From: an uncultured Planctomycetales bacterium
GTDB taxonomy: Bacteria; Omnitrophota; Gorgyraeia; Gygaellales; Profunditerraquicolaceae
Reading direction: 5' to 3'
Length of the DNA stretch: 64,000 nucleotides
Assembly (NCBI GenBank): GCA_964603585.1
Contig: CAZRVK010000003.1
Span: 3,693-67,692, forward strand
In this document: one piece after another, positions 1-64,000 of the stretch
Position numbering within the stretch: the first letter of the stretch is position 1
Layout of the letters: every line of letters starts with the position of its first letter
The notes under the pieces: model-generated
The model's input: only the letters and a program-made list of their open reading frames with translations
Told to the model about the DNA's origin: nothing
The model's database searches: none
Program-made: the position numbers and the translations under genes

Positions 1-1
1 A

Positions 2-3000
2 GGGAGTATGTTTACTTCAATAGCTCCTGTACTTATCTTAAGAGGAGTGCCAGAAGCCTTAGCCCGAGCCAAGCAAAGAGGTATAACAGTGATCATGGTG
101 TTAAAGCCGGCATATGATCTTGAGACCTCAACCCTTGAAGGAGGGTTCAGAGCCTTAACGCCGGTACTATTAGCCAAGGCATTTGAAAGAAGCATACAGG
201 AGATCACCGGAACAGCATTGAAACTACAGGACTTCTTTACTCATGTATACTTACCCAGATCGCCTAAACAGTATCATCCGCAGGTAGTTAAAGTAAAGGA
301 AAAGAGCAAGACATATAAAGTCAGCGGTAAACAGGGAGAAGTAGACCTGTTTAATGAACAGGGCAAAGCTGCAATAGATGCGATATCAGATACAGTTGCT
401 TATACCGAAGCCGCAGCAGTTATTGCAAAACTGGTCAATGACAATACCAATCTCACGCAAGAAGGCATAGATGCAAAACTCGGGAAGACTTTGAAACTTT
501 CGAAGTTCCTGCCGATGCCGGTGGTCGAGACAACGGAAGAAGAAGCGGCATATTTCGCATCGTTAGGCATTACTCCCAGGATTCTTGACCAGGATAATGA
601 TTTTATGATGTGGACAGGCAAGGTACATTTTAACCCGGACACCTTAACACAACACATCAGAGATGATGCTGCAACTCAGCTGCAGACCAGTGGGGTGAGG
701 AAATCAGAAATTGGTAAAACTAACTGGGGATATATTACTGAGAATATCGGCCAAGGCCAAGCGATAAAAATGGTATTGCTTAATGTTGTTTCTCCTGAAC
801 ATACTGCTAGAGACCAAGGGCCATTCCCTGTAGAGACTTTAATCGCTCATCTTCGTAGAAATATGCGAGATTCTTCTTGTGCTGTGCAAATTTATCTTAT
901 TGATATGCAGAAGATATTGAAGCGTCTGGAATATGAAGATAAAATCCCTGGGCAGGCAAGAAGATTCGAATTATGTTATCAAGAAATGGCAAATCTTATA
1001 GCAGATATAGAGCCTTCCGTTGTTGGTTTATCTATGAAATGGGGGTCGGTGGAACCTGCGACTACAATACTTAATAATGTGAGAGAAAGATTGCAGGCAG
1101 GTAAATATATTATACTCTTAGGAAATACTATACCAACCTTTTGCTATTATGAGCTTCTTGCAAAACCGGAATTCAAGGATGCATTTATGGTGGTAGGGGA
1201 AGGAGAAGTCCCTTCGCAAAATATTATTGAAATAGTCTGTGCAAATCGTGATACATTCGCTTTGGAAGGTCGAAGAGATATTTATAAGAGCATATCCGGT
1301 TTGGCATTTATGGCAAACGGCCAGATGATTGGGCCGCGTAGGGAATGTATGGATTTAGCCAAATTTACAATGCCACAAGGGAATGATATTAAGGATCTGT
1401 TTGAGGGTGGTGCTAGTATCCCTATAGAAGGCAGTAGGGGTTGTGCTTGGGGACATTGTACTTATTGTGCAATCCAAGGATTATTTGGCGACCCTGTCTG
1501 GAGGCCTTATAGTGTGGAAGAACTTTTAGCTAGAATAAGGTATTTTGTCAGCCGGGGGCAAAATAGATTTTATTTTATTGATGCGGAGTTTGTAGGCCCG
1601 GTTAAAACCGAAGAAGAATTTGAATCTTCAATGGAGCGGTTGGAAGAAATAGCAGATGGCCTAGAGGCGATCAATGCGGAGTTGCGGCAGCAGAAAAGAG
1701 AAGAGGTGGTTATTACCAGCATTAATGCCCGCGCAAAGGTGTTTTATAATGAGCGTGCTCCCGAAAGAAGGTCGCGCAGCAAAGCAGTATTTGAGAAACT
1801 TAAGAGAGCTCATTTTATGAAGGTGTTTATAGGCATCGAATCGGGATCTTCGGAGCAATTAAGGCGTTATGGCAAAGGTGCTACTGTCAAAGAAAACGAA
1901 GAAGCAATTAGAATGTTAAGGGATGAGATCGGTTTGGATATGGAGCCTGGTTTTATATTCTTTGACCCCGCTGCAACATTAGAAGAATTATTAGAGAATC
2001 TGGCATTTATAAAAAGAATGAGACTGTATGAACTTGATTCACGACTATTAGGGGCTTTGCGTATTCAAGAGGGTGGATCAGCGGTGCGGCTTTATAAGGA
2101 TTTGATTACAGGGAATAAAGATTTGGAAACTGTAAGTTATCCATATCGATTTAAACATCCTGAGGTAGCATATATTGAAACGGTTTTCTCGATTTGGGAA
2201 AGACAAGCGCGATATTTAGTTAAAAAACTGCATAATTTGGAGCGGGAGCATTTTGATCCTAATGCTAAGGCATTTCTTAAAGGATTTATTACTGAATTAA
2301 GAAGTATCGACTTCGAATTTATTGAAGTTTTGATTAATGCGAAGCTGTCGGGTAATAACACGGAAGACGTAGCTAGGATTTATTTGGCTAAAATGAAAGA
2401 TATCTTCGATAGATTAGGAACTGCTCTTACTGTCAATGTGGCAGGCTTTTCACTAGCTGTGATTAATACGCTAATAGAAGAAGATTTGCCGAAAGCATAT
2501 GCTGAGAACACTGTTTTTATGCAAAATATAAAAGATGTACCCCCGGAAAATGATAAGGCAGCTGAGTTGCAGACCTCCTCCTTACGTAAATCTCGCACCA
2601 CAGAAACCGACGCAGCGTTAACCGAGCTATTAAGCCTGCAGACTAAGATGCAAGAGTATGATGAACTCGCCAGAGCCGAGCAGGAATCTTTATCAGCCGC
2701 GCACGCCGCAATCGAATCGCGTGCATCGCCTGTAACTATTTCCGAAGCCACTTTTGAATATTTCACTGGCTCCGCATCGAATTATCCACAAGCTTTAAAA
2801 GATGAGCTAACTAGTCTTCAGTTCCAGTCAAGAAATCATTGGCATTACCAGTTTTTATTACAGCTTTTTGCTGGCAATCAAGATTTGTTAGATGCAGCTA
2901 TTTGGCAAGAAGCTACTAATACGAACAGGACTTTTGTCCAGGTAGTTTTAGGATGTGTGGGCGTTGGTTCTCTGCCCACTCCCCAGGAATTAGGCGTTAT

Positions 3001-6000
3001 CCGTAGGCAACCGACTGCCGGATCAGCCGCAGAGGAGTTCATCAATGAATATCTTGTAATGGGCGGCGGTGGTTTTAATACTTCCGGACCAGCCAGGTCA
3101 ATGATTGATTATTATAGAAGGTTACCTGCCGATCAGCAAGAGGAGTTCAAAGGGAGATTATTGGTTGCCGCAGCAACAGCAAGTTTTGATGATGGAGGGA
3201 ATTCATTATTTATCCAAAAGACTATTTTTGAGATGTTCGGTATTTACATGCCTGCAGTGGGAGATATGGCTAGCTTAGCATCGTTCCTTTGTTTGGATAA
3301 ATGGTTTAAGGATTATGGGCAGTATACGGATCATCCGGATTATGCCCCGACCTTAAGGCAGGCTAAGACGCAACTGATCCTTGTTAATGCAAATAGGATG
3401 GAACTAAATGGTACTTCTAGTTGTGAATCATTAATGAGAGTAAGACTTGCAGATATACATACTAAGCAGAATTTTGACAAGCCATCTAACTGGCTGACAT
3501 TTTGTTCTAACATGCTTTCAGCGGCGCGGTTAATAGATGAAACATTCTTAAGTAAAGGTAAGCTTATATCCGGTAGCGCTGCATCGGTAGGAAATATTGT
3601 TGTTTTAGCTTCGCAGTTAGCCGCAGGCACAATTCAGCATAAGGCAAGAGGGCCGTTAAATTGTAATAAACTCATGGATGCTATCGGCGGATTTGATGAT
3701 ATGTATGCTTGTTTAGCTTCATTTGATGAAGGGACAATTGTTTCAGTATTTGAAGACGGTACATTAGTTTATACACAAACCCATACCACTGACGATGAGC
3801 ATCCGGCTTTAATAGATCATCTCATGCTTTATAAGCAGCGCAGAGACGCGGTAACCGGAATCCCTGTGCTTGATGAAAAAGGAAAAGAGATTTACGATCC
3901 GATGCCGCTTGAAGAGAGGCCTCAGGCCAGTCAAGAGTTGATCAATTTAATCGATCATACCCAAAAAGCTATCTATGTAGGCGCAGGCAGCATGTTTACT
4001 TCCATTGCTCCTGTTTTAATTTTAAGAGGGGTTGCAGAAGCATTAGCTAGAGCCAAGGCAAGGGGAGTATCAGTGATATTCGTATTCAAACCATCTTATG
4101 ACCTTGAGACATCTACATTGAGTGAAAATGGGGAATTCAGGTATTTATCTCCTAAGCCTCTTGCTCAGGCAGTAGAGAAGAGCATTAAAATAATCACCGG
4201 CACCACGCTTTCATTATCGGACATGTTTAGTCACGTGTATTTACCAAGAGTCCCTAAGAAGTTTCATCCACAAACTAAGAATGTCAAGGCCAAGAGTATC
4301 GGTTTTAAGGTAGCGGCAGGAAAGGATCCGGTAACTGGAGAAAAGAGAGAAGCATATCTGTTTAGTGAACAAGGCAAAGCAGAGATTGCGAAGATTGAAG
4401 ATTCTTTGCCTTGTACAGTCACGGCTGCTAAGTTGATGGCTATTGTCAAAGTTAAAGAAAATCTCACGCCAGAAGGACTTGCCGCAAAAGAAGGCAAGAA
4501 CTTAAAGGCCAGCAAGTTCATCGCCCTTCCCGCGGTAGAGACTACCGATGCAGAAGTTGAATATTTCAGGACTCTTGGGATTATCCCCAGGATTCTTGAT
4601 AAAGATGGAGATTACTTTATCTGGACCGGTAAGGCGCACTTCATACCGGATACTATCACTGGATATGTTAGGGAAGATGCGAATAGCTTAGGCTTGCAGA
4701 CTAGTGGGGTAAGGAAGGATGCGGATAGTGCATTGATATCTTCGAAACAAGGGATCATGGATCTGGAGAAGAAGAATAATTTATGGAGAGGACATGGTCT
4801 TTTGTTAAGGAATAAACATACCAATACAGGGTTGGTTATTTTGGCCGAGTCTAAGACCGGGAAATCTAATATTGCAAACCAGGTTCTTAATCTTGATCCT
4901 AACGGGTGGGAAATAATCGCGAATGACTTTATAGAATGGACCTTCGATGGCGATACTAATTCTCTTTATGCCGGGCTGAGATTTTCAAACAAGCCATCCA
5001 TTTTTTGGTTTAGAAACGAAAGCAAAAGAAAGTATGTAAGACCCAACCATATTGATAAGAGAGAATGGGTTTTAGTTACAAAAGTATATTGTTTGGTTAA
5101 AGAAGGGCAGAGTATCGAGGATGTGTTGCGCTATAACCAGGCAGGAGGAGAAACGAGAAAACCGTTAGCAGAATTCCCAGGCATAATGGATATTGCGATT
5201 AAGATTGATGTTCCACCCCAGTTAAGCAGCGCATATTTTATTTCTGCTGCAAAAGAAATAATCACTACTTTCCCCAAAGTATTTAGCGCGAATGGTTTTG
5301 CTGAAGAGAAGATTAAAGGACTAAACCAGCTTTATAAACGCGTAGATTTTCATAAGGTTGCGGCTTTCTTATTTAAGAGGGATGGTAAGGCAGCGGTTGT
5401 AATGTTAGGTTCTGATGTTGAAAAAGATGCATTATGGGATGATAAGAATGGGATTCTTAAGGGTAATGTTGATGAGTTAACCCTTTGGATAAATCACGTT
5501 TTTGGGTTAGATCTTCGCGGATGGGAATTGATAAGGGATATAAGGAATCCACCGATTATTTTCCGTAATAGCGCAGTTTTTACAAGCTTTAACGATGATG
5601 AGCTCGGAGATGAGCTGGAAGTCGAACATTATGTATTCGCCGGCATATTTTACATTGGTGATGAAAAAATGATAGCCAAACGGGTAAAAGCGGTACAGCG
5701 GCCAGCTTTTAAAACATACGAGTACCCGGTTGACAGAGTTGATGAATTTTCCAGAGAATTGAGGTCGCGAATTTTCCCTTGCCCCAGAATAAGTACTCCT
5801 TCTGGGGAGGTTTTAGGGGTTAAGGAAGTAATATTGCGAGAGCTAGATAGTGTAAAAAAAGAGCAATTTAGCAGCCCGCAGAAGCTCAAAGAATTAATAT
5901 CCCGCTACGTAAAAGATACTCCTGGTATAAGCGATAATAATTTGCATAGTAGCGTGGAACAAATATATGCACAGTACTCCTTTGTCACAAAAGCCTTTAA

Positions 6001-9000
6001 AGAAAGACCAGATTTTGACCAGGAGATGTTGTTTAATATGGCTTTTGTATTTATGCTGTATCTGCATAGCGGTCAGCCGCGTTACCATATTGTTAAGCCT
6101 TATGCCGTGCATCCCATGGCCGTTGTTTCTAATTTAGTAATAAATTACCTATTGCCAGTGCATCCCAGCTCTGATGAAGTCGATTATTACAGTGATTTAA
6201 ACATTAGGTCAAAGGTATTTGCCGTTATTGCGGGATTTTTACATGATACTGTGGAAGATATTGCGAAGACATCGTTAGGCAGGCAGTTTGCACCAGATAA
6301 AGAAGAATCACAGGTTGAAGAGCTTCAAGAAGAGGTTTTGGAAGCGATTGAATCCGTGTTTGGGCCTGAAATTTGCTGGCTAGTACGGATTCTTTCCAAA
6401 GAATATCGTAAGGGAATAACGCCAGGAGAAAAGTTACAACGGCAGGAGCGATATGTAGAAGGTTTAATGGAAGGCCCGGTAGAGGCTCAGTTAACAAAGC
6501 TAGCGGATTGGTATAGTAATTTTGCAGAGATTGTTTCTAATCCCGCTGATAGCTATGTGTTCTCATTTGTAGAAAAAGAGTTGCCTTCAGTTTGCAACCT
6601 TATGGATGGAAATCTTGTGCTTCCCAATAGAATACAAACACGCTTTTTAAATGATTTGCTTGGTTTAAGCAGCGCTAGAAGATTAGATTTACCCGGGAAA
6701 GGCTTATTTACTGAAGAAGAATGTGGTAGAATCTTAGATATAATTTATAGTAAGCTGGGTTCAAGAAATCCTCTTCAGACTAGCGGAGTGAGGAAGGGTT
6801 TGTTGTTAGAAAAAGTATATATATCCAAGAAACTTGCGGATATTGATTTAAATACGCTTAAGAAAGAAATCCAGGCTGGTTTTACTGCAATCTGTGATAT
6901 CAAGCGCATATTTGCTGGGGTACAGACGGTTTTAGTAAAACCAAGTTTAGCAACATTAAAGAATGCACAGGATAAAACTACGACCAATCCACTTTTAGTC
7001 GAAGCGATGATTGCGGTTTTACAGGAGTATGGCATACCGAGGATTATTTTAGGTGAAGGATGTGTGGTTGGCAATGATATGCATGCTATCTTTTCACAGA
7101 CCCAAATGTACGAGATAGCGCAACGTTATGGAGTCGAACTGGTTAATTTAAATGAAGCTTCGCAAACAACATTGACGGTTCCTGGTGGGCTTATTAGCAA
7201 AGAAATAAAGGTGGCAGAAATAGCTGCTCAATGTGATTTGATTATTAATATGCCAATAATGAAAACGCACGCGGAATCGGTTATTTCGATTGCGATGAAG
7301 AATCTCAAAGGCGTATTATCCTGGGCAGTAAAGAGAAGATTTCACATGAAAGGTGTTTTTAAGAGCGTAGTTGATTTAAATAAAACATTGCCTAACCAAT
7401 TAGTAGTTGTGGATGCTATAAGGGCTATGGAAGGGTTTGGTCCTGCCCATGGAGAAGTGGTAGAAGTCGGCAGGATCGTAATTGCGGGGGATGCTTTGGC
7501 CGCAGATATTGTATGCGCGCATATCATGGGAATTCCTTGTATTGAAATACCGACTATCCAATTAGCTACTGCAGATGGATGGGGGATACAAAATCCACAG
7601 GTAGTAGGCGATGATATTGAAAACGTAAGGCATTCAATCGGCAGGCCATTTAATAGGCCGTCATATAAAGACGCTATACGTATGCCGTATGCGCATGTTG
7701 TATATGGCCAGAAAACATGTAGTGGTTGTTATGGTACTTCTTCAAATGTCTTCCAGTATCTCGATATGACAAATGGCCCTGTAGATTGGGCGAAGAGGCT
7801 AGGGGAAGATTGGAAGATCGAATTGGATTTTTATGTAGGTGATGTTATCCCTGCACATATTGAGGAGGGGCATTTAGCGGTATTGGTCGGAAATTGCGCT
7901 ATCCAAAAAGCAAAACGGCTTGGTTTGATAGAAGAGAAAGGTATTGTATTTGTGGAAGGATGTCCTCCCGATGGGCGTTCCATATTCGAAGCGATAAAAA
8001 GAGGAAAAGATATGATGCAGGATTTCCCACTTCAGACCAGTGGAATTAGGAAGAAGCTGTTCTTCGATATTCATGCCGTTCGCCGATCTTGCCTTGAATT
8101 AAGCCACCCTGATCTTACCGGTACCGGCCAGAGGATTCGCAGTAATGCTGCAAAGCTTCTACGATTTGAAAGTAGTGAAACAGGCGGGATAATCATCTTA
8201 GAAAATATCATTTCTGAGGAAGATGCAAAGATAAAATCTGATCAGCAGCCGGATTGGGATGTATTGTTTGGCGCAGTAGTCTCCAGAAATATTCTGGGTG
8301 AGAGCGAGAATTCCACAGTCCAAGAATATCAGAGAGATTTAAAATGGCTGCCGGATGATAAAGGCAGAAGAGATTTTCATGTGCATAGCAGTCTTTCGGA
8401 TGGAGCAAGGACCATCGAGGGGGTAATTAGGGAAGCCGTAAGAACAGGCACTAAGTGGATAGCAATCTCTGACCATAATACTGTTATCGGTATGGATAAG
8501 AAACTTGAATTAGGCAGTAAATACGGTGTAAATGTTATCCCTGCATGTGAGTTTGAAAGTTCCGTAACAGTCAATTCTCTCACACGGGGGACTTTATTCG
8601 GGACAAATCATATTTTAGGATATTACTTAGATTGGAATAATCCGCAAATAATTGAATTATGCAAGAATCAGCATTCTATACAGCAATTCCGTGATTTATG
8701 GCAGGCGTATATATTGCAAAGATTTATTCGTCAAATAGGCCTTCCTCTTAAGCATTTTGATACAAAGATGCCTAATGGTGAAACAGTAACGATAAATCCC
8801 TTTGACGTTGCGACATTGATACCGGTGGCGATTCAAAGAAGGATTATCGCATTTGAAGAAAATGGTTTTACAGAAGAAGCAGATAAGGCAAGGATAGTGC
8901 TTGACGGATTAACAGAGGTAGGAGCCACAAGACGTTTAAAAGGAGAATACGTTCAAGGATTGATAAGTTTAATTGAAAAAGCGCTCCAGAATGAAGGGCA

Positions 9001-12000
9001 GTATCAATTATCAGCCGAAGAGAGAGCTCTTATATATAAGCTTTTTGAGTATGCTGATCTTAGCGTTTTATGGCAGGCAAAAAGTGTTTTAGCTTCGTAT
9101 CTTAGAGAGACTAATAAATTAGACACGACAGATATTTATGTTCAAGATATCGCAGGTATTTTTGGGGCTGAAGAAAGATGTAATGTTACTTATGCTACAG
9201 CAGAAGAAGTGGTAGGGAATATAAGAAAATCTGGAGGCGTTGCGGTTTATGCGCATCCAGGTTGGTACTTTGCCAATATTTTCCGTGAGCTCGGAATTCA
9301 AGAGACCTTGGATGGTGTCGCAGGCTTGATTGAAGGAATCAATCATAATACCCAGGGAGGTATTTCGGGAATAGAGGTTTATTATCCTTTTCAAGACCGG
9401 CTTAAGGGCGTTGATGATATTGCTGGAGAAAAGCAAGAATCGACAAAAGTAAAGTATTTTAGAGAAGTCGCCGAGAAATTAGGAATGTTTAGTACTTCCG
9501 GAGTAGATTGGCATAAAGGTAATAATGAGTTTGAGCATATGTCTACAGGGAGGAATTATAATCTTCATGCTTCTTACAGAATGGTCCTGGATATTCAGTG
9601 GGCTGCTAAGAATAGCCAGGTTATTCTTCAAACTTCATCGCTTCGCAAATCGCCCATTTTACAAAACAGTGTTCATATAGGCGGGCATGGTGAAGGATTA
9701 GGTTCTGTTTTTATTTTGCCCGAGAAGAAAACGCTTTCAGGATTTAGTCTTGATAACGGTGGATTTTTTAAGACATTTTTCCGAAATAGTCGAGGGGATG
9801 AATTTCGTAAGCAGCGTGCTAAAGCGCAGGAAGTCTTTGGATTTGTTCCTTACGGCAGTGTCCCGGTATCTTTGCTTGGCCGTGCTCCTCCCAGATTACG
9901 CATTATTCCTGTTTCTTCAAGACCAGCGAATATCAGAGTTGTCGCAGGACTTGTGGCAAAGATCGCGGCTGGCTTAAAACAAAGTTTGCCTACCGGAATA
10001 AAAATAGAGATAGCTGAACCCGCGTTATGCGACGATCTGTTCACAGCAATATCTGTCCCTTATTTAGTTTATCGGCATCAATATGCTTTACCGTATAGCA
10101 TAGAATCAGTATCTGCCGAAATCCCCACTTTAATTATTACTGATTCCGATCTGACTGGTTTCGGTCCTCAGGGGGAGATAAAAAATTATCTTTTTGGCAG
10201 GACATATCCCGCCAATAATATTACTATTACATCGCTTTTTAGATTTCAGCATCATGATAAAAAAGTTCTTCTTGGCAGGAATATTAAGAACGCGCTTCAT
10301 GAAATTGGACATTTGTTTGGATTAGGAACCAGCCGTGCGCGCCTAAGCGCTATGCAACATTGCGCTGATTTGAGGTGCGCGATGCACTTTACTGTTAATG
10401 TAGAAGAGCTCGATAAGGTTAACACTCGTTTTTGTAAAGCATGCAGCGCAGCTCTTGAACAACTGGGTGTAGTCCGTTCAGGCCGTTCTCTTGACAATGG
10501 CGGCACCGAGGAGAATGCGCTTACTTTCCCCAGGGTTAACCCGACAACAGCTAAGTCTTGGAATAAGCTAAAGGCACTTTTTGAGCGGATGAAGAAGGTA
10601 CATATGCTTGATATGTTTAACGCTGACCCAGAGCGCTTTAAGAAGTTTTCCATTCGTTTCGAAGATATGCTGGTAGATTTCTCAAAGAACATAATTGATG
10701 AAGAAGTTTTAACTGAACTTCTTAATTTAGCCCAAGAGGTTGGGCTTGGCGATGCCATTGAGGCAATGTTTACCGGCGCCAAGATCAATGGGACGGAAGG
10801 CAGAGCGGTTCTTCATACAGCTTTAAGGAATCTTTCGAATACTCCGGTTTATGTGGATGGCGAAGATGTAATGCCTAAGGTCAACCGTGTTTTAGCTCAG
10901 ATGGAAGAGTTCTCTGGAAAAGTTATATCCGGGGAGTGGGTGGGCTATACCGGGAAAGCAATTACAGATATTGTCAATATCGGTATCGGCGGCTCAGACT
11001 TAGGGCCGGTGATGGTAAAAGAAGCTTTAAAACAATATTCTGCGCGTAAAGGTTTAAGAGTGCATTTTGTGTCTAATGTGGACGGAACGCATATCGCAGA
11101 AATCCTCGCAGGCCTTGATCCCCAGACAACCCTGGTTATTATTGCTTCAAAGACCTTTACCACCCAAGAGACTATGAAAAATGCCAATACGGCTAAGGCA
11201 TGGTTCTTAGAAGAAGCAAAAGATAAAGAGCATATTAAGAAGCATTTTGTGGCAGTTTCTACAGCCAAAGAAGAAGTCCAGAAGTTTGGTATTGATACCG
11301 CGAATATGTTTGAGTTCTGGGATTGGGTGGGAGGAAGGTATTCTGTCTGGTCGGCAATCGGGCTTTCCGTGGCATGTTATATCGGTTTCGATAATTTTAA
11401 GCAGTTGCTTGCTGGCGCGCATGCTATGGATAAGCATTTCAGGAATACACCGTTTAACCGGAATATTCCTGTGATCTTGGCTTTATTAGGTGTCTGGTAC
11501 AATAATTTCTTTGAAGCCCAGACCCAGGCGATTCTTCCTTACGATCAACACTTACACCGTTTTGCCGCTTATTTCCAGCAGGGAGATATGGAGTCAAACG
11601 GCAAATATGTCGACCGTAACGGGAATCCGGTCGATTATCAAACTGGTCAGATTATTTGGGGTGAACCAGGAACAAATGGCCAGCATGCTTTTTATCAATT
11701 AATCCATCAGGGGACAAAAATAATACCCGCTGATTTTATTGCTTTTGCTCAAAGAAGCAATCAAGATTTTGATAAAGACCCAGAACTGAAGGCGTGTTTA
11801 GACGAACATCATAGAATATTCCTTTCCAATTTCTTTGCCCAGACCGAAGCTTTGATGAAAGGCAAATCTGCCGAAGAAGTCAGAGAAGATTTTAAGAAGG
11901 AAAATGCCAAAAGAAAAGCTAAAGGCCAAAAAGAGTTAACCGAAGAGGAGATCGTTCGGCTTACTCCTTTCAAAGTTTTTAAAGGCAACCGGCCAACTAA

Positions 12001-15000
12001 CTCGATCATGGCTAAGAAGCTTACACCTTATACACTTGGCGCATTGGTAGCGATGTATGAACACAAGATCTTTGTGCAAGGCCTGATCTGGAATATCTAT
12101 AGCTTTGACCAATGGGGGGTAGAGCTTGGTAAGAAACTTGCGGAAGGGATCTTGCCTCAGCTTGATCCTGAAGCTGAAGTAACCGGGCATGATTCATCGA
12201 CAACAGGTCTAATTGGTACTTATAAAGAAATGGCGGAAAAAGATAACGGGTCTATCGATAATGGCGGTTCTTATGCAAACAATATCCCCTTAGCATCTCA
12301 ATCTTCGATTAAAGCTGTGATCTTTGACTGGGGTAATGTGATAACGAGATTTGACTACGCGCGCGCAGCACAAATGCTGGCAGATCGATATGCCGTGCCT
12401 TTTGATACGGCGGTGCGGTTTCTGGAAGGACGTAATAATGATCCGGCAAATCCGCTTTATCAGCACGAGAGATGGATGATAAATGATATACAGCTTACGC
12501 GCGCGGTGCGGGATTGGATCAAGGCACACGGCGTCTTAAGGGATTCGGAGCATTTTGATTTGCGGCAAGTTAGTGATATCTTTAACAGTATTTGGGATTC
12601 TGATATCCCAGGAGTTGTTCCTTTTATGGCTCAATTAAAAGCAAAAGGGTATCTGGTCCGTATTTTATCCAATACAACCTCAATACATCATCGCTGGTTT
12701 GGAGAACATTCCCAGGCCGCTCAAATCCTTGATTCAAAAGAGCATTTCTATGCCTCATATCGGTTAAGGCTCGCTAAGCCGGATGCAGATATTTATCGTG
12801 CGGCTATTGGGCATTTAAGGTTAAAACCGGAACAATGTTTGTTTATTGATGACACGAAGGTGAATGTCGATGGTGCAAAACGGGTTGGGATAGAAGCGGT
12901 ACAGTTTAATCCGGATGAACCCGTAGCTTCTCTTGATACAATAGTCAATACTTTGATGCGTTTGTCCTCAAAAGAAGATTCTTTAGATAACGGTGGTACA
13001 GCTATCCCGCTCGATCAAGCCCGCTCTGCCTATCGATATATTGGTATCTCGATGGGGGGTAATAAACTTGCGGTATCCATTAATGACGGCAATAACAAGA
13101 TGCTTGCTGGGCCTGCAGAATTGCGTTGGGATAGCGATCATAGGTTTGATAATGAGCAGGTAAAAGATGTATCCCGGGCTGATGAGCTGATGAATACTTT
13201 GGTGGATATGATTGCCCGTCTTGCCGATGCTAATAAGATTGCCAGAAGTAGTTTAAAAGCCATAGGCGCTGGTTTGGCAGGCCCGCTGGATAAAGCTACA
13301 GGTATTTTCGGCTCAGATTTTAAAACACCCAACCTTCCTTTTAATAAGTATCCTTTCCGCGCAGAATTACAGAAACGGCTTCTTGTCCAAGGCATAGACA
13401 TTAAACTGGAAAATATTGATATGTATAACGACGGTGAAGCAGCCTTAAGAGGAGAAAGTTTTTCTCCGGAAGGCGCTTTAGCGGATAAAGACGGCGGGAT
13501 TGTTATTATCGGTGGAGGTATTAATATCGCAGTAAATAAAAAAGGGCATGGGTTTATCTATTTTGGCCCGGTTCAGGATAAAGGAGAGATTAAGGAGTGC
13601 GGGCATAACCTTTATCAGGTAAAAGCCGCTCAAGGTAGAATTCATTATTTTTGGTCTGGAGATAGAACTTTTGGCGGGCATCCTATTGAATTGGGCAACT
13701 CTTCCGAGGCAATTAAAGCAAAATGCGGCAATATGGGTGAAGAATACGTTAGGTTGGGAGAGGAAGCGTTTAGAAAAGTATATCCTGATTATCCGTTTAT
13801 CGCTAAAGGCCTGAAAGATTTTGAGGATAGATCTTCCGGCCCGAATATCCGCAAAAGGATCGCGCAAACGATTGCCAGGGCGAAACAAAGGCATTCGCCA
13901 AGGTTAGATGAATATCTGGCGATCGAAGCAACTGCCGGCCGGCAGAAACGCGCGAATGAACTTGAGCGGGCGATTACTCCCGAGGCGGAAAGCGGTAATA
14001 GAACAGCGCTTCGGCTGATCAGGATTTTTGCCGCAGAGATCGGACAGGCATTGGCTGCTTTTATTGCACACTACCAGGAAGAAGAATTTGTGCGGCACCT
14101 GGTATTGGTTTCGGGTGTAAATGAGAATATGGGTAAGGATGTCTATGAGACTGATGCCGACAGGATTAGCGGAATAGATGCATTTATCAAACATATCCGT
14201 ATGAGCGCGCGCCGTGAGCTGATCGAGCACTTTGGTGTTGAAGCAGACCGTGCAGAGGATATGGCTTCAGGCATTGTTCGCTCCAAGATGGATTACACCC
14301 GTGAACTGTTATCGTATCAGCCGACAGATACGGAAGTAATGGACGCGTATAAACAAACTAAAACTTCAGAAGCATCTTTAGATAATGGAGGATCGAGGCA
14401 AAACTTTACGGTTCTTGTGGCAGAGGATTCTCCGGTAGAACAAGACGAGTATATTGCTAAGCTGACCGCTAAAGGATATAAAGTGGTTCTTGCCAAAGAT
14501 GGTATAGCGGCTTTGAGTTTGCTTGAAAATGGTTTGGATCCGGATCTTGTGCTGACTGATTACAAAATGCCCGGGATGCGGGGAGTTATGCTGGCAAAAC
14601 GTATCCGCCAAATGCAAGCTACCATGCCGATCGTACTGCACACCAAGGAAGATGAGGTTATCGGAACAACTTATGAGATCGCGCCAGGTGAGAAGATCAC
14701 TGGTTTAAGTAAATATGCGCAGGAGGGTTTAGATGAAGTAGACAGAATATGGGCCAAGCTTAATAGCAACCAGAATAATACGACAGAAGGATCTTTGGAT
14801 AATGCAGGAGAATATGACAATGCTTATCCTGCCTCAATGGAGTTGACATCTGAAGAAATGACATTGCCCAATATGATGTTAGAAGAAGTTCAAACAGCCT
14901 TTGGGAAAATTGCTCCTTATAGCATGGGCGCGCGGATGTTCGCTTCTGCTTTAGCGGACAGTGTGGTGATCTCTATTCTGCCTTTTGATGCCCAGCAGGC

Positions 15001-18000
15001 AAGAAACCGGATCGGTTTTAGGGCGCAAGAAGCAATCGCGGTTTATGATGGCCAGATACTTTGGTTCTCCTGGGCGCTTCTAAGGCGTTTTCATAGGATA
15101 CATGAAGTTGATATTCATGTGGATAGCGCGGTATTAAAATATTTCCTTGAAGGGATTTTCTATCTCTATTTTGTTGCTGATCAGTCTTATCCTAAGCTGA
15201 TGCAGGAATGTTTATCGCTAAAAAAACATATTCTGGTTTCTACTTTATATGTCGCACAACACCCGGAATTATTCCATGTAAACGTTGCGCCAGCCTTTGT
15301 TTCTGAAATTAAAGCGAATACTCCCGAGGCATTGCAAGAATACCCCTCTTCCCAGATCAAATGGATTGCATTCGATCTTTATGGTGTTTTGCTTAATGAC
15401 ATAAATGAACAGCCGATCGAAGCGGTGGCCGGGCTGTTGTCTGGATTGAAGGAATTAGGGTATGGGATCGATATCCTTTCTAATGCCACAGCAAAAGAAT
15501 ATAAAGAAGCAAGTAAAATGCCCTTTATACGCTATGTCGATCGATTTTTCCCCGCATTTCATACTGAAACGAAAAAACCCGGGATCAGCGCCTTTGGTTT
15601 ATTGCTTAGGGGGCTGGCGATGCCTGATCCCCGCCAGGCTGTGCTTGTTATCGATGATTCCCAGAAGAACATCTCTGGGGCATCTGAACTCTTTGATCAT
15701 GTTATTTTTTACCAGGAGGGAGCCGATATTAAAGCAGCGTTACTTAAAAAAGGCGTATTTTTGCATGATGAAACTTCTTTTGATAACGGTGGAGAAGTAA
15801 ATCCCGGTATAGACATGCCATTTACCGAGTTATTATTTTTATTGTTGAAAGAAAACGTTTACGGAATAAGCCCGTCGACCTTTAAACTGGTTGCCTCACT
15901 TTTGGGCGTAGGCCAAGAGATCACTCCGGAAGTTATCGAAGTAATGAGAAAAGAATTGCCTCCGGAGTCATTATGGATGCTCCAAAGGGCGTATCGGGAT
16001 ATCGCTCAAAGATTCAATGCCCAGGGTATTGACGTAGCACAGTTTCGCAACAATCCATTTTTCTGGGGGAAGAATGCCGATGGGCAGGCATATCTTTTAA
16101 CCGGGCAGAATCTTTCTGCCGATGCCGTAGTAACAAAATGCGCGGGGTCAGAAGGATTCACCTCTAAGGTCAGCGAGATCGTAATTAAAGGGATACACGA
16201 TATTTTTGCCGCCGAAGGGATTAAGACCGAAGATTTTATTAAATTCGCTGATGCAGGGTCATGGCATGTAAGTATTGCTGCGCTTAAACCCAAACTCGAT
16301 ACCGATGTTACGGATGCGCAGGTCAGACAAGCAAGCGCCGATATTAAGCAGTTAACGCGTAATATGCGGTCCTTCTCTATCATTTTCGATAGGGTGATCA
16401 TTGCACCAAACGGCACGGTAATGGTGGTTGGCTATGATAACAACGGCCAGGCAACGCAGTTGCGGGACGGATTGGCAAAAAGTTACCGGGATTACGAATA
16501 TAGCCGGATGAATATCTTCCATATTACTATTGGACGATTCATTGAGAATCCGCCTCAACAGGTTGTAGAAACTTTAAAGAAGTGGGTTATGGCCTTTGCC
16601 TGGGAACGATTGGGGACGATTAAGGTGGATAGTATTGTTTTGGCAAGCCAGAAGGGCCCGATTATTCAGCCGACGTTTAAGGAGTGGGAAAGATTCGAAT
16701 TAGCAGGAAAACCGGTAATAAGTTTGAGCCTGGTTAACGAATATTCTCGGCCATCGGATATAAGTTTTATTAAACGCCAATTATTTATGTCCGGCGTCTA
16801 TGGTGCGCTTTTCTTTGCACCGATCGGGTTACTCGCGACACTTTATATCGCTCCATTTTCGCTTTTATGGATAGCGGTAGTCCCTGTTATTTCCGGATTA
16901 CTTGGCGGGGTTTTTCTTGCCGGGCTACATTTAATCGAATTACATCTATCAAACCCAACTCCCAGGGCTATTCTTGATGCCGAATGGCTTGCGGATATGG
17001 CGGTAAGGCATGAAAAGAAGGTTCTTCAAGGGCAGGTTGCAGAAGAGTCATTCGATAACGGGGGAGTATTTTCGGAAGGCACAACTCGAGACGATCCAGC
17101 CAAGAAACGTTTCCTGCACGTGGCTGTTGGCGTTATCGGTTTTGTTATTGTTGTAATAATCCTGAATAAGTTAGTTGTTACCCTCGGCCTATTCTCCGGG
17201 CAGAGCCTGTTTGCGCTTTATATCAGTGCCTACGCGCGGTATCCGTTTTGGGTCGCGGGCTTAACTGCTTCATTAGAAGGCGCCGGAGCGGAATTGATCG
17301 GGTATTACCTGGCGCGCAATAATAAAGAAAAAATAAGAACGTGGATTTCTATATCCAGGTTTACCGGGATATTTTTATTCAGGTTATTGATATTAGGCCC
17401 TACAGCCGGATTAGTCGATAGGTTCATTGAATATCTCCTTCCAAAATCCGCCGCCGTAGGGACATCCGATCTTATTTTGCGCGTAACATTATCTTTGATC
17501 CACGGGGTCATTTTAAGCAGTTTAGTTAATTTCCTGGCGCCTTATTTCTGTTTTAGGCTGGAAGCAAGAGCCAGGCTAAAAGAAGGAAAGTTAGCGGAGG
17601 CAGATGATCTAAGAGAAAAGTATACTGCGGCCAAACAACTCAAAAGGACATGGCATTCAATCATCTTACGCATCGGCCCGGTTATTATACAGCATGATAT
17701 TATCCAGAACATTTTCGGTTATGAATTAGCGTATAAGATATTATCACGGTTTGGCATTGGTTTTATAAATTCAATATACCGGAGCTGGATAACTAACCTT
17801 AGCCATAAGGTAAATATAACTTCCACGAATATCCTTGCGGTTACTTCTACGGTCGCATTGATCAGTTTTATCTGGGGGTCAAAGCTAACGGCTATTTCTG
17901 CAATCGCATTAGAGTTATTAATCGTGCTTTGCGAAAAGATAAAGGCCTTCAAAATAAAGCAAGCGCTTAATGATAGGGAGAAATCTTTGGATAACGGAGG

Positions 18001-21000
18001 GGGAAAACAGGCGTGGGATTACAGTGTTATTCAACGCGCGAAAGTCGGCAAGGAAATACCCCGCGTTTGGCAGGATTATTTGCCTGTCTTAGAGCATGTA
18101 ATTAGTGAAGACGATCAATTTATTAGTGACGCATTTCAGAATATATTCGGTTTAGAAATAACCCGTGCAGATATATCAGGCATAAATATCGAGTATCTGG
18201 TCTCTGGTGGCATAAAACACGTTTTTGTTACAACCGTTACGCTTGTGACCGGTAAAAGATATGTGTTTGCACTAAAGCCCACAATTGTCGGTTTAAGCTC
18301 GGAGGACAGGGAAGATATCATGTCTACTATGTGGACTTGGAACGGATTTTGCAAGCGGGGCATCAAAGGGATCGCTAAATTCGGAGCAGACGCGACAGTT
18401 TATTTCAGAGATTTTCATCATTCCAGCATGATCATTGCCCAGGAGTTTGTCCCCGGCAAAACACTGAAAGAAATTATTGATGATACGGATCTTCCTTACT
18501 GGGCGAAGACCCAGGCGGTACGTAATGCCTACCGGGCATACATTACTTTACGCAAAGATAATCTCATTGCCATTACCGATCCGAAACCGGCCAATATCGT
18601 CGCCCTTAATGGTTCTATTTTCGACTGGATAATCATTGATATGGATAAACTGCGCACCGGCAGTGACCCCTTGCAGAGGGGGATGTCTGTCGAAGAATAT
18701 GAGCAAATACTCGATAACTATTATATCGATGAAATTCAAAAGCCTGTTTCAGCTGAAGCCTTGCCTGGAGTTAAGATCTTAGGCCATGGCAATTTCTTCC
18801 CGGCTGATAAAATAATCCATTTTCCTGCTGGCCAACCGTTTCCGGTATTCTTTACGCTTGACACTACCTCACATATCCGAACAGCAAAAGTTCAGATACA
18901 GGCCAAGGTATGGTATGAGGATAAACTTACTGGGGGATGGGAAGAAGCATTTATGACGATGGTAAATGATTATGAAAATGGCTCATATAGGTTCGGGGCG
19001 TATCTTCCAAGTGATTTTGAAGGCAAGTTTACCTTTAAGGCTTCAGTGGATGGCGGGATAAACTGGCATTGGGCAAATAACGGGCCTTTCGATAACAGAG
19101 TGCTTGTGCGTATCGGTAAAGAGGCTCCTTTAGATAACGGGGGAGAAATCAAGACCGGCAAAGAATTTTTAAATTACGAACCCGTAGAGTTAGGATCCGG
19201 GACAAGCGGGATAAGAGGCTTGGTTGTAAACATGTCTGATCTGGAATGTTATATCAATACAGTGGGCTTTTTGGATTATTTGAAAGGAATAGGCCTGCAC
19301 GAAGGAGGTTTGCAGGGAGGGGAATATATTTGTGTTGCCGGAGATTTGCGCTCCAGTACTCCCAGGATAATGCGGGCAGTAGCTCAAGCTGTAGTTGATT
19401 CTGGATACCGTGTCGATAATTGCGGATTCATTCCTACTCCGGCATTGGCGTATTATGCCATGCAAAACCGGCGTGTTAGTATTATGGTCACCGGAAGCCA
19501 TATCCCGGATAACCGTAATGGGATAAAATTTTACAAATCAAACGGCGAGGTACTAAAATCCGATGAGGCAAAGATCAAAGAGCAGGTAACGTATGCAAGG
19601 GGAAATATTTATGCCAAGTTAGGCATGCCGGACTCATTGTTCAATGAGGAGGGGATGTTGATAACTGTGCCGCAATTGCCCCCGGTAAATCCTGCGGCAA
19701 GAGAAATGTATATTTTTAGATATTTGTCCTTGTTCCCGAAAGAATGCCTTGCCGGTAAGAGGATCGTTCTTTATGAGCACTCTTCGGTAGGCAGGGATAT
19801 TTTAGCTGAAATTTTCTCTGGATTAGGCGCAGAGGTTATAAGGGAAGGGAGGAGCGACGGTGTATTTATACCCGTTGATACGGAAGCCATACGTCAACAG
19901 GATTTGGATTGTATAAAAGAGTGGGCAGGTATTTATAAACCATTCGCGCTTATTTCTGCTGATGGAGATGCTGACCGTCCATGGTTATCAGATGAAAATG
20001 GTGTATTACTGCGGGGTGATTTGTTAGGTGTTTTCGCGGCAAAATACCTCAAGGCGGATTTTGCGGCTGTTCCGATAAGCACTAATGACGCGGTTGATAT
20101 CGCGCTTTCCGGAGAGGTAGCAATAGAAAAGACGAAAATAGGTTCTCCTTATGTTATCGCTGGCATGTTGGATGCGGTTAAAAAAGGTTTTCGCAGGGTT
20201 GTAGCCTGGGAAGCAAACGGAGGTTTTCTTTCGCAGACGGACATCGAAATAAATAATAAGCTGCTCAAGGCTTTGCCTACCAGAGATGCGGTTTTGCCTG
20301 TTATCTGCGCGTTGCTTCTGGCTGTTGATTCTGGCAGGCCGTTATCTGATCTTATAAGTGAACTGCCTAAGCGGTTTACTCATTCCGGACTGGTCAAGGA
20401 TTTTCCCGTTCCCGCATCACAATCGGTCATTAAGAGGATCTCTCCCGGGATCACTGATGTTGATGAGGTGTGTTTTAATGATTCTGTTCCGGTATTATTC
20501 CGGGATGGCGCAGTCTTGAGGCTTTTAAATGACAGCGATATATCGAGAAAGCTGTTGGCTTATAAGGCAATGGTTGAAAAGAGATATTTCCGTACTCATG
20601 GCCTTCCGGCGATTGCGAATATTAATTTAGTTGATGGAGTAAGGATCCGGTTTAAAAATAATGACATCATTCACTTCCGGCCTTCGGGCAATGCGCCTGA
20701 ATTGAGATGTTATTCTAATGCGGGGTCTACCGATCGCGCTATGGGGTTAGTTGATATAGGATTAATGAATATAATCCCGCTGTTGGCCTCACCATCTCTG
20801 GATAATGGAGGGGAAATAGATAATGGCGGAGATATTGTTAATACTGATGGTGATTTGCATATAGTTTGGTATGGCGATGATTATCCGCAAGAACAGGCCG
20901 CTGTTTATGAAGGCCGAAAGTTTGTACGGGTATACAGATCAATCAGGATGAATAAAAAGGTTAATTCTCCAGATCAGCAATTACTTCTGCGCCTGTGGTG

Positions 21001-24000
21001 CAGCCGCGCGGATAATCCGGATAAATGGTTTGAAATCCCGGCACAGATAATAAATGATTATGGCGATGGGAGTTACCGTTTTAAAGCGGACTTACCGCTA
21101 TTTTTCTCCGGAACATATACATATGTATTTTCAGCTGACCGAGGCAAGCATTGGTCCTGGTTAAACAATGGCCTGAAAGATAACAGGCGGATTTACAATT
21201 ATGTTTCTCTATTGCCTGATTTGCGTGAACGGGAAATATCTGTTTCTTTCGATAAGAAGGCGTTGTCAATGAAGAAGATCATTGATGGATCCCCTGATAT
21301 AGAAACGTTTTTCCGTTCACGTCAAGGGCAAAGAGGGGTGGCAAAACTCGAGTATTACCGGGATGAAAAACCAGTCGGGTTTGTTTACTATTTCGCCAGG
21401 ACTGAAGTAACCAAATTAACGGCAGAAGATTATAAGGTGATCTTTGCTGATTATATAGATAGTGCGGATGAAAAGCTGGGCGGGGCAGTTGCGATATATT
21501 TCAGCAGAAAAGATATGGCGGTTGTGGTTGATCTATATGGGAACATGCAGGAGGAAGTGATCTTCGGTAACATTGAAGAAAGATCCCGGGGTGAATTAAG
21601 CTGGGATAAGGCCAGGATCGTTATTGAACTTGATAATGACCTTAATGTCCGCAAGGTCAGGCATGAAAGAAGCTTTATGGGGTTATCGCGAATGGGGATA
21701 TCCATACTAATTTCTTCTGCCGGTATCCCCGAATCTTTTCCTGAATTGTATGAAACACTTAAATATAATCTGGGTTTGTGCGATGCCAATGAGATGGTCA
21801 GGCATGTGGAGAGGACAGATAATACTGTGGTTCCCTTAAGTTTGATCTCCAGGATTAATAAAGACCCGCAAACCGCCAAGATCGAGGATATTGAGAGGAT
21901 CAAAGACTTGATTTATTGTAAAAGCTGGGCTATCCGCAGGCTTGTTTTGGGTTGTTTAAAGCAGCTTGTCCAAGTGAACAAGTTCTCTATGGAAGAGCTT
22001 GATGAATTCAGGGGATTTGCAGAACGCTGCGAGATAACCGAGGATCTGCATCTTTTGCGCAGGCAGGCGCTTGAAAGGCCGGAGGATATTACGAGCGCTT
22101 TAGCGGTGCTTTTTGGCATACAGGTGGGAGTAGATGACCTTTCCGGGATGTACGCATATTGGTTTGGCGCTGGCCAAAATAAGAATATTTACCGCCTGAT
22201 AATTTCTTTGCGCGATTCCAGAGAATTTACTATGGCCGCTTCTACTATACGGCATGACGCGATAGGGCAAGGGTTCAGCAAAACAAGAATTGATGAATCT
22301 ACGCGGTTATGGCAGGAATTGTCCGAGGCCGGCTGCCCCTATGTGTGCAAGCTCGGCAAATCCGTATGGGTTGAAGATTACCGTCCGCGTGCTGCAGATA
22401 GAAGTGTCACGCCTTCTTTAAAACCCTGGGTATATTATGATCCGGCATGCCTTATACATAATGATATTAATCTTGTATACAGGGAGTTTGTAGAAGGCGA
22501 TGATTTAGAGGATATACTGGGTGCGGAAGGATTTGCTGACAAGGAGAAAGAAGAAGCGCTCGCCGCCTGCATCAATGTTTATGATAAGCTATGGAGATTT
22601 AACGACGGGGGATATTATATCGGTGATTATAAGCCATCCAATATAATCTTGAGTAAAGACGTAAACGGCCGGTTTATCGGTAAGATAACCGATTTGGATG
22701 CTTTACGCGCAAATGGTCGTCTTGAGGTGGTTTTTAATGCGGTTAAGGTTCATGCCTGTTATTTACCGCATTTAGCGGGGCTCCTGGCTAAGGAGAGAGT
22801 TTCTCAAATAACCGGTTCATATGTTGAGGATTTAGCCGATTCTTTAGGAGAGAACATAGTGTTTAGCCAGGAATTATATCCTTTGCCTTCTTGCGCGGGG
22901 ATAAGTATGGCCATTGAGCAATTCTTGAGTGGATTACATGCAAAATTACAATTGTTTGGGCTTGCAGGTGTCATAAACTTCAGCGTGCCGCTGGTGGAAT
23001 TAGTGGCGAATACGATCCAGCATGGATTAGGGGGAAAGATAGCCGTTGTCGTAAAGACCGATACTGACTGTAATCCTACAGATATCAAGGTATATTGCCA
23101 GGATTACGGATTAGGCATGGTTAGCCCGGATAAGTTGCTCAAACAAAGCTATGAGGCGCATAAATTAAAGAAACAAAGCGAAACAGAAGCTTTGGAGCGC
23201 GATGGGCTGCAAGGTGCGCCGGTACAAAAATGGCACGGCCTCGGGATGCTTAATATGTGCGTTTACCCTGATGAAGTAGAGATCAGGACTCCCGGAGGTG
23301 TATGGATAAAAGAAAATACCGGAGACGTTGGACAGCCAATATTAGTAAAGAAAGGAGAATCAAAATTTTCTTTCGGCACTATGACAGTATTGACCTGGCA
23401 TGTCAAAGATTGGGATCTTAAGAAGGAGGCGGTTTCAGAGGTTCAATCCGGTTCTGCCGCGTTTGGAATAATTCCTGTAAGCGTATTATTCATTTTAGTC
23501 TGGGCCGTAATTTATGGTTTATTTATTAAAGGCGGATGGGTCTCTAAAAAAGAGGAGGTGACGAGATGTCAAGATTTGAACAGCTCGAGTTCACCCGCGT
23601 CATGTCGCGAGAAGCAGGGATATTTATCTTTGCAAAATATCCTGGCTGGTATTATGAGTACAATTTTCTCATTCAGCCCAATGGTAAAGTCCAGGGGAAG
23701 ACAAGTTTTAACAATTGGGTTGAACTTAGCCGTGAATTGTCTGATATGGTTACTGCCAGGGTTAAAACCGTGTTTATTAGCCAAAAAGAACGGATTTCTT
23801 CGTAAGGAAAATGGAGGTATATTTTTATCGCCGGAAAAGAAAACGATTACAAGCCATAGCTTATCTTTGGATAATGGAGGAGAGGTCCAGAAGAAAGCAA
23901 AGATCTCTATGTTTGCCAATGTAGTGCGCCAGATCAATACCGCGGCGCGCGCTATGGGGCTTCATCCGGAGATCCTGGATCGCCTGGTCAATCCTAAGCA

Positions 24001-27000
24001 TTTCAAAGAAGTGCGCATGGATATACCGGTTGCGGTCGAAGGCAAGACTGTAAATCTGATTGGATTCCGGATCGTGCATAATGATGCCCGCGGCGCAGGT
24101 AAAGGCGGGATCCGTTTTGATAATGTGAAGTCGCTGGATGATCTAAGCGCAGAAGAACTCTTAGAGGTGATTGCCCATATTCTCGATGAGGATCGGGCGC
24201 TGGCCAGTTGGATGAGCTTAAAGAATGCCGTGGCGCTTATCCCTTACGGCGGAGGCAAGGGGTGTGTGGCGGTGCCTCTGGATATTGTTCCGAAAAACGC
24301 CAAAGGGGAGGAAGTCGTCGGTTATGTGCATTCTGCGGTGATCCGCCAGTATGTTTTAAAGGCTTATGAACAGGGTAAATACCTTTTTGGGCCATATATA
24401 GATGTGCCGGCCCCGGATATGCGTACTAAAGGCCAGATCATGGGGTGGTTCCTGGATGAACATTTAAAATTAAAGACCAGGCTTAACCTTTTAGAACAGC
24501 ATTTTATAGACAGGTTACTTCCATTATTAGACACTGAATATGATATCCTTAAAACTCCTTTTTATGATTTGTACTTGTCCCTGGGAGGCACAGTTGAACT
24601 CGGTACTATTACAGGAAAACAGGTTTCAAGGGATGATCCTGAAACCGGCTCAAAAATAATGATCGGCGGGTCCTTGGGCCGTGAAGCGGCAACCGGCCGC
24701 GGTGTGGTTTATGCGACGATCGAGGCGCTCAAGGAGTTTGGTGAAAGGTTAGGTATTGGCACAGAGTTGAGAGGAAAGACCGTTGCGGTGCAGGCGATCG
24801 GTAATGTCGGCGGGCATGCCGCGAGGATTTTCTTTGAAGAAGGGGCAATTGTTACCGAAGTTAGCGATTTTCCGGGAAAAATCACTGATCCCCGGGGGAT
24901 CGATATGGCGGATCTTTTCGCACGGATAAAACGCGATGGGATGCTTAAGGCTTTCCAAGAAACCCATGGTTTTGAGCCGTCGGATAAGGCAGTATCAATT
25001 TTAGAAGCCGATGTGGATATTTTAGTGTTGGCATATCGGGAAAATCAGCTTACCAAAGATAATGCCGGCAGGGTGAGAGCCAAGATCGTTGTTGAAGGCG
25101 CTAACGGCCCGACTACTCCGGAAGCAGACGCGATCTTAGAGGCTAAAGGGATTATTGTGGTGACCGATATTTTAGCTAATATCGGCGGTGTGGTAGTTTC
25201 ATATTTTGAATGGCTGCAGAACTTAAAAGGCGAGCATTGGACGGAGATCGCAGTAAATAAGATGTTGGAACAAAGAATGGCGGTTTCCTTCCGCGATGTT
25301 GTCGCCTCTTCCCGGCAATACAATGTCAGTTTGAGGATCGGGGCGACTATTTTAGCGATAAAACGGATTGCTTCGGCAATGGTGGCAAATGATAAGGATT
25401 TAAGGCAGAAGATTTCCGCAGAAAACGTACTTCCCTATAAAGGTTACGATATCCTTGAGTGTTACGAAACTCAAGAAGAGCTCAACCTCATTTATGAATC
25501 CGGACGTTATCAGGAATTTGTAGATTTGCGTGAAGGGCAAATTGACCGTGAGATCGAGCTGATTGCCGAACGTCTCTTAAAAGAACTGCCGCAAAACAGC
25601 AAGAATTTCGTCTTGGTTTCTGGGCCTAGCGCAGTCGGTAAACCTTATTTTGTCATACGTCTTGCGGAAGCGGTCAGGCGTATTGATAGAAAGATACGTA
25701 CTTGTTGTTTTGCCTTAGATACTAACGGTGCAGCTTTATTCGATGTTATAAAGAGTTTGGATAAGAACAGCATAATATTTATTCACGGCGATAATGCCCT
25801 GGATAAATATTTTGTCAGGGCATTTAACCCCAGAAATACGATCACTATCTTTGAAAATACCGCACCCAGCCTGAAATTATCCGGCAATAAGCCTTTTACC
25901 TCGTCAGATCTTAGGCTGTTGAGACTTATCCTGGAAAAGGCCGCTGAAGGGTATTCGGCAATCGATGTGATAAGGGATTGGCATGATTTACGCGCCCAGC
26001 AGATCGAAAATATCTATCCGAACTGGGGGAATGCCCGCATTACATTTAATGGCCAGGTCGGTTATGAATTACCGTTTTTAAGGAATGCCTTAGAGGGGAT
26101 ATTAAAACAGGCTTTAGTGCAAGCCCAAGCCGCGGATGCCCCGCATTCTTTGCAGATCATCTCTGGCCTCTTGGATTTATTCCAGGGTTTTGTGGCCATG
26201 CCTTTATTAAGGGTGGAAGATTTGCCTTTGCGCTCTACCCCGCGCCAGTTTATCCGCAAGACAGAGGATGTTTTATCTGCGCTTAATTCTACGGCAAAAA
26301 TTAATGGGCAAACTCCTTCAGGCAAAGTTAATAATTATCCTCTACCCGTATCGGCCCAGATCCATGAGGGTATGCTTGAAAGCGGGGCTTCCTGTTCGGG
26401 AAAGGCCGAGGCAGTATTGCGCGACGGAAAATATATTTTTGAATGGAAAGAAAACGCTTCCGAGAACCTGTGGCGGGAGATATTGGAAAGCCTGGCAAAC
26501 GAGCAGGCGGTATTTGCCCGCGGGCCGCCGAGTTTCATTGTCGAGATCACTCTTGATAAGGAAAAACTCGGGGTACATCCGGCAAGCGGATTGGTTTATA
26601 TCGCTGCCTGCGATATCGATACGAAAGTCATTTATCTGCACCCGTACTTCTTCGAACAAAATCCATTAAAGCAAAAAGTAATTTTATACCATGAATTGAT
26701 CAGCCATATCTCTATGGCAATTAAAAACGAAGAGCAGGCTATGACAGATACCTTGGTTTTTTCCGATAAACATCTGGGTAAAGACCTGGAGAAAGATTCT
26801 GTCGACGGTATTTTTATTATCCCTGCCAGTGCCCGAAACCAGGCGTTTGCTAAGCGTCTGGTTGCTCTAAATGAACAATCCCGGAAACAGGGAACGGACA
26901 GTGTCATTCAGGCAGTGCTGGAAGATGATGAGTTAAGAACCAGGGTTTGTTCACTGATCCGCACCCAGGATAGATTGGGCAATACCCGGGGTTATTATGT

Positions 27001-30000
27001 TGATCAAAGCTGGGCGGAAGAATTAAAGAAAGAGTCTTTACGCCGTGCGGCAGGCGAGATCAAGAACCGTGATATCTTTATCCTTCAGATGGAATATGAG
27101 TTGTCTTTTAAGTTCCTGCAGGAGTTTTGTGAATACCTGGTCAAGGTAAAAGGGTGTTCTTTATCTGATGCAGTCTATAACACTGGAGAGGTAGCAAAGA
27201 TCCTGATGGCCGGTGGTTTAGGCAGTTTTAAACCGGATCTTGTCCGGGGCTGGTATAAATCTTTAGCTCTGCATTGGGGAGGGATCGAGGCCAGAAAGCG
27301 GTTGAATGTGTTCGGGATATTATACTCCGAAGCGATTAAGGGCCAGGGGGTGATCCATCCGCGCGGGGCAATATCAAAAGATGATATCAACGATATATTA
27401 AGAGGGGCATTATTTAAGGTAAAGACTTACGCTGATATTGAGCTTAATATGAACGGTATCGGTAAGGTCAGTGTGGATATTTATATGAACCCTTATTCGG
27501 AATTAAATGAGTATTGGCTGTATTGCCCCCAGGTGTTCCATGAGGCGTATTGTGGCGGCTCGGATGATGATTTCAGGGCATTACAGACATTGCTTTATCG
27601 CAAAGTGCTGTTACGGTTCATTAAGGATGGGATCCATGACGGGGTTTTCAGCCGGGATCTAATATTTTCTACCAGTGAGGTAAACACGACGCTGGCGGTT
27701 CCCAGGGCCGTTAATGACGAATACAGGGATGATCCTTGTTTTAGCCGGCTTTTAGTCCATCATTATAACCATACTATCGTTCCCGCCGGGATGCCTTGTT
27801 ATAATTCTTACATGTTTGACGCCTTGAGTATCGCGGATGAGTTTAGAGATGCTATATATGAAGGAAAAGTTGACCTGGTAAAAATAACCGGCCGGGTAAG
27901 CGATGTGATCACCGGATGCTCTACCTCTCATACCGAGATCTTGCGCGATCAGATATTTAAGGAATTCGCGGATAAAGTTACCGAGAATGATCTGTTCGGT
28001 AACAGCGAAGGTTCGGATATTGAAAGATGGCAGGGTAAAGCGGTTCAGGGCCTGATTGCACAGCTTATGAGGGTAGTTAAGGCAAAAGATTATGTTGAGT
28101 TATTCGAAAAACTGGACAGTAACTCCAGGATGAAGGCAATGTTCGTGAGAAAGCTATTGGCGATTAAAAAACAGCAGAAAAAGGTTTTAGTTTCTGATCT
28201 TTTCGCTGGGTTATTCGGCCAGATAGACGTGACAGAAAGCGACCTTGCTTCTGTCGGCACTAATTTTATCGACCGGCCCATATTTACTTTTGTCAGGCGC
28301 TTTGTGGATTATAAGTGCGGTGATCTTATCGTGGATATCCTTTATGACCCGGGTTATCGTCAGAGGATTGTTGATTCCGGGGCAGTGCTTTTTATTGGAG
28401 GAAGAAAATTCGGGTTGTTTGCCGATGTCCAGCATAACCGGATAAAAGAATTGATCAAGATCGATCCGCGCATGAAATACCATATTGTTTTTGTCTCAAA
28501 CCACAATGTATTTACCTCCTGGGAAATCCAGCAGGGTACGGATTTTGGCGGTATGTTGTCATGGAAAGGCAAAGAGGCCGGTCCGACAAGTTTTGGGAAC
28601 GCCCAACAAAACGGCGCGCCCAGTTTCGCTTCTCCGGACGGGGTGATTTCAGAAAGGGTAAGGCCAGCTAAACGCGATGCAAAAGGTAAAGTTATCGGCG
28701 GCACAGGTTATATCGTTAAATATGGCCAGGAACGTTCTTTTTCCGGTGATATAAAACCGGACCGCGAGTCTTTTGTTAAGAACCTGGAGCAGGCCTGCGC
28801 AGATTATTTCGATGTAGAAAATTATGGGACTCTGGCGTATAACGCTTTGCGCATGAGTTTGACCCAAGGGGATATTTGCAATCAGGCTAAAGGTTTGATC
28901 ATGGTTTGGGCAGATATGGTCAAGGCAAGAAAAAAAGAAACAGCGCCTGTTGCAGATCAAGCTTCTTCCATGGGCTTATTATTTGATCCGGTATTGCTTT
29001 CTTATTTAGCCGCAAATTATCTGGTTATATTTACGGCATTCTTCTTGATCTTGTGGTTGTTAGAAAAAGGCATTCTTCCTTCCGTATTTGCCCGCTGCAG
29101 TGCCGAAACAGATTGTTCTACCTTCCGTGGCTGGTGGGGAACAATAACCCTTTTATCAAGGGCGTTTCGGCACGCAGCCGGGCTTAATAAAGGGGACGTT
29201 TCTATTTTCGCAGCGCTTAAGACTATGGCGAAAATAGAAACGTCCCCTTTATTCAAGTATTGGCTATTATTAAAGACTTTAAAAAAGAGTTTATTAACCT
29301 TGCCAGGACAAACTGGGTTTAACCGTATTCGCTGGGCTCATTTAATAGCCGCTGGGTTATTTGTGATTGCTCCTATGGTTGGTTGTGCATCCCATGGGGA
29401 AAAGCGCGTGGATATGCATTATATCGGCCAGTCAGCAAATCAGGTAGTGATAAATGTCCAAGGGAGTATGCCGGTTATGCCAAGAATAAAAGCCGAAGGC
29501 TTGGCTATCGGGTTTGAAGGGTTTGCCGCCGGGAATATGCGGGCATTCTTAAAGAGTTTGGGTATGGCTAAAATTACCTCTAAAATGCGTTTTTATATGG
29601 CCGCAGATAATCCGGATTTAGCTAAAGAACTGGCAGTCGAAGCCAGCCAAAACGAAAAGATCCTGGTAGTTTTAGGATATAGTTCAAGTAACAGTATTGC
29701 CGGAAATGGCGGAAGATATGCTTTTGTAGAGGAGTTATCCCGTTTAGGCGTTGGTGTAGATCTCTTAGTTGTATTTGATGATACCTGGAGAAAAGATATT
29801 CCCGCAAACGTCCGGGCAGTGATAAATATCCATACAAGCAGTATTTTTAACGGCACATTATTGACGCGTAAGAAAATAAAAGGCAGTGATACCTGGGCGG
29901 TAGATATGCGTTTCTTTGATCTGCATCATGTCCGGATGCCTTTAGCTAAAGGCAAGGCCCGTACCGATTATGAAGAATGGACCAGGCAATTATATACGGC

Positions 30001-33000
30001 GATAATTATCGAAGCGATGAATTATATCTGGCAAGAGAAACATCCTGATATAAAAACAGTTCATACGACACAGCCTGTTGCTAAAGAACCCGCACCGGCG
30101 TTACCAACCCCGAAACGTCCAATAAACAGACTGCCTGCTGATCATAAAAACAGTTTGTGCCTGCCTTTAGCTTCAGGGAATATTTCTCTAATAATGATGA
30201 TCTTATTCGTTGGTGTATTTGTAGTTGTGCAGAATGTGTCGAGGCCTGGTAATTATAAAGGAAGGCCTAAGAAATGGAATTTAGATACTCTAACTGCAGA
30301 ATTAAGTAGGATGTATCGCACGGGCAGGGATTCTCGCGGGAAAAAATATTATCCTGAAGACCTGGTATATTCAAAGAAACGCGGCTGGCCTTCAGGGATC
30401 CAAAGGTCTTATCAGGGGATGTTCAAGTCCGCGCATTACCTGATCAATAAGAAATGCAAGGAGATCGATCCTTCGTTTAAAGGGTTTCTTGCGCGTGATG
30501 CCTGGATCACGCTTTGCACCTTAGCCGATATTGATTATTTTAATCTTGAACGAACCGCCAAAGCGAGAGTAGCGCGCAGGCAAGAAGCAGAAGGTGTAAA
30601 GTTTTATCCGCATTCTGCCACAAGTTTGAATGCCGATCTGGATGATATTGTCTCGCCGGAAAAAGGATCGATCATGTCCTTCGCTGAAATACTTGGTTTG
30701 GCTGATCTGCGCGATAGAGAAAGGCAGGTATTATATTTATATTATGAAAAAGGCTTTATCGATGAACAGATCGGCGAGATGCTTGGCCCGAAACAATTAA
30801 CAAAGGCTGGTGTACAAATAATAAGAAAGCACGCTATAGATAAGATAAGAGTTGCTTTGTTAGGAGAAGACTTAAAGGCGGATAGGGAATCTGGTTTGAG
30901 GATCATCATCGAAGATGATTTGGCTGCGGCAAGAAAAGCTCTGGGAGTCGTTCGGTCAGTAAAGAGAGGCAATTGTTTTAGTGCTGTGAGTTATTCGCAG
31001 CCCGTTCGGTACCGTTCTGGTTGTTTGGGGATAAATTACGCAAGGCTTAATGATATGGGAAGGCTGATTGTTGATCTGCCGGGGAAAGACCAATACCGTG
31101 CTTTATTTAGTACTTATGGCGGGCAAAGTGTAAGGTATACAGTTGTCCGTGATGCAGAAGGCCAATTGCTGGTTGATGAATCCTCGATCATGCTTTTGGA
31201 TGTAAGTGATAATCCTCTTGTTGGAGATGGATTGACATATATAGTAGACCCCGTAACGAATATGATCCGCGGGCATTTGCCGAGGCAAAATTTGAGCGTT
31301 TCTTCGCGCAAAATGCTGAATGGATTAGTGATAAAGAATTATCCTTTAACTTCTCAAGGATACCTTTGTTTCGGCAGGACAGATTTAGGTGATATTTGTA
31401 CGATCACCAGGTTTAAAGATGCTTCTTCAGGGGATACTGTTGATTTTACGATAAAAGAAGGCGCGATAGAACGCGTTTATTTTAAAGGCAGAGAGTGTGC
31501 TGCTTGTATGGCAATAGGCGAAGACGGGCTGCCGGTAGATTCATTTATCTTTAATGAGAAATTCCCGGAAAGGATCTCTAAGCTTATACGATCAGGCAGG
31601 ATAAGTGCCATTGATCTTGTAGTAAATAAGAAGAACTGTTTTGTTTTAAGTAAATCACTGGCATGCTCTTTTCTTGGCTGGGGGGATTTTAGAGGCAGGA
31701 AGATAAGGGTATTTTTTGCTCCAGGTAGTGACAAGATCGAACGTGTTGTTGTAACCGGAAAGAATGATGAAGAACTTGTTATCACAGCAGAGCAACTAAG
31801 GCGAAGACATTTGGAATATTTCAGTTTGTTTTTAGAAAATATACGGTCTTTAAGATCAGTAAGAAAGAGAGGATTAGGCAGGCTTGCAGGATTAACCGGC
31901 AGAGAGATCATTTCTCGGATAAAGAGAGATCTTTATCGCTACTGCCCGTTAGTATATGTACTCGCAGAGCGGCAGACGAAAGAAGGCACTGCTCAAATAA
32001 GTGCATCTCTTCCGGATAGCCATAGTTTTTGGCGCCAGGTTTATGAAAGAAGATCTCAAATCGTTAAGTGTGTGCTTGATGGTATTGTCGATGGAGAGCC
32101 TCTGGTAGAGATCTCCCGGAAAATAGAAACTACTCTTGAAGAAGTCTCTGCGATCTTTGAATCCTTGGCATTTGTGGAAGAGATAACCAGTTTCTACGGA
32201 AAAACCATTGAGAAAAAAGAATCGGCAAGAAGAGAGAGGATCCATAAGGTTACCCCAAAATACCGGATGAAGTTTATGCATGCCCCGAGGAATAAATATT
32301 TAATAGATAACGAGATACTATTGGTTGGATGTATGACTTGGAAGGATGATGTGGTTTTGGCGGAGATCGATAATTACGTCCAGAATATGGCCGGGGTGAT
32401 CTTGGCTGCGGCTAGGATTTATAAATGGAGAACAGGGAATCCAGCGGTGATCGCCCTGCTTTCGGATCATACGGCAAATGATAAAGCCGGGATTGATCCA
32501 CTTGTAGGTGAGCGGTTTGAGAATGTTTATGGCGGAATCATCGAGCGTGCTCAAAGGTTAGCTGAACAATTAGCGGTAGATGAAGGGGTGACTTTAGTTT
32601 TTGCCGGAAGAGGTAATATTCAGGTAGATGCCGCTATAACCCCGGACCGCTATGAGAAGAAAACCGGGCTTAAGCCGGAAGCCGGCAGTTTTCCGGCGAA
32701 TGTTTTTATATTCCCTAATTTGCACGCTTTTCAGTTTTGCCGTGATGCTGCGAAATTAGGGTGGTATTTAGAAACAAGCAATAACGGCGGCGGGATCTTT
32801 GATGTGATTTACCGCCGCCTGTCTAATGCCCCGGCAAATGCTTTGCCGCAGGTGATCTTTACGGAAACGCTTAATTCTCAAGACGGCGGTTTAAGTTTCA
32901 GGGTTATTAATGCCGCTTTAGCAGTAGCCGAAGCAGGGTTGGCAAAGGCGGTTTTAGTTTCCCATGAGCCGGAAATAATCAAGGAAACATTCCCGCAAGC

Positions 33001-36000
33001 CATTGATCTGGTCAATGCCGGCAGGATAGAGATCGTTGACCCGCGCAGCATTACGCAAGAAAATGAGACTGGACTAAAAGCTAATTTATATGCCGCACGC
33101 AGGTTATTGCAGGATAAATTAAGTGCAGGTATCCCGGCGGCAATTCTTGCCGGAGAAGAATTTAGTGCCGCAGATGTAGAGATGTTCTCAATGCACTTTA
33201 AAGAGAATGATGTTGCGCGTATTTCTGATTATTTCTTAATGATTTTTGCCGACCATAATGTCGGAGAGAATGGTTTGGTCATGTATGTCAATACTTCAAT
33301 GCAGAAATGCCCCGATGCTAAAGGTATTGCGGAAATGGCGGATAGTGCCGCTAGAACCTTCCGTGACCTTACCGGCGAAAAACCAAAAATCGCCTTAGCT
33401 ACTTCCAGCCAGAAGCAAGCATATAAAATGCGCCAGGCAGAGCAATTACTCAAAGACAAATATCCTTCAGCTGAAGCGGTAAACTTCAAAAAGGCCTTAA
33501 GAAAAGGTTTTAATATAATAATTTTCCCGGATGTTGTTTCCGGTAATACTTGTTACCAGTGGACAGAGAGGATCTTAGGCGCCCGGGCATTAGGTCCATT
33601 TATCCTGGGGACAACTGTTCCGGTCAGTGGTTTATCCCGAAGCGCAGATGAGCAGGATATTAAAGACACGGCGGTCGCCTTATCAAGCACTGTTTTAAGG
33701 ATGCCGGTGTTAGTTTTAAATAATAAGGGGACTTCTATTAAATACCAGTTGATCGAGATGAAAGATGAACAGTTGATCCAAGAAGGGGAATTTGGTTTAG
33801 CAGGGCAAAATGATAATGAGACTTTTGCACAGACGGCAGTAATATCAGCAGTCATTGAATCACTTCAGGTCCAGCCCATTGCGATTGGGTACCGTCTGCC
33901 TCAAGGCTTAGGTAATGATATGCGTGATTTGGAACGGGCGGTTGGGATCAATTTAGCCCAAGACAATAGAGGGGGAGTTCCGGATACCATAGAGGGAGCT
34001 ATTGTTAAAATCGATAACGCCGCCAGCCAAAACAAGGATGAATTATCTAAGTCGTGTGCCTTGGCCTTAAAGGCCTTTGTTTCTCAAATGGCAAAATGTG
34101 TTCAGGCTTACGGGGGTATTGTAAGCAACTCCCTTGGCAGGACGCGTTCGGTTATTTTTGCCGGGGGGAGTGGTGAGCATAATGCGATCTTACGAGAAAT
34201 GGCAGTAAACATGTTGCCGGAGAATATAAGAAGGGATATTAAGCTTTTACCGATGCAGGCTGATGAAATGCTTGTGATTGCCCGGGATACTTTAGTAGCC
34301 ATTACCAAGGATGATCAGTCTTCGCAGCAATCAGCATGTTTTATGCCGCTGGCTATAATGGGCAACATATCTTTTGTGCCATTACTTTTGCTCTTGGTTA
34401 TTTCGGTCATGGTTTTGCCGGCGTTTGATTTTGGTAAAATGTTTGGTTTTGGCAAAAAAGAAGATCCTCTAAGTCAGCCTAAACCTGCTGCTCCAAAGAT
34501 CGATGCGGACAAAAGCGAGATAGCCAAACCCAAGGATAATTTACCTGCCCCTACCCCGAAGGCGCAAGAGGCGAAAAAAGATATTTTACCTGCTAAAGAT
34601 GTGGAGTTTGCTCCGGCGGTAAATAATTTCATTGCCGCTTTGGATAAGATGCCGCTTAAGCTTGCCAAGCGGATCGAGGTCATTCTTTTGTTCATTCACG
34701 AAGGCAATGCGCATTGTTTTAATGAAGATTTTGATGATCCTAAGATGCTTGAGGCTTTGGCTTGCCTGGACCTTGATCCTTTTCAGATCGAAGAGTTCCT
34801 GGAGATGCCTGAAGAGGAGTGGTTGCCGTTAGTTGAGGAAAAGCTTAAAGAGTTAGGCAAAGAGGGAAGATACCGCCCGGCCCTGAAAGAGCTAAGAAAA
34901 TTATTCCAACAGTTTAAAGCGGGTGATATAGAAGAACCTGTAAGCGAGGCGGGACCTGCCGTAAAACCGGATAATTCAGTGCCTAACGGGCCTGTAGATC
35001 ATGAGGTGAAAGATGTTGCGGCAAGAACCATCGCGGCAACTAATCCGCAATTCACTAAATCAGCAGAAGTAGCAGCCTATATCAATGCGCACGTAGAAAA
35101 AATGCCGATGATCAGGTTGGTCAAGACTGCTTTAGCGAGGGATCCCATGCTTTTAATAGATCCGGCCGCAGATGAGGCTGAACTAACCCAGGATGATATC
35201 AGAAGATTGATCTCCGATCACGGCGGAGTTAAACATCAGGTGGCTTTTCTTAAAGAAACGCTTGAAAAGATGCCGAAACTGCAAAACAAGCCGATTTATC
35301 TGCATGCCTTTTCCACATTAGTAGCGGTTTTAAAGAATTATTTGGAACATCTTAAGGCCAAGCAATCTCCGCAGCATATTCTTGTTCCCTTGCCTATGAT
35401 TATAGGTAATCTGGCGGTCACTGATTTTGAGCTGGAATTCAGTGCCTGGTGGAATGCATTTATTACACACGGGTATCTTTATATTTTCATTCCGGCGTTG
35501 GTTATTATTATTCTTTCTGCCTTTATCTCTTATAAGAAGAAAATAAGCAACAATATCACAAATATGCTTAATCTGGATGCTCAATCAGAACAGTTCGCTG
35601 GAGTCGGTAAGAGAGAGCGTGAAACAAACAGCAAATTATCGACTTTAAGAAATAAAATCGATGCATTATTCCATTATGCTGGGCGCTTTCCGCGTTACTT
35701 CTGCTTATGGCAGGCCGGTTTTATCCGTGAGGAAGTGATAAAGCAATTAGTCCTGGTTTTATCCAAAGCCGCAAAACGCATGGTTGAAGTAGCTGAAGAA
35801 CAGCTCTATTGGTTTGAAGTGTTTGCCGGGATAGTTGAGAAAAACAGCAAGGCAGGTTTTCAGAACAATTGGATGCGCCGTTTAGTATTAGCACAAACCT
35901 TAGGGAATGGGATAATTTTGAAACAAAGCCAGTCTTTAGTGGAGGGTCTCCTTTTTGAGTTTACCCGGGCTTTTGCCCAGAAATATCCCCAGCGCGCTTT

Positions 36001-39000
36001 TCCCTGCCAGGATAAACAGCAGCTTTTTTATCTTTTAGGAGTAAGAAATTTTAGACAGCTTCAACAAAGGATCCGTGCCCGCCGGCTGGTAACCCGCGAG
36101 ATCATTCTTTTATTAAGAGGGTTCATGTTTACCCGGTTTAAGATGCTGGGGAGGATGGTCAGGATGCCGGAAAATGCCGCCAGCAAAGCAATGAAAGCGG
36201 TATGCCTTCAGGCGTTATGCCAGATAAATAAGTTTGATCCGGCATCTTTTTCTAAGGCGTTGTTCGAACTTGACCAGAGTGATGGGGAGCAATTACGAAA
36301 AGCAAAGGTTTCAATAAACCTGTTGCCGATGATACGGGAAGCGGTTGAGGCAACCGAAGCCGTAACCACTGGCTCGCATGGGATCAGTGCTTTTAGCCAG
36401 TCGCAAGGCGCCGCGCTTTATCCGGGCCTGGCTAAAGAGTTCAGGTTTATGCGCCGGGCGATATTTACTATCGCTGCCGAATATATTAAAGTTTCGGGAA
36501 AGATCCTGGGCCCGCCGAGCAGGATGGCGATCGCCAGGAATATAAAAGGCAATATTTGGAATATTAAGGGAAAAGAAAAATATGCCAGAATAGTTTTAAG
36601 GAATGCCGGTTACAGCAATCGCGAAATCGCATTTATTATTACGCAGATCAAAATCCACGAATCTTATCCTACCGAAGAAAAAGCCCTTCGCGCCCAGGCA
36701 GTTTACTTTATCCTTCTACGCTTGAATTATCCTAAACCAGCCATCCAGCGCATTAGTACAGAATTCATGAAGACCATGAGTATCCTGGATTTTGAGTATT
36801 GCCGCAGAAAAATAAATTCAAGGAACATGCCAAAGTCAAAGAACGCTTTATTGGCGCTTATGGGATTATTGCGCGATTTAGGGTTTCATAATAGCCGGCA
36901 CCCCCGGCCATTGATCAAGATGCTTGTTACTGCCCTTAATCACCGGGATATATTTAAACTGCTGGATAAATCCAGTATCCCCTCCAGGGATATTATAAGA
37001 ACAAAGAGGATGCTTGTATCTTGTGCTGCGTTATCGCAGTTGGCATATATACTTTTGGTGCTTTTCGGAATGAATGTGCGCGGAGCGCATGTGTATAATC
37101 CTTTGCGTCTGACTTCGGATCACGCTTTAACTGTTATACCGTTAAAGGGTAAAAGAATGTTGTTTGCCGATTTCTCCCTGGGGGTGGCCAGAGAGATCGA
37201 TATGGAGAAGTATTACCGTAAGGAAGGTAAATACTGGGTGATAAAGAAGGAATTACGATATAAGAAACCGCAGTTAAAAGAGATAAAAAAAGCGTACCGT
37301 AAAAAAGCCGCCAATTCAATGCCCGATCAAGATCTGCTCAATCTTTATTATTTTGCCGTGCAGGTCACAAATGGTCGTGCTTTGACCCCGGTGATGCATG
37401 TTAATCTCGGAGTTGCTTATTTAGAAGCCTCTGCAGGTGATAAGTCTAAAGCCAGGTCCCAGAGGATGATATTAAGCGCTATTCGGCATTTTAACCTATC
37501 GCGCGCTATGGAGCCGTCAAATGCGATCCCATCCAATCTTTTAGGGCTGTCTTATAATTATCTGCGCTGGTATAAAGAAGCCGCCGCTGCATATAAGACC
37601 GCCATTCGGCAATACCCCAGTTTTTCCTCGGCTTTATTTGGCCTGGCTTTTGTTTGCAGTAAAATGAACCTCCCGGCTAACAGGGTCATGGGCTTTCTGA
37701 TCAAGGCGGTGCGCAATAATCCGGTTTATTTGAATGGGTTGACTAAAAACTTAAGGAAATTCATCAGGGGGCGGATTGCTTCTACCGGAGGATTTTCCGC
37801 TATAAGGCCGTTTCCCGGGTATATGTTCGATCCTCGCGGCCAAAGGACCAGGATCAAGCAGGCGGCAGTTTTACCTGCGAAATATGTCTCTTCCAGAGGT
37901 GAATTGTCCTATGAGGGGGAAATAGCGCTAAGAGGTGATTTGAAGAAATCAGGATATACCAAGGATAAAAGGGATGCGTTCATCGCAAATTTCCGCAGAT
38001 TTAATAAATTTTATGCTTTAGCTTGCAGTAAATCCCAGGGGCAGATCCCCAACATCAGCAGTCATCTGGTATTTTATACCGGGCTTACCTTTGGCCTTTA
38101 TTTTGGGATGCAAAAGGTTGGGCTGCATGCCTGGTTCTTTGACGGGACATTGGAGAATAAAGGCGTAACGCCGGCAGGGGTAAATTTAACCGCTTTAATG
38201 ACCCGGGCACACGAAGAATGGGAGGCGCAGGATTTTGACCATGCCGAGATCATTATAAAACAGGCGGCATTATTCCTGGCCTGGCCGGCTAAGTGGCAGC
38301 AGGAATTTTTAGGCGCTTTGGAGATCATTGAGCCCAGAAGACAATGCCAGTATAATCTCTTCTTTTTCTCAAGGCTAAAACAATCTTTTGACCTCCAGCG
38401 TAACGAACTCAAAAAACATTCTTTAGGGTATCGCCTGGAGGTTATTTTAAAAAATGGAGAAGTCAGGTATGGATATAATCTTTTGCTTGATTTTGCTGAC
38501 CAGATCCCGCGTTACTTGAGCTCGCAGGTTTATAGCGGTACTCCCAGGAAAATAGATTATTGTGATTTAGAAAGATTTTATGGCGCGGGATTGATCCATG
38601 ATGTGCTGGCGATAAGAGAAACTTTACCCGATGAGAATTTACGCTATGTTTTAGGATATATCCTGGATACGGCAAGGCTTGCCTGGACCAAAGAACAGAT
38701 CATGCACATCGCATCACTGCTTGTAAGATATCGCTCTCTTGCGGGATTCAGGCAGGCGATGGGAGTTTTAACGAATGAAGTAGAGCCAGGGGTAATGGGA
38801 GTGCTAAGGGAGTTGGTTTATTATTCCCAGGCGGTCCAAAAGATAAAAAGGATGACCGGCGGCGACGTCCAGGATATTGCTATGCGGGCAACGGTTAATG
38901 ATGATCTTGGGATCTGCACGGATATTGATTTTGTCTTTCGCCTGCGTAACAGCGCTTTGCGCCAGTTCCGGGATGGCATTTATTGGTTCCAGGCGTCTTT

Positions 39001-42000
39001 GCATCCGCAAAACGGAAAAGGGGTCATGGGAATCCGGACAATGGACCGGGCAATGCAGGCTTTACGCAGTAATGGTACTATAACGCCTCAAGAGATCGAT
39101 ATGAATTCGATTGTTTCAGGAAAGAGTAAATTTATCCGGGGTATTATTTTTGCCTATGACCAAGTCCGGGTAAGAGGCCGTAATGTCGAGTTAGAAGAAG
39201 TTTATGCCAAGGAGATCGCCCAAACTAATGCACTTGTGAAAGTTAAGCCGCATTGTTTTGGCATAGATGAATCCAAATATCTGCCTAAGCCGGTATTAAA
39301 CGAGGAAATTGCCGCGCAGGAAGATGGTGGCGAGATTATTAGTGGTAATGTATCCGGTTTTTCCCCGCAAGGTTCAGGGGTATTGATCTTGGCAGCAGTT
39401 ATTATTGCCGTAGTGTTTATAACACTGCCCAGGATATTAAAACGTAGAAATAATGACCATGTCGTTACTAAGCCTTCTGCATTAGATGGTATTCTGGATG
39501 ATTTGTTTGTTGCTCCAGTAAGAAGGCAATTTGAGCAGATCAAAAGGGAAGTTGAACAGAAAGATACAGGTAAGGATAAGAATGATCATACCCCGCATGC
39601 GTTAGGGTTAGGCATTTATGCGCCAGGCGGAGAAATGGATCCTGCTGCGGAGTCCCGCACCGTAAGTGTTTTAAAACAGATCCAGGAGCAAAAAAGAGTT
39701 GTTTCGTATTCGGCTTTACCCGCAGAACTCATCAGTTGGATAGAGGAAAAACCGGAGATTGCGCGCTTGTTGCAGAATGAGAGGGTCGGTATCATTTTAC
39801 CGGATAAAAATATGCAGCAGAGAGCCCCGCCTTTTATCTGGTATGAATCACGTACGCGCTTTTTAGCCGCGGTTACTCTCGAGGGCAATATTTATATACC
39901 TTTTCAGCTTTTAATCCTACTTCTTCTTAATTCCCAATACCGCCTGTTAGTAAATGTTATTGAGCATGAGTTCAGGCATTTGTCCGCATGCCCGGAAGAT
40001 ATCGATGCGGCTGTAGAATTATCCCGTGCTTTGCGTAAATTCACGTTTCAGCATAGGGTGTACGGAAGAAGATTATACCTGGGGAATGTTTTTTCGGCAA
40101 AAGAAAAGGTGTGGATCGAACATGCCTCTGGGGATTCTTTCACTATTTTTACTCAATCGCAGTTGGATGCATATATTAAAGAAGTCGAACAGGATATTTA
40201 TAACAGTAATGATGAAGATACTAAACTCGAATCCGAGATCTTATTTTATGCTTCTCTTTTTGAAGCTGAGGTTAATCAAAAAGGGGAAGTTCTACTGCCG
40301 GAAGCATGGAGTAATTATTTCGGCAACAGGAGGCGGTTTTTATTTTGTACGTACTCGTATGGGATAGAGGCCACGGCCTTAAGGGATTTTAACTATGACC
40401 TGGAGGCCAAGGCGTTTTACCTGCAGGTTTATCGGGCAAATGGTTTGTCCGGGGATATTACCGGTCTGCTTGAACATATTCGCCGAGGAGGGATCACGGC
40501 ATCCAGGATCTCCGACAAGTTAGGATTAAGTTATGCGGAAAAAGAAAAATTGGCATTGGCTTTTGCCCTGCATGATCTGGGAAAGATGCATAATAATGAG
40601 TTGTGGCAGATCATTAATTCCGACAGGGTGATCCCCCGTGATCCGGAAAACCCGGAAAGGAAATTGCTTAGCCGGCATGCGGATTTTTCCGTTGAGATCG
40701 TGCAGGAATTAGGGTTGGGGGTTTGTGAAGATGTTTTAACTCTGGTTAAATATCACCATCATCCGGAAGCTATAGGGGATGAAAGGCTGCGGTATCTCGC
40801 CGAGATCATTTATTGGGCGGATGTTACCGATGCCCTGGTTGCAGTAAGGCCATATCAGAATCCGGAGTGGGAGGTTGAGTCCAGACAGGATTTTCATGAA
40901 ACTATTTTACGCATGCATAAAAATGCTTTTAGCATGGGGATATGCCATACTCAAGATGTTTTTGACGCTTTATGCGGTTTTGCATTTAGCTCTGAATATC
41001 CCGGACTTTATCCGGAAATACCTCATTTATCCGCGATAGGCGGTTTTGCCTTTGCTCCGGAGGCAATAGCCATAATGCTGGTTTTGTCGGCTGTCTTCGT
41101 AGCGGTGCGGATCATTTCTGGGAAAAGCCGTATGCGCGCAAGTGCCGTTAATAGTGCGGGTAGCCCTGTTCTGGCCTCAAGTGCCGCTTTAGATGATCTT
41201 ATACAGATGGGGTTGTATCCAGAAAAGGTTAATAGCCCGGGGAATATTCATGTAGATGTAGAAACGGCTGGGGTATCCGGGGATGAAACTTTACGTAGTT
41301 ATCTTGGTGAAGTTGTAAAGCCCGGGATGCTTGTAGCTGATGTCGGTGCAGCGCGCGGCGCAAGGGCGCTTGTTTCGGCGCGCCTTGGAGCTGAAGTTGA
41401 TGCGATTGAGATACATTATTCGACCCTGGAAGAAGCCAGGTTACGCATCTCGAAAGAACCTCCCGAGACAGCAAAACGGATCAATCTGGTTTTGAGTGAT
41501 TTATTTGCTAACCCTGTTCTTTCCGAAAAGCGTTATGACATAATTGTATTTTCTCCCCAGGTTGTCAACGAAAGAGAGCCGGCGACTGATCCGGATCTGC
41601 TGCGGATCATCGAAGACCCAGGGTTCAGGCTTATTTCCAGGTTCTTAGAGGCAAGCCGGGATCATTTAAGGCCCGGAGGGAAATTGATCGTCGGTTATGG
41701 CTGGCAGGATTATTCTTACGATGACGGTTTTGTTTTTGGCGGAGGCCTTCAGACATTAGAAAGAGTGGGAGGCGCCTGGTGGAATATACAGCGCGTAGTT
41801 TCAAGGGAAAGTTTGCTTTTTGCGGTCTATGAATTAACGCTGAAAGAAACACAGCCTGCGGACAACTCGGTTGTAAGCTTTAAGAATGTTTTTCCATTTA
41901 CATACGATCGGGATGGGAAGCATCGTCAGCGTATTTTAGATTCGGATAGGATTGTGAGTTTAGACGTTGAATTTAGCCTGCCCGTAGAAAAAGAGTTGGT

Positions 42001-45000
42001 ACGGGTAAACCTGCATTACGGCAGGCCGGATGCAAGCGGCGCATGGCAGGATTTAGGGGATTTAGAAGGGAGATGTTTTGCCATAAATGCAAAAGAATAC
42101 TGGGTTTGCTTTGATCTGCCATGCGGGTTTGAAGGCAATGCCTATACGATTTGTGCATCCTGGGATGCCGGACGGTCTTGGCAATGGATGGGATGGCAGC
42201 AGGATATATTTACCGACGTTAAAGCGGATCTGGATGGAAGAAATTGTGATTTAGTGCTTTTGCCCCATAAAGAAATAGATATCACTAAGATTGAAGCAGT
42301 AGTAAGAAGTTTCGGTTTTTCGACATGCCTGGCGAATGCCAGTATGCTTATTTATTTATTGCGTCAAAAAGGTGAAAAGGCCTGCTTAGGAGGGATGTTC
42401 CGTAAGGGTGAGGATCAGCCGTTTCAATATATTGCCTTAACAGAAAAATGGGGGGAAAGGGATATCAGCCCTTATGATGAGGATTGCGATGATTATGAAC
42501 GCACAGAGGAAGTATTAAATGATGATTATCAAAGAGGGGTATCGTATTTAGCAGATAATGGTTTTCTCCGCCAGGCAGAAGAAAGACTGGCTATGCAGGA
42601 AGAGCCGGGACAGCTGTTTGTTTCGGGGATACAGATGGATTTAGCTACTACCAGCCTGATGTTGGGGTTATTTATAGCCTTACTTTTGGCCCTCCGCTTT
42701 GAATATTTCCGTCAGTACGTTTTAATAATTATCGCACGGGAGCATTTCAAGAGGGCCGTAGCTTTGATCCGTAAAGCCCAAGGCGATGAGAAAGTCGCTT
42801 ATGACCTGATCGATAAGCTTCTAGAGGTGATAAGAATAAACAGAGCTGCCGATGCATACGTTTATCAAGAAGGCAGAAGGCTGGTTAATTTGGCCAGAAG
42901 GTATATCAGGGAACGTGATATAGCGGTAAGTAAGGCGCTGGGACTTATGAGGGAAGATTATTATATGAGCCTGGAAGATGTTGTTTTTGGGCGTAATGTC
43001 CCTGATGAGGTGTGCCTGCAATTTGAGCGTTTATCGAAGATAAGCAAGGATCGCTGCCTTTGTTTATCACAGGTCGAAGAAGAGATGTGCCAAATCAAAG
43101 ATGGTATCCTTTTTCTTGCCTACTCCTTATCTCAACCAAAAGGCGGCCCGGAAGATAATCCCAGCTGCCTGGCTTTTTCCCTGCCGGTATTTATTCCAGG
43201 TATATTGCTATTTTCGGTAATGGCATTTTTACTAATGGCTGGGTTTGTGTTCTGTTTAGGTTCTACAACTTCGGCTGTGGCAAATCGGCTACGCCTTTCT
43301 AAGAATGAGATATCCGTCAGTGATTGGCGCATGATCATTCAAAGCATTGAGCAGACTACCCCTATCATGCAGGAGAAGATCCGGACAGGGTATTGGGCAG
43401 ATTTTTCCGGCACTTATAATATTGCAGAGTTCAATCACCTGGAAAATGTTTTAGTAAGGATCCTGCGCCCATGGTTAAGGATAAATCCTGCCGCAAGGAT
43501 AATCGACGTTGCTTCCGGTAAAGGCGAATGGAGTGCTTTGCTTAAATCAGTGTTTTTCCCCGATATCCAGGTGCAGAATGTAGATAGCGTTGTGCTTGAT
43601 AAGACAGCGGAGGGTTTTATCCAGGCTGATGCGGAGAGGTTAACGGATATTTTCCCGCCAGGCGCATTTGATATAGTTATGATTATCTGCGGATTGGAAT
43701 ATATGGATCGTGATCGCCTGATGCAGCAGTTTTTGAGGATTGTGCGCCCCGGAGGGCACATAATCTTGGTTCTACACCACCCTGCGTCATTTATCATCAG
43801 CGAAATGAAGGATTTCTATGCGGAAAATGAAACCGGGATCAGGCTTATTGGGAATGCACTTAGGTTGCTGAATAAAAAGCCTGGGGAATTACCCTTTGGG
43901 CCTGCATGGTTAGAGGAATACGAGCAATATGTGCGCCGGTTGCACTCTATGACCGAAAACGGGCCGCATAATATCTACCTGGGAATGCTCTCTAAGGCAT
44001 TAGGCCAAATATATGACGGCCGCGTTCCTTATCAAGATCTTGGGATGAGTGAATCCGAGCTCCTTAAAGTTATTTCTAATTGGTTTCGGCTCGGTAAAAA
44101 GCTTTATGAGGAAGCACAAAAAGAGGTTTACAAGCTTTTGAGGGATGGCGCGGTCTTTCAATCAGAAGAAGAGATCCGTGATTTTATTGCCAAACATGAC
44201 AAAAGGGTCATAACCCGCACTTCTATTCTGCAATGTGCAGGTAGTCCACTTGTTTATGTGGTTGAAATGGATATCCCTTCTTCAGTGCAGGTTTCTATGA
44301 ATTCAGCGCTTACTATTCCTATATTCAGTATTTTACCAGAGCCATTTTTTGTGCTTACGGTCATAATTATTTATTTATTGCTTAAAATACCAGGCAGGCA
44401 TGCATTCTCTGAAGATAAAATACTTGCACCATCAAAACCAGTGGATATTGATCGAGCACCTCTTGGGAGGCTGGAGGAAAGATTAAAACGCGGTAAGAAA
44501 ACCATTACCTTTGAACTGCTTGCGCCTCGTAAAGATAATATCCCGGACCGGCAGCGCTTCCAGGAACAAAAAGAGCTTTATAACAGGTTGTACGCAGAAG
44601 GCCTGATCGATGGGGTAACTATACCTGATGCGCCTAATCCAGGAGTTTTTGGGGTGTGGTTTATTAATCTGATTTGTAAGTTATTCCCCAATAGGTTCAA
44701 GACCATGAAAGTAATAAATAAACATATCGGCCGTTTCCAGGATCCTCTGGAAACAGGGTTTTCTGATATTTCCGGGTATTTTGCTACTATCGCGGCACAG
44801 TTGCGGAGCCGCGGCCAAATAGAGAAACGCATAAAAAGTTTCTCCGATCAGGGGGTAAAGGTAATCTTATTTGTTTCAGGCAGCCATCCATTACGCCTTT
44901 TACCCGGGGCTTCATGGAGTATTGCGCGAATGAATGCCTTTAAGATGCTTGAATTGGCTACCAGGATGCAAAGACAGGGCAAGATCCCCAGCGATATCCA

Positions 45001-48000
45001 ATTATGCGTAGCGGCCAATCCTCATGGCGAACCATTAAGGCATGATACGATCCTTAATTGCCTGGATAAAGAATCGCGGGGAGCAACGAATGTTTTCTTA
45101 CAGCCGAGGCTGCTTGAGAAACGCACGGATCTGATTGTAAAGCAAATTGCGGAAACAGGATTACAGGTGATCGTGGGCATGCCGCTTATTACTTCGTTAC
45201 TGAACTTAGAATTCTGGTTTTGGCTTGTAGGCAGGCCTAAGGAGGCCTTAGCAGAGAACAGCGCTTTAAAAGACTGGTCAGAAAAAGAGGCTGGCCATGG
45301 TATCAATGATTTTATAGTGCAATGGAATTTAACGCAGATGGCGAATGCCTGGAGAAAGCACAGTGTTCATTGTATGCCTTTATCCGGATGGAAATATGTG
45401 GAGCCTGTTTTAAGGGGTTCAGGTATTTCGATGCCGGCACGTATTTCAGAGGATAAAGCCGCTGCCGATAAGGATTTACCGGCTTTGGCTAAGGTGGAAG
45501 ATGTTTCAGGAGTTTCTGATACGGTCCGGTTAAGTGGTTTTGCCCAGGAGTATGTGCGGGAAGCGATCTGCCAGGCAGCTAAATTAATACCGCAAAATGA
45601 TCCTATGCTTCGGCGTGTTCTCGAAGAGATGACGGCAATTGAAATCAGGGCAGGGCCTTTATCCGAGCCGGGAAATATGATTTGCGGCCAAACCCTTTAT
45701 TTGCATGACTCCCTCCTTGATGCGGCAAATCGCAGTGAATTATTCCGTTTTTTAATCATCCAGGCTCATCGGCTGGCGGATCCTCTTCTTAGCGAAGAAG
45801 GGCACCGGTCATTTGCGCAGGCCTGTATTACTCCTTTAGAAGATCAATTAAAAGCAAATTTCATTGGTGCATCCAGCGGCAGTGCGTTTATTGTCAGGAA
45901 ATCCGGTATGGTCATAGACCATCTTTATGCCATGCTTTATGCCAGAAGGGGGTTAATTGAACGTGTCAGAACGCAAAAAGGCAACGCCGGCCGCGTATAT
46001 TCTGGCGCGGTAGTTGTCCGGTATGGTGCATTTCAGGTCACGCCGGCTAAGGTAATAAGAGACCTTATTGGATTTGCAGGAATTGGTGTAAACACGCGGT
46101 TATTTGATTTCGGCTGCGGGGATGGCTGGACATCTTTGCGCCTGGCGGCGTATGGCGCGATAGTTAATGCCGCAGAAGTCGAATTAGACTGGAGCGCAAT
46201 GGCTATAGACGCTGTAGAAACCTTGAGAGTATGGAGCAGGTTAATACAGGATCCCGCTTTACGCACTGCGTTAGAAAATGTTTGTAATACTGTTTCGATA
46301 CAGCGCCAGGATCTACTGCTGCAACAAGTGGATTATTCCGGGTATGATATTGTCTATATTTATTATCCGGAACCGTCTGTTCAGCAAGAAGATTTTCTCC
46401 GCGGGGTGAGCCGGGTGCTTACCCATCCTGATTTTGGAATGAACCCAAATGCTCGGTTAGTGGTTGTCCGGCAGCGCGCAACCAATCCTCCGTTATTCCC
46501 TGGATTCAAGCTTTTGCCGGAAGAAAAAACAATAATTACTACTGATGTGGATTCAGCTCCGGTGTATGTTGACCGTATGGAAGAATGCACCATGTATAAA
46601 TATAAAAGAGATGCAGTTAATGCACCTGCATCTCATCCTGCAGAGAAAAACCAGTGTTTATTGCCGATCGTGGCTACTCTTTCCATCTTCATCGTAGCTA
46701 TGGCAGTAATCGCTTTTATTATTCATCGTATTGCCCATATGAAAAGCGCCTCAAGCGGCCTGCGTGAGAAAATCGATCATGTAATGACACTACTGTTTTT
46801 ACTGGTGCCGATGGCGGGGCTTCCCATTGTCATGATCATCGGATTGTTTGAAGGGCCGGTGGGCCAGGTGGTTTTTGGCACGGTTTTTATCCTTTGTCTT
46901 GCAGCCTCGGCAGTATATACGTTATACAATCTTTTTGAGGGTATTTATGAATCACATGCAGAGCGCAGTAATGATATTGCAGCTGCTAAAAAAGAAGCGG
47001 CAAAGACAATGGAGCAAGAATTTGCATTGTTTTATCCTCTAACCTGGATATTCTTTGCACTTGCTATATTTGGGATCGGCACTTTAATCATAACGCGGGC
47101 GCCTGAATTATTATCTTGGGCGAAAAGCAGGAACTCCGCACGCCTGATTTATAGGTCCGCATATCTGCCTACCGATGATTTAGACGATATTATGCGCGCC
47201 GCCCGCAGGATAATTGCGATGAGGAATAAAAAACAGGTGAGTGCGCGTCTTGCTGAAAAGTATGTCAGTGATTTATATGTGCGGTTCCTTTATTTCGACT
47301 CCGGATTGGATCATTCCCGGCAGCGTTATCCGGTAGCGGCCATGATCGTTGATGAGGATGGTTTTGTGGTGGCAAAAGGTATGCGTTTCAGTATCCGGGG
47401 AGAAAGGGATTTTGTGCATTCTGAAAGGGCGGCAATCATGAATGCCTCAAGGAGTGTCCGTCAAACATTTGCAAATTGCACGCTTGTAACGACCATGGAA
47501 CCGTGTTTTCGTTGTTCGCAATTGATCAATCGGTGTAATTTCCGCGCTGTCGTTATCGGAAGCCTGGAAAATAATATCGCTATGTTTGGCAATAGTTTTC
47601 AGGTGGTAAATAACGCTAATACAAGGATAATCCCTGTTACTTCACGGAAAACGCAGTTGCTTTGCCGTTCGGGGTATCGGGACAGGGATATCCTTTGGCA
47701 GGAACGCGGACTTCTTATCCCAATGAATATTTGGCGGGAACATATATATTTCCTTGCCGCATATTTTTCTTATCGTTACTTCGGGTTTCTTCCGGGAGGT
47801 TTTGCGGTTAAAGCGAAGAAACGTCATGCTCTGAATTGTTTGATCATGGCATTACGGGAAGCATACAGGGTTGGGAATCCCAGCCAGGTTGGGTTCCTTT
47901 CCTCATTCCTGATGCATTTATTCCTTCCTGGTTACAATGTTAAGGGGCTTGCGCTTATGTTCAGTCCGTATTTGGGATGGATACGCAAGCACCTGACAGA

Positions 48001-51000
48001 TAAATATGTCGATCAGTTTAACCACATCCCATTTGCTATTGTTTTGATCGGATTAGAACAATATCGCAATTCCGCCCGCGGCCTGCTTTTAGAGCAGCAT
48101 TTAGTTAAAAAAGAAAATCTTTGGGAGTTAACCGGTATTGACAGGGATGAAGACGTTTATTTAAAAACCCCGCACGGGAATAAATTATTGGCAAGGCAAA
48201 GTGCATTAGAAGAGCTCTCTTGTCCTGATATCTTAATTGTCACCCGTATGATCGCCAGAGTCATGAAATACTTAAGGGAAAGAAAGAAACATAATGGAGA
48301 TAAGCGCTTGCCGCAGGCTGGTAACAACGGGTGTGATCCGTCTTCTTTTGCTCTTATGCCTCTATTCCCGGCGGTTTCTGCGATCGTGGCATTGATCGCT
48401 GTCTCCTGGGTGGTAAGCGCCGGGCTGGGGGTTAGGATGTATGCAGGGGAGGATATTTTTACTCCGGTTGGTGTATTAAAAGAGCAGATCATTGATTTAG
48501 TCAAGGATGGCTGGAATGATTCATTGAAGTTACGCTGGGAACTACGTTTTGCCCATTATCAGGAATTCATTAAACATGCCGCGGCGATAAATGAAGCGAC
48601 CATTGATTTACTAAAAGACCCTGATTTTTGCCTGTCGCATCCCGGGTTCCTCAAACAGGCGTTATCTACCAGGATCGCCATGATAGACCAGGATATTATC
48701 CCGGTCTATAAAGGCGGATATGTCGCCGGGCTTTCCGGAAAAGGCAAGGCGGTAGTAAAGAATGCGAAAATAGAGATAAACCGCAGGCAGTCCGGGATAC
48801 GTGCTATGCGGATACTTTTGCAGTTAATGAGCCCCCGCCAGGATTGGTTTATTCCTTTACCGAAGCGTACCCTTTCTCCTTATACGGTGAGCATGTATAA
48901 GAAAATGTTTTTTTCTCCCACCCTTGGATGTTCGGCGCAATGCGACCATTGTTATCTTGCAGCGCCTTTCTGCGTGCATTCTATGCCTTGGCCGTGGATC
49001 AGCCAGATAAAAAATGCCCGGGCTTGCTGCGGGCTTATCTGGCAATTGGGTGATTATTGGCGGGATTATTATGATTGGGTATTTATGAAATCGGCCCCGC
49101 ATTTGGTGCGGGAGTTCTTTTGCGGACAAAATTCTCATTCCGTATTGCGCCAGACGATGAGTACCTGCGGTATCCGCCCTGGATCTGTTACTGCATATTA
49201 TTTGGATCAAGGATGCCTTACTTTCGGCCAGCGCAGCCCCTGGCATCAACTACAGGTGAGTATTACTCCCAGCGTAGAAACCAGGATCCTTGGGCACAGG
49301 TATGAAGAATTTTTGAGGTACAACGCCGCCTTATTAAAAGGCTTGGAGCCTGTCGGCTGTGTGGTTTCATATACCCATTACCGGATACAAAGGGATGGGG
49401 AAACAAACCGGCTTAGCGCTGAACAGATCCGTCAGATAACCGGGATCTTATGTAAAGAACATAAGATCGAAATGTGTGGGCGCCTGGCGCAATTACAAGA
49501 TCGGGGGGTTGAATTCTTTTGCAGCGGGGAAAGTTTTATCGATCCGCTGGCGGTGTTTAAATATACTCTTGCCGGTGATACGCTTCTTGCCGATGGGAGT
49601 ATTATTGATCCGCATTTCCATGCCAATAAGAACGGGAATACAGAATATGTTTTACTTTCGCATTCGCCTGGGAAGGAGTTATGCCTAAGTTGTTCGGCTG
49701 CCTGCCCGAAAAGAGAGTCTTGTTTATTGAACCACGGTTTAACTGCAACTGGAGGTGTTAGCCCAAATTACGCTTTCCTGCCCTTGGCAATGTTTTCGGC
49801 AGGCGTTACAGTATTGTTTTTATCCGGGGTATTAATATTTTTGATGAGGCCTCTATTTGCATGGAGCCTGTTCGGGTGGTTTAAAAGCAGTAAAAATAAA
49901 CCTGAACCGGCAGAAAAAAACCCGGCAGTTAATGAGCCGGTTGAGCAAGAACAAGTCAATATGGTAGTTGCACAATTCAAGGAGTTGATCCGGTTAATTA
50001 AAGGTATAACTAACTCCGCAGAAAGACACAAAATAATAAAACTGATCGTACGGATCGTTGATGTCCATTATCAATGCAGAGAAGCAACTAACTTAATGGA
50101 TAAAGAGGCGGTTAGGGCCAGGTTAGATGAATTTCTTACGCTTACTCCGGGCGATATTTTTATGGCGATTAAATCAATGCCTTCACTAAAAGCAGCAGCT
50201 TTTAGCGATACTGTCCAAAAACAACTGCTTGGTTTGCACCAACAGGCTTTAGCGGTTACCGGAGAATCAAAAGCTAATAAGCCGGCTGAAACATTAAGGC
50301 TTGATAATGTTGATTTATCCGCATTTGGCGATGATGAGTCATCAGGCCTGGCAGGGAGTGAGGATAGTGATACGTATCCAGTTACAAAAACCGCGCCTTT
50401 TGACAGGGATTTAACTGCCGAAGAAAAGGGTTTTATTCAGGAGAAAATAGCACAGTTCATAAAAGAAGGCAAATCCAGGGCATTTGACCAGGATAATTAT
50501 GATTCTCTATCGGATGCACTTCTTAAAATAATAAGTAATTCATTGAGTGCGCAATATCCGCAGGCCGCAAACACCGTCTTTACCTTAACCAAGGAACTGT
50601 TAAGCCGATCTCAAGCGGTTTTAGAAAAAAGGGTCAGGGCTTTATGGAAACGCCTGCCGTCTATTTCCAAGAAAAGCATTATCGAGGGAGTAACTGATCT
50701 TATTGAATTGTTTATTTTATTAAAGACAGGAATAGCTGATCTAAGTGATGTCGAGGCGGCGAATAAGGATATAAGCCAGGCAATGGCCCTGGTTTTAGCG
50801 GGTAAGAAGACCCTTAAAGAGGTTATTGATGAAACTTGCAAACAAAAGTCTTTGATCTCGGAGGGGATGCGGTTTGAGGTGTTCGTATCTCTTTTCTTGG
50901 CACTGCATAAGATCCCCATATACTGTAATGACGGCAAACTACGCAGGATACGCGGTGTTTTTATCGAAAACGGGGATAGCCTTGGTTTTGCCAGGACAAA

Positions 51001-54000
51001 AACAGCTGTATGCGATGCTGAACCGGTTTATGAATGGAGCTTTTATCACGATAGTAAAGACAGCGGCGACTCATTGTGTGTTTGTATAACAAAGAAGATC
51101 AAATCTTCTCTGCATACTACCCTTAACCAGATGTTACAGGCATTTATGCACGGGTTTGCGGAGAAAACATGCGGTGTGTCTCACCAGGATGCCTGGAGGT
51201 TAGAACGCTTCTTAAATGACAGGATAGAAAACAGGTTTATTAGCGAGTTAGATGAACTTATTATTTTAGAAGCGGCTGGGCATAAGAATATAGAGTATTT
51301 ATCTAAAGTCGCACAACAAAAGGATTATTGGGAGTATATGAGACCCAAGCTCCCTGCGGATATACGCCAGGCTGTAGTAAAAGCAATAGAATCCCGGAAG
51401 GTAAAAGAAGTAGTTCCCATTCCGGTTAAAGCGCCCATCGAGACAATTCCCTTAAAAGAAGATCCTAAACCGGATATGAAGACCAGCGAAACTGGTTTTT
51501 CGGGGACGGCTGTTATGGCGCAAGAGATCTCGACCGGCGGTATTAAAGTTTTAAAGGTTACGGCGGGTGATGAAAAGCAGCCCGCAGGCGTAGTAAGAAA
51601 AATCGATATTGCCTATAAGCTTGCTTCGAAAGGCGATGCTGAATTGCACGCATCTTTACGCAGTAACGGCTATTTGACCAGGATAAATGATAATAGTTGT
51701 TCTGATAAAGAGTTCCTTATATCCGTAGTAGATAATCCGGATTTATTAAATGAGTTCCGTAATAATCCCGGTCGATGGGCAACTGTTAAGGATAGTAAAA
51801 TTTTCCCTCAAGCCTGGCAGGAAATTATTTGTCATCCTCTGTCAAATAATCCGCCCGCCCAAGATGCAGATAAACAAGATGTTGAGGAAGCATTACCAAA
51901 GAATAGATCTACATCCGCAGAGCTTTTTCAAAAAGAGTTTGCGCGGATAGGAAAGCGCGCGTTAATTGTCACTGTCTGTCAGCTTGGTTTGAACCGCAGT
52001 GTTCGTATGGAGTTGGTTTTAGAATGGCTTTTACACCACGGCAAGGTCAAGGATTCCAAGGAGAGGATAAGAAGATTATCGGATTTTTACGCAGTTGTGT
52101 CTTCCGGGATAGAAGCAGAAATTGATACTGCTAAATTGGAAGAACGCGCCTCGGCTGTAATATTAGCCGAAGCAAAAGAACTGGGTATAGAAAAACCGGT
52201 TTGTGATACGGTTAGCGCGCGTTATTGGACTAAGCCTTTAACCAGGGAAGTTGTTGAACGGGCGGATTTAATTATTTTTGCGGAAGCATCTCATGCAGAA
52301 AAGGCTTTAGAGCAGTTCAAGGATATTCCGCGATTCGCCGAGAAATCGGTTACTTATTCCCAATTACGCGCGAAAGCTGGCCAGTCCGGTAATGATCTGG
52401 CTGATTCCCGCGGCAAAGAGTACCTTAAAGAAATAATTAAGGTGTTGCAGGCGCGCCTTAACTTCTTGACTTCTAAAGCACTGGCAAACGCCAGGGCCAG
52501 AAGATCAGAAGAGCATTCCTTGTGCATTATTCCCTTTACGTCTATCTTATTAATTTCGGTGATGATCATTATGGCTTTTGCTTTGGTTACACTTTTTGCC
52601 GCCCCAGGCAAAAGGATGGTTCAATCAACGCAAGATATACAATCGGCAGTTCAAAAAGCCTTGGGCGTAAGATTTATATCATTAGAAGAATCTCTTCGAG
52701 GATTAAAAAATACCGCTCAAGGTTCTATTCCTCTTGCAATGCCAAGCGATGAGGGGGTACGCCTGCAGCTAAATGCATTACAAGTTATTTTTAGCCGGGA
52801 ATTCATCGCGACTTTGGAATCCTTGTTGCTTCCAAGAATTTGTAATGAAGCGGTAAGGCTGGAAGTGCTGGAAATCCTTCGGCTGGCATTTGGTATGTGC
52901 AATGATGAAAGTGGCCAGGTCAAACGGACATCGATATACGCTGATCAGGCGGAGCAGATAATTGGCGTCATAATCGCCAATCTTGCAGCTATCAGAAAAA
53001 TGGTTTATTACGGGAATTCCCGCAAACTAAGAACGGCAGCAATGCAGCTGGTTGTTGATGCGGCACTCTATCGTTTTGAAACTCATGCAATCGATATCTT
53101 AGGCGACAGCGTGCGAGATCTAAAATCTCCCAGAAGCCGCGCAATCCGGGCTTTGGCTATTTGGGGGTTACGCAGCACATTAGAGAGAGGGAGTTTAAGG
53201 GCAAGAGAGGTTATCGATGAACGTATGCCCGAGCTGCAGGAAATCTTACTTGCCTGGCAAGATAAAGAGTTGGTTGCCGAGGCAATGGAGATCGTGAGGT
53301 TTGCTTCTTCGGTATATATGGTTTCCAGTGTAGAAGTTTTAAACAAGGTTAGGTTAATAAGTAGAAGCAAACAATTGCGTGATGAAGCAATTACGGCTTT
53401 AGAATATGCTTCAGATGTGCGGCATTTCGAGGAAGCGCAAGTAGCGCTCGGCCGCCGGGAAAGCGCTTCGTCATTACCGGAACATGCAAACCATGCGTTT
53501 GCGGTTTACCCAGCGATTGTTTTATTGTTGGTAGTATCAGTTGTTCTTTTACAAAAGATGTCATCTCCAAGAGCGCGCCGGACAATAGGCGAGGATGCTT
53601 TAGATGAGAGGGAAGAATATATTAGGCGTGTTAAGGAGGTTTTGTGTTTACTGGGGGAAGTAGCTTCAGATAGAAAAGAGTTTGCCTTGCGCAAACTAAT
53701 GAATTGGCGTTGGGGAAAGAGGCATCTTTACGGAAGGCGTAATTATCCCGCGCACATTATTATTGGACATCTGGATAATGGTACTTTTTATCCGCAGCAT
53801 AGAGACGCGATCCTGGAATATTTCCTGATGGATTCTACGATTGTGGTTTTGGCAACGCGGTTGCTTGTTTTTGCATATACGGATTTATGTGGCGGTAAAA
53901 GAAAAGCTATTGAGGAATTATTTGCATATATGGCTGAATTGTCCAGGCGGGTAGCCACTTACAGGCACGATGATATTCTTAGGGCGCTAATTATTGCAGC

Positions 54001-57000
54001 GGAAAATATTGATAATGACGCGGAGTATAGGCAAGCGGCGCTATCGTTAATCAAGAAATTTATTGCAGGTAATCAAGATGCAAATAGAAGGGTTTCACCA
54101 GGTGATAGTCAGTGTAAGGGTTCGTTTGCTGTGGCGCCAATTACTGTGCCTTTGGGAATGAGTCTGGCAAGTCTTACGGTATTATTTATGATCGCTTTAA
54201 GCGCATTCTTAATGGCTCAATCCCAGCGCGGTCCGCCGTCTTTGAGTGAGGATCAAGCATCCCAACATCAAGATATTAATCCCTCTGATGTTATAAGAAA
54301 AATCTCCCCATATTTATTAAGAGCAGTGATCCGGCTGCATGATTTTAAGGCAGATGGTGTGATCACCCGCATTTATCTGACCGGAAGTTTTGCCTGCGGT
54401 AAACTCAAAACACCTCCCGATGATATTGATTTTGCTGTAAGTATATCCAACAGCTGTTTCAGGCAGCTTCCTGATTCAAGCGAAATAAACCGGATGGCGG
54501 ATGAAATAGAAGGTATTGGCCGCCAGGCCGGTGTTGTTTTTCATCTTACCCTTGATGCCTTTGGCGAGGTATTTTCTCCTCACGAGGCCCTTATCGCAAC
54601 AGGTGAAGTAAGAAACCGCGCTTTGGTGGAATTGATGCAGAAAAACGGTGATCATAAGACAATATTGATCGACTTGACGGATGCCAATATCACCGGCGAA
54701 GGGTTTTTTAATAAACTATATGCGATGGCTTTAGATAAAAATGCTCATAGCCAATGTTCTTCTCTATTGTTTGCTCCGTATTTGGACTTCATTATCCAGG
54801 GAGGATTGATTTTTATTTTCTCGGCCTTTATTTTCGCGATTATTTATCGCTTAAGCCTGCCAGCCGAAGATTATAATATACACCTTTATCGAGAACTTAG
54901 AATGCCGCTGGATGATTACCTGGATTCGCAGGTAGCCTATTTCCTGGATGGCGCTTTTCTTAATGAGGATATAAATGCTGATCAGTTCGTATCGGATATC
55001 CTGCGGCCATTTAAGGCCCCGCGCTGGGATATCGCTAAAGCCTTCCTGATTTATTCTGCGGCAAGTTTTATTGCCGGGGCATTTGCTTTTGTTTTTATCC
55101 TTTGGATGATAATCCCTGGTTTTACTCCAGGATATATCATTAATTTTCTTGGGGTGTTCCTGTTTATTTATGTTGCCGCGTTATCGGCGGGGTTGATCTT
55201 TACTTATTTCAGAATGTTTTTGGGAAAAAATCTTTATTCTGGGGCAAAGACAGATCCTCGCGATGAGTTCTACAAACACTTGCTTAGCCATCTGGAAGAT
55301 ATTACTCTGGCGCATGCCAGGCCAAACTGGCAGCGCCAGTGTGCTTATTTCCTGTATTTGTCATTAGTGGAGATGGTGCATGCCGCGCCTGAATATCAAA
55401 GGATCCGTGATTTTGCCAGAAGAACCGATGTCCGGAAGTTTGAAAGAATATTCCCCAGGCCAGTTTTTAAAGCTGGTGCGTCATATAATCTTATCGCGCC
55501 GTTTGCCGCTTCCCCGGTATTGACTTTAACGATACTTTTAGTTATTTTTATCCTTCCTGTGCTGCATTCGATAAATCAACATGAAAAAAAGCGCCATTTG
55601 ATCTGGGAGAACAGCAGCCGTCCGAGCGGGTATGTTTTGCCTAAGATCACCCAGGCCAACAGCATATTGCGCCAGGCGCGTCAACTTGTGCGCACTCCGC
55701 TTGTCCCGATGCCGAGGTTAAGCCGTATTACCGCCAAACAGGTATTTTTAAAAGATGAATCGGTTCAAGCCGCGCATTCTTTTAAGATTAGAGGTGTGCT
55801 GGTAGAAGTCGATGAGGCGATCAGGCGGCATATTGAAGTGATAAAAAGATCTCCGGCGCTGCGGTTGATGCCGTTTTATTTAGTGACCCAAACTGTCGGT
55901 AATCATGGGATCGCGATGATAGAGGCGGTGCGGTTTTGTGTGGAGAAATACCGTGCGCTTTATCCTCAATACGCCCGGTCTATCTTGCGGATCGAGCCGG
56001 TTGTATTTACTAATGCATCTTTGCCGCAGGTAAAGCGCGAAGGATTGAATACCGCTTTGAAAGCTTACCGGGCCTTTGTAGGTAAAAGTGATCAGGGGAA
56101 TATTGATTGCCACTTTGGTAATTATTTACAGGCGCGCATGGCGCGGGAAGTATTTATTGCGCTTCATCCGGCAAACTCAATATATATGGCGCATGGCGGG
56201 TTGGATATTATGGCTGGGCATGCAAGCGCCGGCATAGAAATTGCCGAGCAGCTTAAAGGTTTGGGGATAGATAGCTCAAAAAAGGTTGTGCTGCTTATTC
56301 CGGTAGGCGCCGGCGGGCCCTTAGGTATTGCTGCGGGTTTAAAAATGGAGATGCCTGAAGCTTCAGCGGTTATGGTACAGAGCGATCAATATTCGGCATT
56401 TGTCGCCAGCCTCATTTCCGGCTCGCTTATGAAGAATGACCTTGCGCAGGCCGCACCGCTTGTCATTGATGGCAAGGATTTCATTTTTGAGGATGGTATT
56501 GCCGTAGATGCTCCGGAAAGAGCGGCGATAGATATCGCTAAATGCATCCTTAATGCTGCCGTTACAGTAGGTTCCTTGAGTGCTTTGAATCGCGCCGCCG
56601 CAATTGTCTATGCCGATCTTAGTGGGTTTTATGCCGGACAGGGTGCAGTGGTGGGAGGAACTACTGCCGTAACCGCAGAGGCCCTCTTAGAACATTCCGC
56701 CAATATCGAATCGCTCCGGCAGGCGGATGTAGCCGTAATTCTCGGTACCGAAGGGAATGTCGATGGGCATATTACCAGATATATCCGTCAACGCGCGCAA
56801 GTTCAGGAAGATGGAACAGCCTGCGCGCTCTTTCTTTCAGGGTTTATTTCTGTAGTATTATTGGTAATCGCATTTATGCTGATCTGCCCGGCGTTAGATA
56901 TCCGCTCCAGCAGACAGGGATCCGTTTTACTTACTCCGGATTATCTGCGCAGGCTCCGGCTCAAGATCACCAGCAATGGTGCGGATACCGCAAGACTGTT

Positions 57001-60000
57001 GCTTGATTTCTATAGATTCATGCTTATGGATCAACAATCCTTGGAAGGATTATGTTTATTGAGTGATTGCGCAATAGACAGGAGCGTTACGGTCGGATTC
57101 GGAAGGTTGAATCTGACATTCTTCGAGTTAGAAAAGTCAGAAAATATGCGTATCTGCGCGATTTGCCAAGGGAGCAACCTGGTTGGGCACGGGATTTTAA
57201 TATATTTGCCTCTTACGGGGACGGTAGGCTTCAGGTTCCAGATACACGCCGGCTCCACACTTATCTCCGGAAGGAATTTCAGGAATAAAGGATATGGCAC
57301 AGAGGCCTTGGTTGCTCTCATGGCAGCCTGCGTCAATTCGGGGATCTTTGGCAACAAAAGAATAAACAGATTCGAGCGTACCTTGAGTGTCGGAGATGTC
57401 GAGGACGATTTTCACTCTATCGACGGGTTTACGAGTTTCTTGGAATCCAGAGGGTTCACTCCGCAGGGAAAATTTATAATGCAAGGCGGTTATTCCGGGA
57501 GCAAGCCGTGGGTGTTATATAGCACTCAACGCAACACCGAAAACTTCGCATTTTTCTTCCCGGGCTTATTTGTGCTCGTAGTCTGCGCTTGTGTCCTTAG
57601 CTATCGTGAACTTACTGAACGTGATAGGACAGCATACGCCGCTATTAAATCAAAGTTTGCAAACGGCAATACTAACGCAAGTTCAGGGTTTGTTTTTATG
57701 GTGCCGATAATTCCTGTTTCTGGAGGGCTCTTGATCGGGGCATTATTTGTTTTGATGGCAATCAAATTATTCCGCAGCAGCAAGGTGTTCACCAGAGGCG
57801 AATATTCTTATCCGCAGCAGTTTGTACGCAAGGCCCAGTTATTAGATGGCGCCAAACAAGAGATAGAAAATATAACCTTTGCTCCTAACAGCGCCAAAAA
57901 AGTGAGCGGCGGGAATTTTGTCATTGGCGATGATTTCTTGCAGGAAGGAGGACTGCTTGTTTTTCGTATGCCCAATGGACAGAAATTCCTTTTAAGGCGG
58001 TCTCTGCATAAGGCTAATGCGCTTTCTATCGAGACGCTATCTGGTATCTCAAGAATCACACGCTGGCATAAATTACGCGGCAAATTTAAGCATGATACGG
58101 TTTTTAAGACCGGATTCCCCAGATATGAATTATTGTCCGATAGCCAGCAAATTTTTTCCCTTGAACTAAGCGGTAATTTTAAGCTGTATTCGATACCCCT
58201 GCATTTAAAAGACGGGCGGACCATTAAGGTATTCAAGTTCTATAATAATTCAATTCAAGAACAGACAATTTCTTTTTACTCTGCCCAGATAATTAAAACA
58301 ACCGAAACGGCCAAGGCAGGCGCCCAACTTAAGGCACAAGGAGCACCGGCTAAGAAGGTCCGTCCCCAGCAGGTTCCCCGGTATTTCCGCCGAGTCCTAA
58401 TCTCTATAAACCCGATAAGGTGGTTGTATGGGGTTTTCGGCCTGGCACGCACGGTACTTTTCTTCCGCAAGGCAATAGTCCTATTTATTCTGGGGGGATT
58501 AATTTCTGGCTCGGCATACGGAGTTTATCGCTATTGCATTGGTGTGCATGAAAGCGTTCTTGGGGTTGCTCATCCTGTGGACTTAAAACAAGAACATCCG
58601 CAGATCATCTGGAATGATTTTACCGATGAAAAGGTTTTGTCATCGAAAGAAATTTCTTTTGCTGTTGATCAGGCAGTAAAAGCAAGAAGCAAATTGCATG
58701 GCAATATAGTCAGCGTTGTGGTTACTGAAGATGAATCGAATAGAGATCCAAAAAACCACATACACAGGTTTAATGTCATAAAAGATCGGCTTAGTGAGGG
58801 GGTTAAGCGTGATTTAGTGGAAGTGCGCACTTTGTCGCAGGCAGATGTAGAGAGGCTCCAAGATACTATTTTTGAGGGGGACCTTAAATACCGGCAATCA
58901 ATTTTACTATTGATCGCGTATTCATTGCGGGCGATTGCCTGGGCACCCATTGCCGCAAGTTTGATCTTTCTTGTGTGGGCATGGCGGAATTTGCGCGATA
59001 AATACAGAAGCATATCAAGCATGTCGCAGGTTAGAGACTATGCCCGCGAGGGAAAGATATTCGGTGCGGTTATGGAAGATGCTTCTGCTGCGGACAATCT
59101 TATTATGTACGGTGCGCGTAATAGCCCGCTCTCCCGAGAAGTGAGTGGATGGCTGGCGGATAATTTCGATGAAGAAGAAAATAAGACTCGCGCGCAGCAA
59201 AAAAGAGAACGTGAAGCCGAGCGCCGCCAGGGACAAAGGAAGAGAAATAGAGGTAAGGGGGAACTTAACGGCGATGATAATAGCATTAATTTCTCATTAG
59301 GTTCGCCGCTGGCGATAGCAACAACCAGTATCTCCGGTTTGGTTTTAATTACTTTAATCGCATATTTATTAATCGATAGTAGTTCATGTCGCCCGCTGGT
59401 AAGGGAAGAAAAGGCTTCGAAAGACACAAGATGGGGGCTTGATATTGGAAACGGGAAAGATCCTTGTTGCTCAGAGTATGTCCTCGAAAAGGGATTAGCA
59501 GATAAGATGGTTATGGTGAATATGGATACGAAGGAGTACGATTTATCGGATTTAAACAGCCATCCGTGTATACGACACTTAATTGGCAGTCCCTTAAGAC
59601 TCCCTTTTGCCAACGAATCCATGCATCTGGCGATATTCGGTGTCTCGCTTTATTATGCCATTTTGGGAAAATACTCCGGAAAAGACGGCAATAGCGGTGT
59701 TGACTTAACTACTTTGGCAGAGGCGACAGTCGCAGATGTTTTTAAGGAACTCAACAGGGTCCTTTGTTTCGGAGGCGATGTAATTATCAGCATCGGCATA
59801 TTTAAACTGCTGGGTGAATCCAGGTTTATCAATCAAGCGATGATCAAGGAAAATCTCGGAGCATTCGGATTTGATGTAATAGACCAGGGCGTTATTACTG
59901 ACGATGAGCCTTGGACGATTAGGGCAAAAAAGTCAAGGAATGAAGGAGGCGTTTCTATCTCTTCCAGTTCTTCTGTGTTTATGCCGCTGGCAATGACGGG

Positions 60001-63000
60001 CATGAATAATAGTGTTTTCCTTGCGCTCTTGTGCTCTTGTGCGCTTGTACTTTCGGTATTGTGGGCAACCGGAAATCCGCGCAGCTTGTCTGATAAGCTC
60101 TATCAGTATTATTGGGATAAAGGTCTTGATTTGGCCAAACGCTTTGGCCAATTACAGCAGGGAGGGTTACCTAAGCCCCGGGCTTTTATGGCACTGTTGG
60201 AGGAAGCAAGAGAAGAAGATGCCGATTTTAAACTGCTTAACGAGAGTAATTTTCAAGACGTCTTAAGCGGATTAAGAAGTGACGATGTAACTGCCACCGG
60301 TGATTCTTCTGCCTGCTTTTCGGTTGCGCCGCCTGGTTTATCCGGAGCCTCGAGTAATTTTCTTGCCTCAATTGATACAACCGGGCAGCCGGTGATTATT
60401 ATAATCGGCCTATTTTTTCTCGTTCTAATAAGAAGATGGGGTTTTTGTTATATGATTTGGTTAGCCATTTCCAATGTTTTTGCAGTTCTTAAATATTTCG
60501 GAAATACGCCTTCCCGAGTAAGGCTTATAAAGAATGAAATTAGTTCAGCAAAGACTCCAGGAAAAACAGTTTTACCGTATATGACAGGGATTAAGTGCGG
60601 GAATGAGGGGATCTGTAGATATGCATTTTATCATGGGTTAGCGGCGTCTTATCACGGTGGAGTATTTGCAGATATTGGTTCTTCATCCGGATACCAGTTG
60701 GCAGTGGCATTGTTAAGCAGTGGGGCAAGAAAGGTATATAACGTAGATCTTTCTTTCCCGAGAGCCGGGCAGCATACAATTATCGCGGGCCTTGAGAATA
60801 TAAAGGATGATGCTTTCAAGATGTCTTCGTTTGCATCTGGTAGTTGCGATGCTGCAATTATGCATGATTCCTTGATCAGCATTATTGGATTACATCCGGA
60901 TATTTTGGTTGCCGAAGGATTGTTTATTGATCCGGGTTTTTCTGAATTGCAGGTTGCGGCCAATCGCTATAACGATAAATTCGCCAGGTTGATCGAAGAA
61001 ACTATGCGTATAGTAAGAGCAGGAGGCGTGCTTGTGATCTGTCTTTTAAGGGATAATTTTAAAGGTTTAGGAGAAGACTGCGCCGATACCTGGTACGATT
61101 TCTACGTTCATTGGATCACAGCGCAGCTTTTAGAGATGGGATTGGCTTACGAATATATAGAAAAAGAACATTCTTTGTATATAAAAGTAATGAAGTCCAC
61201 GGATGTTTTGTGCACATCTTCTAACGCACCCTTTGCAAATAAACACGGTTCTTTTAATTATTTCGGCTTGGCTTTTGCCGTACCATTCTTAGCTATCAGC
61301 CTTATTCTTATTATTGGGGGGATCGCATTAATCTTTATTCTTGTGATTGAGCTCCGGCAGCTGCGCAGGCTTAAAGTATTATACAAAAACTCATATGATC
61401 AGGCGTTTATTCTGGAAAAAAGATTAGAAGGGTTGCTTTGTATTATAAAAGAGCCCGATGGTGAAAGTTCACAACTCTTGCTTAATTACCGGGAATTTGA
61501 CCTATTACAGGATTGCAGGAATTTCTTGAAGCTTTGGGAAGGGGCAATAGAAGAACTGGAAACGGCTAAGTTCCGGAAAATGTTTTTGTTACGTCCTTTA
61601 CAGAGAGAAGCAATTGCTAATGCCGGTTTGCTGCTTATTGGGCAAATGCGTTATGTTTTTAGCCTGGTCAGGCCGATGAACGAAGAGTTAATGTGTTTGA
61701 TTATCGGTTCAGATTTAAGGCGTCAGATAGATGAGGATAGTTTAGGAGAATTGAGGCGCGTGCAACACGAATTTAACGTTTTATTTTTCTCCGCCAAAAG
61801 GTTAAGAAGAAGGATCAATCGTGTTTTGCATGCATGGAAGATAAAAATAGATCCGCGGGTATCTATAGGAGGATCCCGGCGCCAAGGGCATTCTATTACC
61901 GCGCAATCGATGTTTGAGGCGGCTTGTAATTATCCGATGGTAAAAGTCGAGTTCCAGCGATTAGGGGAGGCGCTTTTGGAATTGGTTCAAAGAGCCCAGA
62001 GGCAAGGGGCGATTACTTTGCGCGGCCCGCCCGCAGAGTTTGTGATCGCCAAGAACGACGGGTTGAATTGGGCTATTTTGCCGGAAGAAATTTATCGTCT
62101 GCTTAACGGGTCTGGGTTGAACGCCCAGGAAATTATTGCGCAGATCGTTTTACATGAGTCATACCCTGATGAAGCCTCGGCCCAAGAGGCACAAGCACGT
62201 CATTTCATGTTAGCCCGCCGCGCAAAAGAAGCAATCCCTCAATTTATTTCAGCATGTTCGGTCACGCGCATCGGTATTGCATTTCGCAGTATGCTGCACG
62301 GCAGAGAGGTTTTAGATGCCTCTCAAGAGATATTGGGAGCAAAGCTTATCCTTATTAATTTACGCCGCCAAAAAACACTTAAAGAGTGCATTCTATTTCA
62401 GGGGATAATAGGTGATTTAGAAGAAATGTATTCCTGGTTCCAGGTATTTGTTGGGAAGGTAAGCAGTGAATCAAAACAGGATAAATTATCCGCAGTTAAT
62501 GCTCTGAATTCCCTCAAACAGCTGGAAGGTTTTGCTGTGAGGTTAAGGGATATACGGGATTCCCTGTGTCAGCTGCAAACTGAAGTTTCTTTTGCCGGAT
62601 CTGCGATCATTGATTGTTTAGGAGATGCCTCTTGTGCGTGCCATCAGGCGGTCATACGGTTAGAGAACCGTATAAGATTTGCCCATGCTGCCCCTATGTT
62701 ATCTTTGGAACCTATAGAAGGGATTGTAAAAGCAGCTTGCCAAAATCAGCCGCAGGTTAAGATAGAAGTTATTCTGGAATCCGGTTGTCTTGTGCTCGCG
62801 GATAGATTGTCTTTGACCAGTGCTATCTTGAATATCGTGAATAATGCGGTTTACTTCAATGATCAGCGTAATGTTCAACCCATGGCGAAAGTCAGAGTAA
62901 AAGTTACCCGTCAAAATGATAGCCTGCGTCTTGAAGTTCTAGATAATGGCCCTGGGATAATGTCTCAAATCATGCCGCATATTGGTTGTTTGAATTTTTC

Positions 63001-64000
63001 TCTTAGGCGGCATGGTTCCGGTTTAGGCCTGGCTGAATTAGTTTGTGTGGCGCATGACCATGGGGGTGAAGTAGAAATAGATTCTTTTACCGCTGAAGAT
63101 GCTAATTCCGATTCAAGAGACTTTTTCATTCCTTTAAGAATGGCGTTGGAGGAAAATCCTCTTTACCACAGCCAGGTAAAGGATGTTTATCTTATTTTGA
63201 AACGCGCATCTTCTGAAATGGAAACAGAACTGGGAGAAATATTGATCAATCCGGTTAACGCTGAAAGCGTAAGAAAATTAATCAAGATGTTTGAACAGTG
63301 TCTATTACCGGCCCGGGATTTAGCGCTTAGCCAGTTACAGGGGGCTGGAGGGTTTACATTACTGGAAAATATTCTCAAACAGGTCATTGACAGTTTGTTT
63401 TCAGCTTTTGAAGAAGCTTTAGGCCAGGATTACAGTGAACCTATCCTGCAGGAGGCGATTACCAGGTATCGTAAGCTTATGGATCATTTCCATAGGCTGG
63501 TTAATTCCAAACGCATGGATATCGGTACAACTGTTACTGTAACCTTGCCGGTTAAGGTAAATTCTCCGGAGCTTCTGGCCGGGGATTTAAGTGCGTTTTG
63601 TGTTCTTCCGGGGGTATTCTCTGGGAATACGGGGTTAGTTTTAATAATACTCTTTGTATTGGGTTTAAGCGGAACGATTTATGCCGTAAGCAGCCGCAAA
63701 GTATGCAATGAAAGCGATTTAGGGATTAGGTTATCGGAGTTACCATCCGCCGCTAAAGAATACCATCAGGGATTTCAATATTTACTTGGGATCTTAGAGG
63801 AAGCAACCGGCCGTTACCAAACCGTCGATGAAGAGTTATCCCAGGCGGATATTACTTACGCAGAAGATCTTTTACGTAAAATGTTCGAGGTTACTAATTT
63901 AACCGGATCCCAGCGCAATGTTTTAGTTCTTTATCTGGCTGGTTTGGATATTGCACAGATAGCCGCAGTATTGAATAGAAGCATTTATGGTGTCCGTCAA
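2..64000 (+). CDS. Fragment of one giant multidomain ORF (at least 21,333 codons, partial at both ends)
   Basis: Phase-2 codons read manually over nt 2-4140 and 23522-64000 with no TAA/TAG/TGA; about 40 further spot checks elsewhere. All recognised domain motifs are in this phase. ORF track shows no + strand ORF above 133 aa and only short antisense ORFs. Confidence 0.85.
8..703 (+). other. N-domain repeat copy A ([25 protein letters not shown]...), ends at LQTSGVRK
   Basis: About 55-60 percent aa identity to copy B at 3991; both preceded by G-S. Confidence 0.6.
680..703 (+). repeat. Junction motif LQTSGVRK (1 of 4)
   Basis: ctg cag acc agt ggg gtg agg aaa in phase 2. Confidence 0.8.
1090..2100 (+). 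other. B12-binding-like N-domain plus radical SAM core (variant Cx4Cx2C)
   Basis: [13 protein letters not shown] at 1442-1468; [19 protein letters not shown] and GFIFFDP downstream; KYIILLGNT...MVVGEGE upstream. Confidence 0.55.
2567..2590 (+). repeat. Junction motif variant LQTSSLRK
   Basis: ttg cag acc tcc tcc tta cgt aaa. Confidence 0.6.
3991..4717 (+). other. N-domain repeat copy B ([25 protein letters not shown]...), ends at LQTSGVRK
   Basis: Homologous to 8-703 along its whole length, including the ETT(D/E)xExxYF...GIxPRILD...WTGKxHF block. Confidence 0.6.
4694..4717 (+). repeat. Junction motif LQTSGVRK (2 of 4)
   Basis: ttg cag act agt ggg gta agg aag. Confidence 0.8.
6060..6560 (+). 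other. HD-superfamily hydrolase domain, RelA/SpoT-like
   Basis: [14 protein letters not shown] ... [18 protein letters not shown] (HDTVED at 6242-6259). Confidence 0.5.
6773..6796 (+). repeat. Junction motif LQTSGVRK (3 of 4)
   Basis: ctt cag act agc gga gtg agg aag. Confidence 0.8.
6830..7990 (+). other. DUF362-like domain
   Basis: [10 protein letters not shown] ... [10 protein letters not shown] ... [21 protein letters not shown] ... [16 protein letters not shown]. Confidence 0.45.
8030..8053 (+). repeat. Junction motif LQTSGIRK (4 of 4)
   Basis: ctt cag acc agt gga att agg aag. Confidence 0.8.
8360..9400 (+). other. PHP-family metal-dependent phosphoesterase domain
   Basis: [37 protein letters not shown] ... 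VAVYAHPGW. Confidence 0.6.
9626..9649 (+). repeat. Junction motif variant LQTSSLRK
   Basis: ctt caa act tca tcg ctt cgc aaa; followed by ...[19 protein letters not shown]. Confidence 0.6.
9746..9763 (+). repeat. Junction motif SLDNGG (1 of 12)
   Basis: agt ctt gat aac ggt gga. Confidence 0.8.
9770..10480 (+). other. Archaemetzincin-like zinc metallopeptidase module
   Basis: [33 protein letters not shown] (HEIGH at 10298-10312; HExxHxxGx..HCx4CxM pattern of peptidase family M54). Confidence 0.5.
10487..10504 (+). repeat. Junction motif SLDNGG (2 of 12)
   Basis: tct ctt gac aat ggc ggc. Confidence 0.8.
10510..12230 (+). other. pgi: Glucose-6-phosphate isomerase (PGI) domain, apparently complete
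   Basis: GIGGSDLGP (10982-11008), DMESNGK (11585-11605), [24 protein letters not shown]. Confidence 0.85.
12251..12268 (+). repeat. Junction motif SIDNGG (3 of 12)
   Basis: tct atc gat aat ggc ggt; preceded by KDNGS. Confidence 0.75.
12290..12960 (+). other. HAD-superfamily hydrolase-like module 1 (motif I lacks second Asp)
   Basis: VIFDWGNVI (12317-12343), [24 protein letters not shown]. Confidence 0.55.
12980..12997 (+). repeat. Junction motif SLDNGG (4 of 12)
   Basis: tct tta gat aac ggt ggt. Confidence 0.8.
13010..14370 (+). other. ROK/glucokinase-type sugar kinase module with C-terminal helical extension
   Basis: YIGISMGG (13043-13063), [27 protein letters not shown]. Confidence 0.6.
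14375..14392 (+). repeat. Junction motif SLDNGG (5 of 12)
   Basis: tct tta gat aat gga gga. Confidence 0.8.
14400..14760 (+). other. Response-regulator receiver (REC) domain
   Basis: [12 protein letters not shown] ... [14 protein letters not shown] (phospho-acceptor Asp near 14558) ... IVLHTK. Confidence 0.7.
14792..14809 (+). repeat. Junction motif SLDNAG (6 of 12)
   Basis: tct ttg gat aat gca gga. Confidence 0.7.
14815..15770 (+). other. Helical N-part plus HAD-like hydrolase module 2 (motif I lacks second Asp)
   Basis: [11 protein letters not shown] (about 15361-15393), [17 protein letters not shown]. Confidence 0.5.
15776..15793 (+). repeat. Junction motif SFDNGG (7 of 12)
   Basis: tct ttt gat aac ggt gga. 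Confidence 0.75.
15800..17040 (+). other. Unassigned module ending in a hydrophobic helix cluster
   Basis: [53 protein letters not shown] at about 16780-16950. Confidence 0.4.
17048..17065 (+). repeat. Junction motif SFDNGG (8 of 12)
   Basis: tca ttc gat aac ggg gga. Confidence 0.75.
17070..17980 (+). other. Polytopic membrane-like module (at least 5 hydrophobic helices)
   Basis: [27 protein letters not shown]; [22 protein letters not shown]; [19 protein letters not shown]; [16 protein letters not shown]. Confidence 0.45.
17984..18001 (+). repeat. Junction motif SLDNGG (9 of 12)
   Basis: tct ttg gat aac gga ggg. Confidence 0.8.
18860..19100 (+). other. CBM48/E-set-like carbohydrate-binding beta-sandwich, copy 1
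   Basis: [65 protein letters not shown] (GxYxYKFxVDGxW pattern). Confidence 0.45.
19127..19144 (+). repeat. Junction motif PLDNGG (10 of 12)
   Basis: cct tta gat aac ggg gga. Confidence 0.75.
19150..20790 (+). other. Phosphoglucomutase/phosphomannomutase domain
   Basis: GTSGIRG (19199-19219), [12 protein letters not shown] (active-site Ser loop), SADGDADRP (metal loop), [15 protein letters not shown] (C-terminal). Confidence 0.8.
20795..20830 (+). repeat. Junction motif [12 protein letters not shown] (11 of 12, doubled)
   Basis: tct ctg gat aat gga ggg gaa ata gat aat ggc gga. Confidence 0.8.
20850..21220 (+). other. CBM48/E-set-like carbohydrate-binding beta-sandwich, copy 2
   Basis: [67 protein letters not shown]. 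Confidence 0.45.
22380..22760 (+). other. Protein-kinase-like module
   Basis: [30 protein letters not shown] (catalytic-loop-like, 22619-22651). Confidence 0.35.
22980..23120 (+). other. Histidine-kinase-like ATPase (HATPase_c-like) segment
   Basis: [21 protein letters not shown] ... [10 protein letters not shown]. Confidence 0.35.
23566..23805 (+). CDS. Candidate 79-aa ORF overlapping the giant ORF in the +1 phase
   Basis: AGGAGG 7 nt upstream of the ATG; upstream stop at 23545; product [45 protein letters not shown]... has ordinary composition, whereas the giant-ORF phase here is Ser/Cys/Leu-rich and low-complexity. Confidence 0.2.
23864..23881 (+). repeat. Junction motif SLDNGG (12 of 12)
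   Basis: tct ttg gat aat gga gga; preceded by [16 protein letters not shown], cf. [15 protein letters not shown] at 9700. Confidence 0.8.
23890..25400 (+). other. Glu/Leu/Phe/Val dehydrogenase-family domain
   Basis: [12 protein letters not shown] (Lys at 24257-24259), [15 protein letters not shown] (dinucleotide-binding), [14 protein letters not shown]. Confidence 0.75.
26500..26720 (+). other. Recurrent RGPP module, copy 1
   Basis: [67 protein letters not shown]. Confidence 0.3.
29186..29253. repeat. Perfect 26-bp inverted repeat with 16-nt loop
   Basis: aataaaggggacgtttctattttcgc (29186-29211) / gcgaaaatagaaacgtcccctttatt (29228-29253); loop agcgcttaagactatg holds an in-frame ATG at 29225-29227. 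Confidence 0.9.
29321..29392 (+). other. Lipoprotein-type signal-peptide-like segment with lipobox, internal to the ORF
   Basis: [24 protein letters not shown] (Cys codon 29384-29386). Confidence 0.4.
30668..30860 (+). other. Sigma-70 region-4 / LuxR-type helix-turn-helix module
   Basis: [62 protein letters not shown]. Confidence 0.5.
32560..33710 (+). other. Phosphate acetyl/butyryltransferase (PTA_PTB)-like module
   Basis: [16 protein letters not shown] ... [58 protein letters not shown]. Confidence 0.6.
33700..34310 (+). other. Acetate/butyrate-kinase-like module, truncated (about 200 aa)
   Basis: [19 protein letters not shown] (cf. the acetate kinase N-terminal loop) and [17 protein letters not shown] ... 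EMLVIARDT (C-terminal part); central region absent. Confidence 0.4.
37380..37660 (+). other. TPR-like repeats
   Basis: [35 protein letters not shown] ... [29 protein letters not shown]. Confidence 0.3.
39960..39985 (+). other. HExxH motif (possible second metallopeptidase-like site)
   Basis: [22 protein letters not shown]. Confidence 0.2.
40440..40900 (+). other. HD-GYP-like HD domain
   Basis: [13 protein letters not shown] (HD at 40571-40576), [28 protein letters not shown]. Confidence 0.55.
41290..41760 (+). other. Degenerate class I methyltransferase-like module
   Basis: [29 protein letters not shown]; [10 protein letters not shown] in place of NPPY. Confidence 0.3.
41990..42290 (+). 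other. CBM48/E-set-like carbohydrate-binding beta-sandwich, copy 3
   Basis: [69 protein letters not shown]. Confidence 0.35.
43480..43800 (+). other. Class I SAM-dependent methyltransferase module
   Basis: [16 protein letters not shown] ... [37 protein letters not shown]. Confidence 0.6.
44460..45250 (+). other. Methylenetetrahydrofolate reductase (MetF)-like module
   Basis: [11 protein letters not shown] (cf. VSFEFFPPRT), [10 protein letters not shown] (cf. AAYPEVHPEA), [12 protein letters not shown] (cf. AGANRAITQFFFD), [11 protein letters not shown]. Confidence 0.4.
46060..46500 (+). other. Class I SAM-dependent methyltransferase module
   Basis: [21 protein letters not shown] ... [12 protein letters not shown]. 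Confidence 0.5.
46660..47100 (+). other. Cluster of 4 hydrophobic helices
   Basis: [23 protein letters not shown]; [20 protein letters not shown]; [22 protein letters not shown]; [19 protein letters not shown]. Confidence 0.5.
47390..47530 (+). other. Cytidine/deoxycytidylate-deaminase-like zinc-binding module
   Basis: [11 protein letters not shown] (HSE 47417-47425) and [10 protein letters not shown] (PCxxC 47501-47515). Confidence 0.5.
48900..48960 (+). other. Second radical SAM-type cysteine triad (Cx3Cx2C)
   Basis: [21 protein letters not shown]. Confidence 0.3.
51950..52430 (+). other. Low-molecular-weight phosphotyrosine phosphatase / ArsC-family module
   Basis: [18 protein letters not shown] (CX5R(S) P-loop at 51977-52000) ... 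[15 protein letters not shown] ... [10 protein letters not shown]. Confidence 0.5.
54330..54560 (+). other. Pol-beta-type nucleotidyltransferase module
   Basis: [24 protein letters not shown] (GS...D.D pattern). Confidence 0.55.
55640..56800 (+). other. PLP-dependent Trp-synthase-beta-fold (PALP) module, threonine dehydratase/cysteine synthase-like
   Basis: [10 protein letters not shown] ... [19 protein letters not shown] (Lys 55784-55786), [29 protein letters not shown]. Confidence 0.65.
57060..57400 (+). other. GNAT-family N-acetyltransferase module
   Basis: [30 protein letters not shown] (motif A R/QxxGxG/A). Confidence 0.45.
59430..59900 (+). other. Weak methyltransferase-like module
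   Basis: [33 protein letters not shown] ... [13 protein letters not shown] ... [16 protein letters not shown]. Confidence 0.3.
60640..61070 (+). other. Class I SAM-dependent methyltransferase module
   Basis: [33 protein letters not shown] ... [13 protein letters not shown]. Confidence 0.5.
62000..62200 (+). other. Recurrent RGPP module, copy 2
   Basis: [56 protein letters not shown]. Confidence 0.3.
62800..63080 (+). other. Histidine-kinase-type ATPase (HATPase_c) module
   Basis: [15 protein letters not shown] (N box), [10 protein letters not shown] (G1, 62942-62959), [11 protein letters not shown] (G2). Confidence 0.6.
63840..64000 (+). other. Sigma-70 region-4 / LuxR-type helix-turn-helix module (cut by window end)
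   Basis: [47 protein letters not shown]. Confidence 0.45.

What the first reader, a model, noticed from the sequence alone, without database searches (positions are those of the whole stretch)
2..64000. The whole 64-kb window is one stop-free reading frame: fragment of a giant gene of more than 21,000 codons
Phase 2 (+ strand) runs from nt 2 to nt 64000 without a stop codon; the gene continues beyond both ends. At about 48 percent GC a random frame should hit a stop roughly every 20-25 codons, so 21,333 stop-free codons cannot be chance. Every minus-strand ORF is under 200 aa, and no + strand ORF in the other phases exceeds 133 aa. Recognisable protein domains occur in the same phase along the whole length, so this is genuine coding sequence, not a non-coding oddity. 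Giant ORFs over 30,000 aa are known from Omnitrophota metagenomes but remain very rare.
Basis: seen in the sequence. Interest (0 to 1): 0.9.

Follow-up and report, generated by a model that had tools for sequence, protein, structure and literature searches.

The report
Omnitrophota giant gene, polyprotein-like junctions
The whole 64-kb window really is one stop-free piece of a giant bacterial gene of a kind already reported from Omnitrophota, but it reads like a virus-style polyprotein: dozens of complete ordinary enzymes joined by short conserved junction motifs, with a built-in protease flanked by one of those motifs.

Summary
The + frame starting at nt 2 has 0 stops in 21,333 codons, while the other five frames have 640-1,714 (chance about 1e-282). 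GC is 44%, not 48%.

The frame encodes at least 25 Pfam families in series, including PGI, PGM, GDH, PTA, HAD, ROK, radical SAM, methyltransferases and a response regulator. The nearest homologues are contig-truncated ORFs from Candidatus Omnitrophota MAGs. It is therefore a new, sequence-unique member of the published Omnitrophota 'multi-enzyme' giant-protein class. That class is not rare in the phylum.

What appears to be new is the junction anatomy. Modules match complete native proteins and are separated by block-specific junctions:
- LQTS[GS]xRK, 6 sites.
- [S/P][L/F/I]DNGG, 12 sites.
- In the last 13,000 aa, single hydrophobic helices of uniform charge polarity.

The two peptide motifs are conserved as peptide while their codons vary, lie in low-pLDDT linkers, and never fall inside a Pfam domain. 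An archaemetzincin-like (M54) protease module is bracketed by DNGG. Its five closest relatives, in other Omnitrophota-type long ORFs, carry the same motif at their own junctions.

The best reading is a self-processing polyprotein (confidence about 0.55). Cleavage itself is not shown.

The parts
2..64000 (+). Stop-free reading frame of 21,333 codons; an internal fragment of a giant gene that is open at both ends of the window
   Evidence: 0 stops, against 640-1,714 in the other frames; Pfam domains along the whole length; no Rfam family, no tRNA and one trivial tandem repeat
2..9649 (+). Block A (aa 1-3216): six modules. They are a CofD/YvcK-like C-terminal part (aa 1-226), B12-binding radical SAM (235-855), a long CofD-like module (864-1564), P-loop plus HD (1573-2257), DUF362 (2266-2676) and PHP (2685-3208). 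Each ends in LQTS[GS][VLI]RK. GC3 is lower here (about 0.36) and AGA codons are enriched
680..703 (+). Junction motif LQTSGVRK (aa 227-234). The other five copies are at nt 2567-2590, 4694-4717, 6773-6796, 8030-8053 and 9626-9649
   Evidence: Ser is AGT/AGC/TCC/TCA and Arg is AGG/CGT/CGC across copies, so conservation is at the peptide level; 1e-4 expected by composition against 6 observed
9650..23881 (+). Block B (aa 3217-7960): a 32-aa mini-module followed by ten modules, each ending in [S/P][L/F/I]DNGG. The modules are M54, PGI, a YihX-like HAD, ROK, response regulator plus HAD, LigT-like, a TM-rich module, an unknown module, PGM and a 1,011-aa unknown module
9746..9763 (+). Junction motif SLDNGG (aa 3249-3254). 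The other copies are at nt 10487-10504, 12251-12268, 12980-12997, 14375-14392, 15776-15793, 17048-17065, 17984-18001, 19127-19144, 20795-20830 (a doubled copy, [12 protein letters not shown]) and 23864-23881
   Evidence: Gly uses all four codons, Leu is CTT/TTA/TTG/CTG, Ser is AGT/TCT/TCA; [LFI]DNGG expected 0.05, observed 12; the unbiased BLOSUM window scan recovers only this motif and the LQTS motif
9764..10486 (+). Archaemetzincin-like (Pfam M54) zinc metallopeptidase module, aa 3255-3495, bracketed by DNGG sites. The catalytic signature is retained (HEIGH at aa 3433, then HCADLRCAM, then CKAC), with a clade-specific insertion of about 11 aa before the third His
   Evidence: Pfam 52.9 bits against a cut-off of 24.4; motifs; AF2 core pLDDT 88-98; the top five Foldseek PDB matches are all archaemetzincins, probability 1.00
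10505..12250 (+). Complete glucose-6-phosphate isomerase module (aa 3502-4083)
   Evidence: Pfam PGI 796 bits, model positions 1-486 of 486. Module residues 10-575 align with residues 3-546 of the 549-aa E. coli PGI 3nbu. The AF2 model has mean pLDDT 87.6, and its only segments below 50 are the two junction-bearing flanks
12269..20794 (+). Further block B modules. These are a YihX-like HAD phosphatase (nt 12269-12979), ROK kinase (12998-14374), response regulator plus HAD (14393-15775), 2',5'-RNA-ligase-like (15794-17047), a TM-rich module (17066-17983), an unknown module (18002-19126) and phosphoglucomutase/phosphomannomutase (19145-20794)
   Evidence: The HAD module aligns over residues 17-212 with residues 3-183 of the 202-aa YihX. 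The PGM module aligns over residues 16-429 with residues 10-399 of the 481-aa 4hjh
23882..64000 (+). Block C (aa 7961-21333): neither peptide motif occurs here. The modules include GDH (nt 23882-25411), a phosphorylase-like part (27860-28195), sigma-70 region 4 (30698-30844), PTA (32888-33676), an acetate-kinase-like part (34028-34216), HD (40469-40834), methyltransferases (41333-41686 and 43499-43792), dCMP deaminase (47321-47560), a PLP enzyme (55688-56713), HATPase_c (62801-63085) and sigma-70 r4_2 (63899-63994). Many stretches have no Pfam hit
30149..30238 (+). Example of a block C junction (aa 10050-10079): an uncharged stretch with the hydrophobic-Pro motif 'LCLPLA', a hydrophobic helix of about 19 aa, then a K/R cluster. 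The cores of the 23 isolated helices start at aa 7819, 9669, 10061, 11456, 11824, 12337, 13127, 13688, 14213, 14401, 14772, 16116, 16597, 17515, 17832, 18053, 18506, 18943, 19773, 20005, 20131, 20431 and 21211. In nucleotides these run from 23456-23512 to 63632-63688
   Evidence: Net charge is more positive after the helix in 19 cases, before it in 2, with 2 ties (sign test p = 2e-4). Pro lies within 12 aa upstream in 20 of 23 (42% expected). A hydrophobic-hydrophobic-(x)-Pro-hydrophobic motif lies upstream in 11 of 23, against 8.3% of control windows

Best explanation
The window is an internal 21,333-codon fragment of an Omnitrophota-type 'multi-enzyme' giant gene (this part about 0.95 confident). 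It is built as a string of more than 35 protein-sized modules. Where this could be tested, each module corresponds end to end to a complete native enzyme or regulator. The modules are joined by short linkers of three kinds, in three consecutive blocks.

The most likely mode of action is that of a polyprotein. The chain is cut at the junctions into individual proteins, which can then fold, oligomerise and work as ordinary enzymes of glucose-phosphate/glycogen metabolism, acetate formation, amino-acid metabolism and signalling.

- In block B the recognition element is [S/P][L/F/I]DNGG. The candidate protease is the archaemetzincin-like M54 module embedded in the same block and flanked by that motif on both sides, as viral polyprotein proteases are.
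- In block A a different, unidentified protease would recognise LQTS[GS]xRK.
- In block C the junction is an uncharged Pro-containing stretch, then a hydrophobic helix, then a K/R cluster, always in the same orientation. Cutting before each helix would yield enzymes facing the cytoplasm and anchored in the membrane by an N-terminal helix.

Shown: the ORF, the modules, the motifs, their peptide-level conservation, their position in flexible linkers, and the co-occurrence of M54 with DNGG. Inferred: that cleavage happens, which bond is cut, which protease cuts it, and the membrane topology.
For: (1) Modules match whole native chains. The PGI module aligns over residues 10-575 with residues 3-546 of a 549-aa solved PGI. 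The HAD module aligns over 17-212 with 3-183 of a 202-aa chain. The PGM module aligns over 16-429 with 10-399 of a 481-aa chain. The response-regulator domain starts 7 aa after a junction.

(2) The motifs are far beyond chance: 12 observed against 0.05 expected, and 6 against 1e-4. They are the only recurring short motifs in 21,333 aa.

(3) Codons inside the motifs vary freely at synonymous sites, including Ser AGY/TCN and Arg AGG/CGN, while the residues stay fixed. Selection therefore acts on the peptide, not on DNA or RNA.

(4) None of the 17 junctions (18 motif copies) lies inside a Pfam envelope, although envelopes cover 33% of blocks A and B (p about 0.001). In two AF2 models the only segments with pLDDT below 50 are those carrying the motifs, directly abutting confident folds.

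(5) The M54 module is an intact archaemetzincin by sequence and by fold.

(6) The five closest M54 relatives out of 1.84 billion representatives (P0122, P0123, P0124/L004, P0125/L005, P0127; 39-54% identity) sit in other long ORFs. Three of these carry an Omnitrophota label. All five carry xDNGG at fixed distances on both sides of M54, and three of them (P0123, P0127, P0125/L005) also at other module boundaries. There are 10 sites in 6,477 aa against about 0.09 expected, plus five more 'GSVDNGG' sites in L005. None occurs in 121 control proteins totalling 123,061 aa.

(7) Other Omnitrophota multi-enzyme ORFs have their own private junction motif at the same position relative to PGI: RSELR, R[AS]EVR, ASSPV and PRTNGS. 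This is the pattern expected when sites co-evolve with a lineage-specific recognition factor.

(8) 19 of 21 informative isolated helices have the same charge polarity. A single uncleaved chain with alternating topology could not satisfy that.

(9) From established knowledge: PGI works as a dimer and GDH as a hexamer. The SAM-, ATP-, CoA-, NAD(P)- and PLP-dependent modules need the cytoplasm. One archaemetzincin shows Zn-dependent self-cleavage, and the natural substrates of the family are unknown.
Against: - There is no direct evidence of cleavage. These tools give no proteomic or N-terminal data, and the published re-analysis of V. archaeovorus proteomics was inconclusive.
- The M54-DNGG link rests on six related sequences. 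It could reflect co-inheritance of a block rather than an enzyme-substrate relationship.
- More distant M54-bearing giant ORFs (P0131, P0183/L003, P0126) show no clear recurring motif.
- Metzincins usually read the primed side, with a hydrophobic P1' residue, so the scissile bond is uncertain: before the L/F/I, or after GG.
- No protease was found for the LQTS motif or for block C. No relative shares LQTS.
- The helix polarity was derived from a simple hydropathy and charge count, not from a trained topology predictor. It could not be replicated significantly in relatives (7 against 1, p = 0.07).
- The 2026 survey reads such proteins as intact membrane-anchored chains.
Confidence: 0.55

Rival explanations
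1. Uncleaved megaprotein. The chain stays intact as a membrane-tethered 'beads on a string' array of enzymes, a metabolon or surface coat. On this reading the junction motifs are only linker, hinge or docking elements, and the hydrophobic helices thread the chain back and forth through the membrane.
For: [quoted passage not shown] Peptides from a V. archaeovorus giant ORF were detected and rose in attached cells. No cleavage has ever been demonstrated. Block C has 34 strong hydrophobic cores.
Against: A plain flexible linker does not need an invariant 6-8-residue motif kept under peptide-level selection. The same motif brackets a protease module in six independent ORFs. The uniform charge polarity of isolated helices (19 against 2) conflicts with alternating topology. 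Alternating topology would also put about half of the ATP-, SAM-, CoA-, NAD(P)- and PLP-dependent modules outside the cell. Obligate oligomers (PGI dimer, GDH hexamer) are hard to assemble inside a chain of more than 21,000 aa (established knowledge).
Confidence: 0.3
2. The motifs are scars of how the gene was assembled. Modules or blocks were inserted by recombination at a short DNA joint, and the translated joint merely persists. On this reading the motifs have no role in the protein.
For: The switch from LQTS to DNGG lies within about 200 aa of the strongest GC3 change point (aa about 3440; GC3 0.355 against 0.438; LLR 41 against a null maximum of 12). Arg codon usage differs between the blocks. 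The two borders of block B share an extended repeat of about 20 aa. Homologous modules occur in a different order in relatives.
Against: Synonymous positions in the motifs are essentially randomised while all amino acids are retained, which requires continuing selection on the peptide. The DNA core shared by copies is only about 8 of 12 bases. Block-wise acquisition is compatible with, and does not replace, a protein-level function.
Confidence: 0.07
3. Separation at the level of translation. The modules are made as separate proteins by internal initiation, by 2A-like peptide-bond skipping, or by termination/readthrough at the junctions.
For: In two relatives a single in-frame stop interrupts an otherwise continuous long frame. 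In L004 the stop lies two codons before PADNGG.
Against: The window itself has no stop. There is no NPGP motif, no consistent in-frame ATG after junctions, and no conserved Shine-Dalgarno-like DNA in the motifs. No Rfam element is present.
Confidence: 0.04
4. Artefact: an assembly chimera of several loci, or a sequence that is never expressed.
For: There is a compositional step near nt 10,300. The source contig and its reads are not available, since exact-match scans found nothing.
Against: A chimera would not keep one frame open over 64 kb. Codon usage correlates at r = 0.87-0.94 between all eighths of the ORF. There is no long repeat that could mislead an assembler. Intact catalytic motifs and scores of nearly 800 bits for PGI indicate purifying selection. 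ORFs of this kind recur in complete long-read genomes.
Confidence: 0.04

Closest known systems
Omnitrophota giant proteins: the 'multi-enzyme metabolic cluster' class (Nielsen & Lui 2026, bioRxiv 10.64898/2026.06.07.730766) and the Archaeovorin-type proteins (West-Roberts et al. 2023, bioRxiv 10.1101/2023.11.21.568195)
   Same: A continuous ORF of tens of kilobases. Many different Pfam families with none dominating. The same repertoire: methyltransferase PF08241, HATPase_c, HAD, HD, PGM, response regulator, radical SAM, ROK and PGI. Hydrophobic helices every few hundred residues. Nearest homologues labelled Omnitrophota. Sequence-unique, with hardly any collinear relatives.
   Different: The papers report no junction motifs. 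The 2023 preprint says cleavage points are unknown and proposes the N-terminal C39 or S8 peptidases, while the 2026 preprint does not discuss cleavage at all. Here, block-specific junction motifs and an embedded M54 peptidase are described. The N-terminal C39 and SecA regions lie outside this window.
Viral polyproteins with embedded proteases (picornavirus 3C, coronavirus PLpro/Mpro, potyvirus NIa)
   Same: One ORF encodes many mature proteins. A short conserved motif sits at each junction. The protease module is flanked by its own motif. Different motif sets serve different parts of the chain, as in coronaviruses. Motifs differ between lineages.
   Different: This is a cellular gene that encodes housekeeping metabolism, not a replicase or capsid. 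The candidate protease is a zinc metzincin rather than a Cys or Ser protease. It is at least 3-10 times longer than any viral polyprotein. Cleavage is not demonstrated.
Archaemetzincins (MEROPS/Pfam M54; AmzA, AMZ1/2, AMZ-tk)
   Same: HExxH, then HCx4CxM, then a CxxC zinc-knuckle signature. The fold matches 2x7m, 3zvs, 4axq and 3lmc. AMZ-tk self-cleaves.
   Different: Known members are free-standing proteins of about 160-200 aa whose natural substrates are unknown. This clade is embedded in long ORFs, has an N-terminal extension of about 60 aa, and has an insertion of about 11 aa between the Gly and the third His of the zinc motif.
Double-glycine leader processing by C39 peptidases (bacteriocin and ABC-transporter maturation)
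   Same: The block B motif ends in Gly-Gly. C39 domains are reported near the N-termini of Omnitrophota giant proteins.
   Different: No C39 domain occurs in the window. The position four residues before the cut is Asp rather than the hydrophobic residue of canonical leaders. The sites are internal and repeated rather than one N-terminal leader.
C-terminal sorting signals (LPXTG/sortase, PEP-CTERM/exosortase, PGF-CTERM/archaeosortase)
   Same: Block C junctions have the same three-part layout: a short Pro-containing motif, a hydrophobic helix and a basic cluster.
   Different: They are internal and repeated about 20 times rather than at the C-terminus. They match no curated NCBIfam sorting-signal model. 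No sortase-like enzyme was seen.
Multifunctional fusion enzymes and megasynthases (AROM, CAD, FAS, PKS/NRPS)
   Same: Several catalytic units lie on one chain.
   Different: There are no carrier, condensation or ketosynthase domains and no repeated module logic. The units here are unrelated whole proteins from different pathways, including regulators and sigma-factor-like domains.

Membership tests
Omnitrophota multi-enzyme giant protein (class 1 of Nielsen & Lui 2026) | Single continuous ORF of at least 10,000 aa | tested here: met
   At least 21,333 codons without a stop, open at both ends
Omnitrophota multi-enzyme giant protein (class 1 of Nielsen & Lui 2026) | Many distinct Pfam families tile the chain and none dominates by copy number; content matches their co-occurrence modules 1 and 2 | tested here: met
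   At least 25 families, none present more than about 3 times. They include PF08241, PF02518, PF13419, PF01966, PF02878-80, PF00072, PF04055 and PF00480 (against the list)
Omnitrophota multi-enzyme giant protein (class 1 of Nielsen & Lui 2026) | TM helices scattered at roughly one per few hundred residues | tested here: met
   34 cores with 19-residue hydropathy of 2.0 or more, and 54 at 1.7 or more, in 21,333 aa. This is a hydropathy scan only, not DeepTMHMM
Omnitrophota multi-enzyme giant protein (class 1 of Nielsen & Lui 2026) | Encoded in an Omnitrophota genome | tested here: inconclusive
   The window holds no marker gene, and the source contig was not found. All informative homologues are labelled Candidatus Omnitrophota, Omnitrophica or Ca. 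Gygaella, except one 4.8-kb contig binned elsewhere
Omnitrophota multi-enzyme giant protein (class 1 of Nielsen & Lui 2026) | N-terminal region with a signal peptide or C39 peptidase; SecA-DEAD-like domain (West-Roberts 2023) | not testable with these tools
   The N-terminus lies outside the window. No C39 or SecA Pfam hit occurs inside it
Self-processing polyprotein (viral type) | One ORF encoding several complete proteins in series | tested here: met
   Modules align end to end with solved full-length PGI, YihX and PMM chains
Self-processing polyprotein (viral type) | A conserved short motif at the junctions, located in exposed linkers | tested here: met
   Met for blocks A and B. Block C has a different, helix-based junction
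Self-processing polyprotein (viral type) | An embedded protease flanked by its own sites; protease and site co-occur across relatives | tested here: met
   The M54 module is bracketed by DNGG in the window and in P0122, P0125/L005, P0127 and P0124/L004; the N-terminally truncated P0123 shows only the downstream site. Controls lack DNGG. The sample is small, at six ORFs
Self-processing polyprotein (viral type) | Demonstrated proteolytic release of the mature proteins | not testable with these tools
   This needs proteomics or biochemistry. The published re-analysis was inconclusive
Archaemetzincin (Pfam PF07998, MEROPS M54) | Pfam score above the gathering threshold, and a metzincin fold closest to AmzA | tested here: met
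   52.9 bits against a cut-off of 24.4. The top five Foldseek matches are AmzA structures, probability 1.00, TM-score 0.64-0.84 normalised by target. A profile search hits 2x7m at E = 4e-52
Archaemetzincin (Pfam PF07998, MEROPS M54) | Extended consensus HEXXHXXGXXHCX4CXMX17CXXC | tested here: inconclusive
   [18 protein letters not shown] and CKAC are present. However, about 11 residues are inserted between the Gly and the third His, and the spacer before CxxC is 16 residues rather than 17
C39 / double-glycine leader system | GG immediately before the cut, hydrophobic residues 4, 7 and 12 positions before the cut, and a cognate C39 domain | tested here: not met
   GG is present, but the residue four positions before the cut is Asp at all 12 sites. 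No PF03412 hit occurs in the window. A C39 domain upstream of the window cannot be excluded
Sortase/exosortase-type C-terminal sorting signal | Match to a curated sorting-signal model, and location at the extreme C-terminus | tested here: not met
   Ten junction segments gave no NCBIfam sorting-signal hit at E up to 10. The elements are internal
PKS/NRPS-type megasynthase | Carrier-protein, condensation/ketosynthase and adenylation/acyltransferase domains in repeated modules | tested here: not met
   None of these Pfam families was detected

The most novel reading that the evidence does not exclude
A free-living or episymbiotic bacterium encodes a sizeable share of its central metabolism and signalling as a virus-style, self-processing polyprotein. 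Block-specific cleavage motifs (LQTS[GS]xRK, [L/F/I]DNGG, and helix-type junctions) mark the cut sites. An embedded archaemetzincin-like protease cuts at the DNGG junctions. That would also give the first natural substrate and recognition sequence for any archaemetzincin. Giant genes would then grow by in-frame acquisition and shuffling of multi-module blocks, each bringing its own motif and protease.
Probability: 0.4. Interest if true: 0.85.

Novelty: new member of a known kind. Interest (0 to 1): 0.62.

Why it matters
Giant Omnitrophota ORFs are an acknowledged puzzle. The literature asks explicitly whether they act as one chain or are cut into pieces, and says that the lack of known cleavage points blocks structural and functional analysis.

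This window supplies concrete, testable candidate cut sites at 17 peptide-motif junctions and about 20 helix-type junctions. It also supplies a candidate protease, and a simple rule for finding each lineage's private junction motif in other giant genes.

If the sites are real, four things follow:
- Giant ORFs can be split computationally into ordinary proteins for annotation. That could change metabolic reconstructions, for example PGI being scored as absent in many genomes.
- Archaemetzincins would gain a natural substrate.
- Polyprotein expression, which gives fixed stoichiometry from one transcript, would extend from viruses to cellular core metabolism.

If the sites are not cleaved, the motifs still define the module grammar of these proteins.

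Tried and rejected
- **Source contig.** An exact 42-mer from the window start found nothing in the genome or metagenome collections.
- **Relatives of block A.** The CofD-like paralogue alignment found no locus in the genome collection. A 1,600-aa block A query found one remote homologue among 5.8 billion proteins, and that homologue has no LQTS-like motif.
- **M54 by word-based search.** No hit; the full HMMER search was needed.
- **Metagenome scan with the M54 alignment.** It gave a single locus, L003. This is a Gygaella-like giant ORF with a distant M54 and no clear junction motif.
- **A third peptide motif in block C.** Exact, reduced-alphabet and BLOSUM scans found none.
- **Block C junctions as known sorting signals.** No NCBIfam match.
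- **RNA or translation-level separators.** No conserved Shine-Dalgarno-like DNA, no regular in-frame ATG, no NPGP, no Rfam family and no tRNA.
- **A C39 or other second protease in the window.** Pfam found none, even per module at E up to 0.05.
- **P0124 as a free-standing M54 with a propeptide ending in LDNGG.** Rejected. Its frame is open for 1,504 codons upstream and the called start is an internal GTG.
- **Helix polarity in relatives.** The fetched fragments hold too few isolated helices (7 against 1, p = 0.07).
- **Spontaneous Asn-Gly chemistry at DNGG.** Considered as an alternative to enzymatic cleavage. It is not excluded, but it does not explain the association with M54 or the conserved L/F/I-D positions.


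Full report
**1. Observation**

The + frame that begins at nt 2 contains no TAA, TAG or TGA in 21,333 codons. The other five frames contain 640-1,714 stops, and their longest open stretch is 203 codons. At the stop density of the least stop-dense alternative frame, the chance of this is about 1e-282.

GC is 44.0%, not about 48%. Codon-position composition (GC1/2/3 = 0.515/0.382/0.425) and amino-acid composition are those of real protein. The window holds no Rfam family, no tRNA and only one trivial tandem repeat. The ORF runs off both ends of the window.

**2. What is encoded**

Pfam finds at least 25 different families in this one frame, from the first to the last residues.
- Metabolic enzymes: CofD/YvcK-like (twice), B12-binding radical SAM, DUF362, PHP, PGI (796 bits over the full model), a YihX-like HAD phosphatase, ROK kinase, PGM/PMM, Glu/Leu/Phe/Val dehydrogenase, PTA, dCMP deaminase and a PLP enzyme. 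Partial matches are a phosphorylase-like part and an acetate-kinase-like part.
- Regulatory and other domains: HD (twice), response regulator plus HAD, a LigT-like domain, several SAM methyltransferases, HATPase_c and sigma-70 region 4 (twice).
- One protease: an M54 metallopeptidase.

About half of the chain has no Pfam hit. Internal paralogy is minimal, so this is not a repeat protein.

**3. Where it belongs**

The closest homologues of the PGI module that are themselves multi-domain proteins are labelled Candidatus Omnitrophica. The only homologue of a 1,600-aa block A query is labelled the same way. Three of the five closest relatives of the M54 module are contig-truncated ORFs labelled Candidatus Omnitrophota. 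The other two are unlabelled (P0124/L004, P0125/L005), and one of the labelled three sits on a 4.8-kb contig binned elsewhere. More distant M54-bearing ORFs include one from Ca. Gygaella obscura.

The source contig itself was not found.

The domain repertoire matches the 'multi-enzyme metabolic cluster' class of Omnitrophota long proteins (Nielsen & Lui 2026). It also matches the glycolytic-enzyme content noted in 'Archaeovorin-type' giant proteins (West-Roberts et al. 2023). In those surveys such ORFs reach 85,804 and 147,155 aa and are common in the phylum.

As a giant ORF the finding is therefore real but of a known kind. The window is a new, sequence-unique member.

**4. Junction anatomy (not found in the held literature)**

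An unbiased BLOSUM window-against-window scan of all 21,333 residues recovers exactly two recurring short motifs.
- LQTS[GS][VLI]RK occurs 6 times, only in aa 1-3216 (block A).
- [S/P][L/F/I]DNGG occurs 12 times at 11 junctions, only in aa 3249-7960 (block B).
- By composition, 1e-4 and 0.05 occurrences are expected.

The stretches between motifs are 237-1,011 aa long, plus one of 32 aa.

Inside the motifs the amino acids are invariant but the codons are not. Ser switches between AGY and TCN, Arg between AGG and CGN, Leu among four codons, and Gly uses all four. Conservation is therefore at the peptide level and is old.

None of the 17 junctions falls inside a Pfam envelope, although envelopes cover 33% of blocks A and B (p about 0.001).

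Junction-to-junction modules correspond to complete native chains.
- The 588-aa PGI module aligns over residues 10-575 with residues 3-546 of the 549-aa E. coli enzyme.
- The HAD module aligns over 17-212 with 3-183 of the 202-aa YihX.
- The PGM module aligns over 16-429 with 10-399 of a 481-aa PMM.
- The receiver domain starts 7 residues after a junction.

An AlphaFold2 model of junction-PGI-junction has mean pLDDT 87.6. Its only segments below 50 are local residues 1-23, which contain SLDNGG, and 605-631, which begin with SIDNGG directly after the last PGI helix. The M54 module behaves the same way.

**5. Block C**

After aa 7960 neither motif occurs, and no third peptide motif was found. 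Instead, modules are separated by single strong hydrophobic helices. Each is typically preceded by an uncharged Ser/Asn/Gly-rich stretch containing a hydrophobic-hydrophobic-(x)-Pro-hydrophobic element (LCLPLA, CFMPLA, AFLPLA, VFMPLA, LGSPLA and others). Each is followed by a K/R cluster.

Among 23 isolated helices:
- net charge is more positive after the helix in 19, before it in 2, with 2 ties (sign test p = 2e-4);
- Pro lies within 12 residues upstream in 20 of 23 (42% expected);
- the Pro motif is present in 11 of 23, against 8.3% of control windows.

The layout resembles C-terminal sorting signals, but no curated sorting-signal model matches.

In one uncleaved chain, consecutive membrane helices must alternate in orientation. 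A uniform N-out/C-in charge signature therefore argues that these units are not all threaded as parts of one intact polytopic chain. This rests on a simple hydropathy and charge analysis. The fetched fragments of relatives hold too few helices to replicate it (7 against 1, p = 0.07).

**6. Relatives: private motifs, and the link between M54 and DNGG**

Other Omnitrophota multi-enzyme ORFs recovered through their PGI module each carry their own recurring short motif: RSELR in P0034, R[AS]E[VA]R in P0015, and ASSPV in P0117. By eye, P0003 has RSE[TVM]R and P0067 and P0074 have D.AM. In each case the motif lies a few residues upstream of the conserved PGI N-terminus. The same unbiased scan over all 120 PGI hits flags only those Omnitrophota proteins, plus one tandem-repeat artefact. 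Shuffled sequences give at most 2.

The only protease-like module in the window is an archaemetzincin-like M54 domain (aa 3255-3495). It keeps [14 protein letters not shown] and CKAC and has an AmzA-like predicted fold. SLDNGG sits on both sides of it.

A full HMMER search of 1.84 billion representatives gave 368 relatives. The closest ones (E of 1e-35 or better, 39-54% identity) are P0122, P0123, P0125, P0127 and P0124. All lie in long ORFs with different neighbouring enzymes.
- All five carry xDNGG about 65 aa after HExGH. Those not truncated at the N-terminus also carry it about 165-180 aa before.
- Three of them (P0123, P0127, P0125/L005) carry it at other module boundaries too. For example, 'KSLDNGG' lies 8 residues before the start of a HAD domain.
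- That makes 10 sites in 6,477 aa against about 0.09 expected.
- The ORF that continues P0125 in locus L005 adds five 'GSVDNGG' sites, all between Pfam domains.
- Controls: no DNGG in 121 proteins totalling 123,061 aa. None of the 138 short archaemetzincin-like hits other than P0124 has it.

More distant M54-bearing giant ORFs use another motif (P0130: PRTNGS, four copies) or show none that I could detect (P0126, P0131, P0183/L003).

One correction to my own earlier reading: P0124 is not free-standing. Its frame is open for 1,504 codons upstream.

**7. Mechanism**

The most economical reading is a polyprotein. The chain is cut at the junctions by site-specific proteases. In block B the embedded M54 enzyme is the candidate. 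It is flanked by its own motif, as viral polyprotein proteases are, and protease clade and motif travel together across otherwise different ORFs.

Several lines of outside knowledge fit this.
- PGI works as a dimer and GDH as a hexamer.
- Most modules need cytoplasmic cofactors.
- Archaemetzincins have no known natural substrate, and some are inactive on standard substrates, which suggests stringent specificity. One member self-cleaves.

For block C, cutting before each helix would give N-terminally anchored enzymes facing the cytoplasm. This would reconcile the uniform helix polarity with the cytoplasmic nature of the domains.

All of this is inference. No tool here can show a cut. The scissile bond is unknown: metzincins usually prefer a hydrophobic P1' residue, which would place the cut before the L/F/I rather than after GG. 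The M54-DNGG association rests on six related ORFs and could reflect shared descent. I put the polyprotein mechanism at about 0.55 and M54 as the DNGG protease at about 0.4. The main rival, at about 0.3, is an intact membrane-tethered megaprotein in which the motifs are docking or hinge elements.

**8. Evolutionary hints**

The strongest GC3 change point (aa about 3440; GC3 0.355 against 0.438; LLR 41 against a null maximum of 12) lies within about 200 aa of the switch from LQTS to DNGG junctions. Block A also prefers AGA for Arg (0.40 against 0.20). The two borders of block B share an extended repeat of about 20 aa. Homologous modules (M54, B12-radical SAM) occur in a different order in P0122.

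Together these suggest that giant genes grow by in-frame acquisition and shuffling of multi-module blocks, each with its own junction grammar. An assembly chimera at that point cannot be excluded without reads. It is unlikely, given the unbroken frame, broadly uniform codon usage (r = 0.87-0.94 between eighths) and the absence of long repeats.

**9. Verdict**

The object is a new member of a known kind.

The added value is a set of concrete candidate cleavage sites and a candidate protease. These make the open question in this field, one chain or many products, directly testable. They also offer a route to annotating these ORFs as ordinary proteins.

Noticed in passing
window nt ~9,600-10,500 (aa 3216-3500): GC3 steps from about 0.355 to about 0.438. 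The best change point is at aa ~3440 (LLR 41 against a null maximum of 12), and Arg codon preference shifts as well (AGA 0.40 to 0.20). The step lies close to the switch from LQTS-type to DNGG-type junctions. By composition the M54 module groups with block A, although DNGG flanks it.
   Followed up: partly
window nt 9,698-9,763 and 23,810-23,881 (aa 3233-3254 and 7937-7960): The first and last DNGG junctions of block B share a longer similar stretch, '..F[I/L]xPEKKT[L/I]..SLDNGG', with about 75% DNA identity over about 60 nt. The 32-aa 'mini-module' between the last LQTS site and the first DNGG site looks like the tail of a module related to the last block B module. This may be a recombination footprint.
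   Followed up: partly
window aa 1-234 vs 1329-1572; 6257-6366 vs 6952-7062; 12125-12240 vs 20629-20739; 4185-4336 vs 5124-5268: These are the only internal paralogous segments in 21,333 aa. The two CofD-like module ends are 59% identical, including the LQTSGVRK junction. The other pairs are 28-36% identical.
   Followed up: partly
L004 nt 4,470-4,540 (GCA_964494745.1 contig CAZBSU010000120.1): A 2,108-codon frame spans the whole contig with a single in-frame TAG. That stop lies right after the M54 module and two codons before an in-frame 'PADNGG'. It could be a real gene boundary placed exactly at a junction, a readthrough site or a sequencing error. The gene caller's 'standalone' M54 protein (P0124) starts at an internal GTG.
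   Followed up: partly
L006 nt 9,950-9,952 (GCA_041653115.1 contig JBAZGA010000023.1): Two long open stretches (3,316 and 2,963 codons) lie in the same frame, separated by a single TAA. No junction motif is nearby. The downstream ORF (P0130) uses 'PRTNGS' as its recurring motif (four clear copies) and contains a divergent M54.
   Followed up: no
L005 nt 3,290-3,420 (JGI Ga0598272_0003294): P0125 (PGM-M54-PGI-like) and the following ORF of 3,376 or more aa overlap in different frames. This is probably one giant ORF split by a frameshift. The downstream part carries PRK, ribulose-phosphate 3-epimerase, RmlD-type reductase, HATPase_c, HAD and PPDK domains, separated by 'GSVDNGG'.
   Followed up: partly
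P0015, P0034, P0003, P0117, P0102, P0067, P0074: Each of these Omnitrophota multi-enzyme proteins has its own short recurring junction motif: R[AS]EVR, RSELR, RSE[TVM]R, ASSPV and D.AM. P0067, P0074, P0102 and P0117 also share a conserved N-terminal domain and a C-terminal 'GGIDLN...' domain, so they form a separate family of complete proteins of about 2,000 aa built on the same principle.
   Followed up: partly
window nt 30,698-30,844 and 63,899-63,994: Sigma-70 region 4-like helix-turn-helix segments are embedded in the giant ORF, along with a response-regulator receiver and an HATPase_c domain. DNA-binding and regulatory modules therefore appear to be part of the same chain as metabolic enzymes.
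   Followed up: no
window nt 10,505-20,794, 27,860-28,195 and 32,888-34,216: There is functional clustering. PGI, a glucose-1-phosphate-phosphatase-like HAD, a ROK sugar kinase, PGM and a glycogen-phosphorylase-like segment lie together (glucose-phosphate and glycogen metabolism). PTA is followed by an acetate-kinase-like segment. The phosphorylase and acetate-kinase matches cover only part of their Pfam models and may be degenerate.
   Followed up: no
window aa 3433-3465 (nt ~10,298-10,396) and relatives P0122-P0129, P0131: The Omnitrophota-type M54 clade has a conserved insertion of about 11 residues (GLGTSRA[RQ]LS..) between the Gly and the third zinc-binding His of the archaemetzincin motif. 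It is absent from archaeal AmzA and from P0153 and P0162. It sits next to the active site and may set specificity.
   Followed up: partly
P0127 (MDD3150655.1): This ROK-M54-starch-synthase-like ORF has three DNGG junctions but is labelled Candidatus Gastranaerophilales. It sits on a 4.8-kb contig and looks like a binning error for an Omnitrophota-type sequence.
   Followed up: no

Follow-up and report, generated by a model that had tools for sequence, protein, structure and literature searches.

The window analysed here – a stretch of 64,000 nt, referred to by that name throughout – contains one reading frame (frame +2, with codons counted from nt 2) that has no stop codon over its entire length and encodes 21,333 aa, while a six-frame count gives 640–1,714 stops in each of the other five frames over the same 64,000 nt. 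The polypeptide is covered by numerous different enzyme domains (PGI, PGM/PMM, ROK, radical SAM, response-regulator receiver and methyltransferases; Pfam/NCBIfam), and 39 TM-like segments are predicted by hydropathy, a crude method, every one of them past aa 5,600. Giant genes of the Omnitrophota extend up to more than 100,000 codons. Judged from its sequence, the window comes from the interior of a giant multi-enzyme gene of this type, and with at least 21,333 codons in a single ORF it lies well within a class defined by more than 10,000. The nearest relatives of its lineage-specific modules include P0159, P0160 and P0124, proteins that NCBI names as Candidatus Omnitrophota/Omnitrophica (P0159 and P0160 explicitly as Candidatus Omnitrophota).

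Giant genes of Candidatus Omnitrophota have been described as ‘Archaeovorins’ (West-Roberts et al. 2023, bioRxiv 10.1101/2023.11.21.568195) and as a ‘multi-enzyme metabolic cluster’ class (Nielsen & Lui 2026, bioRxiv 10.64898/2026.06.07.730766), and in both accounts the proteins are viewed as membrane-anchored multi-enzyme assemblies. The window resembles these genes in being a single ORF of tens of kb with the same enzyme families and numerous TM helices, and in that its modules have their nearest relatives in partial proteins, several of them from Omnitrophota MAGs. C39 domains have been reported at the N-termini of giant proteins, and C39 and S8 domains proposed to cleave them at points stated to be unknown, the lack of which had blocked structure-based annotation (West-Roberts et al. 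2023, 10.1101/2023.11.21.568195). Pfam/NCBIfam show no SecA-DEAD, C39 or S8 domain in the window, but the N-terminus and the remainder of the gene lie outside it. Neither West-Roberts et al. 2023 nor Nielsen & Lui 2026 describes a junction motif.

The features discussed below are as follows, all on the forward (+) strand.

2–64,000, +: open frame (zero stops; Pfam/NCBIfam tiling; natural codon-context bias; runs past both window edges)
2–679 (aa 1–226), +: CofD-like module, C-terminal part, truncated by the window start (CofD Pfam; 59% identical to aa 1329–1564)
680–703 (aa 227–234), +: LQTSGVRK junction (pLDDT <50 at residues 1–45 of model ma628489747b7; stand-alone radical-SAM homologues start ~20 aa downstream)
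704–2566 (aa 235–855), +: B12-binding/radical-SAM module, 621 aa (Pfam; aligns with the stand-alone 606–712-aa proteins P0148–P0150)
2567–2590 (aa 856–863), +: LQTSSLRK junction (pLDDT <50 in stretch 650–674 of the A2 model; P0158 and P0159 HMMER alignments begin here)
2591–4693 (aa 864–1564), +: CofD-like module, complete, 701 aa (Pfam; alignments to relatives)
4694–4717 (aa 1565–1572), +: LQTSGVRK junction (P0159 alignment terminates on P0159’s own LQTSSTRK)
4718–6772 (aa 1573–2257), +: weak-HD module, 685 aa (Pfam HD E=0.015 at aa 2074–2173; weak PDB match only)
6773–6796 (aa 2258–2265), +: LQTSGVRK junction (Met of stand-alone DUF362 proteins 4 aa after; pLDDT <50 at residues 17–27 of model mc1a51906d0a0)
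6797–8029 (aa 2266–2676), +: DUF362 module, 411 aa (Pfam, 150 bits; end-to-end with stand-alone proteins)
8030–8053 (aa 2677–2684), +: LQTSGIRK junction (C-termini of DUF362 homologues just before; pLDDT <50 at residues 437–461; orthologous junction in P0159 is LQTSSTRK)
8054–9625 (aa 2685–3208), +: PHP-domain module, 524 aa (Pfam PHP; PDB PHP phosphoesterases; 68% identical to the P0159 PHP module start)
9626–9649 (aa 3209–3216), +: LQTSSLRK junction, last QTS copy (pattern match)
9650–9745, +: spacer of 32 aa between LQTSSLRK and SLDNGG
9746–9763, +: first SLDNGG, opening a second junction grammar (7-mer scan)
9764–10,486, +: archaemetzincin (Peptidase M54) module (Pfam, NCBIfam; PDB 2x7m alignment)

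A recurrent octapeptide between enzyme modules

A regular expression run over the whole window reproduces exactly the six copies that the sequence-only reading had placed at 680, 2567, 4694, 6773, 8030 and 9626. LQTS[GS][VIL]RK is confined to the first 3,216 aa (aa 227–3216) of the 21,333 aa, in which composition predicts 2.4e-5 occurrences of the 8-mer and 0.2 of LQTS. When similar 7-mers are sought without bias, the LQTS and S[LIF]DN[GA]G families emerge as by far the biggest recurrent ones, the only other being GF.PQG with three members.

The motif joins enzyme-sized units of 411–701 aa in the first ~3,200 codons, and four of its copies are pinned at the ends of protein equivalents, where homologue termini and the linkers of AlphaFold models agree. 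Stand-alone homologues of the DUF362 and radical-SAM modules start 4 to ~20 aa past one motif and end just before the next, the DUF362 module aligning end-to-end with proteins of 396–403 aa at 45–48% identity (BLASTP), and alignments to relatives of the CofD-like module likewise begin and end at the motif. No copy (0 of 6) falls inside a Pfam or NCBIfam envelope. In the AlphaFold models four of the six lie in low-confidence linkers, stretches with pLDDT <50 outside the folded cores; the neighbouring cores have 10-residue blocks with pLDDT mostly 75–97, that of the B12-binding/radical-SAM module occupying residues 46–649 of the modelled query. The ‘N-domain’ proposed earlier is the C-terminal part of the ~700-aa CofD-like module at aa 864–1564, of which a second copy is truncated by the window start. 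The repeat (aa 1–234 versus aa 1329–1572) includes the motif, and at least one copy was therefore duplicated along with its module. Between motif copies, codon identity at identical residues is 0.38, compared with 0.31 for random synonymous choice; synonymous sites are thus near chance, and selection, as read from the sequences, acts on the peptide rather than on the DNA.

The spacing of about 100 nt noted earlier between the last LQTSSLRK and the first SLDNGG is borne out (96 nt from the end of the motif), as is the use of different junction grammars by region: the QTS type extends up to aa 3209, and S[LIF]DN[GA]G is present in 13 copies from aa 3249 to aa 7955, with positions 4–542 of the 544 in the PGI equivalog model fitting between two S[LIF]DNGG copies. 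Beyond aa 7955 no peptide recurs, and the sequence holds mostly single TM helices.

Dialects in related giant genes

Members of the motif family stand at module junctions in six long protein fragments (P0158, P0159, P0160/P0216, P0161 and P0162), which form five clusters at 90% identity. P0158 is from JGI, P0161 and P0216 bear names cut off after ‘Candidatus’, and P0162 is labelled Dehalococcoidales and is possibly mis-binned. Dialects differ by gene – LQTSSTRK, TQTSGIKR, PQTSALRK and VQTSALGK among the related fragments – and the family consensus is [LFVTPS]-Q-[TS]-S-[GSA]-[VILTF]-[RKG]-[KRH], in which Gln and Ser alone do not vary among the matched copies. The family was gathered partly by regular expression from this small sample of six fragments, and Gln is fixed by the expression in the 23 matched copies; no such pattern was needed to find the recurrent copies in the window, P0159 and P0161/L016. 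Positions 7–8 are RK, KK or KR in 19 of the 23 copies, KH in two and GK in two. A codon-restricted DNA pattern for the motif had no match in JGI metagenome contigs or GTDB genomes.

The orthologous junctions from CofD to rSAM-B12 and to PHP retain the motif, each in its own gene’s dialect, even though the modules are only 35–68% identical, and information content is ~2–4.6 bits in the 8-mer versus <1.3 bits in the flanks. In the relative L015 the six LQTSSTRK copies draw on both codon families for Leu, for Ser and for Arg. Tandem copies occur at some junctions, and the motif is not at every junction of every relative, being missing from the PHP-to-2H junction of P0161.

The suggestion that the two regions of the gene grew by separate rounds of accretion fares unevenly. 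In other Omnitrophota giant genes, too, the QTS grammar accompanies CofD-like, rSAM-B12 and PHP modules, consistent with a shared block. Against it, the PGI module (~60–70% identical) is bordered by DNGG in the window’s gene and by [DN]NGG or RSE.R (RSE[LMVT]R) in other giant genes; because the flanking grammar of one module differs from gene to gene, grammar tracks the gene or lineage and not where the module came from. A reading in which the grammars reflect different processing enzymes or compartments is equally good.

Cleavage site, linker or relic

We give an even chance to the proposal, drawn from the sequences and structure models, that a dedicated endopeptidase recognises the motif and cuts a multi-enzyme polyprotein there. 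The coding sequence of this endopeptidase would lie beyond the window, in the rest of the giant gene or at another place in the genome, and the precursor would be cut into individual enzymes in the fashion of viral polyproteins. Copies within a gene would share one dialect because all must suit one enzyme’s specificity, and the different site of the neighbouring zone (S-Φ-D-N-G-G) would probably be served by a different protease. The bond cut could be the one that follows the invariant Gln or one at the basic pair; it is the cutting, the enzyme responsible and the bond cut that we infer. Pfam/NCBIfam and motif searches found no protease of matching specificity in the window or the related fragments. 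The one peptidase that can be recognised in the window is the archaemetzincin, whose motifs (HEIGH…CADLRCAM…CKAC) are intact and which has SLDNGG on both sides; its family is described as aminopeptidase-like rather than as endopeptidase.

Several known processing systems bear comparison. The motif had been likened to the sites of 3C-like proteases, but cutting after Leu-Gln by such a chymotrypsin-fold, Gln-specific enzyme is improbable. Gln is present in 23 of 23 matched copies (the pattern itself demands it) and is preceded by Leu in the window and in P0159; across relatives, however, P2 would be L, T, V, P, F or S, and P1' would be Thr in 21 copies and Ser in two, while 3C/3CL sites typically have Gly, Ser or Ala after Gln and a conserved hydrophobic residue at P2/P4. 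As the sequence-only reading had also noted, no cognate enzyme is recognisable: no 3C, trypsin-like or other PA-clan domain, nor GDSG/GDCG, was found in the 21,333 aa (Pfam at E≤0.5 for aa 1–20,000 and E≤0.001 for the last 1,333 aa), and none in the relatives. The likeness to picornavirus 3C and coronavirus 3CL sites (Leu-Gln↓Ser/Ala/Gly) lies in a short conserved peptide with an invariant Gln, in exposed linkers between complete proteins of one chain; the differences here are a cellular DNA genome, housekeeping enzymes, Thr/Ser after Gln, a variable preceding residue and no cognate protease found.

The double-glycine leaders cut by C39 peptidases (bacteriocin/ABC-transporter type) are closer to the neighbouring S[LIF]DNGG, which ends in Gly-Gly and flanks complete enzymes; LQTS[GS]xRK has no Gly-Gly, is rejected as a C39 site and would need another enzyme, and C39 is absent from the window. 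A sortase LPXTG signal, which has Pro at position 2 and ends in a C-terminal hydrophobic helix and basic tail, was likewise rejected, as Gln is at position 2, the sites are internal and aa 1–5,600 have no TM-like segment. Cyanobactin precursors have cassette-flanking recognition sequences cut by the subtilisin-like proteases PatA/PatG, Kex2/furin dibasic sites occur in repeat polyproteins, and the LHCP/RbcS polyproteins of Euglena have conserved decapeptide linkers. All resemble the present case in repeating a short gene-specific peptide at every junction, and the basic pair at positions 7–8 of most motif copies is a further likeness; unlike it, they hold short peptides or repeats of one protein and not dozens of unrelated enzymes. 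As for a dibasic site of the kexin/furin/omptin type, Pfam/NCBIfam detect neither an S8 nor an omptin domain in the window.

A conserved, exposed peptide could serve binding and not cutting, and a chain that stays tethered, in which the motif is a folding spacer or a peptide that a partner docks on or recognises, be it a scaffold, a chaperone, a modifying enzyme or a kinase, is unlikely yet the strongest of the competing explanations. Exposure, lack of structure and peptide conservation fit any short linear motif, Thr/Ser and Gln/Lys could be modification sites, and the published views favour membrane-anchored assemblies. An uncut linker sits less well with a motif that lies between, and not within, complete protein equivalents and occurs in tandem copies, or with the other grammars found at the same structural position in other genes, one of them of the double-glycine type that typifies peptidase substrates; nor does it have a known partner. 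Far less probable is an element of DNA or RNA read through in frame, such as a recombination site or insertion scar, internal ribosome-binding site with re-initiation, RNase processing site, or internal promoter or terminator. In all four canonical copies Ser is encoded by AGY and Arg-Lys by AGG-AAR, which resembles a Shine-Dalgarno core, and the junction near aa 2267–2268 has in-frame TTG codons 2–5 nt downstream, but other codon families (TCN, CGN, AGA) appear in the degenerate copies and in every P0159 copy, and codon identity is near random. Several junctions moreover lack a Shine-Dalgarno-matched start, that at aa 2677 having no in-frame start codon at all, and promoter-like and terminator-like sites are neither enriched nor positioned at junctions. 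Least credible of all is chance or a historical residue, in which functionless linkers were copied once and have not yet decayed. The duplicated CofD-like segment shows a motif being copied with its module, but the flanks are not conserved, adjacent modules are not related to each other, synonymous sites are close to random and the motif persists at diverged orthologous junctions.

The finding makes the question of cleavage points testable. The punctuation peptides give a rule for splitting giant proteins into units for structure prediction and annotation, the motif supplies exact peptides to seek as neo-termini in existing metaproteomes, and the co-variation of its dialects is a handle on finding the processing enzymes. 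Beyond the motif itself, the chance is somewhat short of even that the giant genes of Omnitrophota are true cellular polyproteins, in which dozens of ordinary enzymes would be made as a single chain and set free by dedicated proteases at lineage-specific punctuation of the QTS, RSE.R and DNGG types; different zones of one gene would then be addressed by different proteases, and motif and protease would co-evolve gene by gene. If cleavage does occur, housekeeping enzymes would be made by polyprotein processing in a cellular organism, and if the polyprotein reading is true, a bacterium would use a virus-like expression strategy for its housekeeping metabolism.

Junction peptides in an uninterrupted frame

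The forward-strand frame read from nt 2 has no stop codon across the 64,000 nt of the window (21,333 codons), and the other five frames contain 640–1,714 stops each. Unrelated enzyme families, recognized by Pfam and NCBIfam profile searches, tile this frame, and the sole sizeable internal repeat found by self-comparison pairs aa 1–234 with aa 1329–1572 (59% identity). The DNA looks natural, and a synthetic or naively back-translated sequence is excluded, because the codon-junction dinucleotides of the window are strongly biased and deviate by up to 14 SD (z up to ±14) from synonymous-codon shuffles. The coding strand has a strong purine/G excess over the whole window (16,234 G and 11,957 C, at 44% G+C).

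Features of the translated window (aa numbered from nt 2)
LQTSGVRK: starts at nt 680, 4694 and 6773, + strand
LQTSGIRK: start at nt 8030, + strand
LQTSSLRK: starts at nt 2567 and 9626, + strand
CofD-like module: two copies, + strand
B12/radical SAM unit: aa 235–855, + strand, profile match
HD domain: weak match in the QTS zone; another HD among the later families
DUF362 unit: aa 2266–2676, + strand
PHP module: profile match
Archaemetzincin (Peptidase M54): nt 9764–10486, aa 3255–3495, + strand
Glucose-6-phosphate isomerase (PGI), complete: nt 10487–12273, aa 3496–4090; NCBIfam equivalog above cutoff (850 bits, model 4–542 of 544)
HAD phosphatase: after PGI, up to the next SLDNGG
Further families: ROK, response-regulator receiver, PGM/PMM, glutamate dehydrogenase, phosphorylase fragment, phosphotransacetylase, methyltransferases, a deaminase, a PLP enzyme, a histidine-kinase ATPase

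All six copies of the QTS family – LQTS[GS][VIL]RK – start where the sequence-only reading had placed them, and composition of the window protein predicts only ~2×10^-5 copies of this pattern. In an unbiased scan for similar 7-mers, the QTS family and S[LIF]DN[GA]G (13 copies, aa 3249–7955) are by far the largest recurrent families, and there is one further family, with three members. Successive QTS motifs are separated by 621, 701, 685, 411 and 524 aa, followed by a 32-aa spacer and then by stretches of 241, 582, 237, 459 aa and so on; such lengths are usual for proteins.

Module boundaries and relatives carrying the motif

The proposal that the motif marks module boundaries is supported by the termini of stand-alone homologues, by AlphaFold linkers and by alignments of the CofD-like unit. 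Database searches for giant-gene relatives of the DUF362 and radical-SAM modules gave stand-alone proteins only, which still served to fix the boundaries. The best relatives of the DUF362 unit (396–403 aa, 45–48% identity) have an initiator Met that aligns four residues past LQTSGVRK and C-termini that stop just before LQTSGIRK, and those of the radical-SAM unit (606–611 aa) start ~20 residues past LQTSGVRK and end around LQTSSLRK. AlphaFold models of the two units, each with its flanks, have well-predicted cores, and pLDDT is below 50 over residues 17–27 and 437–461 (DUF362) and 1–45 and 650–674 (radical SAM). The four flanking motif copies all lie inside these stretches, and the concern that they might belong to a folded core is not borne out. 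For the CofD-like unit, HMMER alignments to relatives start on the upstream motif, and the alignment to P0159, the best relative reaching that far, ends on the downstream motif; what had been read as an 'N-domain' is the C-terminal part of this ~700-aa unit. PDB matches cover only part of the modules downstream of the LQTSGVRK at aa 1565 and upstream of the LQTSSLRK at aa 3209. The contigs of one stand-alone DUF362 homologue (P0001; L001–L004) have a layout unusual for a bacterial contig, with nearly all called genes on one strand and intergenic gaps of 100–700 nt, and show no synteny with the window.

The motif observation, confirmed in the window, extends beyond it: in an exhaustive HMMER search the closest relatives of the CofD-like unit sit inside long partial proteins that carry members of the family at their junctions.

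Junction motifs in the closest relatives of the CofD-like unit
P0159 (named Candidatus Omnitrophota by NCBI; fills its whole 9,995-nt contig): LQTSSTRK six times, plus FQTSSTKK and SQSSSTRK
P0160 (named Candidatus Omnitrophota by NCBI) and P0216 (partial 'Candidatus ...' name): VQTSALGK, VQSSSFGK
P0161 (locus L016; partial 'Candidatus ...' name): TQTSGIKR three times, TQTSGIKH once
P0162 (labelled Dehalococcoidales, possibly mis-binned): TQTSGIKR, TQTSGVKH
P0158 (JGI protein): PQTSALRK

More distant CofD-like matches are without the motif, and a search with the CofD-like C-terminal part detected neither the window itself nor close relatives in JGI metagenomes, GTDB genomes and IMG/VR. The window and P0159 share two orthologous junctions – CofD to rSAM-B12, and one preceding the PHP unit, where the sequence just downstream is 68% identical – and both retain the motif, each in the dialect (the gene-specific variant) of its own gene. 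Information content is ~2–4.6 bits across the eight motif positions and <1.3 bits outside, among copies matched by a pattern that itself fixes Gln and Ser. At some junctions the junction peptides stand in tandem, as at window nt 20795–20830 (aa 6932–6943), P0159 aa 48–70, L016 aa 1086–1108 and P0158 aa 813–829, e.g. a copy paired with FQTSSTKK, or TQTSGIKRnasrasrTQTSGIKR. The CofD-like module of P0158 ends in a different tandem peptide, PTGRTGVQPLTGRTGVQ, and the junction grammar (motif type) therefore switches within that gene too.

A codon-restricted DNA pattern for LQTSG[VI]RK gave eight matches in JGI metagenomes and GTDB genomes, all due to chance because they lie in short or out-of-frame ORFs. 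One of the matched sequences recurs: three unrelated contigs (L007, L011 and L014) share an identical ~56-codon stretch in which LQTSGIRK occurs by chance, within a short ORF; the stretch has no Rfam match.

Other junction grammars

The DNGG grammar also frames whole enzymes, because the complete PGI sits between SLDNGG and SIDNGG, and the HAD phosphatase then runs to the next SLDNGG. Relatives of the PGI unit (58–71% identical) likewise occur in giant-gene fragments, with other punctuation on either side: RSE[LMVTI]R in P0032 (12 copies, nt 1–8857 of its contig L006) and in P0124 (7 copies; named Candidatus Omnitrophica), and [DN]NGG in P0128 (10 copies in 14 kb, contig L005). Punctuation is thus a general trait of these giant genes, and its type goes with the gene or region, not with the module. 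The T-S-[GSA]-Φ-[RK] core resembles R-S-E-Φ-R and, as a lead only, the two may share an origin. Past the DNGG zone (aa 9,600–21,333; nt ~28,800–64,000) there is no recurrent junction peptide, and single TM-like helices lie between units instead; hydropathy gives 39 of them, all located after aa 5,600. Ahead of many helices stands a hydrophobic-Pro element of loosely similar sequence (e.g. CFMPLA, CLPLA, FMPLA, AFLPLA, CIIPF), which may be a third grammar. Growth of the gene by separate rounds of module accretion, as earlier suggested, is only partly supported; that grammar tracks gene or region and not module counts against it.

Level of selection and possible processing

Third codon positions vary among the motif copies of the window; in both LQTSSLRK copies Ser is encoded by TCN and Arg by CGY, and in the others by AGY and AGG. 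Codons are identical at 0.38 of identical residues among motif copies, compared with 0.31 for random synonymous choice and 0.44 for the diverged paralogous CofD-like halves, and the six LQTSSTRK copies of the relative L015 mix TTA/CTG/CTA/CTC, AGY/TCN and AGA/CGN. Scans of the window, junctions included, found no enrichment of promoter-like or terminator-like sites and no consistent pair of Shine-Dalgarno sequence and start codon downstream of motifs; the idea that junctions hold internal promoters, terminators or starts is not supported. Selection therefore acts on the junction peptide, and it is very unlikely that the motif is a DNA- or RNA-level element or a neutral historical residue.

We give about an even chance to the motif being exposed and recognized by an endopeptidase that would divide the precursor into enzyme-sized products, where we infer the cut, the scissile bond and the enzyme. 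Such a site would fit the location of the motif between complete protein equivalents, its predicted disorder, peptide-level selection and tandem copies at some junctions, and also the use of one dialect per gene, as expected if all sites have to suit one enzyme. The main rival, a docking or modification motif that stays uncut, is unlikely by comparison. The suggested analogy to 3C-like protease sites is weak and finds no support, given the variable residue before Gln, the Thr/Ser after it and the lack of any PA-clan protease among the domains found; sortase, Tat and GlyGly-CTERM readings were rejected on sequence grounds. Besides the archaemetzincin module, no protease was detected in the window (Pfam, E≤0.5 for aa 1–20,000 and E≤0.001 for the last 1,333 aa) or in five relatives (E≤0.01), nor by active-site regular expressions; the one other HExxH, at aa 13322, is within chance expectation. 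The archaemetzincin, homologous to PDB 2x7m, has intact HExxH (HEIGH) and Cys4 motifs and lies where LQTS..RK gives way to SLDNGG, past the 32-aa spacer and with SLDNGG on both sides. This placement exactly at the grammar change is suggestive.

In content and size the window matches both the Omnitrophota giant genes termed 'Archaeovorins', in which glucose-phosphate isomerase and PGM/PMM domains occur (West-Roberts et al. 2023, 10.1101/2023.11.21.568195), and the 'multi-enzyme metabolic cluster' class, whose domains include PGM/PMM, receiver, radical SAM and ROK (Nielsen & Lui 2026, 10.64898/2026.06.07.730766). Junction motifs are not mentioned in either study, in Seymour et al. 2023 or in the huge-protein survey, and querying the literature with the motif strings, and for polyproteins or cleavage sites of Omnitrophota, returned nothing of relevance; no earlier description of this motif family appears to exist. 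West-Roberts et al. (2023) suggested that these giant proteins may be cut by the C39 or S8 peptidase domains at their N-termini, and the motif family makes the question of cleavage in the giant proteins of Omnitrophota directly testable.

Follow-up and report, generated by a model that had tools for sequence, protein, structure and literature searches.

How one reading frame comes to hold a long series of metabolic enzymes, and whether its product stays a single giant protein or is divided into many, is the question raised by the 64,000 nucleotides of DNA analysed here (the window), which are occupied throughout by one open frame:

nt 2-64000, + strand, single ORF of 21,333 codons with 0 stops, open at both window ends

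The gene extends past the window on both sides, so that its ends and the neighbour genes lie outside. Stop codons number 0 in the ORF frame against 640-1714 in each of the other five frames, so that selection is required to keep 21,333 codons free of them, and the codon-position signature (G at position 1 ~0.34, purine at position 1 ~0.63) is uniform across 42/42 bins of 1.5 kb, including stretches without a Pfam match. The acetate kinase (Ack)-like and glycogen phosphorylase fragments and the PALP enzyme described below are truncated or very divergent (PALP, 1.5e-7 against PDB), and most units score under NCBIfam equivalog cut-offs, as might be expected of a mis-assembly or of decayed gene remnants open by chance. 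Such an artefact or fossil is, however, barely credible in view of the missing stops, the uniform coding signature and the intact glucose-6-phosphate isomerase (PGI) and phosphoglucomutase (PGM); moreover, related ORFs are open over >5-7 thousand codons in independent assemblies, and giant ORFs have been verified on long-read complete genomes (Nielsen & Lui 2026, bioRxiv 10.64898/2026.06.07.730766).

The original prediction regarded central-metabolism enzymes strung together in one polypeptide as an architecture not yet described, but giant multi-enzyme proteins of Omnitrophota have been reported in two preprints. Those of the 'Archaeovorin' type contain glucose-phosphate isomerase, PGM/PMM, TPI, FBPase, aldolase and many TM helices (West-Roberts 2023, bioRxiv 10.1101/2023.11.21.568195), and a class of 'multi-enzyme metabolic clusters', reaching 147,155 aa, has been defined with PGM, ROK, receiver, radical SAM, HAD, methyltransferase, HATPase_c and HD domains (Nielsen & Lui 2026). 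Like the window, the giant proteins of these preprints combine PGI, PGM, ROK, HAD and receiver domains with many transmembrane helices. The nearest relatives of the window's modules are found in Omnitrophota assemblies, and the locus is very probably a giant multi-enzyme gene of this type.

Domains were called by Pfam tiling of the translated ORF. Its units are 133-1011 aa long, which is the range of normal free proteins, and in the first part of the window they alternate with short repeated peptides (tags):

nt 680..703 (aa 227-234), +, tag A1, LQTSGVRK
nt 704..2566, +, B12-binding and radical SAM unit, 621 aa (Radical_SAM 1.5e-11; B12-binding 4.4e-4)
nt 2567..2590 (aa 856-863), +, tag A2, LQTSSLRK
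nt 2591..4693, +, 701-aa unit with CofD-like domain at its end (CofD 3.6e-7)
nt 4694..4717 (aa 1565-1572), +, tag A3, LQTSGVRK
nt 4718..6772, +, 685-aa unit with weak HD domain (HD 0.005)
nt 6773..6796 (aa 2258-2265), +, tag A4, LQTSGVRK
nt 6797..8029, +, DUF362 unit, 411 aa (6.2e-45, profile 1-199 of 200)
nt 8030..8053 (aa 2677-2684), +, tag A5, LQTSGIRK
nt 8054..9625, +, PHP domain unit, 524 aa (2.1e-10)
nt 9626..9649 (aa 3209-3216), +, tag A6, LQTSSLRK
nt 9746..9763 (aa 3249-3254), +, tag B1, SLDNGG
nt 9764..10486, +, archaemetzincin-like (M54) zinc peptidase, 241 aa (PF07998 6e-13)
nt 10487..10504 (aa 3496-3501), +, tag B2, SLDNGG
nt 10505..12250, +, full-length PGI, 582 aa (PGI 1.7e-240, profile 1-486 of 486)
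nt 12251..12268 (aa 4084-4089), +, tag B3, SIDNGG
nt 12269..12979, +, HAD-IA phosphatase, 237 aa (Pfam HAD 1.3e-16; TIGR01509 58 bits vs 29.4)
nt 12980..12997 (aa 4327-4332), +, tag B4, SLDNGG
nt 12998..14374, +, enlarged ROK-like sugar kinase, 459 aa (ROK 4.8e-6, 26.7 bits vs cut-off 22.9)
nt 14375..14392 (aa 4792-4797), +, tag B5, SLDNGG
nt 14393..14791, +, response-regulator receiver, 133 aa (Response_reg 4.8e-14; LVLTD acceptor site)
nt 14792..14809 (aa 4931-4936), +, tag B6, variant SLDNAG
nt 14810..15775, +, second HAD-like hydrolase (weak), 322 aa (HAD_2 0.0074; Hydrolase_6 2.7e-4)
nt 15776..15793 (aa 5259-5264), +, tag B7, SFDNGG
nt 15794..17047, +, 2H phosphoesterase-like unit (weak), 418 aa (TIGR02258 5e-5)
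nt 17048..17065 (aa 5683-5688), +, tag B8, SFDNGG
nt 17066..17983, +, membrane unit with several hydrophobic segments, 306 aa
nt 17984..18001 (aa 5995-6000), +, tag B9, SLDNGG
nt 18002..19126, +, protein-kinase-like core (DPKPAN ... IIDMD) and C-terminal beta-rich part, 375 aa
nt 19127..19144 (aa 6376-6381), +, tag B10, variant PLDNGG
nt 19145..20794, +, phosphoglucomutase/phosphomannomutase, 550 aa (Pfam PGM domains I-IV)
nt 20795..20830 (aa 6932-6943), +, tags B11 and B12, a doublet of 12 letters
nt 20831..23863, +, unannotated module, 1011 aa (protein-kinase-like core, aa ~7085-7590)
nt 23864..23881 (aa 7955-7960), +, tag B13, SLDNGG, final one of the series
nt 23882..25387, +, glutamate dehydrogenase (GDH)-type unit (ELFV_dehydrog N-terminal 2.8e-22, C-terminal 4.2e-66)

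The series predicted for this ORF (M54, PGI, HAD, ROK, receiver, PGM, GDH and, in the helix-rich part listed below, phosphotransacetylase (Pta) with a truncated Ack, and PALP) was matched by HMMs in the predicted order, and a search for the PGI, PGM, GDH, Pta and PALP families recovered 5/5; the start assigned to the series, nt 9746, coincides with the first base of tag B1. The membrane modules placed after the second HAD correspond to a hydrophobic cluster at aa 5593-5984, and the 2H phosphoesterase-like unit also carries a hydrophobic stretch of ~53 aa. The second HAD itself is a weak match, 28% identical to the first (self-BLAST). Two further predictions, a CBM48-like domain and an MTHFR-like module, found no Pfam match at E<=5; the former corresponds to the beta-rich C-terminal part of the nt 18002..19126 unit, and the sole trace of the latter was an NCBIfam match at E=0.033. 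What had been called a kinase/ATPase-like module is the 1011-aa module, which is weakly supported as a protein-kinase-like core: a profile of its homologues aligns with the IKK-beta kinase domain at 2.4e-4, the match covering the hinge and the DxKPxN and DLD motifs. A search of 1.84 billion proteins gave 50 representative homologues of the module, mainly within proteins of 1-6 thousand aa. It also contains hydrophobic helices at aa 7814-7849 and at aa 7902-7928.

PGI aligns with model positions 4-542 of 544 of NF001211, at 831 bits against an equivalog cut-off of 492. It has both PROSITE signatures and ESNGK, with the catalytic Glu and Lys kept, and is 79% identical to an Omnitrophica fragment and 70% to the free-standing PGI of Dyadobacter. 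The PGM unit shows all four active-site loops (27 protein letters, not shown) and matches PDB 4hjh at 4.3e-93 (chain residues 10-468 of 481), and the GDH-type unit matches PDB 4xgi at 3.8e-75 (residues 28-428 of 436), with the catalytic lysine and the motifs KGGIRF, YGGGKG, DVPAPDM and Rossmann AIGNVGG, and with two insertions; a P-loop-like stretch follows it directly, with no tag between. Judging from these alignments, PGI and PGM at least have retained the motifs needed for catalysis, and GDH has done so for the most part. A moonlighting or structural role, one of the possibilities raised in the original prediction, is unlikely for PGI and PGM because their catalytic motifs are intact. Not all units need be active enzymes, since Ack, the phosphorylase fragment and PALP are divergent or truncated. 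The best named match of the HAD-IA unit is glucose-1-phosphatase (NF006991 2.1e-23, under its cut-off). The ROK-like unit gave an AlphaFold2 model (pLDDT 83.7) whose top structural matches are the ROK glucokinases 3vgk and 2qm1; tag B5 lies in a low-confidence linker past the last helix of this model. The units at nt 9.7-20.8 kb include a coherent hexose-phosphate/glycogen set (PGI, HAD sugar-phosphatase, ROK-like kinase and PGM), among which regulatory units (receiver, protein-kinase-like cores) are interspersed. Upstream, the radical SAM unit has the CX4CX2C cluster motif (CAWGHCTYC).

The tags are far in excess of chance. LQTS[GS]xRK occurs six times within aa 1-3216, against 0 in shuffles, and S[LIF]DNGG occurs within aa 3249-7960 as 10 exact copies, whereas 2000 shuffles averaged 0.0025 and never gave more than 1, with 3 variants besides (Bonferroni-corrected p for tag over-representation, 3.7e-16). 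All copies lie between units and outside domain envelopes, a few to ~45 residues from the domain end where the adjoining unit has an annotated domain. Their flanking sequences are unrelated and their synonymous codons vary, the latter indicating selection on the peptide. Initiator codons with a Shine-Dalgarno sequence are not enriched after tags (4/18 vs 17% at random), promoter-like and terminator-like sites in the window do not exceed shuffles, and no RNA families were found in it, which together indicate that the units are not separately made. The reading that fits the locus best is an operon translated into one continuous chain, in which each tag would take the place of an operon's stop codon, spacer and start codon.

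Short conserved peptides exactly between enzymes suggest that this chain is cut, and where. Cleavage has been considered an open question for such proteins, with no cleavage points known (West-Roberts 2023), and published discussion of proteomic data is limited to a sparse set from another organism. The tags lend specific support to the earlier idea of pieces released by processing, and from them we infer cleavage itself; that they are the sites where the chain is processed into separate proteins has, on the sequence evidence, about an even chance of being correct. Site-specific proteolysis would recognise the tags and free the units as soluble or membrane-anchored proteins, the separators along the chain being LQTS[GS]xRK, then S[LIF]DNGG, then a single hydrophobic helix that a loose motif precedes.

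The M54 unit, which opens the SLDNGG section with a tag on either side, is the obvious candidate for the processing protease and possibly cuts that section, as archaemetzincins can be self-cleaving endoproteases (PMC4681839). It carries HEIGHLFG-x12-HCX4CXM-x16-CXXC, a zinc-binding consensus interrupted by a 10-residue insertion, and scores 72 bits (4.7e-20) against NF033823, under the family cut-off of 145; its structure prediction reached pLDDT 36, and the homologue search retrieved none. No protease candidate for LQTS[GS]xRK was found in the 64-kb window.

After aa 7960 the unit separators are single hydrophobic helices, called by hydropathy alone:

nt 23441..63700, +, section with ~27 isolated hydrophobic helices as unit separators
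19-aa hydropathy peak starts (1-9), nt 23456, 29006, 30182, 34367, 35471, 37010, 39371, 41063, 42638
19-aa hydropathy peak starts (10-18), nt 43202, 44315, 46667, 48347, 49790, 52544, 53495, 54158, 54788
19-aa hydropathy peak starts (19-27), nt 55517, 56828, 57545, 57707, 59315, 60014, 60392, 61292, 63632
nt 27860..28195, +, glycogen phosphorylase fragment (1.2e-10, profile 321-432 of 713)
nt 30698..30844, +, sigma-70 region 4 helix-turn-helix (2.5e-5)
nt 32888..33676, +, divergent Pta (PTA_PTB 5.6e-29)
nt 33707..34291, +, truncated Ack-like unit (Acetate_kinase profile 287-347 of 392)
nt 40469..40834, +, HD domain (1.4e-10)
nt 41333..41692, +, SAM-dependent methyltransferase-like domain
nt 43505..43768, +, Methyltransf_11 domain (7.7e-9)
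nt 47321..47560, +, cytidine/dCMP deaminase zinc domain (1.2e-16; HSE ... PCFRC)
nt 55688..56713, +, PLP-dependent PALP enzyme, threonine/serine dehydratase type (5e-20)
nt 62801..63085, +, HATPase_c (histidine-kinase ATPase) domain (1.6e-12)

Pta keeps an LSR motif aligned to the active-site region of M. thermophila Pta, and PALP keeps the SFKIRG lysine. The Ack-like unit keeps its N-terminal VLVLN..KYQL and C-terminal part, the middle being absent, and the next helix junction adjoins its natural C-terminus. No significant exact tag was found in this section. Ahead of most of its helices there is a loose motif, [S/N]-x-[A/C]-F-x(1-3)-P, for which Gibbs sampling gave 8.1 bits of information (6.9-7.1 in shuffles), and K/R comes after them.

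These helices bear on a rather unlikely alternative to processing, an uncut membrane-tethered megaprotein (the tethered metabolon of the original prediction) that would keep its enzymes next to one another on the cytoplasmic side, with the tags serving as hinges, as translational pause sites for unit folding or as places where one shared partner docks. AROM, CAD and the transaldolase/PGI fusion (NF007080) are precedents for multifunctional enzymes that stay uncut, and the PGI, phosphatase, kinase and PGM units belong together by function. No hydrophobic helix occurs before residue ~5,590, which would leave the radical SAM unit, the second HAD and all units between them on one membrane side; Gly or Pro, present in many of the tags of relatives, could slow translation; and the TM-only class has been read as inner-membrane-anchored cytoplasmic domains (Nielsen & Lui 2026). 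A hinge or pause site, however, needs no hexapeptide that is repeated 10-13 times and differs in the next protein. Moreover, the number of helices separating cofactor-dependent domains in the helix-rich section is odd in several places (1 from HD to methyltransferase, 5 from methyltransferase to deaminase and 9 from PALP to HATPase), so that an uncut chain would place SAM-, PLP- or ATP-dependent domains extracellularly. The first charged residue at hydrophobic peaks (>=2.0) is acidic on the N side in 23/34 and basic on the C side in 24/34, a same-direction bias hardly compatible with an uncut chain; against this, K/R totals in 15-residue flanks are only weakly asymmetric (80 vs 97).

A further alternative is an exported protein that acts on prey, as proposed for Archaeovorins, with the sugar enzymes pre-processing prey sugars outside or entering the prey. 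ATP, NAD(P) and SAM are not available extracellularly, whereas PGI, PGM, the sugar kinase, GDH, SAM methyltransferases and the HK-type ATPase act on phosphorylated intermediates or need ATP, NAD(P) or SAM. We regard export as improbable, although such domains are predicted to be extracellular and secretion-system genes adjoin giant genes (West-Roberts 2023), DeepTMHMM puts the 147-kaa multi-enzyme protein outside (Nielsen & Lui 2026), and smaller relatives of the ROK-like module have signal-peptide-like N-termini. The authors of both preprints express doubt about the topology calls, PGI is conserved as a housekeeping orthologue, and no adhesin, dockerin or glycoside hydrolase domain was found in the window by Pfam. 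Under processing, the freed enzymes would presumably be cytoplasmic.

The tags of relatives differ by protein yet occupy homologous boundaries. Thus, the PGI orthologue is flanked by SLDNGG in the window, by SLDNSS in L001 and by an SSP-type tag in P0002, and in L013 A[AGS]SPV (n=15, p=2e-28) flanks both the ROK-like and the ROK modules; other tags are FDNGG (L009), SSSP[LVM] (P0129), K[KA]YPAG (P0122) and GGK[PL]FG (P0126). Strong punctuation is not universal among giant ORFs, the fragments L010, L012, L014 and L015 having no significant exact tag. Punctuation by tags seems new, as it is mentioned in neither West-Roberts 2023 nor Nielsen & Lui 2026. The ROK-like module is common to many Omnitrophota multi-enzyme ORFs at ~50% identity, occurring in ORFs as short as 1,700-2,650 aa as well as in locus-wide open ORFs of >5,300-7,100 aa, next to PFK, RPE, transketolase, glycogen synthase, FTHFS and PMI; fusion and fission of units are evolutionarily labile. 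At the beginning of the window, aa 1-234 show 59% identity to the last ~240 aa of the CofD-like unit plus its tag.

The window is spanned by one open reading frame on the + strand (nt 2-64000), which contains 0 stop codons in 21,333 codons and is open at both window ends, against 640 to 1714 stops in the remaining five frames. The codon-position signature was uniform across 42/42 bins of 1.5 kb, domain-free stretches included; the predicted protein is thus longer than 21,333 aa, and the gene continues past the window on both sides. A Pfam search of the translation, tiled in 1000-aa pieces, revealed about 25 distinct families along the chain, none dominant by copy number, and self-BLAST of the translation showed that internal repeats are almost absent. 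The enzymes that the original prediction had read in series were recovered in the same order, namely Peptidase_M54 (6e-13), glucose-6-phosphate isomerase (PGI; 1.7e-240, full profile), HAD (1.3e-16), ROK (4.8e-6), Response_reg (4.8e-14), a weak second HAD, phosphoglucomutase (PGM) domains I-IV, and both domains of an ELFV dehydrogenase (GDH; 2.8e-22 and 4.2e-66). The later enzymes were also detected by Pfam, as PTA_PTB (5.6e-29), an acetate kinase fragment, and PALP (5e-20), and the five families PGI, PGM, GDH, Pta, and PALP, whose absence from HMM searches would have refuted the prediction, were all found by HMM. Two predicted modules did not come back: the CBM48-like one gave no Pfam match even at E<=5, and the MTHFR-like one gave none at E<=5 and only an NCBIfam trace (E=0.033). 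Additional Pfam families comprised radical SAM with B12-binding, CofD, DUF362, PHP, HD, methyltransferases, a cytidine deaminase domain, sigma-70 region 4, a glycogen-phosphorylase fragment, and HATPase_c.

The module described as 'kinase/ATPase-like' may be a protein-kinase-like core, as a profile built from it weakly matched a protein kinase catalytic core (2.4e-4). It is rare, with 50 representative homologues in 1.84 billion proteins, mostly within proteins of 1-6 thousand aa. Two related cores (DPKPxN ... IDxD) lie on either side of the PGM unit, and in a related protein (P0132) the kinase-like module is followed by an ELFV dehydrogenase, the same as in the window.

Protein-kinase-like cores (+ strand)
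~18080-18658 (aa 6027-6219): core of a rare family without a Pfam model
~22046-22711 (aa 7349-7570): core of a rare family without a Pfam model

We regard the locus, with high confidence, as an Omnitrophota-type giant multi-enzyme gene. Many Omnitrophota genomes have giant ORFs (Seymour et al. 2023), and the class 'multi-enzyme metabolic clusters' of Nielsen & Lui 2026 (bioRxiv 10.64898/2026.06.07.730766), defined by a predicted protein no shorter than 10,000 aa, many Pfam families, an Omnitrophota genome, and numerous TM helices, contains in its available text the families seen here in proteins of up to 147,155 aa. The window shares with these proteins an ORF of tens of kb, many Pfam families with none dominant, and many putative hydrophobic helices (about 35-40 hydrophobic segments by Kyte-Doolittle hydropathy over the whole window), together with, as far as the available text of the preprints goes, the families PGI, PGM/PMM, ROK, HAD, receiver, radical SAM, methyltransferase, HATPase_c, and HD. 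The closest relatives of its modules are in Omnitrophota assemblies, the best PGI match and most ROK-like matches being Omnitrophica/Omnitrophota MAGs. The original prediction had taken the stringing together of such enzymes to be an undescribed architecture, and in this respect it was preceded by the literature, because the available text of West-Roberts et al. 2023 (bioRxiv 10.1101/2023.11.21.568195) already reports glucose-phosphate isomerase, PGM/PMM, and more glycolytic domains in TM-rich giant Omnitrophota proteins, and Nielsen & Lui 2026 describe their class. GDH, Pta/Ack, and PALP are present in the window and are not named in the available text of either preprint.

What is new here is not the architecture but the peptides that punctuate it. 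A search for over-represented short peptides returned LQTS[GS][VLI]RK in 6 copies, confined to aa 227-3216, and S[LIF]DNGG in 10 copies plus 3 close variants, confined to aa 3249-7960 (Bonferroni-corrected p=3.7e-16). In 2000 protein shuffles, the LQTS tag had 0 occurrences and S[LIF]DNGG a mean of 0.0025 with a maximum of 1. All copies lie between units, outside the domain envelopes, and in the structural model of the ROK-like unit the downstream tag falls in the low-confidence tail. The original prediction had its enzyme series start at nt 9746, exactly the base at which SLDNGG first begins. The arrangement expected of a polyprotein, protein-sized units with a recurring short peptide between them, is what the chain displays, with GDH as the unit after the final SLDNGG. 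Such boundary tags are mentioned neither in the available text of the two preprints nor in the accessible parts of papers found by full-text search.

Lengths of the units set off by the tags (+ strand)
B12/radical SAM unit: 621 aa
CofD unit: 701 aa
weak HD unit: 685 aa
DUF362 unit: 411 aa
PHP unit: 524 aa
M54 unit: 241 aa
PGI unit: 582 aa
HAD unit: 237 aa
ROK-like unit: 459 aa
receiver unit: 133 aa
second HAD unit: 322 aa
2H-like unit with hydrophobic stretch: 418 aa
membrane unit: 306 aa
kinase-like unit: 375 aa
PGM unit: 550 aa
kinase-like unit with helices: 1011 aa

Synonymous codons vary freely among the tag copies and the flanks are unrelated, indicating conservation at the level of the peptide rather than of a DNA repeat; DNA-level repeats or recombination sites are therefore out. 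Internal Shine-Dalgarno sites (GGAGG in the Gly-Gly codons) are likewise out, many copies being written GGT/GGC with no following start codon. A Shine-Dalgarno sequence with a start codon followed the tags in 4/18 cases, compared with 17% at random, that is, with no enrichment, and several units have no Met close to their start. Promoter-like and terminator-like sites in the window were not above shuffled controls. Separate synthesis of the units by transcription or internal initiation is thus excluded, and free enzymes, if made, must be released post-translationally. Two side observations concern the tag surroundings. The first and last SLDNGG share an extended upstream motif, [LS]PEKKT[LI].., at 9716-9745 and 23834-23863, which may mark the borders of the SLDNGG section. 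Segments 2-703 and 3986-4717 (aa 1-234 and 1329-1572) are 59% identical and both end in LQTSGVRK; judged from this identity, the end of the CofD-like unit appears to be duplicated along with its tag.

Tags of other sequence occupy the same places in related proteins. In a 3,445-aa ORF (L013), A[AGS]SPV occurs 15 times (p=2e-28), immediately on either side of the ROK-like module and also around a canonical ROK domain. In protein P0129, SSSP[LVM] separates the ROK-like module from glycogen synthase and recurs after the module, K[KA]YPAG flanks the module on both sides in P0122, the tag of P0126 is GGK[PL]FG, and the locus with the closest relative of the ROK-like unit (L009) has FDNGG after it. 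Orthologues of the window's PGI (69-77% identical) are flanked by SLDNSS (locus L001) or by SSP-type tags (protein P0002). Tags that are uniform within a protein and different between proteins, around homologous units, are what one would expect if a dedicated factor and its recognition site were evolving together. The punctuation is not universal, as no significant exact tag was found in the fragments L010, L012, L014, and L015.

A module with about 50% identity to the ROK-like unit occurs in Omnitrophota proteins of 1,700-2,650 aa, which also carry PFK, ribulose-phosphate epimerase, transketolase, 6-phosphogluconolactonase, glycogen synthase, or cupin PGI. In metagenome contigs, the module lies within ORFs open over the entire fetched loci (>5,300-7,100 aa), with PFK, PMI, PfkB, glycogen synthase, B12-radical SAM, and FTHFS as neighbours, and in two further loci (L004 and L005) a 15,934-aa ORF is followed by same-strand ORFs of 186, 2,583, 1,842, and 2,305 aa. 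Arrays of this kind are therefore labile in fusion and fission. Several particulars of these relatives may be recorded. The ORF of L009 (6312-14648, at least 2,779 aa), which holds the closest relative of the ROK-like unit, also encodes a near-full-length formate-tetrahydrofolate ligase (2.3e-197), an NAD-dependent epimerase, and a radical SAM domain. A single ORF of at least 4,541 aa in another locus (L011, 8045-12970) carries the ROK-like module three times in tandem and a kinase-like homologue. In L001, the locus of the closest PGI relative, PGI is followed at 2100-2200 by SSLDNSS, and the next frame meets a stop 11 nt from its opening; the break reflects either true gene fission where a tag once stood or an assembly frameshift error. 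Three proteins of 2,200-2,650 aa (P0121, P0124, and P0125; also L004 10001-17752) begin with a signal-peptide-like N-terminus (basic residues, helix, FDISWA[HY]P), odd for proteins bearing PFK, epimerase, or kinase, and their conserved C-terminal domain ends in ALAAA.

Among the units, only PGI passed its NCBIfam equivalog cut-off (831 bits against 492, NF001211; model positions 4-542/544; Pfam PF00342). Both PROSITE signatures are present in it, as are the catalytic residues Glu (ESNGK) and Lys, and it is 79% identical to an Omnitrophica MAG fragment and 70% to PGIs of free-living Bacteroidota. The unit starts about ten residues upstream of the canonical PGI N-terminus and ends at the canonical C-terminus; the tag thus stands in for the stop codon, spacer, and start codon of an operon. 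PGM retains the alpha-D-phosphohexomutase (PGM/PMM) loops, namely the phosphoserine loop TGSHIP, the metal loop DGDADR (DxDxDR), the sugar loop EANGG, and the phosphate loop, and aligns to PDB 4hjh (4.3e-93); with 144 bits against an equivalog cut-off of 439, the assignment is to PGM/PMM without substrate specificity. Its sole match in GTDB representative genomes was a Lentisphaeria MAG (42% identity, 1049-aa ORF). GDH aligns to PDB 4xgi (3.8e-75) and keeps the catalytic lysine (YGGGKG) and DVPAPDM; the first glycine of its dinucleotide-fold motif is altered (AIGNVGG, expected GxGxxG), two insertions of about 30 and 60 aa are present, and the scores are 223 and 79 bits in Pfam and 295 bits in NCBIfam against an equivalog cut-off of 750. 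The ROK-like unit, with about 150 surplus residues, scored 26.7 bits for PF00480 (gathering threshold 22.9) and 19 against 260 for NCBIfam glucokinase; its model (pLDDT 83.7) matched ROK glucokinases best in the PDB, with a target-normalised TM-score of about 0.7. Pta and PALP are very divergent; Pta retains the LSR motif, which lines up with the active-site region of the M. thermophila enzyme, and PALP retains the SFKIRG lysine. Of the Ack-like unit, only the N- and C-terminal parts remain. In the radical SAM unit, the cysteine motif reads CAWGHCTYC (CX4CX2C) at 1442-1468 (aa 481-489), the canonical form being CX3CX2C. Directly after GDH, with neither tag nor helix between, lies a P-loop-like stretch with only a weak AAA_16 match (25442-25720, aa ~8480-8575).

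Beyond aa 7960, in a section that we delimit as nt 23441-63700, the units are separated by isolated hydrophobic helices, and no third exact tag was significant in the window's last 13,373 residues, reduced alphabet included. Upstream of most of these helices lies the loose motif [S/N]-x-[A/C]-F-x(1-3)-P, and K/R comes after them; a Gibbs search gave 8.1 bits, a modest gain over 6.9-7.1 in shuffles. The natural C-terminus of the Ack-like unit abuts such a junction, and a similar short hydrophobic pre-segment, turn, and helix recur in the fragment L012 (ORF aa 1307, 2329, 3161, 3712, and 5274). The pre-segments of both (23441-63700 in the window) are rich in F, C, and P before the turn. Known sorting-signal models (PEP-CTERM, LPXTG, and others) gave no NCBIfam match to the helix junctions at E<=0.5, and a prepilin-type signal is out, the basic residues coming after the helix and not before it.

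Taken together, a polyprotein cut at the tags would be the most economical reading of the sequence, and we put the chance of proteolytic processing at the tags at about even. In this mechanism, the giant translation product would be cut at protein-specific junction peptides by a protease within the same chain, whereby some bacteria would express the ordinary cytoplasmic and membrane proteins of one operon, or of dozens, in the manner of RNA viruses; the hydrophobic-helix junctions would be a third, membrane-embedded type of separator. For the scheme as a whole, with operons' worth of proteins in one chain, a self-carried protease, and the helix junctions included, our confidence falls slightly short of even and it is offered tentatively. 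The chief competing reading is a chain that stays uncut and tethered to the membrane, its tags serving as hinges, pause sites, or docking sites. Such a chain would resemble fungal AROM, CAD, fatty-acid/polyketide synthases, and the bifunctional transaldolase/PGI, which also join pathway enzymes in one polypeptide, and the hexose-phosphate set in the window is functionally coherent in the same way. However, those enzymes have 2-8 modules and variable linkers without a repeated tag, whereas in the window no fewer than 40 units come from unrelated pathways, and membrane segments and conserved peptides at the boundaries are present as well. Helix direction also bears on the rival, since helices that all favour one direction cannot all be satisfied if the chain is uncut. 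The first charged residue around hydrophobic peaks (>=2.0, n=34) is clearly biased, acidic on the N side in 23/34 and basic on the C side in 24/34, but K/R totals in the 15-aa helix flanks are weakly asymmetric (80 against 97), and a common orientation of all isolated helices is hinted at weakly; helix counts between cofactor-dependent domains are odd at several places. This topology argument, drawn from hydropathy, is a soft one.

A protease for the cutting may be at hand in the archaemetzincin-like M54 unit, which opens the SLDNGG section with a tag on each side and which we treat as a candidate and nothing more. Compared with the archaemetzincin consensus HEXXHXXGXXHCX4CXMX17CXXC (PMC3427221), it reads HEIGHLFG, x12, an HCX4CXM Met-turn, x16, and CKAC, with all ligands present and a 10-residue insertion before the third His. 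Its score is above the Pfam threshold (49.7 bits vs 24.4) and below that of the NCBIfam subfamily (72 bits vs 145). One archaemetzincin from an archaeon, a zinc endoprotease, is known to cut itself (PMC4681839). The search for homologues of the unit retrieved none, and the AlphaFold model predicted from its sequence alone was too poor to use (pLDDT 36). Two other routes were considered. Canonical C39 double-glycine processing, whose substrates have hydrophobic residues at -4, -7, and -12 before GG, is unsupported, because the window has no C39 domain (PF03412), the gene ends lying beyond it, and the tag has Asp at -4; the residues upstream of the tag are variable. Asn-Gly self-cleavage is unlikely as a general mechanism, the remaining tags having no Asn-Gly.

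Cleavage at junction peptides invites comparison with the viral polyproteins of picornaviruses, flaviviruses, and coronaviruses (pp1ab), with which the window shares one ORF, mature-protein-sized units with a junction peptide each, an embedded protease (in the window, a candidate) between its own sites, a mixture of soluble and membrane-anchored units, and junction motifs that vary by lineage while the units stay homologous. Unlike them, it belongs to a cellular organism, its units are housekeeping metabolic enzymes, its candidate protease is a metzincin rather than chymotrypsin-like or papain-like, and its cleavage is inferred. To our knowledge, the chain in the window is at least three times the length of any viral polyprotein. 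The resemblance of LQTSGxRK to the coronavirus LQ|SG sites is presumably a coincidence. In bacteria, a short recognition sequence recurs at the cuts of the gingipain RgpA/Kgp and Atl autolysin precursors and the multi-core precursors of cyanobactin RiPPs, and the P97/P102 adhesins of Mycoplasma hyopneumoniae are cleaved at S/T-X-F|X-D/E. These precursors give a few products each and are either short peptides or proteins that are secreted or on the surface, and none is an array of cytoplasmic metabolic enzymes.

Both preprints offer an extracellular-effector reading of giant proteins. The Archaeovorin type of West-Roberts et al. 2023, as its available description has it, comprises at least 30,000 aa with an N-terminal C39 or S8 peptidase, a SecA DEAD-like domain, and upstream type II secretion-like genes, and SecA-like and C39 domains are typical of the Omnitrophota giant family. 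Pfam detected no C39, S8, or SecA DEAD-like domain within the window; the gene ends and neighbours lie outside it. The extracellular reading fits poorly here, since the domains found in the window depend on phosphorylated sugars or on ATP, NAD(P), SAM, or PLP.

Giant genes make up a sizeable share of very small Omnitrophota genomes, and each may yield one protein or many. The available text of West-Roberts et al. 2023 raises cleavage as a question, states that the cleavage points are not known, and notes that, for want of them, structures cannot be predicted nor functions dissected; neither 'cleavage' nor 'proteolytic' appears in the available text of Nielsen & Lui 2026. The tags turn this question into a testable one by offering explicit cut sites, and supply the natural units in which giant proteins can be annotated and their structures predicted. 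If the reading is true, LQTS[GS]xRK and S[LIF]DNGG, with AASPV, SSSP, and KxYPAG of the relatives, would be the earliest processing sites to be mapped in giant Omnitrophota proteins. If processing is real, many 'missing' pathway steps in Omnitrophota surveys may hide inside giant genes, as for PGI, reported in only 67/176 complete genomes, and a polyprotein strategy known from viruses would be at work in cellular housekeeping metabolism.

As to the DNA itself, the window contained no tRNAs, Rfam families, or marker genes. GC skew is positive in all its 2-kb bins (0.07-0.24), and G+C is about 0.41 over the first 10 kb and about 0.45 beyond, the step up lying roughly at the change of tag type.

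What the first reader, a model, noticed from the sequence alone, without database searches (positions are those of the whole stretch)
9746..23881. Twelve copies of a conserved (S/P)(L/F/I)DNGG junction peptide delimit the enzyme modules
The hexapeptide SLDNGG (variants SIDNGG, SFDNGG, PLDNGG, SLDNAG, and one doubled [12 protein letters not shown]) occurs at 9746, 10487, 12251, 12980, 14375, 14792, 15776, 17048, 17984, 19127, 20795 and 23864. Each sits exactly between two unrelated domains; the spacings of 400-3100 nt match domain sizes. Two copies carry an extended upstream context G(S/G)(V/I)F(I)L(S)PEKKT(L/I)(S/T)..SLDNGG (9700 and 23815). Codon usage differs between copies (gataac/gataat, ggt/gga/ggc/ggg), so the conservation is at the peptide level, not a nucleotide repeat. 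Such a strictly conserved boundary motif suggests a functional junction: a site for a processing protease, an autoproteolytic Asn-Gly site, or a recognition tag, rather than a passive linker.
Basis: seen in the sequence. Interest (0 to 1): 0.8.

Follow-up and report, generated by a model that had tools for sequence, protein, structure and literature searches.

The report
Cut-site motif in giant enzyme polyprotein
A short peptide, (E-x-)S-L-D-N-G-G, is repeated 13 times exactly between complete metabolic enzymes inside one giant bacterial gene of more than 21,000 codons; it is most likely the site where a metalloprotease encoded at the head of the same block cuts the giant protein into separate enzymes, though no cleavage was shown here.

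Summary
The whole 64-kb window is one open frame: 21,333 codons, no stop, open at both ends. [SP][LFI]DN[GA]G occurs at all 12 stated positions, plus a tandem EIDNGG. It occurs nowhere else in any frame (DNGG: 12 seen, 0.23 expected, P = 3e-17). Synonymous codons vary freely, so selection acts on the peptide.

The motifs bracket complete, unrelated enzyme units and lie in low-confidence coil next to a confident PGI fold.

New findings:
- The first unit of the motif block is an archaemetzincin (M54) metalloprotease with an intact active-site signature.
- Its homologues in other long, mostly Omnitrophota ORFs are flanked in register by the same or a related motif (xDNGG, TNGS, DNG[ND]). In two of them the motif block starts at or next to the protease.
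- An upstream block of the window uses a different junction peptide, LQTS[GS]xRK, six times. Other lineages use RSExR, xDGG or SSPV.

Best reading: a protease-first polyprotein-processing cassette, probably cutting at Asn|Gly. Cleavage is inferred, not shown. The two giant-protein preprints I read do not mention the motif or M54, and one states that cleavage points are unknown. The giant gene class is known; the junction code and candidate protease look new.

The parts
2..63998 (+). One uninterrupted reading frame (21,333 codons) open at both window ends: part of a giant multi-enzyme gene
   Evidence: 0 stops in this frame against 1,417 and 1,714 in the other + frames. Pfam tiling.
9746..9763 (+). 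Junction motif copy 1, SLDNGG (aa 3249), directly N-terminal of the M54 protease module
10487..10504 (+). Copy 2, SLDNGG (aa 3496), between M54 and PGI
   Evidence: In the AF2 model it lies in coil with pLDDT<50.
12251..12268 (+). Copy 3, SIDNGG (aa 4084), between PGI and HAD hydrolase
   Evidence: It starts one residue after the last PGI helix in the AF2 model.
12980..12997 (+). Copy 4, SLDNGG (aa 4327), between HAD and the ROK-type kinase
14375..14392 (+). Copy 5, SLDNGG (aa 4792), between ROK and the response-regulator receiver
14792..14809 (+). Copy 6, SLDNAG (aa 4931), after the receiver domain
15776..15793 (+). Copy 7, SFDNGG (aa 5259)
17048..17065 (+). Copy 8, SFDNGG (aa 5683)
17984..18001 (+). 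Copy 9, SLDNGG (aa 5995)
19127..19144 (+). Copy 10, PLDNGG (aa 6376), before the PGM/PMM-like enzyme
20795..20830 (+). Copies 11 and 12 in tandem, [12 protein letters not shown] (aa 6932-6943), after the PGM/PMM-like enzyme
23864..23881 (+). Copy 13, SLDNGG (aa 7955): last copy, before glutamate dehydrogenase
9764..10486 (+). Module M1 (aa 3255-3495): archaemetzincin-type (Peptidase_M54) zinc protease, HEIGH at aa 3433 (nt 10298). Candidate processing protease and first unit of the motif block.
   Evidence: Pfam 47 bits against a cut-off of 24.4. Signature HEIGHLFG...HC-x4-C-x-M-x16-C-x2-C is read directly in the sequence. The alignment-based profile matches PDB archaemetzincins at E = 1e-52. 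AF2 pLDDT is 86.7, and Foldseek gives target-normalised TM 0.74-0.85 to 2X7M, 3ZVS and 4AXQ.
10505..12250 (+). Module M2: complete phosphoglucose isomerase
   Evidence: Pfam 795 bits. Ordinary ~549-aa PGIs match module residues 6-574 of 582. AF2 pLDDT>90.
19145..20794 (+). Module M10: complete PGM/PMM-like enzyme (550 aa)
   Evidence: Free-standing homologues have ORFs of about 510-565 aa, and they match module residues 8-544.
9701..9745 (+). Extended context [15 protein letters not shown] before the first copy
23816..23863 (+). Extended context [16 protein letters not shown] before the last copy
680..9649 (+). Upstream block with a different junction peptide, LQTS[GS][VLI]RK, at nt 680, 2567, 4694, 6773, 8030 and 9626. 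It separates CofD-like, radical-SAM, DUF362 and PHP units.
   Evidence: The block has lower GC.

Best explanation
The window is part of a giant multi-enzyme gene of the kind described in Omnitrophota. Within it, aa 3249-7960 form a self-contained polyprotein-processing cassette. Its first unit is an archaemetzincin-type zinc protease (M1). M1 and each of the ten units downstream are bracketed by the peptide (E-x-)S-[LIF]-D-N-[G/A]-G, which sits in exposed linkers only a few residues beyond the natural ends of each enzyme.

The proposed mechanism has four steps:
1. The giant chain is translated on the cytoplasmic side.
2. The M54 module recognises the motif.
3. It cuts there, most likely between Asn and Gly/Ala, the only two positions invariant across all variants that accompany M54 homologues.
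4. This frees the protease itself and then PGI, a HAD phosphatase, a ROK kinase, a receiver domain, PGM and the other units as separate proteins able to form their normal oligomers.

Other blocks and other lineages use different junction peptides, presumably with other proteases.

Shown here: the motif, its statistics, its placement, its peptide-level conservation, the intact protease signature and fold, and the co-occurrence of protease and motif in relatives. Inferred: that cleavage happens at all, that M54 performs it, and which bond is cut.
For: Motif statistics and codon variation.

The motifs bracket whole enzymes.
- Ordinary PGIs match residues 6-574 of the 582-aa unit.
- Free-standing PGM-like proteins of 510-565 aa correspond to the 550-aa unit.
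- Pfam domains start 6-57 aa after each motif, as in free-standing enzymes.
- In the AF2 model both motifs flanking PGI are coil with pLDDT<50, abutting a fold with pLDDT>90.

M1 is an archaemetzincin by Pfam, by signature, by the alignment-based profile against PDB and by fold.

A HMMER search of 1.84 billion representatives found the closest M1 homologues inside long ORFs, most of them labelled Omnitrophota. The same motif flanks them in register on both sides.
- P0131: LDNGG 26 / HE 190 / LDNGG 256.
- P0133: PGM | VDNGG | M54 | SDNGG | PGI.
- P0136, P0132, P0134 and P0171 show the same arrangement.
- P0139 uses TNGS/TNGR; P0196 uses DNG[ND].

In P0196 the motif is absent from the first 4,460 aa and from 3,276 aa of neighbouring ORFs, and occurs six times after the M54 module. 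In P0139 it starts one unit before M54.

An NG-type motif flanks M54 in 8 of 13 M54-containing relatives. It occurs in 1 of 12 long ORF fragments found through other modules (Fisher P = 0.008). The closest PGI relatives (69-71% identity) use RSExR, yet M54 relatives at 38-54% identity keep DNGG. The link is therefore not simply phylogenetic proximity.

Literature: the natural substrates of archaemetzincins are unknown, no activity has been found on standard substrates, and the S1' pocket is small and closed (PMC3427221). That fits Gly/Ala at P1'. Cleavage of giant Omnitrophota proteins has been proposed, but the cleavage points are unknown (bioRxiv 10.1101/2023.11.21.568195).
Against: - There is no experimental or proteomic evidence of cleavage.
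- Three M54-containing relatives lack an NG-type motif: P0161 has SSP[AV], and P0140 and P0156 have none. In two more (P0135, P0141) it does not flank the module.
- Most relatives are contig fragments, so absence of M54 elsewhere cannot be established.
- The co-occurrence test is small, and its lineages are not independent.
- The last 13,373 aa of the window have no junction motif at all, so processing cannot be the rule for the whole protein.
- Metzincins usually prefer larger P1' residues, and the human archaemetzincins were described as aminopeptidases.
- Close free-standing M54 homologues in high-GC bacteria have no such motif in neighbouring genes.
Confidence: 0.5

Rival explanations
1. 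The motifs are processing sites, but a different protease cuts them. The main candidate is the C39 (double-glycine) peptidase domain reported at the N-terminus of giant Omnitrophota proteins, cutting after Gly-Gly. A host protease is another possibility.
For: In the window the motif ends in GG, and Glu lies 8 residues before the putative cut, as in double-glycine leaders. C39 domains are reported near the N-termini of full-length giant genes. One is present at the N-terminus of P0196.
Against: Across the related variants the invariant residues are Asn and the following Gly/Ala, not Gly-Gly. P0196, the very protein carrying C39, uses DNGN/DNGD, and P0139 uses TNGS. Position -4 is an invariant Asp where double-glycine leaders need a hydrophobic residue, and there is no -7/-12 hydrophobic pattern. 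No C39 domain lies in the 21,333 aa of the window. C39 domains normally act on N-terminal leaders at an exporter.
Confidence: 0.15
2. The motif cleaves itself or acts as a chemical timer. Asn-Gly forms a succinimide spontaneously, leading to backbone scission or deamidation without any protease.
For: Asn followed by Gly is invariant or nearly so in all NG-type variants. From general knowledge, Asn-Gly is the most reactive deamidation sequence and lies here in a flexible linker.
Against: Ala replaces Gly in three copies (window aa 4931, P0135, P0131), which from general knowledge slows this chemistry strongly. Conservation of E, S, L and D is unexplained by the chemistry. Succinimide formation at Asn-Gly mainly deamidates rather than cuts, and known Asn lyases need a folded active site. 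Asn-free junction peptides (LQTSGVRK, RSExR, SSPV) occupy equivalent positions.
Confidence: 0.07
3. The motif is not cleaved. It is a conserved hinge or a docking tag for a partner such as a chaperone, scaffold or membrane insertion factor, and the giant protein works as one chain.
For: There is no direct evidence of cleavage. Two thirds of the window have no motif and must function uncleaved or be separated only by membrane helices. Some multi-domain relatives have no motif.
Against: A passive hinge does not need six invariant residues. The motif sits just beyond the natural termini of enzymes that, from general knowledge, act as dimers or hexamers (PGI, GDH). A protease module is flanked by the motif on both sides in register in many relatives. 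Motif blocks begin at or next to that protease. In L163 an in-frame stop splits the ORF two codons before the motif, so physical separation at that point appears tolerated there, unless the stop is an assembly error.
Confidence: 0.2
4. The motif is a scar of how units were inserted (recombination site, translated former intergenic region or ribosome-binding site), or a co-translational 'stop-go' signal.
For: The blocks look like cassettes. The upstream block differs in GC, and a diverged direct repeat of about 15 aa flanks the SLDNGG block.
Against: Nucleotide sequences of the copies differ at nearly every synonymous position, including AGT against TCN serine codons. No DNA or RNA site is therefore conserved, and a GGAGG-type ribosome-binding site is excluded. 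Neutral scars would not stay identical at peptide level. Different motifs within one protein argue against a ribosome-level signal.
Confidence: 0.05

Closest known systems
Giant multi-enzyme proteins of Omnitrophota ('Archaeovorins', West-Roberts et al. 2023 preprint; 'multi-enzyme metabolic clusters', Nielsen & Lui 2026 preprint)
   Same: The window is one ORF of more than 21,000 codons. It is tiled with PGI, PGM/PMM, ROK, receiver, radical-SAM, methyltransferase, HAD and HATPase domains and has many membrane helices. The nearest relatives are mostly Omnitrophota MAGs.
   Different: Those papers propose cleavage by C39 or S8 domains. One states that cleavage points are unknown. Neither mentions a junction motif, linkers or M54. 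Here a specific junction peptide and a different candidate protease are identified.
Viral polyprotein processing by a protease embedded in the polyprotein (picornavirus 3C, coronavirus Mpro at LQ|S and PLpro at LXGG|)
   Same: A short conserved peptide recurs between functional units, and the candidate protease is itself flanked by the same sites. In this system, as in viruses, the site motif differs between lineages.
   Different: The system is cellular and the cargo is housekeeping metabolic enzymes. The candidate is a metzincin rather than a Cys or Ser protease. Only some blocks of the protein carry sites, and at least two site classes occur in one protein. Cleavage is not demonstrated.
MARTX toxins: effector domains released by an internal cysteine protease domain cutting in inter-domain linkers
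   Same: A very large bacterial protein carries unrelated enzymatic modules and an internal protease thought to release them.
   Different: MARTX sites are loosely defined (after Leu in unstructured linkers) and are cut inside a host cell after activation by inositol hexakisphosphate. Here the site is a strict 6-8 residue motif and the modules are metabolic enzymes.
Archaemetzincins (MEROPS M54; AmzA of Methanopyrus and Archaeoglobus, human AMZ1/2)
   Same: M1 has the HExxH...HC-x4-C-x-M-x16-C-x2-C signature and the archaemetzincin fold.
   Different: Known members are small free-standing proteins with no known natural substrate. M1 is a module of a giant protein, has a 10-residue insertion before the third zinc ligand, and is bracketed by a candidate substrate motif.
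Double-glycine leader peptides cut by C39 peptidase domains of ABC exporters
   Same: The window motif has Gly-Gly at its C-terminal end and Glu 8 residues upstream.
   Different: The motif is internal and repeated, not an N-terminal leader. Asp stands at -4 instead of a hydrophobic residue. Related variants lack the second Gly.
Engineered 'fuse-and-cleave' polyproteins (nif genes joined by TEV sites, PMC6130400)
   Same: Several enzymes are fused in one ORF and separated by a repeated protease site, giving fixed stoichiometry from one transcript.
   Different: That system is synthetic and uses a viral protease supplied separately. This one would be a natural bacterial counterpart.

Membership tests
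Omnitrophota giant multi-enzyme proteins | Single ORF of at least 10,000-30,000 codons | tested here: met
   At least 21,333 codons without a stop, open at both window ends.
Omnitrophota giant multi-enzyme proteins | Many different enzyme families tiled along one polypeptide, with no dominating repeat | tested here: met
   More than 20 distinct Pfam families.
Omnitrophota giant multi-enzyme proteins | Numerous transmembrane helices | tested here: met
   A hydropathy scan gives 54 candidate segments, mostly after aa 9,600. This is a simple Kyte-Doolittle scan, not a dedicated predictor.
Omnitrophota giant multi-enzyme proteins | Encoded in an Omnitrophota genome | tested here: inconclusive
   The source of the window was not recovered. 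The nearest module relatives in long ORFs are mostly labelled Candidatus Omnitrophota / Omnitrophica / Gygaella obscura.
Omnitrophota giant multi-enzyme proteins | N-terminal C39 or S8 peptidase and SecA-DEAD-like domains | not testable with these tools
   Both gene ends lie outside the window. No such domain occurs within it.
Archaemetzincin (Peptidase M54) | Consensus HEXXHXXGXXHCX4CXMX17CXXC | tested here: met
   M1 reads HEIGHLFG-(10-residue insertion)[11 protein letters not shown]16-C-KA-C. All metal ligands, the catalytic Glu and the Met turn are present. The spacing differs by the insertion and by x16 instead of x17.
Archaemetzincin (Peptidase M54) | Sequence-profile match above the curated threshold | tested here: met
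   Pfam PF07998 scores 47.1 bits against a cut-off of 24.4. A profile built from an alignment that includes M1 matches 2X7M, 4AXQ and 3ZVS at E = 1e-50 to 1e-52.
Archaemetzincin (Peptidase M54) | Metzincin fold with a Cys4 zinc finger | tested here: met
   The AF2 model has pLDDT 86.7. Foldseek's top five hits are all archaemetzincins, with probability 1.0 and target-normalised TM 0.64-0.85.
Archaemetzincin (Peptidase M54) | Proteolytic activity | not testable with these tools
   Activity is also undetected for the archaeal enzymes on standard substrates (PMC3427221).
Polyprotein with embedded processing protease (viral type) | Conserved short site recurring at the boundaries of functional units | tested here: met
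Polyprotein with embedded processing protease (viral type) | Protease encoded in the same polypeptide and flanked by its own sites | tested here: inconclusive
   The M54 module is flanked by the motif on both sides in the window and in relatives. That M54 is the enzyme recognising the motif is an inference.
Polyprotein with embedded processing protease (viral type) | Cleavage products observed | not testable with these tools
   No proteomic data are available.
Double-glycine (C39) cleavage sites | Gly-Gly (or Gly-Ala/Ser) at -2/-1 | tested here: inconclusive
   GG is present in 12 of 13 window copies (one is AG). Related variants end in GN, GD, GS or GR.
Double-glycine (C39) cleavage sites | Hydrophobic residues at -4, -7 and -12 of an amphipathic leader | tested here: not met
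   Position -4 is an invariant Asp, and -7 and -12 show no hydrophobic preference.
Asparagine peptide lyase / spontaneous Asn-Gly cleavage | Scissile Asn held in a folded catalytic environment, or a strictly reactive Asn-Gly | tested here: not met
   The motif lies in coil with pLDDT<50 outside the folds, and Asn-Ala is tolerated in three copies.

The most novel reading that the evidence does not exclude
Omnitrophota make central-metabolism enzymes as blocks of a giant polyprotein. These blocks are cut apart at lineage-specific junction peptides by proteases carried at the head of each block. (S)LDN|GG would then be the first natural substrate motif for the archaemetzincin (M54) family. The set of junction peptides ([20 protein letters not shown], RSExR, xDGG, SSPV) would form a readable 'cleavage code' that allows giant proteins to be split computationally into their products.
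Probability: 0.35. Interest if true: 0.85.

Novelty: new variant of a known kind. Interest (0 to 1): 0.75.

Why it matters
Giant genes of 30,000-150,000 codons in Omnitrophota are a recognised puzzle. The 2023 preprint that described them asks whether the products act as one chain or are cut, and states that missing cleavage points blocked structure-based analysis.

A strict junction peptide that brackets complete enzymes supplies concrete candidate cleavage points. A protease module travelling with it supplies a candidate enzyme. Both can be tested with one recombinant protease and one two-unit substrate, or by re-searching existing metaproteomes.

It would also give the archaemetzincin family its first natural substrate; PMC3427221 (2012) states that none is known. 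It would show a cellular organism using the viral fuse-and-cleave strategy for housekeeping metabolism. Practically, the motifs let annotators split giant ORFs into enzyme-sized units, which may recover 'missing' glycolytic steps such as PGI in Omnitrophota genome surveys.

Tried and rejected
- **Translated ribosome-binding site or other nucleotide signal.** GGAGG can encode Gly-Gly, so I considered this. Rejected: the copies use all four Gly codons, both Asn codons, and AGT as well as TCN for Ser.
- **Third junction peptide in the last 13,373 aa.** None exceeds the shuffled controls.
- **Genome-contig scan with the PGI unit.** It returned only ordinary PGIs (61-66% identity), because a universal PGI peptide dominated the patterns.
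- **Word-indexed protein search with the M54 unit.** It found nothing. The exhaustive HMMER search was needed.
- **A 3,877-aa query.** It timed out.
- **Metagenome-contig scan with a PGM-family alignment.** It returned mainly free-standing enzymes. These were useful for sizing the unit but gave few giant relatives.
- **Free-standing close M54 homologues P0137 and P0138.** I checked them for neighbouring giant genes with the motif. They come from high-GC genomes and have no such motif nearby.
- **P0134 as a free-standing protease carrying the motif as a propeptide.** The locus shows it is the end of a longer ORF interrupted by an assembly gap.
- **Literature search for the motif strings.** It found nothing relevant.

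Full report
**What is there.** The window is one reading frame. Codons starting at nt 2 on the + strand run for 21,333 codons without a stop, while the two other + frames carry 1,417 and 1,714 stops. The ORF listing reports no long closed ORF because this one runs off both ends. G+C is 44%. Pfam tiles the product with unrelated enzymes:
- radical SAM, CofD-like, DUF362, PHP
- Peptidase_M54, phosphoglucose isomerase (795 bits), HAD hydrolase, ROK, response-regulator receiver
- PGM/PMM, glutamate dehydrogenase, glycogen phosphorylase, PTA and acetate kinase
- HD, several methyltransferases, cytidine deaminase, a PLP enzyme and HATPase_c

This matches the giant genes described in Omnitrophota, in particular the 'multi-enzyme metabolic cluster' class (bioRxiv 10.64898/2026.06.07.730766) and the Archaeovorins (bioRxiv 10.1101/2023.11.21.568195). 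The nearest relatives of individual modules that lie in long ORFs are mostly labelled Candidatus Omnitrophota, Omnitrophica or Gygaella obscura. The source genome itself was not recovered.

**Check of the observation.** The regex [SP][LFI]DN[GA]G matches at exactly the twelve stated positions, all in the coding frame and none in the other five frames. The copy at nt 20795 is followed in tandem by EIDNGG, giving 13 copies.
- DNGG occurs 12 times against 0.23 expected from composition (P = 3e-17).
- All copies lie between aa 3249 and 7960 of the 21,333.
- The column profile is E(7/13)-x-S(11)-[L9 I2 F2]-D(13)-N(13)-[G12 A1]-G(13). After the motif there is a weak preference for an acidic or small residue, then a hydrophobic or aromatic one.
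- Synonymous positions vary freely: Ser TCT/TCA/AGT, four Leu codons, Asn AAC 6 / AAT 7, all four Gly codons.

Conservation is therefore maintained at peptide level. I had considered a translated Shine-Dalgarno-like GGAGG, and this excludes it.

**Position relative to domains.** Each interval between motifs holds one enzyme-sized unit.
- Ordinary PGIs of about 549 aa align to residues 6-574 of the 582-residue unit between copies 2 and 3.
- The PGM/PMM-like unit is 550 aa. Its free-standing homologues in metagenomes have stop-to-stop ORFs of about 510-565 aa and align to residues 8-544.
- Pfam domain starts lie 6 aa (receiver), 13 aa (HAD, ROK), 18 aa (PGM), 42 aa (GDH) and 57 aa (PGI) after the preceding motif. 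From general knowledge, these are the usual offsets from the N-terminus in free-standing enzymes.
- An AlphaFold2 model of aa 3480-4110, built with 39 PGI homologues, gives pLDDT above 90 for the PGI fold (model residues 31-604).
- In that model both motifs (residues 17-22 and 605-610) are coil with pLDDT below 50, and the second starts one residue after the last helix.

**A candidate protease.** The first unit after copy 1 (aa 3255-3495) is an archaemetzincin.
- It scores 47 bits on Pfam PF07998 against a cut-off of 24.4.
- It carries HEIGHLFG, a 10-residue insertion, then HC-x4-C-x-M-x16-C-x2-C. This is the family signature HEXXHXXGXXHCX4CXMX17CXXC (PMC3427221) with all ligands, the catalytic Glu and the Met turn.
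- A profile built from an alignment of M1 and its homologues hits the archaemetzincin structures 2X7M, 4AXQ and 3ZVS at E = 1e-50 to 1e-52.
- Its AF2 model (pLDDT 86.7) matches the same structures best, with target-normalised TM 0.74-0.85.

It is the only recognised protease domain in the window. A second HExxH lies at aa 13322.

**Relatives.** A word-indexed search with this unit found nothing. An exhaustive HMMER search of 1.84 billion representative proteins found 352 hits. The closest are M54 modules inside long multi-enzyme ORFs, most of them labelled Omnitrophota, and the same motif flanks them in register.

| Protein | Arrangement around M54 |
|---|---|
| P0131 | LDNGG at 26, HExGH at 190, LDNGG at 256 |
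| P0133 | PGM \| VDNGG \| M54 \| SDNGG \| PGI |
| P0136 | LDNGG \| M54 \| SDNGG, plus one more copy |
| P0132 | M54 \| FDNGG \| transaldolase-transketolase \| SLDNGG \| HAD |
| P0134, P0171 | DNGG before M54 |
| P0139 (2,947 aa) | PRTNGS, seven copies, all after aa 1,573; M54 lies between TNGS and TNGR; a GDPD domain (2242-2488) lies between copies at 2227 and 2507 |
| P0196 (7,074 aa, start of a giant gene of Ca. Gygaella obscura) | DNG[ND] |

In P0196 the motif has no copies in the first 4,460 aa or in 3,276 aa of upstream ORFs, and six copies after the M54 module at 4466-4589.

In the window, P0196 and P0139, the motif block therefore begins at the protease or one unit before it. Across all these variants only Asn and the following Gly/Ala are invariant.

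There are exceptions. P0161 has SSP[AV]. P0140 and P0156 have no motif. In P0135 and P0141 an NG-type motif is present but does not flank M54.

A crude count gives an NG-type motif flanking M54 in 8 of 13 M54-containing relatives, against 1 of 12 long ORF fragments found through other modules (Fisher P = 0.008). The samples are small, fragmentary and not phylogenetically independent.

The link is not just relatedness. The closest PGI relatives (69-71% identity) use a different junction peptide, while M54 relatives at 38-54% identity keep DNGG.

**Other junction peptides.** The phenomenon is general.
- Upstream in the same window, LQTS[GS][VLI]RK occurs six times (aa 227, 856, 1565, 2258, 2677, 3209). 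It lies between CofD-like, radical-SAM, DUF362 and PHP units, again with varied codons.
- That upstream block has lower G+C: 41.1% overall and 35.8% at third positions, against 44% and 42% in the SLDNGG block.
- A relative with 70% identical PGI (P0098, locus L001, an error-ridden low-coverage contig) has ten copies of x[DN]NGGx[YF].
- P0003 and P0004 (locus L002) have RSE[TMVI]R: 12 copies in the giant-gene ORFs and none in nine neighbouring genes. These include the two sites flanking PGI.
- P0094 has R[SA]ELR, seven copies.
- P0122 and L086 have xDGG.
- P0129 and P0161 have SSP[VIA].
- Some multi-domain relatives have none.
- The last 13,373 aa of the window also have none. There, predicted membrane helices occur every 300-500 aa.

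**Most likely mechanism.** I read aa 3249-7960 as a protease-first processing cassette. The M54 module recognises (E-x-)S-[LIF]-D-N-[G/A]-G in the linkers and cuts. This releases itself and the downstream enzymes, which can then form their usual oligomers; from general knowledge, PGI is a dimer and GDH a hexamer. I place the cut at Asn|Gly for two reasons. Those two positions are the only invariant ones, and archaemetzincin structures show a small closed S1' pocket.

[quoted passage not shown] That is compatible with a dedicated site.

The block has no convincing membrane helix before aa 5594. It contains cytoplasmic-type enzymes and a Cys4 zinc site, so processing would be cytoplasmic. All of this is inference; no cleavage was observed.

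**Rivals.**
- *A C39 double-glycine peptidase.* This was proposed in the 2023 preprint and is present at the N-terminus of P0196. It fits the terminal GG and the Glu at -8. It does not fit the invariant Asp at -4, or the variants that lack the second Gly in the very protein that carries C39.
- *Spontaneous Asn-Gly chemistry.* It fits the invariant pair. It does not fit the tolerated Ala, the other conserved residues, or the Asn-free peptides that play the same role elsewhere.
- *An uncleaved hinge or docking tag.* This cannot be excluded and is the main alternative.
- *A DNA or RNA-level scar or signal.* The codon variation excludes it.

**Novelty.** The giant gene class is known, and cleavage has been hypothesised. 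The two giant-protein preprints I could read contain no mention of a junction motif, linkers, M54 or metzincins, and one states that cleavage points are unknown. A full-text search for the motif strings found nothing relevant. I rate it a new variant of a known kind: polyprotein processing, here in a cellular giant metabolic protein with a metzincin. It has direct experimental handles.

Noticed in passing
window nt 680-703, 2567-2590, 4694-4717, 6773-6796, 8030-8053, 9626-9649: A second strictly conserved junction peptide, LQTS[GS][VLI]RK (six copies, varied codons), delimits the units of the block upstream of the SLDNGG block. No protease candidate for it lies in the window.
   Followed up: partly
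window nt 2-9649 versus 9746-63998: The LQTSGVRK block has lower G+C (41.1%, third positions 35.8%) than the rest (44-45.5%, third positions 42-46%). This suggests blocks of different origin within one ORF.
   Followed up: partly
window nt 23882-63998 (aa 7961-21333): No recurrent junction peptide occurs in the last 13,373 aa. Instead, hydrophobic helix-like segments occur every 300-500 aa between enzyme domains (GDH, phosphorylase, PTA/Ack, HD, methyltransferases, deaminase, PLP enzyme, HATPase).
   Followed up: partly
window nt 2-700 and 3986-4717: Two paralogous CofD-like unit ends are 58% identical over 243 aa. Each is followed by an identical LQTSGVRK.
   Followed up: yes
window nt 9650-9745 and 23816-23863: A 32-aa mini-segment lies between the last LQTSSLRK and the first SLDNGG. 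It shares G[SG][VI]F[IL][LS]PEKKT[LI][ST] with the tail before the last SLDNGG, so a diverged direct repeat brackets the whole SLDNGG block. Both are preceded by another GG (HIGG, ENGG), so small peptides might be released.
   Followed up: partly
window nt 39965-39979 (aa 13322): A second HExxH ([10 protein letters not shown]) has no Pfam match. It resembles the N-termini of the Omnitrophota fragments P0128 (HELFHHLNP) and P0130 (HEVYHILNP) and could be another small metalloprotease-like element.
   Followed up: no
L163 nt 4490-4560 (GCA_964494745.1): The homologous M54 module ends ...GNAGRAGQG, then an in-frame stop, then [10 protein letters not shown]... in the same frame, which stays open for 603 more codons. 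The ORF is split two codons before the junction motif. This may be a real gene boundary, read-through or an assembly error.
   Followed up: no
window nt 18002-19126 and 20831-23863: Units M9 and M11 share a kinase-like region and a beta-rich 'GSYRF...NWxWxNNG' region, possibly carbohydrate-binding. P0129 from an Omnitrophica MAG has a homologue of the kinase-like part.
   Followed up: partly
L002 (GCA_964499085.1), P0094, P0122/L086, P0129/P0161: Other giant-gene fragments use other junction peptides in equivalent positions: RSE[TMVI]R (12 copies in L002, none in neighbouring genes), R[SA]ELR, xDGG and SSP[VIA].
   Followed up: partly
L164 (Ca. Gygaella obscura, JAVCCR010000012.1): A giant gene of more than 7,074 codons starts with a membrane helix and a Peptidase_C39 domain. 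It lies directly downstream of two T2SSF genes, as the literature reports for such genes.
   Followed up: partly
window nt 10505-12250: The embedded PGI is 61-66% identical to ordinary PGIs of Bacteroidota and Gammaproteobacteria, so it looks like a fully functional housekeeping enzyme. A genome survey reports PGI as 'missing' in most Omnitrophota (67 of 176), which might partly reflect copies hidden in giant ORFs.
   Followed up: no
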